A stretch of 64,000 nt of DNA. Origin: Malacoraja senta (Eukaryota). The notes beneath the pieces are model-generated. The model did not search any database. It saw only the letters and a list, made by a program, of their open reading frames with translations, and had not been told where the DNA came from. The stretch spans positions 1 to 64,000 of the forward strand of contig JAXLNO010001977.1 in NCBI GenBank assembly GCA_038087875.1. The letters run 5' to 3'. The position numbers and the translations under genes are program-made. Positions 1-64,000 of this stretch are shown here, piece by piece (the stretch's first letter is position 1; each line of letters opens with the position of its first letter).

Positions 1-8
1 GATAACGG

Positions 9-32
9 TTGATTGATTGATTGATTGATTGA
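9..32. repeat. (GATT)n microsatellite, tail of a short AT-rich insertion (also 26469-26492 and 59949-59972)
   Basis: Directly visible tetranucleotide repeat. Confidence 0.85.
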
Positions 33-261
33 GTTAACTCAGTTCGCTGTATTCGGTCTGATTCAAGACTTTTCTCACATTCTGCGCCAGCGAATTGTTG
101 GTGCGTGACCCCCATCAATGGCAAGGTGTTGCCACAAGTGATATCAAGTGGGGTGTCTTAGCCCATAATTCATAATGCATTTACCTATCAGCACCACACC
201 AGAGCAAGTCTCAACCAAGCTAAACTGCAAGACTTGGGTTTGGCAACTATATTCATCTCAC

Positions 262-318
262 AGCATGGGATGAGGTTAGTGATGGAGAAGTCATGGTGAA
301 TACTGCAGGAAGCGCTCT
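262..318 (-). other. Candidate extra stalk or alternative terminal exon (also 26707-26763 and 60187-60243)
   Basis: Strong acceptor ttcctccatttgctgcttttcag| and donor GCT|gtgaga, 57 nt. Entered in phase 2 it hits TGA after 9 codons. Nearby AGs (+2, +4) give open frames, so use is uncertain. Confidence 0.35.
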
Positions 319-639
319 CTGAAAAGCAGCAAATGGAGGAACTTGTTCTTATCATCCAAGCATGTACACAACACAATGAGATGTAAACCCAGTGTAATCC
401 CCCTTCTGAAGAGTTAACTAATAATTGGTTTGCAAGTTAAATACATATTATTAACGAATATTTAAGAGATACATTTATATTTGGTGTCAGGCTTGAAACA
501 ATAGACAATAGACAATAGACAAGAGGTGCAGGGGTAGGCCATTCGGCCCTTTGAGCCAGCACCGCCATTCAATGTGATCATGGCTGGACGTACAAAATTT
601 GATTATGCTTCGATATTTGGTTTCATTGGATCAAAGACC

Positions 640-1005
640 CATGGAGAAACACAGTATAGAAACAGGCCATTTGGCCCTTCTGGTCTGTGCCGACAGTCAA
701 CTACATTCACACGGATCCTCTGTCAATCCCATTTTTATTTTCCCCACTTTCTGATCAACTACCACTACCGTCCAACACCCTCCCTCCCTCCCCGCCCCAT
801 CCCCTATGCACAGATTCAACCGCTGTCCTGTACACACGGGGCAATTTACAACTGGCACATCTTTGGGAGCTGGGAGGAAACTGGAGCACTTAAATTAAAC
901 CAACACAATACAAGGCAAAACATGCAGACCACGCACAGACAGCACCTAATGAACCAGGGTCGTGGCGTTGTGAGGCTGTGATTCTATCGGCTGTGCCACT
1001 GTGCA
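640..1005 (-). mobile_element. Degenerate tRNA-derived SINE (copies about 27085-27450 and 60565-60930)
   Basis: Reverse strand begins gcacagtggcacagccg...ccctggttc and ends in a LINE-type tail. Confidence 0.65.
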
Positions 1006-1136
1006 TTCAGATCAATACTCTCAGGGCATTTAATGCCAGTGAAAGGCAGGCACAAATTTCTCCCAAATAAAGCATTCCCAACCAAAACACCAGCAATTAC
1101 TATATTGTAACTTCCATTGGAAACAGAGTGGTTTAC

Positions 1137-1185
1137 CTTGCAGAGTTATTGGATGTTATCGAATTTTCACAAGAATATTCATGAC
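1137..1185 (-). CDS. Gene A stalk exon (GHEYSCENSITSNNSA)
   Basis: Strong acceptor ttttatttccttgttccaacag|, donor AAG|gtaaac. 49 nt, phase 1 to phase 2, compatible with the C2-2 donor upstream and the phase-2 TM exon downstream. Confidence 0.7.
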
Positions 1186-1374
1186 CTGTTGGAACAAGGA
1201 AATAAAAGTCAGTTTCACTGCTTTTCACTTGCAGTTGAACAAAGGAGTATGGTTTTCCGATGTAAGTAGTTGATAGGCTTAACAGACAGGATAATGTTTC
1301 TTCAGTGTGAGTTGATTAAATGGGAGATGTTACGACAAGCAGGCGTGCTGGTAACAACTCTGGCGCCAGATGTA

Positions 1375-1705
1375 GACGGCACAGTGGCGCAGCGGTAGAG
1401 TTGCTGCCTTACAACGCCAGAGACCCGGGTTCGATCCTGACTACGGATGTACGGAATTTTTACCACCTCCCTGTGACCGTGTGGGTTTTCTCCAAGTGCT
1501 CCTGTCCCCCCCTCCCCCCCTCCCCCCTCCCCCCCTCCCCCCCTCCCCCCTCCCCCTCCCCCGCATTACAAAGTAGTGCAAGTTTGCCGGTTCATTGGCT
1601 TTGTAAATGGTCCCCATGGAACTAGTGTACTGGTGAAGACTGGACGGTGTGCACCGAGTGGGTCGAAGAGCCTGTTTCCACGCTGTATCCATAAACTAAT
1701 CTAAA
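1375..1705 (+). mobile_element. tRNA-derived SINE (V-SINE type); copies about 27820-28141 and 61300-61620
   Basis: Box A tggcgcagcgg (1385-1395), box B ggttcgatcc (1428-1437), LINE-like 3' end and taaactaa tail; internal (C6T)n tract. Confidence 0.88.
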
Positions 1706-2472
1706 GGTTGCAATTTGACTTGAGACTTGAGAGAAGTGTTGCTTGGGATGAAACATTGCAGTTATGGGGAGGGGTTCGATAAGGTTTTTATAATATTCCA
1801 TGCAGGACAGGTGAGGAAGGGGAAACCAATTACAGGTGCACAAAAACTCTGAGCTGCATAGACAGTGGATTTTTGGGAAATGTTGCACGATAGATATGTG
1901 TAAATGTGGAGAACACATGGTTAAGTTAAGGAGCAGGATGTTTCAAGGGTATCAAGAAATATTATTAAACCCAGAAGGTGGAGGTACCTGAATTGCTGCA
2001 ATGGACGAGGTGCTGGTAAATGGGATACCGTCGTCAAGGATTTAACTGTGGCCACATTTACTGATAATGTCTGATCCCTTACCATATCTGTGTGTGGATC
2101 ATGTGGTGGGAAAGTGAATGTGCTTGGACTGATGTCACTGCAAACCTAGTTCAAAGCTGTGTAAATGCAAGAGGCAATTCTATACAGGATGCTAGCCTAC
2201 ACCAGCACTACGAATTCTATTTCTGGAGCCCAACAACCAAGTACTGACAAATGAGCCATAATTCCATCATATTAATCTTGATAAATTACTTAAATAACGT
2301 GCAGGGATTTCAGGGTGACGGAGGTTATGAGGAGAAAGCAGGAGAATGGGGTGAAGAAGGGAAGATAGATCAGCCATGATTGAATGGTCTATTTCTGCTT
2401 CTATCACTTGTAATCTGATGACCCCCCCACCCGCACTTCCCCTTCTTCTCCTCATTCCCCCCCACTACTTAC

Positions 2473-2793
2473 CAGTGCCGTTGATTTTCACTAGAAAACT
2501 GCAGGGCACGTCACTGTTGGAGATGGACACGTTGACCATTTCACTGGATTTTGTTCCATTATTATTGGAGGCTGTGCAATAATATTGATGGTGCTGGTGT
2601 TTGAATGATTGACAATGCAGATCCAGGGCATTTTGGTCTGAGATCTTTGAATCCACAGATGGGGTCTTTTCATACCAGCTGTAGCTAATGGGCGGTGATC
2701 CACTGACCGACTCACAGGACACTGTCATTGAGCCCCCGACACAGGAGACATTGGCTGGTGACAGAAATCCAAGCACAGGAACAGACACGGGGT
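2473..2793 (-). pseudogene. Gene A FCRL-like C2 exon C2-2, frame intact but splice acceptor mutated (AG>AT)
   Basis: 321-nt open frame PVSVPVL...SCESVSGSPPISYSW...YYCTASNN, donor ACTG|gtaagt. Acceptor reads tttcccacAT here versus tttcccacAG in genes B and C. Confidence 0.8.
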
Positions 2794-2914
2794 ATGTGGG
2801 AAAGGAGCAAACAGTCAGACAACTGAGTGAACATCTGAAAATCAAACACTCGCCAATATCCACCATCTCTGTATCTTAGCCAGAGCCGCCATTTTGGAAT
2901 CGGACCCATCCATC

Positions 2915-3415
2915 TACATAGAATCATAGAGTCATACAGCGTCGAAACAGGCCCTTCGGTCTAACTTGCCCGCGCAGACCAACACGCCCAATCTACACGA
3001 GTTCCACCTGCCCTTTCTTGGCCCTTAACCCACTAAACATATCATATTCATGTACATGTCCAATATTTTATTAAATGTTACGATAGTACCTGCCATAACT
3101 ACTTCTGTCGGCAGTTCGTTTCATGTGCCTACCAACCTTTGTGTAAAAACGTGACTCACCAGGTTCCTGTTAAATCATTCCCCCCTCATATTAAAACCAT
3201 GTCCTCCGGTTCTCGATTCCCCTACTCTGAGCAAAAGGCTGTGTATTAACTCGATCTATTCCTCGCATGATTTTTTACCTGCCATAAGATCATCCCTCAT
3301 CCTCCTGCGCTCCAAGAAATAAAGTCCTAATCTGCTCAATCCCTCCCTGTATGTCAGGCCCTCAAGTCATCGCAACATCCTTGTAAGTCTTCCCTGTACC
3401 TTCTCCTCACAACTT
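2915..3415 (-). mobile_element. CR1-like 3' fragment (copies about 29340-29825 and 62820-63300)
   Basis: catagaatcatagagtcatac tail and degenerate CR1 3' coding sequence. Confidence 0.7.
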
Positions 3416-3814
3416 AACAGATTTGAACATCTCTGTGTCTCTCCATCCACCCAGCTGGCAGAACTACCATGTCTGCCACTGTACCAATACACAGCAGCAC
3501 CATCTGTCTTTGTTTTATATTTCCAGCATCTGCAGTTAATCTTCTTTTAATCTGAAACTCTGCCACAATTCTACAATACCAACATTCAAACACTTCATTA
3601 GTGCAACAGTATCAATATCAACAACTCTCAAATTTCCTTGTATAAACTTGTTGATAGTGATAATGTTGCACTAATGAGGTGTGAGAATGGCGGTATTGTA
3701 GAATTATGTGTAGGGAGCGAATGGGAAAGTGGAATAACATAGAACTAGTGCGACCGGTGATCGCTAGTCGGTGTGGACTCGGTGGGCCGAAGGATCCGTT
3801 TCCATGTTGCATTT

Positions 3815-3960
3815 GTAACCTCCAACTAAATATCCCGGTGACATTTTTCTGTAACCTCTCCAAACCTTTCACATCTTTTGTTTTATAAAGCGGGGACCAG
3901 AACTGTGCACCAGGCTCCCATATGTGACCCAACAAATGTTTTATGCAGATGCCAAAGTCG
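3815..3960 (-). mobile_element. Short CR1 ORF2 fragment
   Basis: Translates to AQFWSPLYKTKDVKGLERLQKNVT, matching the CR1 VQFWSP...VQRRFT block elsewhere in the window. Confidence 0.6.
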
Positions 3961-3990
3961 AGACATGAAGTCACTCACTGAGAAACCTAC

Positions 3991-4308
3991 CTTCAGATAC
4001 TTGGAGATGTACTTTAAATGTTGGTTCGCCAGGTGTAATAATTCCACATCTGTACCATCCTGTATCTCCAGAGTGAAGATCCTCCACAGTCACAGTAAAT
4101 ATTCCTCGTGCCGGGTTATCTGTGATTGACACTCTTCCGCTCTGTCCTTGTTTCCCATTTGTTTCCACTATATGTGTACACTGGCGACTTGTCCCAGGGC
4201 ACCAGTATTTTGTGTGTGAGCGGTACACTGCTGCATAGTGACAATCGATTGAGATCGCTCTTCCCACAACCCCTCGTACTTCGCTCTCTGCCCACAGTGC
4301 ACCTGAAA
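3991..4308 (-). CDS. Gene A Ig V exon Vd
   Basis: Acceptors ttttccttcag|TTTCAG|GTGCA (4308 or 4302), donor GAAG|gtaggt. VSGALWAESEVRG...IDCHY...KYWCPGTSRQC...DTGWYRC, open frame. Confidence 0.9.
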
Positions 4309-5550
4309 CTGAAGGAAAATTCTTTCATAGATTGAAGAGCAAAATTAGCCTTTCACAAACATATACATTATAGTATACATCAATGTATACAGGGGCGTCC
4401 GCCCAATGATTTTCTTAACTCTGTTGAATTCCACCTAGATTGCGATGAGACAGATACTGTACACCGTCCCTCACCATCTGCACGTCGTTCCAAAGCGCTT
4501 CCCAGCTAATGTGGGTGTGAATGGTGAAGAATGATGCATTGAACACGGAGCCTGTTGCAATTGGAAGGTAATGTCTTGGGAGTCTTGGTGAGTTGCTGCA
4601 GTGCATCGTGCAGATGGTGCAAACTGCTGCTGCTCTACATCAACGGGGTGTCTATCAAGTACGACTCTGGGTCATGACAGACCAAACACAAGTGTTCGGC
4701 GAAATTGTAGCCTCGGCCAGTGCTTCTTAAACTGATGAATGGTTTACCCAAGGGCGAATGAAATTATTTTGGGGTGAATGAGTTAATTCATGTTTTTTGC
4801 TCATGTGACAAAATAAATTATATATAAAATTATGCACAAGTGAAAATAAGATGATAATAACCAAAAAAACATAAGAATATTTAGTGGAGGGTGAATTAAA
4901 TCTTGTAATAAAGACTCAAGGGTGAATGGCACTGAAATAGTTTAAGAAACGCTGGCATTGTATAAGCTTGGTGTCTCTGGTGTAAACCATTCACACTCTA
5001 TTCTGGACTTCCAATCTGAACGTCTCCACACCTACTGGGAGTTCATTTCAAAATTCTCTTTGACAAAAGTAAGGGTTATACTTGATGGAGTGACGGCCAA
5101 GTAGATTACAATTTAATTTAGTGATATTACTGGAGTTTAACACAAATTAACAGTTAAAATCATGAACATGATCATGAATTGTACATCCTTGATTGTAAAT
5201 GATGGCGGATCCCAAACAGAATGCATTTGGTTGCTTTCAATGTCTCAAAGTGACTGTGAGACCTTAAGCGGCAGCCAAGCGGCATTTTTAAGGCAGAAGG
5301 CAGAAATTTGATGGAGTGCACTCAACGCTTTGTGACAAGTGCATGTCTTTCTCTCCTTTGCTGAAATTGCTCAACACCTCCATGGTGGAAGCTACGGGCA
5401 ATTATTTGCCAGTCCCCCAAACAAACTCTCGCATTTTACACCATGAGCTCACGGTGGCTGCAATGATGCCGTCTGCAAATAACAAGAAATACATGAACAT
5501 CACCACAAGGTGAATAGCAGCAGGTTCAGGGACACGAGAGGAACACTCAC

Positions 5551-5870
5551 CTGCATTGTTCATTTCTGTCACATAACTGCACGTTCCTGCTCCTTTGAAG
5601 ACTTTCACCTTGACTATTTCACTGGATTTTGTCGCACGATTATTTGCGGCTGTGCAGTAATATCGAAGGTGTTCACCTCTGAGGATTTCACAACTCAGAT
5701 CCAGTTGATTGCCTTGCAAGATCGTTGAAACCCAATGCTCGTTCTTCTCAAACCATGTGTAATGATGGGAAGGGATCCACGGAGAGACTCACAGGACACT
5801 GACACAGAGCCTCCAAGACGTGAGGCATTTGCTGCTGACAGATAACTGAGCACAGGAGCAGACATGGGTT
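5551..5870 (-). pseudogene. Gene A FCRL-like C2 exon C2-1, frameshifted
   Basis: Acceptor ttcccacag|AA, donor GCAG|gtgagt, but 320 nt long. One base is missing near 5764 (plus strand gtaatgatggg vs gtaatggatggg in gene B). Repaired reading: EPMSAPVL...SCESLRGSLPIHYTW...YYCTAANN. Confidence 0.8.
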
Positions 5871-6804
5871 CTGTGGGAATGGACCAAATATTCAGTCACC
5901 TGTATGAATTGTTAAAAACCAAACACTTGCTAAATCTCAGCAGCACTTTATCTCAGCCCGAACCGTCCGGTTGATACCTCACCGGCTCATCTACATCTCT
6001 GGGAGTGTGCGATGCGCAGAAACCGAAGAAGGTTAGAGTTATTGAGAACCGAAAGATGCCCATCACAACAGCTCATTAATGCCGACCAACATGTCTTTCT
6101 ATGACATTTCCATATGTCCGCGTTTCTCATTTATCACTCGCAATGATCCCAATCTACGCAAATATCCAAAATTTATTTTAATGCTGCTATTCTGCCTCAA
6201 CAACTTCCCCTGGCAGCAGGTTCCATGTACATATTACCCAATGTGTGGAAAATGTTGTCCCTCAGAACATATGTTGGGATGTTATGTTTCAGTTGTACAT
6301 ATGTTATTGAGGTCGAACTTGTGCGAATTGTGTTCAGCTTCGGCCACTCATCTGTACAAAACATGCCATTACGGTCAATGGCACCTTACTATTCCTCCCT
6401 CTTTAAATAGTTCGCATTACCTCTGTCCTCCACTTTTTGATTCCACACATCGTGGGAAAATGAACATGCTTCTCGTGATTGATTCATTTCTATAAGTTCC
6501 TCTCTCAATCATTTCCACACTAAGGAATGAAGTCTGAGTTTGTCCAATCGCTCCCTGCGTCAATCCCATCCTGTCCAGGCAACGTCCGCCCTAAAACCTT
6601 TCTGCACGCTGTCCATCTCAACTTTTCTTGGAGCTGAGTGACTGAAGCTGAACACAATTCCCAAAGTGTGGACTGAACATCTGCACGTCTGAAGCATATT
6701 ATCTCAAATTATATTCTGAATGTTCTCACTGATGAAGACCAGCGTGCCAAAAACACAATTCAATGCCTTGTAATTTAATCGCGAAAACTAATTACGATCG
6801 CTTT

Positions 6805-7790
6805 AAGAGAGACACAAAATGCTGGGGGAACTCAGCGAGCCGGCAGCATCTCTCGAGAGAAGGAGTGGGTGAAGTTTCGGATCGAGACCCTTCTCCAGCC
6901 TGACAGTCATGTTCTGGGTGACAGAAGAGAAATGGAAGGATAAGATGTTAAAACAAGTGATCAAAGGTGACAATGTTAAAGGGAAATGTAGATTGAATCA
7001 TTGTCAGCTGAAGGGAAGGTGACAACGAGGCGTACAATCAGTAAAATATTATCAGGTGAATCTAATTGGAGGTTTCGGATGGGGGCGGGATGGAAAGGAG
7101 TAAAGCAAGGGTTACTTGAAGTTAGAGATGTCAATATTCAAAGCGCTGGGTTGTAAGCTGCCCAAGCGAAATATGAGGCGCTGTTTTTCCAATTTGCCTT
7201 TGGCCTCACTCTGACACTGGAGGAGGTCCAGGACGGAAAGATCAGTTTGGGAATGGGAGGGGGAATAAAAGTGTTTAGCAATCGGGATGTAGCGTAGGCC
7301 GAGGCAGACTGAGCGGAGTTGTTCAGCGAAACGATCGCCGAGTCTGCGCTTGGTCTCCCATCTAGTATATCCGCTTGTTCACATCTGGAACAGCGGATAG
7401 AGTAGATGAGGTTAGAGGAGATGCAAGCCACCCTCTGCCTCACCCGAAAAGACTGTTGAGGCCCATGGACGGAGTAAAGGGGGGGGGATATATAGTGACT
7501 GGTGTTGCATCTCCTGCAGTTGTAGGGGAAGGTACCTGGGGACGAGGGGAGGGGGGGGGAGAGGACGTGTTGACCAGGGAGTTGCGGAGGGAACGCAAAA
7601 AGCGAAGGAGATGGAAATATGTGACTAGTTGTGGCATCCCGTTGTAGGTGGCGCAAATGTCGGAGGAATATATGCTGTGTGCGACGGCTGATGGGGCGAA
7701 AGATGAGTTTATTCTGCTTACGAACGGGGAAATGTCCGGGAGGAGAGGCTGGCTGGCTGCCGGGCGGTGGGTGGACAATGGCTGCTGGCA
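6805..7790 (-). mobile_element. Penelope-like element remnant (GIY-YIG); sister copies about 9715-10690, 33700-34680 and 36610-37590
   Basis: Degenerate ORF with SSNLIYSIRCSRC plus the terminal repeat acacaaaatgctgg...gacgtttcgggtcgagaccc. Duplicated with the V cassette. Confidence 0.75.
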
Positions 7791-8277
7791 GTGGGGGCGC
7801 ATTTACTGGGCAGAGGGAGAGAGAGAGAGTGCGCGGGGTGGGGAGGGGGGTGACTGATTCCTGAGGTGGGGGCGGGAAGCGGACTGGCCTGCCCCGGGAG
7901 GACTGAACGCAGTCGGTGGAGCTCTGGGGACAGATTCCCTGTTTATGATTCTCCGGGTATTCAGACGGCGAGCAACACTTGTTTCTCACTGATCTGTCGG
8001 ATTATTAGTTTGAGTCGGAATGCAAACCTCTGACAGGGTGATATTTCATACAATTCAGAGGCAGGGTAATGTGTTGAGTGTCTTGAAGTGGGTGGCCGCT
8101 CAATGGGACAGAGCCCGAACTGGGTGAGAGCAAACATGAGTGGGGTTTCCCGACCCTCGCCGCTCCCCGCAGGCCTCTGCACTGCTGCGGAGCCTCGAGA
8201 TATCGGTGCTGCCCTGACCCTTCCCGAAGAAAATAGCTTCTCAGTGGAGACATTAAGTCAATCGCTGCGAAACGTAC

Positions 8278-8592
8278 CGTCAGATACTTGGAGATATACG
8301 TTAAATATTGAATGGTCGGCAGGTGCTGTGATTCCACAGCTGTACCATCCTGTATCTCCAGAGTGAAGATCTTCCACAGTCATAGTAAATATTCTTAGTG
8401 CCGGTATGTCGGTGATTGACACTCTTCCACTCCGTCCGTGTTGCCCATTTGTTTCCACCATATCTGTACATTGGCGACTCTGCCCACGGCACCAGTATTT
8501 AGCCTGTGAGCGGTACTCTGCTGCATAGTGACAATCGATTGTGATGGCTCTTCCCACAACTCCTGTTAAATTCCTCTCTCCCCACACTGCAG
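8278..8592 (-). CDS. Gene A Ig V exon Vc
   Basis: Acceptor ccctttcag|CTGCAG, donor GACG|gtacgt, 315 nt open frame with all V-set and pIgR/CD300 cysteines. Confidence 0.9.
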
Positions 8593-10986
8593 CTGAAAGG
8601 GAGGGGAAAAAACTTTCAGATGGAGAGCAAATGAACTGTTTAATGGAAATATATATATTTTGAAGATTGCATGAAAAACATAATCGTTCCATGATGTGTC
8701 ATTTTGCTTCACGGCCAATGTCTCCGGTCTGAAGTGCAGGCAGTGCTGTTATTGTACCAGTTGTGTCAGTGTTCTGTCCCCGGGTCAGTACAATTAGGGT
8801 TCACTTCCCACTCCAGATCCCTGCGCAGAAACTGGACTGGGATCGCAGTGCGGTACTGAGGGAGCGCGGCAGCGTTGCAGGAGCTGCCTTTCAACAATCC
8901 CAGGCGGTGCCCGGCCTCTCAACCCACAGAAATACCCCACTTTGCTATTTCAGTGTCGGCGCTGCCAGCATTCATCTCTCAACCGACACTGGGCCGGACC
9001 CGTGTTTAGAAATTCACCGCAGCCACTGTCTTTACAACGCCCTGACTGAGGACAGAGTACGGACCGGTTACAATAAAGCGGGTCCCTTGCTGGAGAACGC
9101 TACTAGCGTGAAAACACACTCCGCCAGATTCACTGTACCTCGGTACTCGTGACAATAAACTAAACTGAATTGTGAGCCAATGTCCCGCTGCTCATCTGGG
9201 ACAGGTTTTATTCCCAATGACCCCGGCTCGCCCTGGACAATTCAGCACGACTGGGCCGCGATTGGAGAGATGATGGAGAAAGAGTTGGGGTGGGTGGATA
9301 GAGCGAGGACAGTGGTTCAGTCTCAGACTCCGGGGAATTGTTGGGTTTGCGACAGAGTTGAGCCGGACAAATGCTGGGAATGTTTGAACTGACACAACGA
9401 GTCCACAATCCTGACTTCCACCTCCTTGGTAAACACATTTTAAAAGTGTAGAATTAACTTACTGATGACGTTGGAACCTTCGGTCCAGGTGTCTTGCAGT
9501 ATCTGCTTCAAATTCATTCGCTATTTTAAGTTTTCATTTATCATCAGGATGCAATTCGACCATGTGTCAACAGTGGTTAAACTACGAACATTGTGTAGAT
9601 ATTCAAGTGTGATTTCAGATCCATCACCACAATGCACCGAGTTCCATTTCCCCCTTTACATGTCTACACACACTTAACCATCTCTGCTGTGGAAAACGAA
9701 TTTACGATCCCTTTAAGATAGACACAAAATTCTGGAGTAACGCAACGGAGCAGGCAGCATCTCTCGAAAGAAGGAATGAGTGACGTTTCGTGTCGAGACC
9801 CATCTTCAGCCTGAGAATCATGGGACAGGGAGACAGAAGAAAATGGAAAGGTAAGGTGTGAAAACAAGTGATCAAAGGTGAAAAGGAAATGGACAATGGA
9901 TCATTGTGAGCTGAAGGGAAGGTGGCAACGAGGCATACAATAAGTAAAATAAAATCAGTTTGACTGTGCAACTAACTGGAGAGCTAGGATGGTGGCGGGA
10001 TGGGGACAGGAGTAAAGCAAGGGTTCCTTGAAGTTAGAGAAGTCAATATTCAAACCGATGGGTTGTAAGTTTCCCAGGTGCTTTTCCTCCTATTTACGTT
10101 GGATAGTGGAGGAGGTCCAGGACAGCAAGTTGAGTTTGGGGATGGGAGGGGGAATTAAAGTGTTTAGCAATCGGGAAGTAGCGTCGGCCGAAGCAGACTG
10201 AGCGGAGTTATTCAGCGAAACGATCGACGAGTCTGCGCTTGGTCTCGCCGATATACAGTAGTTCACACCTGGAACAGCGGATGTAGTAGGTGAGCTTGGA
10301 GGAGATGCTAGTCAATCCTCACCCGCAAAGATTGTTGGAGACCTTGGACGGAGTAGAGGAAGGAGGTATCGAGACAGGTGATCTATCTCCTGCAGTTGTC
10401 GGGGAAGGTACTTGGAGAGGGGATGGGTTTTTTTGGGGGGGGAAGGATGGACGTTGACCAGGGAGTTACGGAAGGAACGGTCTCTTCGGAAAGCAGAAAG
10501 CGGTGGAGATGGAAAGATGTGTCTAGTAGTGGGATCCCGTTGCAGGTGGCGAAAATGTTGGAGGATTATGTGTTGTGTGCGACGGCTGATGGGGTGAAAG
10601 ATGAGTTTATTCTGCTTAACACCGGGGAAATGTCCGGGTGGAGAGGTTGGCTGACTGCCGGGCGGTGGGTGGACAGTGGCTGCTGGGGATGGGGGCGCAT
10701 TGACGGGCAGAGGGAGAGAGAGAGAGCGCGGGGTTTGGGAGGGAATGACTGGTCCCTGAGGTGGGGGCGGGAAGCGGGATGGCCTACCCCGGGAGGACTG
10801 ATCGCAGTCTATTGAGCTCTGGGGACTGATTTTTTAAAAACGCTCGGGGTATTCAGACCGCGAGCAACACTTGTTTCTCACTGATCTGTCGGATTATTAT
10901 TTTGAGTCGGAATGCAAACTTCTGACAGGGTGACATTTCATACAGTTCAGAGGAAGGGAAATGTGCTGAGCATTCCACTTGAAGTG

Positions 10987-12454
10987 AAAAGTGAAGTGAA
11001 AGAGAAGTTAAATTCCACTTTTCAAAAAAGGAGCGAGAGAGAAAACGGGGAATTACAGACCAGTTAGCCTGACTTCGGTGGTGGGAAAGATGCTGGTGTC
11101 AATTATTAAAGAGGTAATAATGGGGCATTTGGATAGCAGTAAAAGTATTAGTCCAAGTCAGCATGGATTTATGAAAGGAAAATCATGCTTGACTAATCTT
11201 CTGGATTATTTTGAGGATGTGACAAGTAAAATGGATGAAGGGGAGCCAGTGCATGTAGTGGATCTAGACTTTCAGAAAGCCTTTGATAAAGACCCGCCCG
11301 GGAGACTGGTGACTACAATTAGAGCGCATGGTATTGGGGGTAGGGTGTTGACGTGGATAGAAGATTGGTTGGCAGACAGGAAGTAAAGAGTAGGAGTGAA
11401 CGGGTTCTTTTCAGAATGGCAGGCAGTGGCGAATGGAGTGCCGCAAGGCTCGGTGTTGGGGCCGCAACTGTTTACCATATATATTAATGATTTGGAAGAG
11501 GGAATTAGGAGCAACACTAGCAAGTTTGCGGATGACACAAAGCTGGATGGCAGTGTGAACTATGAAGAGGATGTTAGCAGGTTGCAGGATGACCAGGACA
11601 GGTTGAGTGAGTGGGCAGATGCGTGGCAGTATAATATAGATAAATGTGAGGTTATCCACTTTGGTGGCAAAAACAAGGGGGCAGATTATTATCACAACGG
11701 GGTTAGGTTAGGTAAGGGGGAGGCGCAGCGAGACCTGGGTGTCCTTGTACACCGGTCACTGAAAGTTGGCTTGCAGGTACAGCAGGCAGTGAAGAAAGCT
11801 AATGGAATGTTGGCCTTCATAACAAGAGAATTTCAGTATAGGAGTACAGAGGTTCTTCTGCAGTTGTATAGGGCTCTGGAAAGACCACATCTGGAGTATT
11901 GCGTACAGTTTTGGTCTCCTAATTTGTGGAAGGACATCCTTGTGATTGAGGCAGTGCAGCATAGGTTCACGAGATTGATCCCTGGGATGGCGGGACTGTC
12001 TTATGAGGAAAGATTGAAAAGACTAGGCTTGTATTCGCTGGAGTTTAGAAGGATGAGGGGGGATCTTATAGAAACACATAACATTATAAAAGGACTGGAC
12101 AAGCTAGATGCAGGAAAAATGTTCCCAATGTTGGGCGAGTCCAGATCCAGGGGCCACAGTCTTAGAATAAAGGGGAGGCCATTTAAGACTGAGGTGAGAA
12201 AAAACGTTTTCACCCAGAGTGTTGTGAATTTGTGCATTCCCTGCCACAGAGGGCAGTGGAGGCCAAATCACTGGATGGATTTAAGAGAGAGTCAGATAGA
12301 GCTCCAGGGTCTAGTGGAATCAAGGGATATGGGGAGAAGGCAGGCACAGGTTATTGATTGGGGACGATCAGCCATGATCGCAATGAATGGTGGTGCTGGC
12401 TCGAAGGGCCGAATGGCCTCCTCCTGCACCTATTTTCTATGTTTCTATGTTTCT
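10987..12454 (+). mobile_element. 5'-truncated CR1 LINE in the Vb-Vc intron
   Basis: RT motifs (GVPQGSVLGP, KFADD) and (CTATGTTT)n tail. The uninterrupted site is visible in the sister cassette near 8085. Confidence 0.9.
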
Positions 12455-12654
12455 AAGTGGGTGGCGGCTCAGTGGGGCAGAGCCCGCTCAGGGTGAGAGC
12501 AAAATGAGTGCGGTTTCCCGACCCGCGCCCGCTCCCCGCATGGCTCTGCACTGCTGCGGAGCCTCGGGATATCGGTGCTGCCCTGACCCTTCCCGGAGAA
12601 AACATAGATCAGGCTTTTCAGTGGAGACGACAAGTCAATCGCTGAGAAACGTAC

Positions 12655-12969
12655 CGTCAGATACTTGGAGTTCTACGTTTAACATTGAACGGCCGTTAGA
12701 TGTTGTAATTCCACACCTGTACCATCCTGTATCTCCAGAGTGAAGATCCTCCACAGTCAAAGTAAATATTCCTCGTGCCGAGTTATCTGTGATTGACATT
12801 CTTCCACTCCGTCCGTGTTGCCCATTTGTTTCCACCATATCTGTACATTGGCGATTCTGCACACGGCACCAGTATTTTGTGTGTGAGCGATACTCTGCTT
12901 CATATTGACAATAGATTGTGATCGCTCTTCCCACAACTCCTCTTACATACGTCTCTCCCCACACTGCAG
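12655..12969 (-). CDS. Gene A Ig V exon Vb
   Basis: Acceptor catttcag|CTGCAG, donor GACG|gtacgt, 315 nt open frame: AVWGETYVRG...IYCQY...KYWCRVQNRQC...DTGWYRC. Confidence 0.9.
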
Positions 12970-13087
12970 CTGAAATGGAGGGGAGAAACTTTCAGATGGA
13001 GAACAAATGAACTTTTTAATGGAAATAGATACATTTTGAAGAAAACATGCAAGAAAACTTAAATCGTTCCATGATGTGTCATATTGC

Positions 13088-13870
13088 ACCGCCATTCAAT
13101 GTGTTCATGGCTGATCATCCAGAATCAGTAACCCGTTCCTGCCTTTCCCCATACCCCTTGATTCCGCTAGCCCAAAGCGCTCTATCTAACTCTCTTTTGA
13201 ATGCATCCAGTGAATCGGCCTCCACTGCCTTCTGAGGCAGATAATTCCACAGATTCACAACTCTCTGCGTGAAAAAGTTTTTCCTCATCTCCGTTCTAAA
13301 TGGCCTATCCATTATTCTTAATATCGGGACAATGTTTCCTGCCTCTCGCGTGTCCAATCCCTTAATAATCTTATATTTTTCAATAAGATCCCATCTCATC
13401 CTTCTAAATTCCAGAGTATACAAGCGCAGCCGCACCATTCAATCAACGCATGACAGTCCCGCCATCCCGGGAATTAACCTTGTTGCACTCCCTCAACATA
13501 CACTGCACTCCCTCGATAGCAAGAAGGTCCTTCCTCAAATTTGGAGATCAAAACTGGAAACAATAATCCAGGTGTGGTCTCACTGGGGCCATGTACAACT
13601 GCAGAAGGACCTCTTTGCTCCTGTACTCAACTCCTCTTGTTATTACGGTCAACATGCCACTAGCTTTCTTCACTGCCTGCTGTACCTGCATGCTTACTTT
13701 CAGTGAGTGATGAACAATGACCCCCCAGATCTCTTTGTACTTCCCCTTTTCCCAACCTGACAACATTCAGATAATAATCTGCCTTCCTGATTTTGCTACT
13801 AAAGTGGATAAACTCACATTTATCCACATTAAACTTCATCTGCCATGCATCTGCCCAACTCACCCAACCA
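13088..13870 (-). mobile_element. 5'-truncated CR1 in the Va-Vb intron (paralog about 47455-48320)
   Basis: CR1 ORF2 C-terminus (LEFRRMRWDLIE, FFTQRVVNLWN). The tail is kept in gene B and deleted in gene A; (CCACT)-like stutter at the 5' junction. Confidence 0.85.
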
Positions 13871-14200
13871 CTCACCCACTCACCACTCGCCCACTCACCA
13901 CCCACCTCCAGGTCCCTTACCAGAGAGCGTTACTAGCGTAAACACGCACACCGCCAGATTCGGGGACAATTTCTTCACAGCTCTTGTCAGGCATCTGAAT
14001 CATCCTACCACATCCAGAGAGTAGTGCGGAACTATCTATCTCTTTGATGACCCTCGGACTACCCTTGATCGGACTTTGCTGGATTCGCCTTACACTAAAC
14101 GTAATTTCCTTTTCATGTATCTATGCACTGTAAGAGGGTCGATTGGAATCCTGTATTGTCTTTCTGCTGGAGACGTCAAGTCATTCACTGCGAAACATAC

Positions 14201-14521
14201 CGTCAGATACTTCGAGTAAAACGTTAAATATTGGATGGTCGGCTGATGTTGTAATTCCACAGCTGTACCATCCTGTATCTTCAGAGTGAAGATCCTCCAC
14301 AGTCACAGTAAATATTCCTCGTGCCGGGTTATCTGTGATTGACACTCTTCCACTCCGTCCGTGTTGCCCATTTGTTTCCACTAAAACTCTACACGGTCGA
14401 CTCCTCCCACGGCACCAGTATTTTGTGTGTGAGCGGTACTCTGCTGCATAGTGACAATCGATTGTGATCTCTCTTCCCACAACTCCTTTTACTTCCCACT
14501 TTGCCCACACTGCACCTGAAA
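14201..14521 (-). CDS. Gene A Ig V exon Va (pIgR/CD300-like V-set)
   Basis: Tandem acceptors ctcag|TTTCAG|GTGCAG (starts 14521 or 14515), donor GACG|gtatgt. IDCHY...KYWCRGRSRPC...DTGWYSC: canonical Cys pair, Trp and the C-C' Cys pair. Open frame, phase 1-1. Confidence 0.92.
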
Positions 14522-14584
14522 CTGAGCGGAGAAACTTTCAGATGGAGAGCAAATTAACTGTTTAATGGTAATTGATACATTTTG

Positions 14585-15292
14585 TTTTTTTTTGAAAATA
14601 TTTTTTATTGGACATAAGTACATAACCTATTAACATCATTACAGTCTTACATTTTTAAATTGATAATATTATCCATTATTATTACATTGTCTCCAATACC
14701 TTTTGTCTTTTAAGTTTAAAAAAAAACTAGATAGAACTAAAAAGATAGATGAACTAAAGAAAGAAAAGAGAGAGAAGAAAAAGAGAAAAAACCAAACAAA
14801 AAAAACAACAACAAAAAAACAAAACAAAAAAAAAAGAGAAAGATAGTTAAAGAAGAATGGAAAAAATTATTAAAATAAAAAACTTCATTCGAGATATATT
14901 CGTACATTTCAGAGTATAACATTTCATCCATTCTTTAGCCCGAGCATTAGTCATGTTCCCGTGCTGAACCATTCTGACCTTTTAAATAATCAATAAAGGG
15001 AGACCATGTTCCAACGAATAATTCCTGTTTGTCCAACAGGGAAAATCTGATTCTTTCCTCGTTTAAGGTCTCCGTTTTTTCTATAATCCACATTTTGATT
15101 GTGGGGGCCGTAGGGCCTTTCCAAAATTTTACAATTAATTTTTTCCCTGTTATTATACTATAATCAATAACGTTTCTTTGTGTTGTTGTAAATGTTTGAT
15201 TTAATTCTGATGTTCCGAGTATTATAAATTTTGGATCGGGGTCCACTTGTGTGCTGGTCACTTTAGATATTATACTAAAAATATTTACCCAG
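14585..15292 (-). mobile_element. 708-bp 5'-truncated L1 found only in gene A
   Basis: L1 ORF2 C-terminus (ITGKKLIVKFWK...TWSPFIDYL) plus 3' UTR and tail. 15-bp TSD aattgatacattttg at 14570-14584 and 15293-15307; empty site at 49018-49032. Confidence 0.92.
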
Positions 15293-15655
15293 AATTGATA
15301 CATTTTGAAGATTACATGAAAGAAAACGTAAAACGTTCCATAATGTGTCATATTGCTTCACGACCAATGTCTCCGGTCTGAAGTGCAGACAGTGCTGTTA
15401 TTGTACCAGTTGTGTCAATGTTCTGTCCGCGGGTCAGTACAATTTGGGTTCACTTCCCACTCCAGATCCCTGAGCAGAAACTGGGCTGGGATCGCAGTGC
15501 GGTTCTGAGGGAGCGCGGCAGTGTTGCAGGAGCTGCCTTCCAACAATCACAGGCGATTTAATTAAATAGCACCCACTTTGCTATTTAATTGGCGGTGCCG
15601 CCGGCTGCGCTGCCAACATTCATCTCTCAACCGACACTGGGCCGGACCCGTGTTT

Positions 15656-15902
15656 TTTTTAAATATTATCAAATAATTTATTTAATTATTGAAAATAATA
15701 TTTACGATACAATAAAACAAAACAGAACCCACCACCATAATACAAGAGAAACAAATAAACGAAATAAACAACTATACAACTATGTTACAATACTTGTCAA
15801 GGATGTATTCAACCCCAGGCGGTGCCCAGATGTCCTGGAAATCCCCCAGGTGCCCGCGGACAGCGCCTGGTACCCCTGTAGTCCCACCCGGCCGCGGAAA
15901 GG
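15656..15902 (-). mobile_element. 247-bp 3' fragment of a Tx1-like LINE found only in gene A
   Basis: 13-bp TSD cggacccgtgttt at 15643-15655 and 15903-15915, poly-T start on plus. Translates to ...GDFQDIWAPPGVEYILD, resembling Tx1 ORF2 ends. Empty site near 49381. Confidence 0.75.
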
Positions 15903-16039
15903 CGGACCCGTGTTTAGACATTCACCGCCGCCACTGCCTTTACAAAGCCCTGACTGAGGACACAGAGGACGGACGAACTACAATAAAGCGGGTACATTAC
16001 CGGAGAGCGTTACTAACGTGAAAACGCACACCGCCAGAT

Positions 16040-16313
16040 TCGGGGACAGTTCCTTCGCAGTTGTACTCAGACATCGGAATCATCCTACCACAACCAGAGA
16101 GCAGTGCTGAACTATCTACCTCTTTGGAGACCCTCGGACTACCCTTGATCGGACTTCGCTGGCTTTACCTTACACTAAACTTTATTTCCCTTTCATGTAT
16201 CTATGCACTGTAAGAGGATCGATTATAATCATGTATCTGGCTGGTTAGCACGCAAGAAAAAGCTTTTCACTGTACCTCGGTACACGTGACAATAAACTGA
16301 ACTTGCATTTCAG
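16040..16313 (+). repeat. About 270-bp interspersed LINE-like 3' fragment (also about 13940-14168, 48400-48615 and 49520-49790; only its last 40 bp at 9131 and 36011)
   Basis: Recurring block ending cactgtacctcggtacacgtgacaataaact. Confidence 0.5.
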
Positions 16314-16831
16314 CGCGACTGGGTTGCGGATTGGAAAGAGGATGGAGAGAGAGTTGGGGGTAGGTGGATAGAGCGAGGACAGTGGTTCAGTCTCAGACTC
16401 CGGGGGATTGTTGGGTTTGCGACAGAGTTGAGTTGGACAAATGCAGGGACTATTTGAACTGACACAATGAGTCCACAATCCCGACTCCCCCCTCAGTTGT
16501 AAACACATTTTAAAAGTGTAGAATTAACTTCCTGGTGATGCTGCAACCTATGTCCGGTCCAGGTATCTTGGAGTATCTGCTCTAAATTCATTTGCTATTT
16601 TATGCCTATAAACTATCATCAGGATGCAATTAGACCAAGTGTCAACAGTGGTTAAAGTACGAACACAGTCTAGATATTCAAATGTGATTTCAGATCCATC
16701 ACCACAATGCACTGAGTTGCACCTCCCCCATTACATGTCTACACATACTTAACTATCTCTGCTGTGAAAAGGGTGCATGGGACGCCAAATAACATTGATC
16801 ATTGGAATATCAGGATCTGGCTTTCACTCAC

Positions 16832-16868
16832 CCGGCAGCGAGGAGATGAGAAGAATGGGAATCCACAT
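16832..16868 (-). CDS. Gene A leader (signal peptide) exon, MWIPILLISSLP+G
   Basis: ATG at 16868, 12 hydrophobic codons + 1 nt, then donor G|gtgagt. Phase 1 joins the V exon to give MWIPILLISSLPVSGAVWA. Confidence 0.85.
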
Positions 16869-17593
16869 TGTTTTATCCACAGTGACGAGGTCAGTACTTG
16901 TCAGTCTGTCGCTCAGCTCGTAGCTCTCAGATACAACCGCATCTCTCGAATAGCAACGACGAAGAAGGGAACAGGACTTCAGATCGTGAACCACAGCGAG
17001 CCAGCAGCAGCTCGACACGTTACAGTGTGAAAGGATCAGGGTTATATTTAACAAATGGTTGGGTCGGATGATCACAGTCATACGTCACGGAAACAGGCCA
17101 TTCTCCCCAACGCGTTAGACCAATGTGCTCATCTAAGTTAGTCAGATTTTCCCACGTTCAACCCGAAACTCCCCAAACCTTCCCCATACTTGGACCTGTC
17201 CAATGCTCGTTAGATGTTGTTATTGCAGCTGCCTCAACCACTTCGTCAGGTATGATGTATCCGTTAGGATGCAGCGGCGATTATCTCTGTACTCAGAGTC
17301 TGTTAACACTGAACAGTGGTGGGAATAATGATAGACAAAAAAATTCATAAGGAACTCTGCGGGCCAGGCAGCACCTCTGGAGAAAATGGTTAGGTGACGT
17401 TTTGGGTCGGGCCCCTTCATGTAAACAATGATACATTGGATAAAATATGACATGATTTAGAATTGTAGAAACGTCTAAGATGTGTACACTTCCGGATCAT
17501 TCCCTCTTGATGATTTTGTAAGTGGACCGGCAGATCAAAAATATAATAATTGGAACTTTTGTTTTTGCTTATTACTGTTGACAAGGGGCAAAA

Positions 17594-17641
17594 CAGGAAG
17601 CTGGCGTTAGGAAGTAGGGGATTTTCACCTGAAATCAGCTG
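17594..17641. promoter_or_regulatory. Possible enhancer motif cluster about 730 bp upstream of the leader (also 51074-51121)
   Basis: CAGGAAG and AGGAAGT (ETS cores), GGGGATTTTC (kappaB-like, imperfect) and CAGCTG (E-box) within 48 bp. Motif match only. Confidence 0.25.
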
Positions 17642-18429
17642 AGGTTAATTGGAGTTTGACCCTCTCCTCTCTGATTCAACTCTTCAATTCAAATTTGAAA
17701 CACTATTGTCATGGTATTCACGTTTTGAAAATAGAAAATTAACGGTCTGGAGGACTGTGAAGAAGTTTGTCTAGAATTACCACAGGATGGGGATCAGCTG
17801 GGAAAGCGGGATGTGGAATGTAACTGACATGTGTAATGTAACTCAACAAGGGCGAAGTGATACACTTAGTGAAGTTAAAGCAAGGTAGAATATGCACGGT
17901 GAATTGAATTATTAACTTGTCTTCTTTACAATGCAGAGCGAATACATTATCAGAGTTGTGTTCATGTTCATTCCATTGGCTGACTTTGTACATCTGCTTG
18001 CAACGATTTCATTCTGTAGGCAACTAGTTGCATTATAATATAACCTAATATCTGCTGCCGTCTATCGTTCTGGTGTGTCACTTTCAGTGGAACAGTGCCG
18101 TTTATTCGGGTTGTGTAAATCTGTGGCAATGTTGTGTATCACGTGGTATGGGTGTAATACACTGATGAGTCCGCCACTGGTGTTAGCTGAGCGTTGGTGA
18201 TCCTCAGTAAAGGATCTTTTGTTAGGAGCTATTTCCTGTATACTTGCCCACCTAAAACACTGCAGAGAGGAACCGACGATGCAGCAAAACAATTGAATTC
18301 TGTCTACATTCGCCTTTGACCCATGACTACTGCAAACACTTCTCAAAAATTTATTAAGAAGCATCCTGATGCATAATTATTTATTTATCAGCGAAAACAT
18401 TTTTTTCCAGGAAGTTGAATGCATATAAC

Positions 18430-18620
18430 ATATTTTAACAGAGTATAAGACTTTTGAGCAGCAGAAACCACGCAGAGGTTAAAACAATAGTTCGAAGGTG
18501 ATGAAAGAAACCTTGGAAGAGGTGACAAACATTAAGACCAGTGCGGTAAATGAGTTTTGGAAACAGATATGGTTTAGAAAGTTTGGAACATTGCTTTGAA
18601 GTCACTTTCATGAAATCGTT
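18430..18620 (+). mobile_element. Possible Tigger/pogo transposase remnant (also about 51910-52100)
   Basis: Short frame MKETLEEVTNIKTSAVNEFWKQIW resembles the pogo DDE_1 C-terminal W..V...TI...WKKLW block. No TIRs found. Confidence 0.3.
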
Positions 18621-19160
18621 CGTTGAATTGCAAGAGACGTATATTCTGTCCAATTGATATCAGTTGACAAAGCAGGATGATGCATAAATATTTCATCGCG
18701 GTGCAGAATTCACTCATTGATGGTGCAAGCTAGGAGACTTCATTCTAATTCGTGTGTCGAGTGGCGAGGTTCTGATTCATCGCGTCTCTGCAAAAGACAA
18801 TGTGAAGTCATCAGACTCACTGACAGTGGGAACCACGCTTTATTTGACCCGACCACCCCCAACACATGGCTGTCTGGAAGATGGACCCCAACGAATCCAC
18901 ACCGCGCACAGAAATCCACCCAGCACACGTACAACCTGACAAAACCACATGATATCATCTACATAGTGATTTGGTTTAACTTCAGGTTATGAAAACGTGC
19001 ACGATTTTTGTTTCTATCAATGGACAGGATATTTGAAAGCATTAATGAAAACCGTTTGGATACATTCGGCGAAGAGAATTGATTGTTTTGGGCAGAGGGT
19101 GGTGAATCAATGGATTTCATTACCATAGGAGGCTGCGGAGGCCAAATCAATTCACTCCGG

Positions 19161-22100
19161 AGATACATAGCTACATAGATACATAGAAAATATGTGCAGG
19201 AGTAGGCCATTCGGCCCTTCGAGCCTGCACCGCCATTCAATATGATCATGGCTGATCATCCAACTCAGTATCCCGTACCTGCCTTCTCTCCATACCCCCT
19301 GATCCCCTTAACCACAAGGGCCACATCTAACTCCCTCTTAAATATAGCCAATGAACTGGCCTCAACTACCCTCTGTGGCAGAGAGTTCCAGAGATTCACC
19401 ACTCTCTGTGTAAAAAAGTGTTTCCTCATCTCGGTCTTAAAGGATTTCCCCCTTATCCTTAAGCTGTGACCCCTTGTCCTGGACTTCCCCAACATCGGGA
19501 ACAATTTTCCTGCATCTAGCCTGTCCAACCCCATAAGAATTTTGTACGTTTCTATGAGATCCCCTCTCAATCTCCTAAATTCTAGCGAATATAAGCCGTC
19601 TATCCAGTCTTTCTTCATATGAAAGTCCCGACATCCCAGGAATCAGTCTGGTGAACCTTCTCTGCACTCCCTCTATGGCTATAATGTCCTTCCTCAGATT
19701 TGGAGACCAAAACTGTACGCAATACTCCAGGTGTGGTCTCACCAAGACCCTGTACAACTGCAGTAGAACCTCCCTGCTCCTATACTCAAATACTCTTGCT
19801 ATGAAGGCCAACATACCATTCGCTTTCTTCACTGCCTGCTGCACCTGCATGCCTACTTTCAATGACTGGTGTACCATGACACCCAGGTCTCGCTGCATCT
19901 CCCCATTTCCTAATCGGCCACCATTTAGATAATAGTCTGCCTTCCGGTTTTTGCCAACAAAGTGGATAACCTCACATTTATCCACATTATACTGCATCTG
20001 CCAAACATTTGCCCACTCACCCAGCCTATCCAAGTCACCTTGCAGTCTCCTAGCATCCTCCTCACATCTAACACTGCCCCCCAGCTTAGTGTCATCCGCA
20101 AACTTGGAGATGTTGCTTTCAATTCCCTCGTCCAGATCATTAATATAAATTGTAAATAGCTGGGGTCCCAGCACTGAGCCTTGCGGTACCCCACTAGTCA
20201 CTGCCTGCCATTGTGAAAAGGACCCGTTTACTCCTACTCTTTGCTTCCTGTTTGCCAGCCAGTTCTCTATCCACATCAGTACTGAACCCCCAATACCGTG
20301 TGATTTAAGTTTGTATCCTAATCTCTTATGTGGTACCTTGTCGAAAGCCTTCTGAAAGTCCAGATACAACACATCCGCTGGTTCTCCCCTATCCACTCTA
20401 CTAGTTACATCCTCGAAAAATTCTATAAGATTCGTCAGACACGATTTACCTTTCGTAAATCCATGCTGACTTTGTCCAATGATTTCACCACTTTCCAAAT
20501 GTGCTGCTATCCCATCTTTAATAACAGACTCTAGCAGTTTCCCCACTACCGATGTTACACTAAATGGTCTGTAATTCCCCGTTTTCTCTCTCCCTCCCTT
20601 CTTAAAAAGTGGGGTTACGTTTGCTACCCTCCAATACTCAGGAACTACTCCAGAATCTAAAGAGTTTTGAAATATTATCACTAATGCATCCACTATTTCT
20701 GGAGCTACTTCCTTAAGTACTCTGGGATGCAGCCTATCTGGCCCTGGTGATTTATCGGCCTTTAATCCATTCAATTTACCTAACACCACTTCCCGACTAA
20801 CCTGGATTTCACTCAGTTCCTCCATCTCCTTTGACCCGCGGCCCCCTGCTATTTCCGGCAGATTATTTATGTCTTAGTGAAGACGGAACCAAAGTAGTTA
20901 TTCAATTGGTCCGCCATATCCTTGTTCCCCATGATCAATTCATCTGTTTCTGACTGCAAGGGACCTACATTTGTTTTAACTAATCTCTTTCTCTTCACAT
21001 ATCTATAAAAACCTTTGCAGTCAGTTTTTATGTTCCCTGCCAGTTTCCTTTCATAATCTATTTTCCGTTTCCTAATTAAGCCCTTTGTCCTCCTCTGCTG
21101 GTCTCTGAATTTCTCCCAGTCCTCTGGTATGCTGCTTTTTCTGGCTAATTTGTACGCATCATCTTTTGCTTTGATACTATCCCTGATTTCCCTTGTTATC
21201 CACGGATGCACTACCTTCCCTGATTTATTCTTTTGCCAAACTGGGATGAACAATTTTTGTAGTTCATCCATGCAGTCTTTAAATGCCTTCCATTGCATAT
21301 CCACCGTCAACCCTTTTAGAACTAATTGCCAGTCAATCTTGGCCAATTCATGTCTCATACCCTCAAAGTTACCTTTCTTTAAGTTCAGAACCGTTGTTTC
21401 TGAATTAACAATGTCACTCTCCATCCTAATGAAGAACTCAACCATATTATGGTCACTCTTGCCCAAGGGGGCATGCACAACAAGACTGCTAACTAACCCT
21501 TCCTCATTACTCAATACCGAGTCTAGAATAGCCTGCTCTCTCGTTGGTGCCTCTACATGTTGGTTTAGATAACTATCCCGCATACATTCCAAGAAATCCT
21601 CTTCCTCAGCACCCCTGCCAATTTGATTCACCCAATCTATATGTAGATTGAAGTCACCCATTATAACTGTTTTGCCTTTATTGCACGCATTTCTAATTTC
21701 CTGTTTGATGCCATCCCCAACTTCACTACTACTGCTAGGTGGCCTGTACACAACACCCACCAGCCTTTTCTGCCCTCAGTGTTTCGCAGCTCTACCCATA
21801 CCGATTCCACATCCTCCAAGCTAATGTCCTTCCTTTCCACTGCGTTACTCTCCTCTCTAACCAGCAACGCTACCCCACCTCCTTTTCCTTTCTCTCTATC
21901 CCTCCTGAATATTGAATATCCCTGGATGTTCAGCTCCCAGCCTTGGTCACCCTGGAGCCATGTCTCCGTGATCCCAACTATATCATAATCATTAATTGCT
22001 ATCTGCACGTTCAACTCATCCACCTTATTACGAATGCTCCTTGCATTAAGACACAAAGCCTTCAGGCTTGTTTTTACAACGGTCTTACCCCTTATACAAT

Positions 22101-22170
22101 TATGTTGAAAAGTGGCTCTTTTTGATTTTTGCCCTGGATTTGTCTGCCTGCCTCTTTTACTTTTCACCTT
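19161..22170 (-). mobile_element. CR1-clade LINE, nearly complete ORF2 with frameshifts
   Basis: Endonuclease (CLNARSIRNK, GITETWL, GDFN, SDH) and RT (GVPQGSVLGP, KFADD) in four frames; (ATAGATAC)-type tail at the left end. Confidence 0.93.
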
Positions 22171-22431
22171 GCTACCTATTAGCGGGACAGAGATACTGCC
22201 TGTCCCGCTGAGTTCAGTATTTTAGTACATATCCAAATCAATTGATATTTTTAAGCCGGAGATTTTCATATTTCTTATAAATAAGGATGTCAAGGGTTAT
22301 GGGGTGAAGGCAGGAGGATGGATCGGGAGCGAAGGCTAGAATAGTCGTGATTGGGGGCGGATTATATATAATGGGCTGATTGGACCAATTCTGCTCCTAT
22401 AATTTATGAACATGATGCTAATAAAACTTAC

Positions 22432-22522
22432 CTTAGAGCTTCTTGTGAACACCGCGGTTGAGATACTCCAGATCGCAAGCAGGAGAAAGAACAGCCAGCG
22501 CCCCACTTTCCATGAGATGTAA
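22432..22522 (-). CDS. Gene B transmembrane exon with Arg (YISWKVGRWLFFLLLAIWSISTAVFTRSSK)
   Basis: Acceptor ccctttgcccag|T, donor AAG|gtaagt, 91 nt, phase 2 to 0. Hydrophobic helix followed by basic stop-transfer residues. Confidence 0.82.
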
Positions 22523-22590
22523 CTGGGCAAAGGGCAAGAGATACAGAATCAATGGGAGGAAACGAGACGATTTATCTTTGAAACATTTAC

Positions 22591-22609
22591 CTGTTATTTG
22601 CTTCATAAT
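22591..22609 (-). CDS. Candidate 19-nt micro-exon (DYEANN) before the TM exon; also 56071-56089
   Basis: Pyrimidine-rich acceptor ...ccacttcactaag| and donor CAG|gtaaat, phase 1 to 2, 68-nt intron to the TM exon. Confidence 0.4.
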
Positions 22610-23531
22610 CTTAGTGAAGTGGAGCGGGGCGAAGCAGTAGAGCCAATGGAGATCATCTTGGATAAAGAACGGGTGTTGGACTGGGGGGGGGGCAACCTAT
22701 GATCACCAATTACTGACCTCATTGCTGGAGCATATCTATAAGACTGGGTATCAGAGATTAGACGGTTAAATGGATTCGGAGAAGACAGAGAAATAAGTCA
22801 GTAGATGGAGCAGTGAATTCAGTGACTACAGAGTAGATAGACACACAATGCTGGAGAAACACAGCGGGAGAGGTTTCAAGGTTCAATGTGTAAGGGAGCG
22901 TCAGTTAACACAGTTCGCTGTATTCGGTTGAATTCAAGGCTGTTTTCTCACTTTCTGCGCCACCGAATCTTTGCTGCATGACCCCACGTGTGACGTTTCG
23001 GGTCGAGACCCTTCTTCAGACTGGGAGTCACGGGAAAGGGAAACTGTGGATGTGTGAATGATACAAAGAACAGTGTAATACCCTGGAAGAAAGAAACTGC
23101 AGCTGCAAGGAGATTATAATAAAATCCATATGGATAGATTAATTAAAAGGGATCAATTCTAATGGTGGAAGGGAGGTGGGACAATAAATATGGAAACGGA
23201 TGAGGCCAAGTAATAAAATAAATTAAAAATGTTAATGCTTAATCTCGCCCCCTCGATATTACTTGGATTAACGCGGTAGGTGTGTGGATGGTGTGTGTTC
23301 GAAAAATCGGTTAAAGGTTCGCTCATAACGGCGTGCCTTTTATTAATATTCTTATTTCCTATCGCAAGAGTGTGATAGAAAGCCAGACCTATTTCAATTG
23401 TAACAAGATAAATAACAAAGTGTTCCCACTTTCATGACTGTATTATGATGGAATATTCAGGGATAATTTAAAAAAACAATGTTTTCAAGATTCAATGTGT
23501 AAGGGAGCGTCAGTTATTTATGAATGTTTTT

Positions 23532-26285
23532 TATTATTTTTTTTATTTTTATTTATTAGAAGTACATTACATTACAACCACATACATTAATACTCGTCAT
23601 TTGTATCTTCTTACAATTAATGTACTCCCTTTATTTATTTTTTTACACTAGAAAAGGAAAAGATTGAAAGAAAGAAGAAAGTGAAGGAAAAAGTGAAAGT
23701 GTAGAAAAGTGTAGAAAATGTAACAACAAAAAAGGACGAAGACCCTATAAGAGCGAAATTAAAAACAAAAGAAAAAGAGTTAAGAAATAGGCCCTAGGAA
23801 AAAAAAGAGAAAGAGAGAGAGGAAAAAAAAAAAAAAAAAGAAAAACAAATGTTTTTTTAAGCATTACGTAAATAGGACATACCAACTCTTCAACTATCAT
23901 CCCCCCTTACCTGACCTCAATTTTTTTATATTTTTTAAAGTAATTTTGCACCCTATGTTTGTAATAATTCTATAAATGCAGACCACGTCAGGTGGAAGTG
24001 ATCTGGTTTACCTGCTAGGAGGAGTCTTATCTCTTCTAGGTGTAATGTTTCAAACATATTTGAAATCCACATATTTATAGTTGGTATTGGAGCCTTCTTC
24101 CAAAATTTTAGAATTAGCTTTTTTCCAGTTATTAACCCATAGTCCATTAATTTCTTTTGAAACACATTTAGTTCTGGATCATCTTCCGTTATTCCGAAGA
24201 TAATCCATTCTGCTTTGGGTATCAGTCTTGTTTTAAATAACTTTGTAAAGATTTCAAAAATTTCATTCCAAAATTTTTGAATTTTTGTACAGAAGACGAA
24301 TGAGTGCGCTATAGTAGCTTCTTGGGATTGACATTTATCACAAATAGATGATACGTTTGGGAAAATTTTATGAATTTTAGTTTTCGAATAATATAATCTA
24401 TGTAAAATTTTAAATTGTATTAAAGTGTGTCTTACATTAATCGAGCATTTATGCACGTTTAATAAGTATTCATTCCAACTTTCCTTTGAAATTTTAATAG
24501 CTAACTCTTGTTCCCAGTCTCTTCTGATACCCTCCGTAGGTGGTATTTGTACATTTAAAATAATATTATACAAATATGATATTAAGTTTGCTGATTCCGC
24601 TTTTATCTGCATTGCCTCGTCCAATACATCTACTGGGTTATTATAATGATCTTTTGTATATTTTTTCAAATAGTCGCATATTTGAAAATATTTAAAATAT
24701 TGATTATTTCCGAGTTTATATTTTATTTGTAATTGTTGAAATGAAAGTAATTTTCCAGTTTCATACAAGTCACCAAGCGTTTTAATTCCTAGTCTATCCC
24801 ATTGTGTATAAGCTTTATCTATAATAGAAGGACTAAACGAAGGATTATTGACTATAGGTAATAAAAGTGATACATTTCTTAATTTTAAATTTTGTTTTAT
24901 TTGTTTCCAAATACGGATTGTACTATGAATAATGGGGTTCTTATTATAATTTATGTTATTCAGTTTCATTGGAGAGAGGAGGATCGCTCCAATGTTTCTA
25001 GAGGAGCAATCCTCTTTCTCCATTACAATCCAGTCTACTTGCTGGGCGGAGTTATCCATCAGTTGAATCATGTTTTTAATATTTACTGACCAATAATAAT
25101 ACATAAAATTAGGTAGTGCTAAACCCCCCAATACTTTAGGTTTATTCAGATGAGTTTTTTGTATTCTATGTGATTTATAGTCCCATATAAAATTAGTGAT
25201 ATCTGAGTCGAGTTTTTTAAAAAACTTCTTAGGTAAGTATATAGGAATTGATTGAAATAGGTATAAAATTTGTGGTAAAAAGATCATTTTTATTGCGTTT
25301 ATTCGACCTATTAAAGACATCGGGAGCGTTTTCCAGAATTTAATTAGTGTATTAAATTTATTAAGTAGGGGGTCAAAATTTGCCCTGAACATACCTTGAT
25401 ATGTTCTGGTAATTTCGATTCCCAAATATTTAAATTTTTCTGTAGCTATTTTAAAAGGGAATTTTAAAAGATGTGTTGAATCTTTCGGTTTTATTGACAT
25501 AATTTCACTTTTATTCCAATTTATTCTATATCCAGAAAAAGATCCAAAGTCTTCAATTAAATTTAATATATTTGGTATAGTGATTTGAGGTTTTGTAATA
25601 TACAGTAATATATCATCCGCGTGTAAAGATATTTTATTATATGAGTCTTTAGTATTATATCCATGAATATCAGGGTGTATTCTAATTTTTTCTGCTAGCG
25701 GTTCAATAATGAGAGCAAACAGCTGTGGTGATAATGAGCATCCTTGTCTATTTCCCCTTGATAGTTGAAATTTCGAGGATAATATGTTATTAGTTAGTAT
25801 TCTAGCTGTAGGTTTGTTATATAGTAACTTAATCCATAAAATAAAATTCTCTCCCAGTTGAAATTTTTGTAATACTTTATCCATATAATTCCATTCTACT
25901 TGATCAAATGCTTTTTCAGCATCCAGCGAAATAATTGATAATTCTTGATCTTCAGATTTGTGTGAGTGCATTATGTTGAGTAGACGTCTCATATTATTAG
26001 AAGAGTATCTCGTCTTAGGGATAAACCCTGTCTGATCTGGGTTTATTAATTTACTAATGTATTTACTTAATCTTCTAGCTAATGTTTTCGCTAATATTTT
26101 TTGATCTGTGTTTAACAATGCTATAGCTCTATATGAACCAGGTTCTTCTAAATCTTTATTTTTCTTAGGTATTAATGTAATCGTTGATTCCGCTAATGTA
26201 TCAGGTAGTATTCGTTTTTTAAAAGCGTATTGGTACATTTTTTGTAATCTTGGTATTAGTTTATCATAAGTTTATCATAAAATTA
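23532..26285 (-). mobile_element. 5'-truncated L1 (RT to 3' UTR), same strand as host gene
   Basis: 761-aa ORF 23953-26238 similar to the ORF2 above, YADD>HADD. 14-bp TSD ttatgaatgttttt at 23518-23531 and 26286-26299. 11-bp stutter at the 5' junction. Confidence 0.92.
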
Positions 26286-27581
26286 TTATGAATGTTTTTA
26301 CTTGTATTTTAATGTTGCTGTTTTTTTACCTGCAATTTTTAGCTATTCGTATTGTTTTTATCAGGGACTGGATTTTTTATTTATTTATTTATTTATTTAT
26401 TATTATTATTTTTGGAGTGTTTTTATTGGGTTTTTTTATGTGTGAAATGTTTAAAATGACGATAACGGTTGATTGATTGATTGATTGATTGAGTTAACTC
26501 AGTTCGCTATATTCGGTCTGATTCAAGACTTTTCTCACATTCTGCGCCAGCGAATTTTTGGTGCGTGACCCCATTGCCACAAGTGATATCAAGGGGGGTG
26601 TCTTAGCCCATAATTCATAATGCATTTACCTATCAGCACCACACCAGAGCAAGTCTCAACCAAGCTAAACTGCAAGACTTGGGTTTGGCAACTATATTCA
26701 TCTCACAGCATGGGATGAGGTTAGTGAAAGAGAAGTCATGGTGAATACTGCAGGGAGCGCTCTCTGAAAAGCAGCAAATGGAAGAACTTGTTCTTATCAT
26801 CCAAGCATGTACACAACACAATGAGATGTAAACCCAGTGTAATCCCCCTTCTGAAGAGTTAACTAATAATTGGTTTGCAAGTTAAATACATATTATTAAC
26901 GCATATTTAAGAGATACATTTATATTTGGTGTCAGGCTTGAAACAATAGACAATAGACAATAGACAAGAGGTGCAGGGGTAGGCCATTCGGCCCTTTGAG
27001 CCAGCACCGCCATTCAATGTGATCATGGCTGGACGTACAGAGTTTGATTATGCTTCGATTTTTGGTTTCATTGGATCAAAGACCCATGGAGAAACACAGT
27101 ATAGAAACAGGCCATTTGGCCCTTCTGGTCTGTGCCGACAGTCAACTACATTCACACGGATCCTCTGTCAATGCCATTTTTATTTTCCCCACTTTTTCAT
27201 CAACTACCACTACCGTCCAACACCCTCCCTCCCTCCCCACCCCATCCCCTATCCACAGATTAAACCGCTGTCCTGTACACACGGGGCAATTTACAACTGG
27301 CACATCTTTGGGAGCTGGGAGGAAACTGGAGCACTTAAATTAAACCAACACAATAAAAGGCAAAACATGCAGACCACGCACAGACAGCACCTAATGAACC
27401 AGGGTCGTGGCGTTGTGAGGCTGTGATTCTATCGGCTGTGCCACTGTGCATTCAGATCAATACTCTCAGGGCATTTAATGCCAGTGAAAGGCAGGCACAA
27501 ATTTCTCCCAAATAAAGCATTCCCAACCAAAACACCAGCAATTACTATAGTGTAACTTCCACTGGAAACAGAGTGGTTTAC

Positions 27582-27630
27582 CTTGCAGAGTTATTGGATG
27601 TTATCGAATTTTCACAAGAATATTCATGAC
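27582..27630 (-). CDS. Gene B stalk exon (GHEYSCENSITSNNSA)
   Basis: Same 49-nt exon and splice sites as at 1137-1185. Confidence 0.7.
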
Positions 27631-28897
27631 CTGTTGGAACAAAGAAATAAAAGTCAGTTTCACTGTTTTTCACTTGCAGTTGAACAAAGGAGTATGGTTT
27701 TCCGATGTGAGTAGTTGATAGGCTTAAAAGACAGGATAATGTTTCTTCAGTGTGGGTTGAGTAAATGGGAGATGTTACGACAAGCAGGCGGGCTGGTAAA
27801 AACTCTGGCGCCAGGTGTAGACGGCACAGTGGCGCAGCGGTAGACTTGCTGCCTTACAACGCCAGAGACCCGGGTTCGATCCTGAATACGGATGTACGGA
27901 ATTTTTACCACCTCCCTGTGACCGTGTGGGTGTTCTCCAAGTGCTCCTGTCCCCCTCCACCTCCCCCCTCCCCATCCCCCCTCCCCCCTCCCCCCCCTGC
28001 ATTACAAAGTCGTGCACGTTTGCCAGTTCATTGGCTTTGTAAATGGTCTCCATGGAACTAGTGTACTGGTGAATACTGGACGGTGTGCACCGAGTGGGTC
28101 GAAGAGCCTGTTTCCACGCTGTATCGATAAACTAATCTAAAGGGTGCAATTTCACTTGAGACTTGTGAGAAGTGTTGCTTGGGATGAAACATTGCAGTTA
28201 TGGGGAGGGGTTGGATAGGGTTTTTTATAAAATTCCATGCAGGACAGGTGAGGAAGGGGAAACCAATTACAGGTGTGCAAAAGCTCTGAGCTGCATAGAC
28301 AGTGGATTTTTGGGAAATGTTGCACGACAGATATGTGTAAATGTGGAGAACACATGGTTAAGTTAAGGAGCAGGATGTTTCAAGGGTATCAAGAAATATT
28401 TTTAAACCCAGAAGGTGGAGGTACCTGAATTGCTGCAATGGACGAGGTGCTGGTAAATGGGATACCGTCGTCAAGGATTTAACTGTGGCCACATTTACTG
28501 ATAATGTCTGAACCCTTACCATATCTGTGTATGGGTCATGTGGTGGGAAAGTGAATGTGCTTGGACTGATGTCACTGCAAACCTAGTTTAAAGCTGTGTA
28601 AATGCAAGAGGGAACTCTATACAGGATGCTAGCCTACACCAACACTAGGGATTCTATTTCTGGAACCCAACAACCAAGTACTGACAAATGAGCCATAATT
28701 CCATATATTAATCTTGATAAATTAATTAAATAACGTGCAGGGATTTCAGGGTGACGGAGGTTATGAGGAGAAAGCAGGAGAATGGGGAAGATAGATCAGC
28801 CATGATTGAATGGTCTATTTCTGCTTCTATCACTTGTAATCTGATGAACCCCCCACCCGCACTTCCCCTTCTTCTCCTCATTCCCCCCACTACTTAC

Positions 28898-29218
28898 CAG
28901 TGCCGTTGATTTTCACTAGAAAACTGCAGGGCACGTCACTGCTGGAGATGGACACGTTGACCATTTCACTGGATTTTTTTCCATTATTATTGGAGGCTGT
29001 GCAATAATATTGATGGTGCTGGTGTTTGAATGATTGACAATGCAGATCCAGGGCATTTTGGTCTGAGATCTTTGAATCCACAGATGGGGTCTTTTCATAC
29101 CAGCTGTAGCTAATGGGCGGTGATCCGCTGACCGACTCACATGACACTGTCACTGAGCCCCCGAGACAGGAGACATTGGCTGGTGACAGAAATCCAAGCA
29201 CAGGAACAGACACGGGGT
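28898..29218 (-). CDS. Gene B FCRL-like C2 exon C2-2'
   Basis: Acceptor tttcccacag|AC, donor ACTG|gtaagt, 321 nt open frame. PVS-P-L, SCES--GSPPI-Y-W and YYC-A-N motifs typical of FCRL/PECAM-type C2 domains. Confidence 0.88.
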
Positions 29219-30407
29219 CTGTGGGAAAGGAGCAAACAGTCAGACAACTGAGTGAACATCTGAAAATCAAACACTCACCAATATCCACCATCTCTGTATC
29301 TTAGCCAGAGCCGCCATTTTGGAATCTGACCCATCCATCTACATAGAATCATAGAGTCATACAACATAGAAACAGGCTCTTCGGTCTAACTTGCCCGTGC
29401 TGACCAACACGCCCAATGTACACTAGTTCCACCTGCCCTTTCTTGGCCCTTAACCCACTAAACATATCATATTCATGTACATGTCCAATATTTTATTAAA
29501 TGTTACGATAGTACCTGCCATAACTACTTCTGTTGGCAGTTCGTTTCATGTGCCTACCAACCTTTGTGTAAAAACGTTACTCCCCAGGTTCCTGTTAAAT
29601 CATTCCCCCCTCATATTAAAACCATGTCCTCCGGTTCTCGATTTCCCTACTCTGAGCAAAAGGCTGTGTATTAACTCGATCTATTCCTCGCATGATTTTT
29701 TACCTGCCATAAGATCATCCCTCATCCTCCTGCGCTCCAAGAAATAAAGTCCTAATCTGCTCAATCCCTCCCTGAGTGTCAAGTCATCGCAACATCCTTG
29801 TAAGTCTTCCCTGTACCTTCTCCTCACAATTTAACAGATTTGAACATCTCTGTGTCTCTCCATCCACCCAGCTGGCAGAACTACCATGTCTGCCACTGCA
29901 CCAACACACAGCAGCACCATCTGTCTTTGTTTTATATTTCCAGCATCTGCAGTTAATCTTCTTTTAATCTGAAACTCTGCCACAATTCTACAATACCAAC
30001 ATTCAAACACTTCATTAGTGCAACAGTATCATTATCAACAACTTTTAAATTTCCTTGTATACAATTGTTGATAGTGATAATGTTGCACTAATGAGGTGTG
30101 TGAATGGCGGTATTGTAGAATTATGTGTAGGGAGCGAATGGGAAAGTGGAATAACATAGAACTAGTGTGACCGGTGATTGCTAGTCGGTGTGGACTCGGT
30201 GGGCCGAAGGATCCATTTCCATGTTGCATTTGTAACCTACAACTAAATATCCCGGTGACATTTTTCTGTAACCTCTCCAAACCTTTCACATCTTTTGTTT
30301 TATAAAGCGGCGACCAGAACTGTGCACCAGGCTCCCATATGTGACCCAACAAATGTTTTATGCAGATGCCAAAGTCGAGACATGAAGTCACTCACTGAGA
30401 AACCTAC

Positions 30408-30725
30408 CTTCAGATACTTGGAGATGTACTTTAAATGTTGGTTCGCCAGGTGTAATAATTCCACATCTGTACCATCCTGTAACTCCAGAGTGAAGATCCT
30501 CCACAGTCACAGTAAATATTCCTCGTGCCGGGTTATCTGTGATTGACACTCTTCCGCTCTGTCCATGTTTCCCATTTGTTTCCACTATATGTGTACATTG
30601 GCGACTTGTCCCAGGGCACCTGCATTTTGTGTGTGAGCGGTACACTGCTGCATAGTGACAATCGATTGAGATCGCTCTTCCCACAAACCCTCGTACTTCG
30701 CTCTCTGCCCACAGTGCACCTGAAA
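30408..30725 (-). CDS. Gene B Ig V exon Vd' (core residues substituted)
   Basis: Frame and splice sites intact, but KYWC>KCRC (C-strand Trp lost) and DTGWYRC>VTGWYRC. Confidence 0.8.
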
Positions 30726-31615
30726 CTGAAGGAAAATTCTTTCATAGATTGAAGAGCAAAATTAGTCTTTCACAAACATATACATTATAGTATACATCAA
30801 TATATACAGGGGAGTCCGCCCAATGATTTTCTTAACTCTGTTGAATTCCACCTAGATTGCGATGAGAGACAGATACTGTACACCGTCCCTCACCATCTGC
30901 ACATCGTTCCAAAGCGCTTCCCAGCCAATGTGGGTGTGAATGGTGAATAATGATGCATTGAACACGGAGCCTGTTGCAATTGGAAGGTAATGTCTTGGGA
31001 GTCTTGGTGAGTTGCTGCAGTGCATCGTGCAGATGGTGCAAATTGCTGCTGCTCTGCATCAACGGGGTGTCTATCAAGTACGACTCTGGGTCATGACAGA
31101 CCAAACACAAGTGTTCGGCGAAATTGTAGCCTCGGCCAGTGCTTCTTAAACTGATGAATGGTTTACCCAAGGGCGAATGAAATTATTTTGGGGTGAATGA
31201 GTTAATTCATGTTTTTTGCTCATGTGACAAAATAAATTATATATAAAATTATGCACACGTGAAAATAAGATGATAATAACCAAAAAAACATAAGAATATT
31301 TTGTGGAGGGTGAATTAAATCTTGTAATAAAGACTCAAGGGTTAATGGCACTGAAATAGTTTAAGAAACGCTGGCATTGTATAAGCTTGGTGTCTCTGAT
31401 GTAAACCATTCACACTCTATTCTGGACTTCCAATCTGAACGTCTCCACGCCTACTGGGAGTTCATTTCAAAATTATCTTTGACAAAAGTAAGGGTTATAC
31501 TTGATGGAGTGACGGCCAAGTGACTCCACCTAAATTTTGTGAGATTACTGGAATTCCAGTGATTCACACAAATTAACAGAGTTAAAATCATGAACATGAT
31601 CATGAAATTGTACAT

Positions 31616-32071
31616 AGGTACACAAAAATGCTGGAGAAACTCAGCGGGTGCAGCTGCATCTATGGAGCGAAGGAAATAGGTAACGTTTCGGGCCGAAACC
31701 CTTCTTCAGACTGATAGGGGGTGGGGAGAAGAAAGGAAAAAAGGAAAAGGCGGAGGAGGAGCCCGAGGGCTGGGGGAGGGGAGGAGACAACCAGATGGCT
31801 GCTGAAGGGGAGGAGACAGCCAGGGCTTGCAGAATTGGGAGAATTCAACGTTCAGGCCACCAGGATGTAGACTGCCCAAGCGGAATATGAGGTGCATTTC
31901 CTCCAATTTACGGTGTTGCTCGCTGTGGCCATGGAGGAGACCCAGGACAGAGAGGTCAGATACGGAATGGGAGGGGGAGTTGAAGTGCTGAGCCACCGGG
32001 AGTTCAGGTTGGTTATTGCGGACCGACCGGAGGTGTTCGACGAAACGATCGCCAAGCCTCCGCTTGGTCTC
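31616..32071 (-). mobile_element. 456-bp Penelope-like 3' fragment found only in gene B
   Basis: ETKRRLGDRFVEHLRSV...VAQHFN...EEMHLIFRLGSL (GIY-YIG C-terminus), 4-bp flanking repeat acat. Empty site near 5183. Confidence 0.85.
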
Positions 32072-32438
32072 ACATCCTTGATTGTAAATGATGGCGGATC
32101 CAAACAGGATGCATTTGGTTGCTTTCAATGTCTCAAAGTGACTGTGAGACCTTAAGCGGCAGCCAAGCGGCATTTTTAAGGCAGAAGGCAGACATTTGAT
32201 GGAGTGCACTCAACCCTTTGTGACAAGTGCATGTCTTTCTCTCCTTTGCTGAAATTGCTCAACACCTCCATGGTGGAAGCAACGGGCAATTATTTGCCAG
32301 TCCCCCAAACAAACTCTCGCATTTTACACCATGAGCTCACGGTGGCTGCAATGATGCCGTCTGCAAATAACAAGAAATCCATGAACATCACCACAAGGTG
32401 AATAGCAGCAGGTTCAGGGACACGAGAGGAACACTCAC

Positions 32439-32758
32439 CTGCACTGTTCATTTCTGTCACATAACTGCACGTTCCTGCTCCTTTGAAGACTTTCACCTTG
32501 ACTATTTCACTGGATTTTGTCTCACGATTATTTGCGGCTGTGCAGTAATATCGAAGGTGTTCACCTCTGAGGATTTCACAACTCAGATCCAGTTGATTGC
32601 CTTTCAAGATCGTAGAAACCCAATGCTCGTTTTCTCAAACCATGTGTAATGGATGGGAAGGGATCCACGGAGAGACTCACAGGACAATGACACTGAGCCT
32701 CCAAGACGTGAGGAATTTGCTGCTGACAGATAACTGAGCACAGGAGCAGACATGGTTT
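32439..32758 (-). pseudogene. Gene B FCRL-like C2 exon C2-1', frameshifted
   Basis: Intact splice sites but 320 nt. One base is missing near 32631 (plus ctcgttttctc vs ctcgttcttctc in gene A), giving TGA shortly after. Confidence 0.8.
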
Positions 32759-35170
32759 CTGTGGGAATGGAGCAAATATTCAGTCACCTGTATGAATTGT
32801 TAAAAACCAAACACTTGCTAAATCTCAGCAGCACTTTATCTCAGCCCGAGCCGTCCGGTTGATACCTCACCGGCTCCTCTACATCTCTGGGAGTGTGCGA
32901 AGCGCAGAAACCGAAGAAGGTTAGAGTTATAGAGAACCGAAAGATGCCCATCACAACAGCTCATTAATGCCGACCAACATGTCTTTCTATGACATTTCCA
33001 TATGTCCGCGTTTCTCATTTATCACTCGCAATGATCCCAATCTACGCAAATATCCAAAATTTATTTTAAACGCTGCTATTCTAACTGCCTCAACAACTTC
33101 CCCTGGCAGCAGGTTCCATGTACATATTACCCAATGTGTGGAAAATGTTGTCCCTCAGAACATATGTTGGATGTTATGTTTCAGTTGTACATATGTTGTT
33201 GAGGTCGAACTTGTGCGAATTGTGTTCAGCTTCCGCCACTCAGCTGTACAAAACATGCAATTACGGTCAATTGCACCTTACTATTCCTTCCTCTTTAAAT
33301 AGTTCCCATTACCTCTGTCCTCCACTTTTTGATTCCACACATCGTGGGAAAATGAACATGCTTCTCGTGATTGTTACATTTCTATAAGTTCCTCTCTCAA
33401 TCATTTCCACACTAAGGAATGAAGTCTGAGTTTGTCCAATCGCTCCCTGCGTCAATCCCATCCTGTCCAGGCAACGTCGCCCTTAAACCTTTCTGCTCGC
33501 TGTCCATCTCAACTTTTCTTGGAGCTGAGTGATTGAAGCTGAACACAATTCCCAAAGTGTGGACTGAACATCTGCACGTCTGAAGCATATTATCTCAAAT
33601 TATATTCTGAATGTTCTCACTGATGAAGACAAGCGTGCCAAAAACACAATTCAATGCCTTGTAATTTAATCGCGAAAACTAATTACGATCGCTTTAAGAG
33701 AGACACAAAATGCTGGGGGAACTCAGCGGAGCAGGCTGCATCTCTCGAGAGAAGGAGTGCGTGAAGTTTCGGATCGAGACCCTTCTCCAGCCTGACAGTC
33801 ATGTTCTGCGTGACAGAAGAGAAATGGAAGGGTAAGATGTTAAAACAAGTGATCAAAGGTGACAATGTTAAAGGGAAATGTAGAATGAATCATTGTCAGC
33901 TGAAGGGAAGGTGACAACGAGGCATACAATCAGTAAAATATTATAAGGTGAATCTAATTGGAGGTTTCGGATGGGGGCGGGATGGAAAGGAGTAAAGCAA
34001 GGGTTACTTGAAGTTCGAGATGTCAATATTCAAACCGCTGGGTTGTAAGCTGCCCAAGCGAAATATGAGGCGCTGTTTTTCCAATTTGCCTTCGGCCTCA
34101 CTCTGACACTGGAGGAGGTCCAGGACGGAAAGATCAGTTTGGGAATGGGAGGGGGAATAAAAGTGTTTAGCAATCGGGATGTAGCGTAGGCCGAGGCAGA
34201 CTGAGCGGAGTTGTTCAGCGTAACGATCGCCGAGTCTGCGCTTGGTCTCCCATCTACTATATCCGCTTGTTCACATCTGGAACAGCGGATAGAGTAGATG
34301 AGGTTAGAGGAGATGCAAGTGAACCTCTGCCTCACCCGAAAAAACTGTTGAGGCCCATGGACGGAGTAAAGGGGGGGATATATAGTGACTGGTGTTGCAT
34401 CTCCTGCAGTTGTAGGGGAAGGTACCTGGGGACGGGGGGAAGGGGGGGGGACGAGTTGACCAGGGAGTTGCGGAGGGAACGCAAAAAGCGATGGAGATGG
34501 AAAGATGTGACTAGTTGTGGCATCCCGTTGTAGGTGGCGCAAATGTCGGAGGAATATATGCTGTGTGCGACGGCTGATGGGGCGAAAGATGAGTTTATTC
34601 TGCTTACGAACGGGGAAATGTCCGGGAGGAGAAGCTGGCTGGCTGCCGGGCGGTGGGTGGACAATGGCTGCTGGTAGTGGGGGCGCATTGACTGGGCAGA
34701 GGGAGAGAGAGAGCGTGCGCGGGGTGCGGACGGGGTGACTGATTCCTGAGGTGGGGGCGGGAAGCGGGCTGGCTGCCCCGGGAGGACTGAACGCAGTCTG
34801 TGGAGCTCTGGGGACTGATTCCCTGTTTATGAATCTGCGGGTATTCAGACGGCGAGCAACACTTGTTTCTCACTGATCTGTCGGATTATTAGTTTGAGTC
34901 GGAATGCAAACCTCTGACAGGGTGATATTTCATACAATTCAGAGGCAGGGAAATGTGTTGAGTGTCTTGAAGTGGGTGGCCGCTCAATGGGACAGAGCCC
35001 GCACTGGGTGAGAGCAAACATGAGTGGGGTTTCCAGACCCTCGCCCGCTCCCCGCAGGCCTCTGCACTGCTGCGGAGCCTCGAGATATCGGTGCTGCCCT
35101 GACCCTTCCCGGAGAAAACATGGATCAGGCTTTTCAGTGGAGACATTAAGGCAATCGCTGCGAAACGTAC

Positions 35171-35485
35171 CGTCAGATACTTGGAGATGTACGGGAAACA
35201 ATGGATGTTCGGTGGATGCTGTGGTTCCACACCTGTACCATCCTGTATCTCCAGAGTGAAGATCTTCCACAGTCACAGTAAATATTCTTAGTGCCGATAT
35301 ATCTGTGATTGACACTCTTCCACTCCGTCCGTGTTGCCCATTTGTTTCCACCATATCTGTACATTGGCGACTCCACCCACGGCACCAGTATTTTGTGTTT
35401 GAGCGGTAATCTGCTGCATAGTGACAATCGATTGTGATCGCTCTTCCCACAACACCTGTTACATTCCTCTCTCCCCATACTGCAG
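35171..35485 (-). CDS. Gene B Ig V exon Vc'
   Basis: Acceptor catttcag|CTGCAG, donor GACG|gtacgt, 315 nt open frame: IDCHY...KYWCRGWSRQC...DTGWYRC. Confidence 0.9.
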
Positions 35486-38400
35486 CTGAAATGGAGGGGA
35501 AAAACTTTCAGATGGAGAGCAAATGAACTGTTTAATGGTAATAGATACATTTTGAAGATTACATGAAAAACATAATCGTTCCATGATGTGTCATATTGCT
35601 TCACGACCAATGTATCCGGTATGAAGTGCGGCAGTGCTGTTATTGTATCAGTTGAGTCAGTGTTCTACCCCCCGGTCAGTACAATTTGGGTTCACTTCTC
35701 ACTCCAGATCCCTCAGCAGAAACTGGGCTGGGATTGCAGTGCGGCACTGAGGGAGCGCGGCAGTGTTGCAGGAGCTGCCTATCAACAATCCCAGGCGATA
35801 CCCGGCCTATTCCCTTCAGAAAGACCCCATTTTGCTATTTCAGTTTCGGCGCTGCCAACATTCATCTCTCAACCGACACTGGGCCGGACCCGTGTTTAGA
35901 AATTCACCGCAACCACTGCCTTTACAACCCCCTGACTGAGTACGGACGGGTTACAATAAAGCGGGTCCTTACTGGAGAGCGTTACTAGCGTGAAAACGCA
36001 CACCGCCAGATTCACTGTACGTCGGTACTCGTGACAATAAACTAAACTGAATTGTGAGCCCAATGTCCCGCTGCTCATCTGGGACAGGTTTTATTCCCAA
36101 TGACCCCGGCTCGCCCTGGACAATTCAGCACGACTGGGCCACGGATCCGAGAGAGGATGGAGAGAGAGTTGGGGGTGGGTGGATAGAGCGAGGACAGTGG
36201 TTCAGTCTCAGACTCCGGGGAATTGTTGGGTTTGCGACACAGTTGAGCCGGACAAATGCTGGGAATGTTTGAACTGACACAATGAGTCCACAATCCTGAC
36301 TTCCACCTCCTTGGTAAACACATTTTAAAAGTGTAGAATTAACTTACAGCTGACGTTGGAACCTCTCGCCTTCGGTCCAGGTGTCTTGCAGTATCTGCTT
36401 CAAATTTCTTCGCTATTTTAAGCCTTTCATTTATCGTCAGGATGTATTTCGACCATGTGTCAACAGTGGTTAAACTACGAACATTGTGTAGATATTCAAG
36501 TGTGATTTCAGATCCATCACCACAATGCACCGAGTTCCATTTCCCCCATTACATGTCTACACACACTTAACCATCTCTGCTGTGGAAAACGAATTACGAT
36601 CCCTTTAAGATAGACACAAAATTCTGGAGTAACGCAACGGAGCAGGCAGCATCTCTCGAAAGAAGGAATGTGTGACGTTTCGTGTCGAGACCCATCTTCA
36701 GCCTGAGAATCATGGGACAGGGAGACAGAAGATAAATGGAAAGGTAAGGTGTGAAAACAAGTGATCAAAGGTGAAAAGAAAATGGACAATGGATCATTGT
36801 GAGCTGAAGGGAAGGTGACAACGAGGCATACAATAATTAAAAGAAAATCAGTTTGACTGTGCAACTAATTGGAGAGCTAGGATGGTGGCGGGATGGGGAC
36901 AGGAGTAAAGCAAGGGTTCCTTGAAGTTAGAGAAGTCAATATTCAAACCGATGGGTTGTAAGTTGCCCAGGTGCTTTTCCTCCTATTTACGTTGGATAGT
37001 GGAGGAGGTCCAGGACAGAAAGTTGAGTTTGGGGATGGGAGGGGGAATTAAAGTGTTTAGCAATCGGGAAGTAGCGTCGGCCGAAGCAGACTGAGCGGAG
37101 TTATTCAGCGAAACGATCGACGAGTCTGCGCTTGGTCTAGCCGATATATAGTAGTTCACACCTGGAACAGCGGATGTAGTAGGTGAGCTTGGAGGAGATG
37201 CTAGTCAATCCTCACCCGAAAAGATTGTTGGAGACCTTGGACGGAGTAGAGGAAGGAGGTATCGAGACAGGTGATCCATCTCCTGCAGTTGTCGTGGAAG
37301 GTAATTGGGGAGAGGATGTTTTTTGTTTCGGGGGGGGGGGGGGGATGGACGTTGACCAGGGAGTTACGAAAGGAACGGTCTCTTCGGAAAGCAGAAAGCG
37401 GTGGAGATGGAAAGATGTGTCTAGTAGTGGGATCCCGTTGGAGGTGGCGAAAATGTTGGAGGATTATGTGTTGTGTGCGACGGCTGATGGGGTGAAAGAT
37501 GAGTTTATTCTGCTTAACACCGGGGAAATGTCCGGGTGGAGAGGTTGGCTGACTGCCGGGCGGTGGGTGGACAGTGGCTGCTGGGGATGGGGGCGCATTG
37601 ACGGGGCAGAGGGAGAGAGAGAGAGAGCGCGGGGTTTGGGAGGGAATGACTGATCCCTGAGGTGGGGGCGGGAAGCGGGATGGCCTACCCCGGGAGGACT
37701 GATCGCAGTCTATTGAGCTCTGGGGACTGATTTTTAAAAAACTCTCGGGGTATTCAGACCGCGAGCAACACTTGTTTCTCACTGATCTGTCGGATTATTA
37801 TTTTGAGTCGGAATGCAAACTTCTGACAGGGTGACATTTCATACAGTTCAGAGGAAGGGAAATGTGCTGAGCATTCCACTTGAAGTGAAAAGTGAAGTGA
37901 AAGAGAAGTTAAATTCCACTTTTCAAAAAAGGAGCGAGAGAGAAAGCTGGGAATTACAGACCAGTTAGCCTGACTTCGGTGGTGGGAAAGATGCTGGTGT
38001 CAATTATTAAAGAGGTAATAATGGGGCATTTGGATAGCAGTAAAAGGATTAGTCCAAGTCAGCATGGAGTTATGAAAGGAAAACCATGCTTGACTAATCT
38101 TCTAGATTTTTTTGAGGATGTGACAAGTAAAATGGATGAAGGGGAGCCAGTGGATGTAGTGTATATAGACTTTCAGAAAGCCTTTGATAAGGACCCGCCC
38201 GGGATACTGGTGACTACAATTAGAGCGCATGGTATTGGGGGTAGGGTGTTGACGTGGATAGAAGATTGGTTGGCAGACAGGAAGTAAAGAGTAGGAGTGA
38301 ACGGGTCCTTTTCAGAATGTCAGGCAGTTGCGAATGGAGTGCCGCAAGGCTCGGTGTTGGGCCGCAACTGTTTACCATATATATTAATGATTTGGAAGAG

Positions 38401-39434
38401 GGAATTAGGAGCAACACTAGCAAGTTTGCGGATGACACAAAGCTGGATGGCAGTGTGAACTGTGAAGAGGATGTTAGGAGGTTGCAGGGTGACCAGGACA
38501 GGTTGAGTGAGTGGGCAGATGCGTGGCAGTATAATATAGATAAATGTGAGGTTATCCACTTTGGTGGCAAAAACAAGGGGTAGATTATTATCACAACGGG
38601 GTTAGGTTAGGTAAGGGGGAGGCGCAGCGAGACCTGGGTGTCCTTGTACACCGGTCACTGAAAGTTGGCTTGCAGGTAAGGCAGGCAGTGAAGAAAGCTA
38701 ATGTAATGTTGGCCTTCATAACAAGATAATTTCAGTATAGGAGTACAGAGGTTCTTCTGCAGTTGTATAGGGCTCTGGAAAGACCACAGCTGGAGTACTG
38801 CGTACAGTTTTGGTCTCCTAATTTGTGGAAGGACATCCTTGTGATTGAGGCAGTGCAGCATAGGTTCACGAGATTGATCCCTGGGATGGCGGGACTGTCT
38901 TATGAGGAAAAATTGAAAAGACTAGGCTTGTATTCACTGGAGTTTAGAAGGATGAGGGGGGATCTTATAGAAACACATAACATTATAAAAGGACTGGACA
39001 AGCTAGATGCAGGAAAAATGTTCCCAATGTTGGGCGAGTCCAGACCAGGGGGCACAGTCTTAGAATAAAGGGAGGCCATTTAAGACTGAGGTGAGAAAAA
39101 ACGTTTTCACCCAGAGAGTTGTGAATTTGTGGCATTCCCTGCCAGAGAGGACAGTGGAGGCCAAATCACTGGATGGATTTAAGAGAGAGTCAGATAGAGC
39201 TCCAGGGTCTAGTGGAATCAAGGGTGACTTCCGGTGGCGACAGACTTCCGGTGGCGACATGCTTTGCTAGCAGTCGCAAATTTTTTAGCTCCGCTGAAAA
39301 AATCGCGTTTTTTCGCGTTAAAATCGGGTCTGGAGGTCGGGACCGTTTTTAAAAACTTACCGGAGGTTCATGTCGCGGTGCTGATGACGTCATCAGTAAG
39401 CGCCGCGATTTTAACGGAGGGAAAGTCATTTTAA

Positions 39435-40430
39435 ATGAAAAGTACATCTCCAGGTCAGAGCCCACAGAGGAAAATCTCAAAACATCTGCTGAAGACTCTG
39501 GAACAGCAAGAAACTTCAGAACTGACCTCTGGAGAGGTCTCTGGAATGGCTACTCGATCTGCAAAAGAGAAAGCCGAAATGGAGGACTTAAGAAACTCGG
39601 TAAGAGATATCAAAAATGATATGGAAGCTGGGAACAGTAAATTGATGGCCGGTAATGATAAAATACTTGAGGGTATTGAGGCTCTCCAAAAAAGAATTGA
39701 AGGTGTGGAAAAAGGATTATCGATAAAAATTGAAAAGGTGGCAGAAGAGACCATAAAGAGGTTTGAGGCTGTGCACGAAACTGTGGCTGCAAATGCATCT
39801 GCAGTGAAAGATTTGGAAGCTGCTGTGGAAGTGATGGCTGGAGAGATGCAGACTATGAAGTCAGAAATAGATAGTCTCAAGAACCAAGTCACAAAGGTTT
39901 CGAATAAATGTGTTGACCTAGAAGCTCGCTCAAGACGTCAAAATATAAGAATACGTGGTGTAAAAGAGGGAGCTGAGGGGGACAATGTTTGTGAGTTCGC
40001 TGCCAACCTAATTAAACACGTACTGAAGCTACCAGAAGTACCTGTAATTGAAGTAGCACATCGACTCCCTAGATTTAAATCAAGATCTCAAGGAGAACGT
40101 GCCTACCCACGACAGATCATAATTAAACTTCGGGATATCTCAACAATGGAAGCGCTGATGAAAAAAATCAACCACGGAGAGAAGATGATGTACAGAGGTG
40201 ATACTATTAAACTCCTACGGGACTACCCTTATGAGATTGAGCAAAAGAGAAGAAAGTTCTCACAGACCAGAGAAGTTCTTTATGGTGTTAAGGGAGTTTT
40301 GTGTGGAGTGTTCTATCCGGCTAGAATGCGTATTACCTTTGAGGGAGTGTCAAAAACATTCACTAATTCGGATGAATCTCTCAAATACGCTCAAGAAATC
40401 GCGACTAAGGCTGCATCAACTGGAGATTGA
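39435..40430 (+). CDS. L1 ORF1p (coiled coil + RRM + CTD, 331 aa)
   Basis: Heptad-rich N-half, then DLEARSRRQNIRIRGVKEG, IEVAHR, PRQII and GVFYPARMRI motifs of L1 ORF1p. Confidence 0.92.
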   Translation: MKSTSPGQSPQRKISKHLLKTLEQQETSELTSGEVSGMATRSAKEKAEMEDLRNSVRDIKNDMEAGNSKLMAGNDKILEGIEALQKRIEGVEKGLSIKIEKVAEETIKRFEAVHETVAANASAVKDLEAAVEVMAGEMQTMKSEIDSLKNQVTKVSNKCVDLEARSRRQNIRIRGVKEGAEGDNVCEFAANLIKHVLKLPEVPVIEVAHRLPRFKSRSQGERAYPRQIIIKLRDISTMEALMKKINHGEKMMYRGDTIKLLRDYPYEIEQKRRKFSQTREVLYGVKGVLCGVFYPARMRITFEGVSKTFTNSDESLKYAQEIATKAASTGD

Positions 40431-41649
40431 AAACCAAGACGACATGAACAAACGAACTTGCTTATTCTCCCAACATGAGTATCACAAGGAAAGTGAATTA
40501 ACTGAACACTGATTTTTTATTTTTTTATTTGACTTCAAGCAACAGATTCTTAGTGAGACGTGGCTAGACATTATTATCTTCGCTGGAACATTGTGCTATG
40601 TAATTCAAGGACACTACGTGCTCAAACGAGGAAAACCTGATAACACGGGACGAACTGCTGGGCTGAGAGTGAAAAACATCACATGGCTTATATTGTTTAT
40701 AAAAAACTGAAAAAACTGAGAACTAATAATAATTAATAATTAACAATACTAATATAGAAATAGCAATTGTAATAGATAAAAAATGTGCAGCCTGCTCTGT
40801 TTAGCAGATAACAGCAAGTGCTATGCAGCTCGAGAGTGGAGGGAGGGGGAGACCGGGTACCTGGCATAACTCCAGGAGCCAGACTCCCGTTAACCCTTCC
40901 AGCGAACAGCTCATTTTTAACAATATTAAAACCAATTTAAAATAGTTAAGAGATAATATACACTCGAGGTTGGTATGAAAAATATATACGGCTTATATAG
41001 TTTTACAAAATGCTGAGAATTAATCATAATTAATAATTAACAATACTAATATAGAAATAATATTTGAAACTGATAAAACTGTGGTGCCTGCGTCATAACG
41101 CAGACAGCAGTTATCACATATGTTCGCAGCTCGTGGAGAGGAGAGGAGATCAGGCACCTGGCACAATTCCAGGAACCTGACTCCGGTTAATCCACTCAGT
41201 AAACCGCTCACTTTAACAATACTAAATTCATTTTAAAATAGTTAAGAGATAAAGAGTGAGTAGGATATGGAATCGAATACATTTGACATATATATAAATT
41301 GTAACTGGGTGAAATAGAACTGAATTGGAAACGGTAATGACCCCATAGATTTTGGGTAATAAATACAGCGGGGCTAACTTTATACCAACTACGCCGGAAG
41401 CGTTATGGATGTCGTACCCCACAGACGAGTGGGCCACTCACTACGGTGTTGAAATTTTAGACACCGTAAATTTATTTGATTTATATACTTTTTTTTTAAT
41501 CACAATATGTCACATCTGTGTGTTTTTTCTTCAAGGACAATCGCGCAGGAGAACTACCAAGGAAGTCTATAATAGAAATACTCCCAAAATAACCAGAGTC
41601 CGGAGGTATGAACGCACCACAATAATTAAGGTCATTAAAACTGGTAAAA

Positions 41650-44600
41650 ATGCATGACGACAATCAAAAGAAAATAGGAGGAATCACATTATGTAGTTGG
41701 AATATAAGGGGGATTAATGAACCTATTAAAAGGGGCAAGATACTAGCTCAGTTGAAATCATACAACACGGACATTGCGTTTCTACAGGAAACACATCTTA
41801 AACAGCAAGATCAGACAAGACTGAGGGCGAACTGGATAGGCCAAACATTTCACTCTTCATTTACCTCCAAATCTAGAGGTACTGCAATTATTATTCGTAA
41901 AGGAATTCCATTTAAATCAAAGAACACTATTTTAGATAAGGAAGGGAGATATCTTATAGTAGCAGGGGAGATCAATAATATGCCAATTACGCTGGTAAAC
42001 ATATATGCGCCCAACTTTGATAACCCTCAATTTTTTAATAAAATTCTGAATATAATTGCAGAATCTAATTATCAAAATGTTATAATCGGAGGAGATTTTA
42101 ATTGTGTTTTAGATCCTTATTTAGATAAATCGATGCAAAAACAAAAAGGTCAGACGAAATCTAAAACCAGTGAACTATTGCACACATATATGGAAAACAC
42201 AAATATAACAGATGTATGGAGGATTGCAAACCCGACGGGAAGGGATTACTCGTTTTATTCAATGGTGCATAAAACATATTCACGGATAGACTATTTTCTT
42301 GTGGATACAAAATTAATTCCGCAATCTTTGAATCCTAAATATCATATTAATGCGATCTCAGATCATTCTCCGTTAACTTTTGTTCTAAAACTAGAAGGAA
42401 TGTCTATGAATAAACCGTTCTGGAGGTTTAACTCACACATTTTAAAAGACCCTCAAGGGAGTATCTATCTAAAAAAACAGATGGATCTATTTTTTGAGTT
42501 AAATGATACACCAGAGATATCCCCCACGTTATTATGGGAATCCTTCAAAGCATTTATAAGAGGAGTCATTATTTCATTTCAAGCTTATCAAAATAAAAAG
42601 AATAAGAATGAACAAAGACACTTAGAAGATCAAATAAAACAGTTAGATATAGATAATGCTAAAGACCCAACTATGGATAAACATAATAAAATACTACTAC
42701 TGAAATTTCAGTTAAATAAATTACTGTCAGAGAAAGTTATAACATTATTTCAAATCACAAAACAAGAACACTTCGAATTCGGGGACAAACCCCACAAACT
42801 TCTAGCACGACAACTTAAAAAACGGGAAAAAGAGAATGCAATATTAAAGATTAAATCAGATAGAGGGGAAGTATTAACACTACCCAAGGATATTAATAAA
42901 AGATTTGCTCAATTTTACCAGAATCTATACACATCTAAAACGTCAATAGACAATAATAAAATCTCAGAATTTTTAGATAATTGTAATCTACCACAATTAG
43001 AACGCAGGGAACAAGAGGAACTGGGAGCACAAATTACTTCTAAGGAGATAGAAGACACAATAAAAACACTAAAAAATGGAAAAACACCAGGACCAGACGG
43101 ATTCAGTAATGAATTTTATAAATCTTTTTATGATATAGTTACTCCACGATTACAAAAAATGTATACATATGCTTATAAAGAGCAAAACCTACCTGAAACA
43201 CTAGCGGAATCAACGATCATATTAATACTTAAAAAAGATAAAAATATAGAAGAACCAGGATCATATAGAGCTATTGCTTTGTTAAATACGGATCAGAAAA
43301 TAATAGCAAAAACATTAGCCAATAGATTAAGCAAGTATGTTAGTAGACTAATACATGAGGATCAAACAGGATTTATACCTAAGAGACACTCATTTAATAA
43401 TTTGAGACGTTTGCTTAACATAATGCATTCACATAAATCTTATGACCAAGAGTTAGCTATCATCTCACTGGACGCAGAAAAAGCGTTTGATCAAGTAGAA
43501 TGGGACTATATGATCAAAGTATTGCAAAAATTCCAATTGGGAGAAAACTTTATTGCATGGATAAAACTACTATATAACAAACCTACGGCTAGAATACTAA
43601 CTAATAATATATTATCTTCAAAATTCGAATTATCTAGGGGCAACAGACAAGGATGTTCACTATCACCGCTGTTATTTGCTTTGGTAATTGAACCCCTTGC
43701 TGAAAAAATAAGAACACACTCGAATATTCACGGTTATAACACAAAATATTCAAACAACAAACTATCCCTATATGCTGATGATGTACTACTGTACATCACA
43801 AAACCACAAATTAGTATACCAAATATATTAAACTTAATTGAGGACTTTGGATCCTTTTCAGGATATAGAATAAATTGGAACAAAAGTGAAATTATGTCGA
43901 TTAAACCAAAAGACTCAACACATCTCAGGAAATTCCCTTTTAAAATAGCTATGGAAAAATTCAAATATTTAGGAATTGAGATCACTAGAAATTACCATGA
44001 TATGTTTAAAGCTAATTATAATCCCCTACTTAAGAAATTAAATAATTTGATTAAATTTTGGAAAACACTTCCGATGTCCTTAATAGGTAGGATAAATGCT
44101 ATAAAAATGATTTTCTTACCACAAATCCTTTACCTATTTCAATCAATACCTATATATCTCCCAAAAAAGTTTTTCAAAAAACTGGACTCAGACATTACAA
44201 ATTTTATATGGGATTACAAATCCCACAGAATACAAAGAACACACCTTAACAAACGAAAAGAGTTGGGGGGTCTAGCGCTCCCTAACTTTATGTATTATAA
44301 CTGGGCAGTAAATATTAAAAATATGATTCACCTGCTGGACAATTCTGCCCAGCAGGTGGACTGGATTATAATGGAAAAAGGGGATTGCTCCCCGAATAAT
44401 ATAGGAGCGATTATTCTCTCTCCAATAAATTTGAATAATAAAAATTATAATAAAAATCCAATTATATATAGCACTATTAGAACATGGAAGCAAATAAAAC
44501 AGAATCTAAAATTAAGAAACCTATCTCTCTTAATACCAATAGTCAATAACCCATCGTTTAAACCTTCAATCATAGATAAAGCATTTATACAATGGGAAAG

Positions 44601-45441
44601 AATGGGAATCAAAACGCTCGAAGATCTGTATGAATTAGAAAAATTACTATCATTCCAACAACTACAACTGAAATATAATTTGAAAAATAATCAATATTTT
44701 AAATATCTACAAATCTGTGACTATTTGAAAACACACACAAAAGATTATTATAATATGCCTTCCGACTTACTAGATGAAGCAATGAAGACAAAGGCGGAAT
44801 CAGTTAATTTAATATCATACTTATATAATATCATCTTAAACATAGAAATACCCACAACAGATGGAATTAGAAGAGATTGGGAACAAGATCTAGGTATAAA
44901 AATTTCAAAAGAGAGTTGGGATAATCATTTATTACAGGTGCATAAATGCTCGATCAACGTACGACATACGCTTATCCAATTTAAAACATTACATAGATTA
45001 TATTATTCAAAAACCAAACTAAATAAAATCTTTCCTAACGTCTCACCAATCTGTGATAAATGTATATGTCAAGAAGCTACCATAGCACATTCTTTTGTTT
45101 TTTGTACAAAAATCCAAAAATTCTGGTTTGAAATATTTGATATTTTTTCAAAATTAATCAAAATAAAACTGGTACCAAAACCAGAATGGATTATTTTTGG
45201 AATATCGGAAGGTATTCCTGAATTAAACGTGTATCAGAAGAATTTACTCAATTATGGGCTAATAATGGGAAAAAAGCTTATACTTAAATTCTGGAAAAAT
45301 GCGCCCACACCAACAATAAAAATGTGGACATCAAATATGTTGGAAACATTACATCTGGAAGAGATGAGATTCCTCCTAGTAGGCAAAGTAGACCAATTTC
45401 AAAAGACGTGGTCTACGTTTTTGGACCTATTACAAGCATGA
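41650..45441 (+). CDS. L1 ORF2p (APE endonuclease + RT + C-terminal Cys/His motif, 1263 aa)
   Basis: WNIRG, LQETH, GGDFN and SDHSP endonuclease motifs; RQGCSLSP and LYADD RT motifs; CDKC...HSFVFC. No stops. Confidence 0.95.
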   Translation: MHDDNQKKIGGITLCSWNIRGINEPIKRGKILAQLKSYNTDIAFLQETHLKQQDQTRLRANWIGQTFHSSFTSKSRGTAIIIRKGIPFKSKNTILDKEGRYLIVAGEINNMPITLVNIYAPNFDNPQFFNKILNIIAESNYQNVIIGGDFNCVLDPYLDKSMQKQKGQTKSKTSELLHTYMENTNITDVWRIANPTGRDYSFYSMVHKTYSRIDYFLVDTKLIPQSLNPKYHINAISDHSPLTFVLKLEGMSMNKPFWRFNSHILKDPQGSIYLKKQMDLFFELNDTPEISPTLLWESFKAFIRGVIISFQAYQNKKNKNEQRHLEDQIKQLDIDNAKDPTMDKHNKILLLKFQLNKLLSEKVITLFQITKQEHFEFGDKPHKLLARQLKKREKENAILKIKSDRGEVLTLPKDINKRFAQFYQNLYTSKTSIDNNKISEFLDNCNLPQLERREQEELGAQITSKEIEDTIKTLKNGKTPGPDGFSNEFYKSFYDIVTPRLQKMYTYAYKEQNLPETLAESTIILILKKDKNIEEPGSYRAIALLNTDQKIIAKTLANRLSKYVSRLIHEDQTGFIPKRHSFNNLRRLLNIMHSHKSYDQELAIISLDAEKAFDQVEWDYMIKVLQKFQLGENFIAWIKLLYNKPTARILTNNILSSKFELSRGNRQGCSLSPLLFALVIEPLAEKIRTHSNIHGYNTKYSNNKLSLYADDVLLYITKPQISIPNILNLIEDFGSFSGYRINWNKSEIMSIKPKDSTHLRKFPFKIAMEKFKYLGIEITRNYHDMFKANYNPLLKKLNNLIKFWKTLPMSLIGRINAIKMIFLPQILYLFQSIPIYLPKKFFKKLDSDITNFIWDYKSHRIQRTHLNKRKELGGLALPNFMYYNWAVNIKNMIHLLDNSAQQVDWIIMEKGDCSPNNIGAIILSPINLNNKNYNKNPIIYSTIRTWKQIKQNLKLRNLSLLIPIVNNPSFKPSIIDKAFIQWERMGIKTLEDLYELEKLLSFQQLQLKYNLKNNQYFKYLQICDYLKTHTKDYYNMPSDLLDEAMKTKAESVNLISYLYNIILNIEIPTTDGIRRDWEQDLGIKISKESWDNHLLQVHKCSINVRHTLIQFKTLHRLYYSKTKLNKIFPNVSPICDKCICQEATIAHSFVFCTKIQKFWFEIFDIFSKLIKIKLVPKPEWIIFGISEGIPELNVYQKNLLNYGLIMGKKLILKFWKNAPTPTIKMWTSNMLETLHLEEMRFLLVGKVDQFQKTWSTFLDLLQA

Positions 45442-46183
45442 GGTGCAATAGTAATTTAGAAAAACAAATAAATAAATAAAAGGTATCTGGACCTGGTAAT
45501 GGGAGGTAAAACAAAAACAGACTTGGTTGGTAGTTCCTTCTCTATGAAGTATGTTATAAGAGTTATAATAGAGCGATTGTTCCTTCTTTCTTTCTCTTTC
45601 TTTTCTAGGGTCTATTTTCTAACTTTACTTCCTTCTCTAACTTCTTTTCTAAGGGGCTTTCTTTTCCCAACACTCTTTTGCACTTCACAACCTTTGCGCA
45701 CTTTCTTCACTTTTCTTACTTCTTTCTTTTTCTTTCTTAAAGTTTAAAAAAGTGAAGCGGTACAAAAAATGTATTAATATATACGTGTTGTACATTACTG
45801 TAATCTACCGTACTTCTATTAAAAAAATTATTAAAAAAAAAAAAGGAATCAAGGGTTTTGGGGAGAAGGCAGGCACAGGTTATTGATAGGGGACCATCAG
45901 CCATGATCGCAATGAATGGCGGTGCTGGCTCGAAAGGCCGAATGGCCTCCTCCTGCACCTATTTTCTATGTTTCTATGTTTCTCAGTGGGTGGCCGCTCA
46001 GTGGGGCAGAGCCCGCACAGGGTGAGAGCAAAATGAGTGCGGTTTCCCGACCCCCGCCCGCTCCCCGCAGGTCTCTGCACTGCTGCGGAGCCTCGGGATA
46101 TCGGTGCTGCCCTGACCCTTCCCGGAGAAAACATAGATCAGGCTTTTCAGTGGAGACGACAAGTCAATCGCTGAGAAACGTGC

Positions 46184-46461
46184 CGTCAGATACTTGGAGT
46201 ACTACGTTTAACATTGGACGGCCTTTAGATGTTGTAACTCCACACCTGTACCATCCTGTATCTCCAGAGTGAAGTTCCTCCACAGTCAAAGTAAATATTC
46301 CTCGTGCCGGGTTATCTGTGCTTGACATTCTTCCACTCCGTCCGTGTTGCCCATTTGTTTCCACCATATCTGTACATTGGCGATTCTGCACACGGCACCA
46401 GTATTTTGTGTGTGAGCGGTTCCCACAACTCCACTTACATACGTCTCTCCCCACACTGCGG
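46184..46461 (-). pseudogene. Gene B V exon Vb', pseudo-exon
   Basis: 278 nt instead of 315: a net 37-nt deletion removes the B-strand Cys and shifts the frame. Donor changed GT>GC (GACG|gcacgt). Confidence 0.88.
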
Positions 46462-48648
46462 CTGAAATGGAGGGGAGAAACTTTCAGATGGAGAACAAAT
46501 GAACTGTTTAATGGAAATAGATACATTTTGAAGAAAACATGCAAGAAAACTTAAATCGTTCCATGATGTGTCATATTGCTTCACGGCCAATGTCTCCGGT
46601 GTGAAGTGCAGGCAGTGCTGTAATTGTACCTGTTGTGTCAGTGTTCTGTCCCCTGGTCAGTACAATTAGGGTTCACTTCCTACTCCAGATCCCTGAGCAG
46701 AAACTGGGCTGGGATCGCAGTGCGGTACTGAGGGAGCGCGGCAGTGTTGCAGGAGCTGCCTTTCAACAATCCCAGGCGGTGCCCGGCCTCTCACCCTGCA
46801 GAAATACCTCACTTTGCTATTTCATTGGCGGTGCCGCCGGCTACGCTGCCAACATTCATCTCTCAACCGACACTGGGCCGGACCCGTGTTTAGGCATTCA
46901 CCGCCGCCACTGCTTTTACATAGCCCTGACTGAGAACAGAGGACGGACGGATTATAATAAAGCGGGTAAAGAAATAAGAGACAATAGGTGTAGGAGTAGG
47001 CCATTCGGCCCTTCGAGCCAGCACCGACATTCACTATGATCATGGCTGATCATCCACAATCAGTACCCCGTTCCTACCTTCTCACCATATCCCATAGCGC
47101 CGCTATCTTTTAGAGCTCCATCTAACTCTCTCGCTCTGACGTTTCGGGTCGAGACCCATGCTCAGACCAGAAACGTTACCCATTCCTTCTCTCCAGGGAT
47201 GCAGCCTGTCTCGCTGAGTTAATCCAGCATTTTTTTGTCAATCTTTAATTGTCTTTTATTTCCTTATCTCAACAGAACATAAATCTATTCGTGAGTCGTT
47301 AACATCAGTAGGGTTCACTTCAAATACAAATGTAACACCCGATAACAATCATCAGGAAACCACTGCGCCCAGTTACTCTAACGGGTATAGTGTTCTCTTG
47401 CTCAATTTTTGATTGGTCTTGCTTTTCAATATGAGAGGTGGAGACACAAGGAACTGTAGATACATACATAGATAAATAGATACATAGATACATAGGCAAT
47501 AGGTGCAGGAGTAGGCCATTCAGCCCTTCGAGCCAGCACCGCCATTCAATGTGTTCATGGCTGATCATCCACAATCAGTACCCCGTTCCTGCCTTTCCCC
47601 ATACCCCTTGATTCCGCTAGCCCAAAGCGCTCTATCTAACTCTCTTTTGAAAGCATCCAGTGAATCGGCCTCCACTGCCTTCTGAGGCAGATAATTCCAC
47701 AGATTCACAACTCTCTGGGTGAAAACGTTTTTCCTCATGTCCGTTGTAAATTGCCTATCCATTATTCTTAATATCGGGAAAATGTTTCCTGCCTCTCGCG
47801 TGTCCAATCCCTTAATAATCTTATATTTTTCAATAAGATCCCATCTCATCCTTCTAAATTCCAGAGTATACAAGCGCAGCCGCACCATTCAATCAACACA
47901 TGACAGTCCCGCCATCCCGGGAATTAACCTTGTTGCACTCCCTCAACATACACTGCACTCCCTCGATAGCAAGAAGGTCCTTCCTCAAATTTGGAGATCA
48001 AAACTGGAAACAATAATCCAGGTGTGGTCTCACTGGGGCCATGTACAACTGCAGAAGGACCTCTTTGCTCCTGTACTCAACTCCTCTTGTTATTAAGGTC
48101 AACATGCCACTAGCTTTCTTCACTGCCTGCTGTACCTGCATGCTTACTTTCAGTGAGTGGTGAACAAGGACCCCCAGATCTCTTTGTACTTCCCCTTTTC
48201 CCAACCTGACAACATTCAGATAATAATCTGCCTTCCTGATTTTGCTACTAAAGTGGATAAACTCACATTTATCCACATTAAACTTCATCTGCCATGCATC
48301 TGCCCACTCACCCAACCACTCACCCACTCACCGCTCGCCCACTCACCACCCACCTCCAGGTCCCTTACCGGAGAGCGTTACTAGCGTGAACACGCACACC
48401 GCCAGATTCGGGGACAATTACTTCACAGCTCTTGTCAGGCATCTGAATCATCCTACCACATCCAGAGAGCAGTGCAGAACTATCTATCTCTTTGATGACC
48501 CTCGGACTACCCTTGATCGGACTTTGCTGGATTCGCCTTACACTAAACGTAATTTCCTTTTCATGTATCTATGCACTGTAAGAGGATCGATTGTAATCCT
48601 GTATTGTCTTTCTGCTGGAGACGTCAAGTCATTCGCTGCGAAACATAC

Positions 48649-48969
48649 CGTCAGATACTTCGAGTAAAACGTTAAATATTGGATGGTCGGCTGATGTTGT
48701 AATTCCACAGCTGTACCATCCTGTATCTTCAGAGTGAAGATCCTCCACAGTCACAGTAAATATTCCTCGTGCCAGGTTATCTGTGATTGACACTCTTCCA
48801 CTCCGTCCGTGTTGCCCATTTGTTTCCACTAAAACTCTACACGGTCGACTCCTCCCACGGCACCAGTATTTTGTGTGTGAGCGGTACTCTGCTGCATAGT
48901 GACAATCGATTGTGATCTCTCTTCCCACAACTCCTTTTACTTCCCACTTTGCCCACACTGCACCTGAAA
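48649..48969 (-). CDS. Gene B Ig V exon Va'
   Basis: Intact splice sites and frame. One substitution seen versus gene A Va (NPARG>NLARG). Confidence 0.92.
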
Positions 48970-50310
48970 CTGAGCGGAGAAACTTTCAGATGGAGAGCAA
49001 ATTAACTGTTTAATGGTAATTGATACATTTTGAAGATTACATGAAAGAAAACGTAAAACGTTCCATAATGTGTCATATTGCTTCACGACCAATGTCTCCG
49101 GTCTGAAGTGCAGACAGTGCTGTTATTGTACCAGTTGTGTCAATGTTCTGTCCGCGGGTCAGTGCAATTTGGGTTCACTTCCCACTCCAGATCCCTGAGC
49201 AGAAACTGGGCTGGGATCGCAGTGCGGTTCTGAGGGAGCGCGTCAGTTTTGCGGGAGATGCCTTCCAACAATCCCAGGCGGTGCCCGGCCTCTCACCCTA
49301 AAGAAAGACCCCACTTTGCTATTTAATTGGCGGTGCCGCCGGCTGCGCTGCCAACATTCAACTCTCAACCGACACTGGGCCGGACCCGTGTTTAGACATT
49401 CACCGCCGCCACTGCATTTACAAAGCCCTGACTGAGGACACAGAGGACGGACGAGTTACAATAAAGCGGGTCCATTACCGGAGAGCGTTACTAGCGTGAA
49501 AACGCACACCGCCAGATTCGGGGACAGTTCCTTCGCAGTTGTACTCAGACATCGGAATCATCCTACCACAACCAGAGAGCAGTGCTGAACTATCTACCTC
49601 TTTGGTGACCCTCGGACTACCCTTGATCGGACTTCGCTGGCTTTACCTTACACTAAACTTTATTTCCCTTTCATGTATCTATGCACTGTAAGAGGATCGA
49701 TTATAATCATGTATCTGACTGGTTAGCACGCAACAAAAAGCTTTTCACTGTACCTCGGTACACGTGACAATAAACTGAACTTGCATTTCAGCGCGACTGT
49801 GTTGCGGATTGGAAAGAGGATGGAGAGAGAGTTGGGGGTAGGTGGATAGAGCGAGGACAGTGGTTCAGTCTCAGACTCCGGGGAATTGTTGGGTTTGCGA
49901 CAGAGTTGAGTTGGACAAATGCAGGGAATATTTGAACTGACACAATGAGTCCACAATCCCGACTCCCCCCTCAGTTGTAAACACATTTTAAAAGTGTAGA
50001 ATCAACTTCCTGGTGATGCTGCAACCTCTGTCCTTCGGTCCAGGTATCTTGGAGTATCGTCCCCAAATTCATTTGCTATTTTATGCCTATAAACTATCAT
50101 CAGGATGCAATTAGACCGTGTCAACAGTGGTTAAAGTACGAACACAGTCTAGATATTCAAATGTAATTTCAGATCCATCACCACAATGCACTGAGTTGCA
50201 CCTCCCCCATTACATGTCTACACATACTTAACTACCTCTGCTTTGAAAAGGGTGCATGGGACCCCAAATAACATTGATCATTGGAATATCAGGATCTGGC
50301 TTTCACTCAC

Positions 50311-50347
50311 CCGGCAGCGAGGAGATGAGAAGAATGGGAATCCACAT
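50311..50347 (-). CDS. Gene B leader (signal peptide) exon
   Basis: Same 37 nt as the gene A leader, donor G|gtgagt. Confidence 0.85.
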
Positions 50348-52640
50348 TGTTTTATCCACAGTGACGAGGTCAGCACTTGTCAGTCTGTCGCTCAGCTCGT
50401 AGCTCTCAGATACAACCGCATCTCTCAAATAGCAACGACGAAGAAGGGAACAGGACTTCAGATCGTGAACCACAGCGAGCCAGCAGCAGCTCGACACGTT
50501 ACAGTGTGAAAGGATCAGGGTTATATTTAACAAATGGTTGGGTCAGATGATCACAGTCATACGTCACGGAAACAGGCCCTTCTCCCCAACGCGTTAGACC
50601 AATGTGCTCATCTAAGTTAGTCAGATTTTCCCACGTTCAATCCGAAACTCCCCAAACCTTCCCCATACGTGGACCTGTCCAAGTGCTCGTTACATGTTGT
50701 TATTGCACCTGCTTCAACCACTTCGTCAAGTATGATGTATCCGTTAGGATGCAGCGGCGATTATCTCTGTAGTCAGAGTCTGTTAACACTGAACAGTGGA
50801 GGAAATAATGATAGACAAAAACATGCATAAGGAACTCTGCGGGCCAGGCAGCACCTCTGGAGAAAATGGTTAGGTGACGTTTCGGGTCGGGCCCCTTCAT
50901 GTAAACAATGATACATTGGATAAAATATGACATGATTTAGAATTGTAGAAACGTCTAAGATGTGTACACTTCCCGATCATTCCCTCTTGATGATTTTGTA
51001 AGTGGACCGGCAGATCAAAAATATAATAATTGGAACTTTTGTTTTTGCTTATTACTGTTGACAAGGGGCAAAACAGGAAGCTGGCGTTAGGAAGTAGGGG
51101 ATTTTCATCTGAAATCAGCTGAGGTTAATTGGAGTTTGACCCTCTCCTCTCTGCTTCAACTCTTCAATTCAAATTTGAAACACTATTGTCATGGTATTCA
51201 CATTTTGAAAATAGAAAATTAACGGTCTGGAGGACTGTGAAGAAGTTTGTCTAGAATTACCACAGGATGGAGATCAGCTGGGAAAGCGGGATGTGGAATG
51301 TAACTGACATGGGTAATGTAACTCAACAAGGGCGAAGTGATACACTTAGTGAAGTTAAAGCAAGGTAGAATATGCACGGTGAATTGAATTATTAACTTGT
51401 CTTCTTTACAATGCAGAGCGAATACATTATCAGAGTTGTTTTCATGTTCATTCCATTGGCTGACTTTGTACATCTGCTTGCAACGATTTCATTCTGTAGG
51501 CAACTAGTTGCATTATAATATAACCTAATATCTGCTGCCGTCTATCGTTCTGGTGTGTCACTTTCAGTGGAACAGTGCCGTTTATTCGGGTTGTGTAAAT
51601 CTGTGGCAATGTTGTGTATCACGTGGTATGGGTGTAATACACTGATGAGTCCGCCACTGGTGTTAGCTGAGCGTTGGTGATCCTCAGTAAAGGATCTTTT
51701 GTTAGGAGCTATTTCCTGTATACTTGCCCACCTAAAACACTGCAGAGAGGAACCGACGATGCAGCAAAACAATTGAATTCTGTCTACATTCGCCTTTGAC
51801 CCATGACTACTGCAAACACTTCTCAAAAATTTATTAAGAAGCATCCTGATGCATAATTATTTATTTATCAGCGAAAACATTTTTTTCCAGGAAGTTGAAT
51901 GCATATAACATATTTTAACAGAGTATAAGACTTTTGAGCAGCAGAAACCACGCAGAGGTTAAAACAATAGTTCGAAGGTGATGAAAGAAACCTTGGAAGA
52001 GGTGACAAACATTAAGACCAGTGCGGTAAATGAGTTTTGGAAACAGATATGGTTTAGAAAGTTTGGAACATTGCTTTGAAGTCACTTTCATGAAATCGTT
52101 CGTTGAATTGCAAGAGACGTATATTCTGTCCAATTGATATCAGTTGACAAAGCAGGATGATGCATAAATATTTCATCGCGGTGCAGAATTCACTCATTGA
52201 TGGTGCAAGCTAGGAGACTTCATTCTAATTCGTGTGTCGAGTGGCGAGGTTCTGATTCATCGCGTCTCTGCAAAAGACAATGTGAAGTCATCAGACTCAC
52301 TGACAGTGGGAACCACGCTTTATTTGACCCGACCACCCCCAACACATGGCTGTCTGGAAGATGGACCCCAACGAATCCACACCGCGCACAGAAATCCACC
52401 CAGCACACGTACAACCTGACAAAACCACATGATATCATCTACATAGTGATTTGGTTTAACTTCAGGTTATGAAAACGTGCACGATTTTTGTTTCTATCAA
52501 TGGACAGGATATTTGAAAGCATTAATGAAAACCGTTTGGATACATTCGGCGAAGAGAATTGATTGTTTTGGGCAGAGGGTGGTGAATCAATGGATTTCAT
52601 TACCATAGGAGGCTGCGGAGGCCAAATCAATTCACTCCGG

Positions 52641-55600
52641 AGATACATAGCTACATAGATACATAGAAAATATGTGCAGGAGTAGGCCATTCGGCCCTTC
52701 GAGCCTGCACCGCCATTCAATATGATCATGGCTGATCATCCAACTCAGTATCCCGTACCTGCCTTCTCTCCATACCCCCTGATCCCCTTAACCACAAGGG
52801 CCACATCTAACTCCCTCTTAAATATAGCCAATGAACTGGCCTCAACTACCCTCTGTGGCAGAGAGTTCCAGAGATTCACCACTCTCTGTGTAAAAAAGTG
52901 TTTCCTCATCTCGGTCTTAAAGGATTTCCCCCTTATCCTTAAGCTGTGACCCCTTGTCCTGGACTTCCCCAACATCGGGAACAATTTTCCTGCATCTAGC
53001 CTGTCCAACCCCATAAGAATTTTGTACGTTTCTATGAGATCCCCTCTCAATCTCCTAAATTCTAGCGAATATAAGCCGTCTATCCAGTCTTTCTTCATAT
53101 GAAAGTCCCGACATCCCAGGAATCAGTCTGGTGAACCTTCTCTGCACTCCCTCTATGGCTATAATGTCCTTCCTCAGATTTGGAGACCAAAACTGTACGC
53201 AATACTCCAGGTGTGGTCTCACCAAGACCCTGTACAACTGCAGTAGAACCTCCCTGCTCCTATACTCAAATACTCTTGCTATGAAGGCCAACATACCATT
53301 CGCTTTCTTCACTGCCTGCTGCACCTGCATGCCTACTTTCAATGACTGGTGTACCATGACACCCAGGTCTCGCTGCATCTCCCCATTTCCTAATCGGCCA
53401 CCATTTAGATAATAGTCTGCCTTCCGGTTTTTGCCAACAAAGTGGATAACCTCACATTTATCCACATTATACTGCATCTGCCAAACATTTGCCCACTCAC
53501 CCAGCCTATCCAAGTCACCTTGCAGTCTCCTAGCATCCTCCTCACATCTAACACTGCCCCCCAGCTTAGTGTCATCCGCAAACTTGGAGATGTTGCTTTC
53601 AATTCCCTCGTCCAGATCATTAATATAAATTGTAAATAGCTGGGGTCCCAGCACTGAGCCTTGCGGTACCCCACTAGTCACTGCCTGCCATTGTGAAAAG
53701 GACCCGTTTACTCCTACTCTTTGCTTCCTGTTTGCCAGCCAGTTCTCTATCCACATCAGTACTGAACCCCCAATACCGTGTGATTTAAGTTTGTATCCTA
53801 ATCTCTTATGTGGTACCTTGTCGAAAGCCTTCTGAAAGTCCAGATACAACACATCCGCTGGTTCTCCCCTATCCACTCTACTAGTTACATCCTCGAAAAA
53901 TTCTATAAGATTCGTCAGACACGATTTACCTTTCGTAAATCCATGCTGACTTTGTCCAATGATTTCACCACTTTCCAAATGTGCTGCTATCCCATCTTTA
54001 ATAACAGACTCTAGCAGTTTCCCCACTACCGATGTTACACTAAATGGTCTGTAATTCCCCGTTTTCTCTCTCCCTCCCTTCTTAAAAAGTGGGGTTACGT
54101 TTGCTACCCTCCAATACTCAGGAACTACTCCAGAATCTAAAGAGTTTTGAAATATTATCACTAATGCATCCACTATTTCTGGAGCTACTTCCTTAAGTAC
54201 TCTGGGATGCAGCCTATCTGGCCCTGGTGATTTATCGGCCTTTAATCCATTCAATTTACCTAACACCACTTCCCGACTAACCTGGATTTCACTCAGTTCC
54301 TCCATCTCCTTTGACCCGCGGCCCCCTGCTATTTCCGGCAGATTATTTATGTCTTAGTGAAGACGGAACCAAAGTAGTTATTCAATTGGTCCGCCATATC
54401 CTTGTTCCCCATGATCAATTCATCTGTTTCTGACTGCAAGGGACCTACATTTGTTTTAACTAATCTCTTTCTCTTCACATATCTATAAAAACCTTTGCAG
54501 TCAGTTTTTATGTTCCCTGCCAGTTTCCTTTCATAATCTATTTTCCGTTTCCTAATTAAGCCCTTTGTCCTCCTCTGCTGGTCTCTGAATTTCTCCCAGT
54601 CCTCTGGTATGCTGCTTTTTCTGGCTAATTTGTACGCATCATCTTTTGCTTTGATACTATCCCTGATTTCCCTTGTTATCCACGGATGCACTACCTTCCC
54701 TGATTTATTCTTTTGCCAAACTGGGATGAACAATTTTTGTAGTTCATCCATGCAGTCTTTAAATGCCTTCCATTGCATATCGACCGTCAACCCTTTTAGA
54801 ACTAATTGCCAGTCAATCTTGGCCAATTCATGTCTCATACCCTCAAAGTTACCTTTCTTTAAGTTCAGAACCGTTGTTTCTGAATTAACAATGTCACTCT
54901 CCATCCTAATGAAGAACTCAACCATATTATGGTCACTCTTGCCCAAGGGGGCATGCACAACAAGACTGCTAACTAACCCTTCCTCATTACTCAATACCGA
55001 GTCTAGAATAGCCTGCTCTCTCGTTGGTGCCTCTACATGTTGGTTTAGATAACTATCCCGCATACATTCCAAGAAATCCTCTTCCTCAGCACCCCTGCCA
55101 ATTTGATTCACCCAATCTATATGTAGATTGAAGTCACCCATTATAACTGTTTTGCCTTTGTTGCACGCATTTCTAATTTCCTGTTTGATGCCATCCCCAA
55201 CTTCACTACTACTGCTAGGTGGCCTGTACACAACACCCACCAGCCTTTTCTGCCCTCAGTGTTTCGCAGCTCTACCCATACCGATTCCACATCCTCCAAG
55301 CTAATGTCCTTCCTTTCCACTGCGTTACTCTCCTCTCTAACCAGCAACGCTACCCCACCTCCTTTTCCTTTCTCTCTATCCCTCCTGAATATTGAATATC
55401 CCTGGATGTTCAGCTCCCAGCCTTGGTCACCCTGGAGCCATGTCTCCGTGATCCCAACTATATCATAATCATTAATTGCTATCTGCACGTTCAACTCATC
55501 CACCTTATTACGAATGCTCCTTGCATTAAGACACAAAGCCTTCAGGCTTGTTTTTACAACGGTCTTACCCCTTATACAATTATGTTGAAAAGTGGCTCTT

Positions 55601-55650
55601 TTTGATTTTTGCCCTGGATTTGTCTGCCTGCCTCTTTTACTTTTCACCTT
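52641..55650 (-). mobile_element. Duplicate of the CR1 LINE
   Basis: Near-identical to 19161-22170 at offset 33,480. Confidence 0.93.
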
Positions 55651-55911
55651 GCTACCTATTAGCGGGACAGAGATACTGCCTGTCCCGCTGAGTTCAGTAT
55701 TTTAGTACATATCCAAATCAATTGATATTTTTAAGCCGGAGATTTTCATATTTCTTATAAATAAGGATGTCAAGGGTTATGGGGTGAAGGCAGGAGGATG
55801 GATCGGGAGCGAAGGCTAGAATAGTCGTGATTGGGGGCGGATTATATATAATGGGCTGATTGGACCAATTCTGCTCCTATAATTTATGAACATGATGCTA
55901 ATAAAACTTAC

Positions 55912-56002
55912 CTTAGAGCTTCTTGTGAACACCGCGGTTGAGATACTCCAGATCGCAAGCAGGAGAAAGAACAGCCAGCGCCCCACTTTCCATGAGATGT
56001 AA
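55912..56002 (-). CDS. Gene C transmembrane exon with Arg
   Basis: Identical to 22432-22522. Confidence 0.82.
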
Positions 56003-57011
56003 CTGGGCAAAGGGCAAGAGATACAGAATCAATGGGAGGAAACGAGACGATTTATCTTTGAAACATTTACCTGTTATTTGCTTCATAATCTTAGTGAAGT
56101 GGAGCGGGGCGAAGCAGTAGAGCCAATGGAGATCATCTTGGATAAAGAACGGGTGTTGGACTGGGGGGGGGGCAACCTATGATCACCAATTACTGACCTC
56201 ATTGCTGGAGCATATCTATAAGACTGGGTATCAGAGATTAGACGGTTAAATGGATTCGGAGAAGACAGAGAAATAAGTCAGTAGATGGAGCAGTGAATTC
56301 AGTGACTACAGAGTAGATAGACACACAATGCTGGAGAAACACAGCGGGAGAGGTTTCAAGGTTCAATGTGTAAGGGAGCGTCAGTTAACACAGTTCGCTG
56401 TATTCGGTTGAATTCAAGGCTGTTTTCTCACTTTCTGCGCCACCGAATCTTTGCTGCATGACCCCACGTGTGACGTTTCGGGTCGAGACCCTTCTTCAGA
56501 CTGGGAGTCACGGGAAAGGGAAACTGTGGATGTGTGAATGATACAAAGAACAGTGTAATACCCTGGAAGAAAGAAACTGCAGCTGCAAGGAGATTATAAT
56601 AAAATCCATATGGATAGATTAATTAAAAGGGATCAATTCTAATGGTGGAAGGGAGGTGGGACAATAAATATGGAAACGGATGAGGCCAAGTAATAAAATA
56701 AATTAAAAATGTTAATGCTTAATCTCGCCCCCTCGATATTACTTGGATTAACGCGGTAGGTGTGTGGATGGTGTGTGTTCGAAAAATCGGTTAAAGGTTC
56801 GCTCATAACGGCGTGCCTTTTATTAATATTCTTATTTCCTATCGCAAGAGTGTGATAGAAAGCCAGACCTATTTCAATTGTAACAAGATAAATAACAAAG
56901 TGTTCCCACTTTCATGACTGTATTATGATGGAATATTCAGGGATAATTTAAAAAAACAATGTTTTCAAGATTCAATGTGTAAGGGAGCGTCAGTTATTTA
57001 TGAATGTTTTT

Positions 57012-59765
57012 TATTATTTTTTTTATTTTTATTTATTAGAAGTACATTACATTACAACCACATACATTAATACTCGTCATTTGTATCTTCTTACAATTAA
57101 TGTACTCCCTTTATTTATTTTTTTACACTAGAAAAGGAAAAGATTGAAAGAAAGAAGAAAGTGAAGGAAAAAGTGAAAGTGTAGAAAAGTGTAGAAAATG
57201 TAACAACAAAAAAGGACGAAGACCCTATAAGAGCGAAATTAAAAACAAAAGAAAAAGAGTTAAGAAATAGGCCCTAGGAAAAAAAAGAGAAAGAGAGAGA
57301 GGAAAAAAAAAAAAAAAAAGAAAAACAAATGTTTTTTTAAGCATTACGTAAATAGGACATACCAACTCTTCAACTATCATCCCCCCTTACCTGACCTCAA
57401 TTTTTTTATATTTTTTAAAGTAATTTTGCACCCTATGTTTGTAATAATTCTATAAATGCAGACCACGTCAGGTGGAAGTGATCTGGTTTACCTGCTAGGA
57501 GGAGTCTTATCTCTTCTAGGTGTAATGTTTCAAACATATTTGAAATCCACATATTTATATTTGGTATTGGAGCCTTCTTCCAAAATTTTAGAATTAGCTT
57601 TTTTCCAGTTATTAACCCATAGTCCATTAATTTCTTTTGAAACACATTTAGTTCTGGATCATCTTCCGTTATTCCGAAGATAATCCATTCTGCTTTGGGT
57701 ATCAGTCTTGTTTTAAATAACTTTGTAAAGATTTCAAAAATTTCATTCCAAAATTTTTGAATTTTTGTACAGAAGACGAATGAGTGCGCTATAGTAGCTT
57801 CTTGGGATTGACATTTATCACAAATAGATGATACGTTTGGGAAAATTTTATGAATTTTAGTTTTCGAATAATATAATCTATGTAAAATTTTAAATTGTAT
57901 TAAAGTGTGTCTTACATTAATCGAGCATTTATGCACGTTTAATAAGTATTCATTCCAACTTTCCTTTGAAATTTTAATAGCTAACTCTTGTTCCCAGTCT
58001 CTTCTGATACCCTCCGTAGGTGGTATTTGTACATTTAAAATAATATTATACAAATATGATATTAAGTTTGCTGATTCCGCTTTTATCTGCATTGCCTCGT
58101 CCAATACATCTACTGGGTTATTATAATGATCTTTTGTATATTTTTTCAAATAGTCGCATATTTGAAAATATTTAAAATATTGATTATTTCCGAGTTTATA
58201 TTTTATTTGTAATTGTTGAAATGAAAGTAATTTTCCAGTTTCATACAAGTCACCAAGCGTTTTAATTCCTAGTCTATCCCATTGTGTATAAGCTTTATCT
58301 ATAATAGAAGGACTAAACGAAGGATTATTGACTATAGGTAATAAAAGTGATACATTTCTTAATTTTAAATTTTGTTTTATTTGTTTCCAAATACGGATTG
58401 TACTATGAATAATGGGGTTCTTATTATAATTTATGTTATTCAGTTTCATTGGAGAGAGGAGGATCGCTCCAATGTTTGTAGAGGAGCAATCCTCTTTCTC
58501 CATTACAATCCAGTCTACTTGCTGGGCGGAGTTATCCATCAGTTGAATCATGTTTTTAATATTTACTGACCAATAATAATACATAAAATTAGGTAGTGCT
58601 AAACCCCCCAATACTTTAGGTTTATTCAGATGAGTTTTTTGTATTCTATGTGATTTATAGTCCCATATAAAATTAGTGATATCTGAGTCGAGTTTTTTAA
58701 AAAACTTCTTAGGTAAGTATATAGGAATTGATTGAAATAGGTATAAAATTTGTGGTAAAAAGATCATTTTTATTGCGTTTATTCGACCTATTAAAGACAT
58801 CGGGAGCGTTTTCCAGAATTTAATTAGTGTATTAAATTTATTAAGTAGGGGGTCAAAATTTGCCCTGAACATACCTTGATATGTTCTGGTAATTTCGATT
58901 CCCAAATATTTAAATTTTTCTGTAGCTATTTTAAAAGGGAATTTTAAAAGATGTGTTGAATCTTTCGGTTTTATTGACATAATTTCACTTTTATTCCAAT
59001 TTATTCTATATCCAGAAAAAGATCCAAAGTCTTCAATTAAATTTAATATATTTGGTATAGTGATTTGAGGTTTTGTAATATACAGTAATATATCATCCGC
59101 GTGTAAAGATATTTTATTATATGAGTCTTTAGTATTATATCCATGAATATCAGGGTGTATTCTAATTTTTTCTGCTAGCGGTTCAATAATGAGAGCAAAC
59201 AGCTGTGGTGATAATGAGCATCCTTGTCTATTTCCCCTTGATAGTTGAAATTTCGAGGATAATATGTTATTAGTTAGTATTCTAGCTGTAGGTTTGTTAT
59301 ATAGTAACTTAATCCATAAAATAAAATTCTCTCCCAGTTGAAATTTTTGTAATACTTTATCCATATAATTCCATTCTACTTGATCAAATGCTTTTTCAGC
59401 ATCCAGCGAAATAATTGATAATCCTTGATCTTCAGATTTGTGTGAGTGCATTATGTTGAGTAGACGTCTCATATTATTAGAAGAGTATCTCGTCTTAGGG
59501 ATAAACCCTGTCTGATCTGGGTTTATTAATTTACTAATGTATTTACTTAATCTTCTAGCTAATGTTTTCGCTAATATTTTTTGATCTGTGTTTAACAATG
59601 CTATAGCTCTATATGAACCAGGTTCTTCTAAATCTTTATTTTTCTTAGGTATTAATGTAATCGTTGATTCCGCTAATGTATCAGGTAGTATTCGTTTTTT
59701 AAAAGCGTATTGGTACATTTTTTGTAATCTTGGTATTAGTTTATCATAAGTTTATCATAAAATTA
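57012..59765 (-). mobile_element. Duplicate of the 5'-truncated L1
   Basis: Near-identical to 23532-26285 at offset 33,480, same TSDs. Confidence 0.92.
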
Positions 59766-61061
59766 TTATGAATGTTTTTACTTGTATTTTAATGTTGCTG
59801 TTTTTTTACCTGCAATTTTTAGCTATTCGTATTGTTTTTATCAGGGACTGGATTTTTTATTTATTTATTTATTTATTTATTATTATTATTTTTGGAGTGT
59901 TTTTATTGGGTTTTTTTATGTGTGAAATGTTTAAAATGACGATAACGGTTGATTGATTGATTGATTGATTGAGTTAACTCAGTTCGCTATATTCGGTCTG
60001 ATTCAAGACTTTTCTCACATTCTGCGCCAGCGAATTTTTGGTGCGTGACCCCATTGCCACAAGTGATATCAAGGGGGGTGTCTTAGCCCATAATTCATAA
60101 TGCATTTACCTATCAGCACCACACCAGAGCAAGTCTCAACCAAGCTAAACTGCAAGACTTGGGTTTGGCAACTATATTCATCTCACAGCATGGGATGAGG
60201 TTAGTGAAAGAGAAGTCATGGTGAATACTGCAGGGAGCGCTCTCTGAAAAGCAGCAAATGGAAGAACTTGTTCTTATCATCCAAGCATGTACACAACACA
60301 ATGAGATGTAAACCCAGTGTAATCCCCCTTCTGAAGAGTTAACTAATAATTGGTTTGCAAGTTAAATACATATTATTAACGCATATTTAAGAGATACATT
60401 TATATTTGGTGTCAGGCTTGAAACAATAGACAATAGACAATAGACAAGAGGTGCAGGGGTAGGCCATTCGGCCCTTTGAGCCAGCACCGCCATTCAATGT
60501 GATCATGGCTGGACGTACAGAGTTTGATTATGCTTCGATTTTTGGTTTCATTGGATCAAAGACCCATGGAGAAACACAGTATAGAAACAGGCCATTTGGC
60601 CCTTCTGGTCTGTGCCGACAGTCAACTACATTCACACGGATCCTCTGTCAATGCCATTTTTATTTTCCCCACTTTTTCATCAACTACCACTACCGTCCAA
60701 CACCCTCCCTCCCTCCCCACCCCATCCCCTATCCACAGATTAAACCGCTGTCCTGTACACACGGGGCAATTTACAACTGGCACATCTTTGGGAGCTGGGA
60801 GGAAACTGGAGCACTTAAATTAAACCAACACAATAAAAGGCAAAACATGCAGACCACGCACAGACAGCACCTAATGAACCAGGGTCGTGGCGTTGTGAGG
60901 CTGTGATTCTATCGGCTGTGCCACTGTGCATTCAGATCAATACTCTCAGGGCATTTAATGCCAGTGAAAGGCAGGCACAAATTTCTCCCAAATAAAGCAT
61001 TCCCAACCAAAACACCAGCAATTACTATAGTGTAACTTCCACTGGAAACAGAGTGGTTTAC

Positions 61062-61110
61062 CTTGCAGAGTTATTGGATGTTATCGAATTTTCACAAGAA
61101 TATTCATGAC
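61062..61110 (-). CDS. Gene C stalk exon
   Basis: Identical to 27582-27630. Confidence 0.7.
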
Positions 61111-62376
61111 CTGTTGGAACAAAGAAATAAAAGTCAGTTTCACTGTTTTTCACTTGCAGTTGAACAAAGGAGTATGGTTTTCCGATGTGAGTAGTTGATA
61201 GGCTTAAAAGACAGGATAATGTTTCTTCAGTGTGGGTTGAGTAAATGGGAGATGTTACGACAAGCAGGCGGGCTGGTAAAAACTCTGGCGCCAGGTGTAG
61301 ACGGCACAGTGGCGCAGCGGTAGACTTGCTGCCTTACAACGCCAGAGACCCGGGTTCGATCCTGAATACGGATGTACGGAATTTTTACCACCTCCCTGTG
61401 ACCGTGTGGGTGTTCTCCAAGTGCTCCTGTCCCCCTCCACCTCCCCCCTCCCCATCCCCCCTCCCCCCTCCCCCCCTGCATTACAAAGTCGTGCACGTTT
61501 GCCAGTTCATTGGCTTTGTAAATGGTCTCCATGGAACTAGTGTACTGGTGAATACTGGACGGTGTGCACCGAGTGGGTCGAAGAGCCTGTTTCCACGCTG
61601 TATCCATAAACTAATCTAAAGGGTGCAATTTCACTTGAGACTTGTGAGAAGTGTTGCTTGGGATGAAACATTGCAGTTATGGGGAGGGGTTGGATAGGGT
61701 TTTTTATAAAATTCCATGCAGGACAGGTGAGGAAGGGGAAACCAATTACAGGTGTGCAAAAGCTCTGAGCTGCATAGACAGTGGATTTTTGGGAAATGTT
61801 GCACGACAGATATGTGTAAATGTGGAGAACACATGGTTAAGTTAAGGAGCAGGATGTTTCAAGGGTATCAAGAAATATTTTTAAACCCAGAAGGTGGAGG
61901 TACCTGAATTGCTGCAATGGACGAGGTGCTGGTAAATGGGATACCGTCGTCAAGGATTTAACTGTGGCCACATTTACTGATAATGTCTGAACCCTTACCA
62001 TATCTGTGTATGGATCATGTGGTGGGAAAGTGAATGTGCTTGGACTGATGTCACTGCAAACCTAGTTTAAAGCTGTGTAAATGCAAGAGGGAACTCTATA
62101 CAGGATGCTAGCCTACACCAACACTAGGGATTCTATTTCTGGAACCCAACAACCAAGTACTGACAAATGAGCCATAATTCCATATATTAATCTTGATAAA
62201 TTAATTAAATAACGTGCAGGGATTTCAGGGTGACGGAGGTTATGAGGAGAAAGCAGGAGAATGGGGAAGATAGATCAGCCATGATTGAATGGTCTATTTC
62301 TGCTTCTATCACTTGTAATCTGATGAACCCCCCACCCGCACTTCCCCTTCTTCTCCTCATTCCCCCCACTACTTAC

Positions 62377-62697
62377 CAGTGCCGTTGATTTTCACTAGAA
62401 AACTGCAGGGCACGTCACTGCTGGAGATGGACACGTTGACCATTTCACTGGATTTTGTTCCATTATTATTGGAGGCTGTGCAATAATATTGATGGTGCTG
62501 GTGTTTGAATGATTGACAATGCAGATCCAGGGCATTTTGGTCTGAGATCTTTGAATCCACAGATGGGGTCTTTTCATACCAGCTGTAGCTAATGGGCGGT
62601 GATCCGCTGACCGACTCACATGACACTGTCACTGAGCCCCCGAGACAGGAGACATTGGCTGGTGACAGAAATCCAAGCACAGGAACAGACACGGGGT
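62377..62697 (-). CDS. Gene C FCRL-like C2 exon C2-2''
   Basis: 321 nt, intact AG/GT sites and frame; one change versus gene B (NGTKSS vs NGKKSS). Confidence 0.88.
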
Positions 62698-63886
62698 CTG
62701 TGGGAAAGGAGCAAACAGTCAGACAACTGAGTGAACATCTGAAAATCAAACACTCACCAATATCCACCATCTCTGTATCTTAGCCAGAGCCGCCATTTTG
62801 GAATCTGACCCATCCATCTACATAGAATCATAGAGTCATACAACATAGAAACAGGCTCTTCGGTCTAACTTGCCCGTGCTGACCAACACGCCCAATGTAC
62901 ACTAGTTCCACCTGCCCTTTCTTGGCCCTTAACCCACTAAACATATCATATTCATGTACATGTCCAATATTTTATTAAATGTTACGATAGTACCTGCCAT
63001 AACTACTTCTGTTGGCAGTTCGTTTCATGTGCCTACCAACCTTTGTGTAAAAACGTTACTCCCCAGGTTCCTGTTAAATCATTCCCCCCTCATATTAAAA
63101 CCATGTCCTCCGGTTCTCGATTTCCCTACTCTGAGCAAAAGGCTGTGTATTAACTCGATCTATTCCTCGCATGATTTTTTACCTGCCATAAGATCATCCC
63201 TCATCCTCCTGCGCTCCAAGAAATAAAGTCCTAATCTGCTCAATCCCTCCCTGAGTGTCAAGTCATCGCAACATCCTTGTAAGTCTTCCCTGTACCTTCT
63301 CCTCACAATTTAACAGATTTGAACATCTCTGTGTCTCTCCATCCACCCAGCTGGCAGAACTACCATGTCTGCCACTGCACCAACACACAGCAGCACCATC
63401 TGTCTTTGTTTTATATTTCCAGCATCTGCAGTTAATCTTCTTTTAATCTGAAACTCTGCCACAATTCTACAATACCAACATTCAAACACTTCATTAGTGC
63501 AACAGTATCATTATCAACAACTTTTAAATTTCCTTGTATACAATTGTTGATAGTGATAATGTTGCACTAATGAGGTGTGTGAATGGCGGTATTGTAGAAT
63601 TATGTGTAGGGAGCGAATGGGAAAGTGGAATAACATAGAACTAGTGTGACCGGTGATTGCTAGTCGGTGTGGACTCGGTGGGCCGAAGGATCCATTTCCA
63701 TGTTGCATTTGTAACCTACAACTAAATATCCCGGTGACATTTTTCTGTAACCTCTCCAAACCTTTCACATCTTTTGTTTTATAAAGCGGCGACCAGAACT
63801 GTGCACCAGGCTCCCATATGTGACCCAACAAATGTTTTATGCAGATGCCAAAGTCGAGACATGAAGTCACTCACTGAGAAACCTAC

Positions 63887-64000
63887 CTTCAGATACTTGG
63901 AGATGTACTTTAAATGTTGGTTCGCCAGGTGTAATAATTCCACATCTGTACCATCCTGTAACTCCAGAGTGAAGATCCTCCACAGTCACAGTAAATATTC
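63887..64000 (-). CDS. Gene C V exon Vd'' (3' part; cut by window edge)
   Basis: Matches gene B Vd' including the D>V change; donor GAAG|gtaggt. Confidence 0.8.

Follow-up and report, generated by a model that had tools for sequence, protein, structure and literature searches.

The 64,000-nucleotide stretch of Malacoraja senta DNA analysed here (the window) very probably belongs, judging by sequence, to a skate tandem array of modular domain immune-type receptor (MDIR) genes, all of the MDIR5 type. The minus strand carries three head-to-tail units of a mixed-domain immune-receptor gene, and a six-frame HMM scan placed every Ig-like exon in the window on that strand. The exon set per unit consists of a leader, four V, two C2, stalk and transmembrane (TM) exons, plus a short tail exon. 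The original prediction had given this layout, on one strand and with fitting phases; the HMM scan, splice sites and motifs agree with it, and all the exons it described were found, but it omitted the tail exon (18787..18740 in unit B) and several of the exons are damaged (both C2a exons, the unit A C2b acceptor, unit B V2 and unit B V4). Its range, 1137-50347, begins at the end of the unit A stalk exon, while the TM exon inside it (22522..22432) belongs to unit B; the TM and tail exons of unit A fall outside the window. The features are as follows.

1-26460, minus strand: unit A
16832..16868, minus strand: unit A leader exon, MWIPILLISSLP, donor G/GTGAGT, phase 1; identical to the MDIR5 and MDIR3 leader
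14201..14521, minus strand: unit A V1 exon, N-terminal-type V, intact
12655..12969, minus strand: unit A V2 exon, intact
8278..8592, minus strand: unit A V3 exon, intact
5551..5870, minus strand: unit A C2a exon, 320 nt; frameshift by a 1-nt deletion near 5764/5765
3991..4308, minus strand: unit A V4 exon, membrane-proximal-type V, intact
2473..2793, minus strand: unit A C2b exon, frame open; acceptor at 2795-2794 is AT, not AG
1137..1185, minus strand: unit A stalk exon, HEYSCENSITSNNSA, leaving phase 2
26461-59940, minus strand: unit B
50311..50347, minus strand: unit B leader exon
48649..48969, minus strand: unit B V1 exon, intact
46184..46461, minus strand: unit B V2 pseudo-exon; 37-nt deletion, first Cys gone and frame shifted, donor GT>GC
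35171..35485, minus strand: unit B V3 exon, intact; 8.6% different from unit A V3
32439..32758, minus strand: unit B C2a exon; frameshift by a 1-nt deletion at 32631, a different site from that in unit A
30408..30725, minus strand: unit B V4 exon, frame open; Y>C, W>R (the invariant Trp) and D>V (the Asp of DxGxYxC)
28898..29218, minus strand: unit B C2b exon, intact
27582..27630, minus strand: unit B stalk exon
22432..22522, minus strand: unit B TM exon, YISWKVGRWLFFLLLAIWSISTAVFTRSSK, with an Arg near the outer end
18740..18787, minus strand: unit B cytoplasmic tail exon with stop, RRDESEPRHSTHELE
18385, 18355 and 18106: polyA signals after the unit B tail exon
From 59941, minus strand: unit C, from the 3' part of V4 through the tail inside the window
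63887..64000, minus strand: unit C V4 exon, 3' part; D>V in common with unit B
62377..62697, minus strand: unit C C2b exon, intact
61062..61110, minus strand: unit C stalk exon
55912..56002, minus strand: unit C TM exon, identical to that of unit B
52220..52267, minus strand: unit C tail exon with stop

The splice phases are all compatible: the leader leaves in phase 1, the Ig exons are phase 1-1, the 49-nt stalk exon exits in phase 2, and the TM exon is entered in phase 2 and left in phase 0. No stop interrupts the 5'UTR in the frame of the leader. Within the Ig exons the motifs KYWC-x6-C, DTGWYxCG, CES..GS.PI.Y.W and YYC.A.N are present. For V1 and V4, the acceptor is most likely 6 nt further upstream, giving VSGAVW as in MDIR cDNAs. 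RNA of related species covers the predicted exons only, with a strand bias that fits a minus-strand gene.

Family membership is established by comparison with MDIR2, MDIR3 and MDIR5 of the clearnose skate Rostroraja (Raja) eglanteria, retrieved from UniProt as close relatives; the MDIR3 and MDIR5 entries are cDNA-derived. MDIR5 (P0186) is V-C2-V-C2, and MDIR3 (P0168) is V-V-C2-V-C2 with an ITIM tail. Compared with the window, MDIR5 has an identical leader, 88-90% identity in C2b, 82-84% in V4 and 90% in the TM, with stalk and tail colinear; for MDIR3, V4 is 87-90% and C2b 84-86% identical. In domain trees, the domains of the window fall into four strongly supported groups common to the MDIR cDNAs (N-terminal V, V4, C2a and C2b), and V4, C2a and C2b each form a clade with the matching MDIR2, MDIR3 and MDIR5 domains (support 100/99 and 100/100). 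The 2006 MDIR abstract reportedly gives one to six Ig domains per MDIR, ectodomains that combine four Ig-domain subfamilies, and MDIR5 as a member without characteristic signalling motifs.

The MDIR5 likeness extends to the order V-C2a-V4-C2b-stalk-TM-tail, the VGRW of the TM and the type of short tail (KRDESEPRHS.HEL, without tyrosine). MDIR5 has one N-terminal V among four domains, against three N-terminal V exons among six Ig exons in the window units, several of them damaged; the proteins nearest to the window are Amblyraja and Leucoraja models (90-93%), while MDIR5 comes from R. eglanteria. MDIR3 and its relatives from Amblyraja radiata and Leucoraja erinacea (P0165, P0167, P0170 and P0158) share V-V-C2a-V4-C2b with the window; with domains of the Amblyraja protein P0165, V1 (that of unit A) shares 93% identity and V2 85%, and V4 is 90-93% identical to that of P0170, P0158 and MDIR3. 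The MDIR3-type proteins differ in their uncharged TM and their tail of roughly 100 aa with the ITIM-like ITYAVV, VVYADV and SIYASV; no ITIM-tail exon was found in the window. Dozens of proteins with alternating V and C2 domains are found in RefSeq for sharks, rays and one chimaera, in keeping with the chondrichthyan multigene family that had been proposed, and the leader, Arg-containing TM, short tail, three tandem units and ITIM-tailed paralogues in relatives are those of a type I membrane multigene family. Some RefSeq models fuse neighbouring copies of such genes.

Five lesions of different kinds are present: two 1-nt deletions, a 37-nt deletion, an acceptor substitution and a donor substitution. 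Because these break the frame or the splicing, units A and B cannot encode a six-domain protein as assembled, so that the up to six Ig domains originally proposed hold for the exons of each unit but not for a product of units A and B. The most likely reading of these two units is that they are paralogues in decay. Their C2a exons were frameshifted independently of each other, as expected with relaxed constraint. Between units A and B there are 32 non-synonymous and eight synonymous changes, a pN/pS of about 1.2, although diversifying selection, which is frequent in families of immune receptors, could also give a value near 1.

A possible but doubtful alternative is that the copies are functional and that the locus expresses receptors of the MDIR5 type that have four to six Ig domains, the lesions being assembly or allelic artefacts, or being bypassed by exon skipping or, in unit A, by a cryptic in-phase C2b acceptor. 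Since every Ig exon is phase 1-1, skipping keeps the frame, and the damaged units would at best give shorter isoforms in which the damaged exons are skipped. No damage is seen in the leader, V1, V3, C2b (in units B and C), stalk, TM and tail, all of which are highly conserved. A short-read check of the unit B lesions in two same-species DNA runs (X1 and X2) bears on both sides of the question: the private V4 substitutions and the C2b K of unit B were seen in neither run, where the contigs are unit-A-like at these letters, but the C2a deletion of unit B recurs in an independent short-read contig of X2. An RNA contig of a relative is without this deletion. Some lesions may be allele-specific or assembly errors; against functional copies stand the number, independence and different kinds of the five lesions, and the two separate frameshifts in the same C2a exon. 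Decay of units A and B remains the preferred reading, with moderate confidence.

Units A and B are 96% identical, differing by about 4% plus one 7-kb LINE insertion. Units B and C are 99.6% identical, as are the sequences upstream of A and B; this block of 99.6% identity spans 14.6 kb, with about 58 differences and with LINE insertions identical between the copies. The unit C tail exon sits 1.9 kb upstream of the unit B leader. Recent segmental duplication of the units, together with intragenic duplication for the three N-terminal V exons, is the best explanation, and it forms part of an overall reading in which we place high confidence. It is unlikely that units B and C and the upstream blocks instead reflect an assembly duplication (an uncollapsed haplotype or a mis-joined repeat), with fewer real units. 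Such an error would account for 99.6% identity over 14.6 kb including the LINE insertions, and same-species DNA contigs differ from the window by about 1%, often being unit-A-like where unit B is private; word depths from Logan contigs give no copy number. The roughly 58 differences in the block, the consistent head-to-tail order and the proper gene spacing argue against it, and the divergence and LINE insertion between A and B mean that there are at least two real units.

As had been predicted, V domains of the CD300/pIgR type are joined to C2 domains of the FCRL type. In Pfam, the V exons match V-set (E 1e-11 to 1e-14) and C2b matches Ig_3/Ig_2 (E 1e-7). The best solved relatives of the V exons are pIgR (five stretches) and CD300f, and that of C2b is FCRL5 (155 bits); among named proteins that are not family members, C2b comes closest to mammalian FCRL5 (about 30-34% identity) and fish 'CD22-like' proteins. 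In the domain trees, the C2 domains group with those of MDIRs. CD300/CMRF35-like proteins and pIgR have the same V type, with the second disulfide WC-x6-C. CD300 also has paired charged-TM and ITIM forms, but with a single V and no C2, and the four V and two C2 exons of the window do not fit that family. FCRL5, other FCRL and fish 'CD22-like'/LITR-like proteins have similar C2 domains; FCRLs, however, are without V domains of the CD300/pIgR type and have tails with ITIM or ITAM-like motifs, and four V-set exons set the window units apart from FCRL and classical Fc receptors, which have C2/I-type domains only.

These assignments are also what is correct in the view that the genes form an unrecognised hybrid family of pIgR/CD300 V and FCRL C2 domains acting as an Ig-binding receptor system, and annotation does hide the layout as foretold, the relatives being titled 'polymeric immunoglobulin receptor-like' or 'Fc receptor-like protein 5'. 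As a new family it is nonetheless very improbable: the name and the cDNAs exist, with V, C2 and TM already joined in cDNA for known MDIRs, and the six-domain form is in substance already described in the five domains of the MDIR3 cDNA (V-V-C2-V-C2). The family was described in skates by Cannon et al. (2006, Immunogenetics 58:362), a paper cited in PMC3031540. That the locus represents skate pIgR, orthologous to the receptor that carries polymeric Ig by transcytosis, is extremely improbable in spite of pIgR's best summed PDB score for the V exons and the 'pIgR-like' titles of RefSeq relatives, given the two interleaved FCRL-type C2 domains where pIgR has V domains only, the 15-aa tail, too short for the sorting or transcytosis signals of pIgR's long tail, the TM Arg typical of adaptor-coupled receptors, the many tandem copies with ITIM-tailed paralogues, and the higher per-domain score of CD300f (75 bits, against 56 for pIgR D1).

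As an MDIR5-type gene, a unit of ten exons (leader, V, V, V, C2a, V, C2b, stalk, TM and tail) would specify a product some 707-715 aa long, a type I membrane protein with an ectodomain predicted to alternate CD300/pIgR-like V domains, with the extra C-x6-C disulfide, and FCRL/CD22-like C2 domains. Near its outer end the TM has an Arg-Trp pair that is conserved throughout the family; the Arg of VGRW (KVGRWLFFLLL) is kept in 59 family proteins of sharks and rays. The tail is 15 aa long; K plus RRDESEPRHSTHELE amounts to about 20 residues after the TM, and there is no tyrosine; a basic TM residue plus a short tail without signalling motifs is the arrangement of adaptor-coupled receptors. Judged solely from the conserved TM Arg, the receptor would probably signal through a non-covalently bound ITAM adaptor similar to FcR-gamma or DAP12; against this stands the reported listing of MDIR5 among members without characteristic signalling motifs. 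It would then have an activating role, as the putative counterpart of the ITIM-tailed genes of the MDIR2/MDIR3 type. Ig binding by these receptors is pure conjecture.

The mixture of V and C2 has been a published MDIR hallmark since 2006, and the window is an ordinary additional member of the family. With units closely packed head to tail, Ig exons all of phase 1-1 and an open 5'UTR, the array may allow cassette splicing plus read-through splicing between neighbouring units, from a C2b or TM exon to the next leader. We regard this as improbable; if true, MDIR arrays would give combinatorial receptors with variable numbers of V and C2 modules, and the damaged units would not be dead genes but would serve as exon donors. 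For annotation, the locus makes clear that the RefSeq labels 'pIgR-like' and 'FCRL5' cover MDIR-type genes. For the family itself, it supplies locus-level detail in the ten-exon layout and the intragenic triplication of the V exon, points to tandem copies that arose very recently (96-99.6% identity) and are decaying fast, and places the units in an Arg-TM, short-tail class that is conserved over the family from sharks, rays and a chimaera.

The window is eukaryotic, free of N and rich in transposable elements. Self-comparison shows that it holds a receptor gene of the modular domain immune-type receptor (MDIR) family in three copies arranged head to tail: unit A covers 1-26460, unit B covers 26461-59940 and unit C runs from 59941. 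Units A and B share about 96% identity, and identity reaches 99.6% over a 14.6-kb block (15903-30521 versus 49381-64000). Unit B is longer than A by 7 kb, chiefly through a LINE inserted in the V2-V3 intron. Only some 1.9 kb separates the tail stop codon of a unit from the start codon of the next one downstream. A six-frame scan of the window, with HMMs made from its own exons, yields 16 Ig-like segments, all on the minus strand, and recovers exactly the Ig exons described in the original prediction.

Exons of the three units, all on the minus strand (V1 to V4, pIgR/CD300-type V exons; C2a and C2b, FCRL-type C2 exons)
Leader, minus strand: A 16868..16832; B 50347..50311; C off the window
V1, minus strand: A 14521..14201; B 48969..48649; C off the window
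V2, minus strand: A 12969..12655; B 46461..46184; C off the window
V3, minus strand: A 8592..8278; B 35485..35171; C off the window
C2a, minus strand: A 5870..5551; B 32758..32439; C off the window
V4, minus strand: A 4308..3991; B 30725..30408; C 3' part only, 64000..63887
C2b, minus strand: A 2793..2473; B 29218..28898; C 62697..62377
Stalk, minus strand: A 1185..1137; B 27630..27582; C 61110..61062
Transmembrane (TM), minus strand: A off the window; B 22522..22432; C 56002..55912
Tail with stop, minus strand: A off the window; B 18787..18740; C 52267..52220

The leader exits in phase 1, and all Ig exons are phase 1-1. The stalk exon, 49 nt long, exits in phase 2; the TM exon donates the one base completing a serine and exits in phase 0. 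The tail exon, RRDESEPRHSTHELE-stop, was absent from the original list and was located via the final 16 residues of MDIR5. Comparison with cDNA-derived relatives indicates that V1 and V4 most likely begin with VSGAVW, from an acceptor that precedes the obvious TTTCAG by 6 nt; V2 and V3 have no such upstream AG, leaving the downstream acceptor as the only option. Above the leader ATG, the 5'UTR (16869-17000, minus strand) has no in-frame stop for over 40 codons, and its translation is conserved with that of Amblyraja.

The introns carry several repeats. The LINE of the V2-V3 intron of unit B (39435-45441, plus strand), not present in unit A, looks full-length, with a 331-residue ORF1-like frame matching no Pfam family and an unbroken ORF2 of 1263 residues containing endonuclease and reverse transcriptase (RT) domains; this LINE may be young and active. 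LINE fragments at 19575-22167 and 23953-26238 (minus strand) recur at 53055-55647 and 57433-59718, one with RT, the other with endonuclease plus RT with zf-RVT; the stalk-TM intron holds one and the TM-tail intron the other, and both are carried nearly identically within the segmental duplication. The C2b-stalk intron contains a G-rich simple repeat, (GGGGGAG)n, at 1500-1570 and 27930-28000 (minus strand), within a SINE-like element bearing a tRNA-like segment; this repeat draws enormous read depth in every run.

In Pfam, the V exons are V-set domains (E-values of 1e-11 to 1e-14) and C2b is Ig_3/Ig_2. Against solved structures, V1 matched CD300f/CLM-1 (75 bits) and all five pIgR domains (D1, 56 bits), with TREM2, NKp44 and FcmuR lower down, while C2b matched FCRL5 by far first (155 bits, six stretches). 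TAL-effector matches to C2b in the PDB search are spurious: none has a significant stretch in its own right, and every one is confined to a short segment, query residues 53-96. A HMMER search with C2b against 1.84 billion representatives returned family proteins at 58-84% identity and, outside the family, mammalian FCRL5 and fish proteins named 'CD22-like', 'sialoadhesin-like' and 'CEACAM5-like' at 26-35%. These results bear out the predicted assignments of the V exons to the pIgR/CD300 type and of the C2 exons to the FCRL type. The 71-residue piece of C2a that follows a frameshift had no Pfam match and was clearly assigned by the HMM built in this analysis.

Family members were found in skates, rays, sawfish, many sharks and Callorhinchus. 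Their RefSeq names are 'polymeric immunoglobulin receptor-like', 'Fc receptor-like protein 5' or 'uncharacterized', bearing out the original prediction on annotation names. V and C2 HMMs reveal alternating orders among them: V-C2, V-C2-V-C2, V-V-C2-V-C2 and up to twelve domains. The 2006 MDIR abstract is reported to describe one to six ectodomains and four Ig-domain subfamilies. Models from Amblyraja radiata and Leucoraja erinacea come closest overall (90-93% per domain), so the genome is that of a skate. The relatives include UniProt 'Modular domain immune-type receptor 2, 3 and 5' of Rostroraja eglanteria (P0260, P0168 and P0186). In MDIR5, whose order is leader-V-C2-V-C2-stalk-TM-short tail, the leader is the same as in the window, residue for residue, and identity is 88-90% for C2b and 90% for the TM. 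MDIR3, ordered V-V-C2-V-C2, combines an uncharged TM with a tail that bears ITIMs. An ITIM-tailed partner gene within the window is ruled out: MDIR3 residues 550-701 match nothing there, and no ITIM tail exon was found with this query. The exact order V-V-V-C2-V-C2 occurs in none of the 273 retrieved relatives, the nearest being V-V-C2-V-C2 and V-V-V-C2.

Maximum-likelihood trees of the separated domains put V4, C2a and C2b each in a clade with the corresponding MDIR3/MDIR5 domains (support 100/99, 100/100 and 100/100), and V1-V3 group with N-terminal V domains. A true pIgR orthologue is ruled out by architecture and tail; the window genes likewise fall short of the defining features of pIgR, CD300 and FCRL proper. 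The V-plus-C2 'hybrid' design had been put forward as new; it is a published hallmark of MDIRs, and the novelty claim therefore fails. The family goes back to 2006 in the literature (Cannon et al., cited in PMC3031540), and is documented by PMC3031540 and by the UniProt names.

The two same-species DNA runs (X1 and X2) look genomic, with even depth across introns and no exon joints. The RNA runs found all come from related species, and in these, repeats aside, only the predicted C2b, V4 and C2a exons are covered, at low depth. One RNA contig matches 28900-29214, the C2b exon, almost exactly, and in a stranded run the first mates fall on the plus strand, as expected of a minus-strand gene; no exon-exon joint was seen among the matches listed. 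That V, C2 and TM exons are spliced together is thus predicted from MDIR cDNAs and RefSeq models rather than from this locus. In 19 of the 273 retrieved gene models, including P0157, P0192 and the Amblyraja/Leucoraja-group models P0165 and P0167, an internal 5'UTR and leader come after C2b or TM sequence belonging to the copy upstream. Such models read through or fuse tandem units, and could represent either real chimeric transcripts or Gnomon artefacts. Another model, P0004 (Rhinoraja longicauda, 760 residues; RefSeq 'E3 ubiquitin-protein ligase TRIM69-like'), joins TRIM RING/B-box Pfam domains to MDIR C2-V-C2 and an MDIR5-type TM, and is probably a pipeline fusion of adjacent genes.

In the assembly, the two complete units, A and B, are both unable to encode the six-domain protein. 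In unit A as assembled, one base is missing from C2a near 5764/5765, dividing the exon over two frames, and the C2b acceptor reads CACAT|AC where CACAG|AC is expected. In unit B, a 37-nt deletion has taken the first Cys codon out of V2 and shifted its frame, and the V2 donor is GC; C2a lacks one base at 32631, a different site from that in unit A; and V4 carries Y>C, a W>R that replaces the invariant Trp and, within the DxGxYxC motif, a D>V common to units B and C. An X2 contig crosses C2a of unit B without a gap, so this one-base deletion exists in reads; the missing base is present in an RNA contig of a relative. At the private V4 and C2b substitutions of unit B, contigs of X1 and X2 have unit-A-like letters; these substitutions, which neither run showed, may be allele-specific or errors.

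Between the intact exons of A and B there are 32 non-synonymous and 8 synonymous differences, and the pN/pS of about 1.2 fits relaxed constraint or diversifying selection. The V3 exons (8278-8592 versus 35171-35485, minus strand) differ by 8.6%, with 22 non-synonymous and 5 synonymous changes, against about 4% in the flanking introns; this excess could stem from diversifying selection, or from gene conversion with another V exon as donor.

The TM exon encodes YISWKVGRWLFFLLLAIWSISTAVFTRSSK. Its Arg-Trp pair is kept in all 59 of the 59 retrieved short-tailed relatives, from skates to sharks, and the tail contains no tyrosine. These features suggest an adaptor-coupled, activating-type receptor, which would be the functional counterpart of the ITIM-tailed MDIR2/3-type genes. 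Such pairing of activating and inhibitory forms is known for CD300, KIR, LILR and related families. By analogy, the putative ligand may be lipid, as for CD300, or Ig, as for pIgR or FCRL. The genes in the window are MDIR members and would work in the manner of paired-receptor families; the locus adds one more, probably partly decayed, member to this known family.
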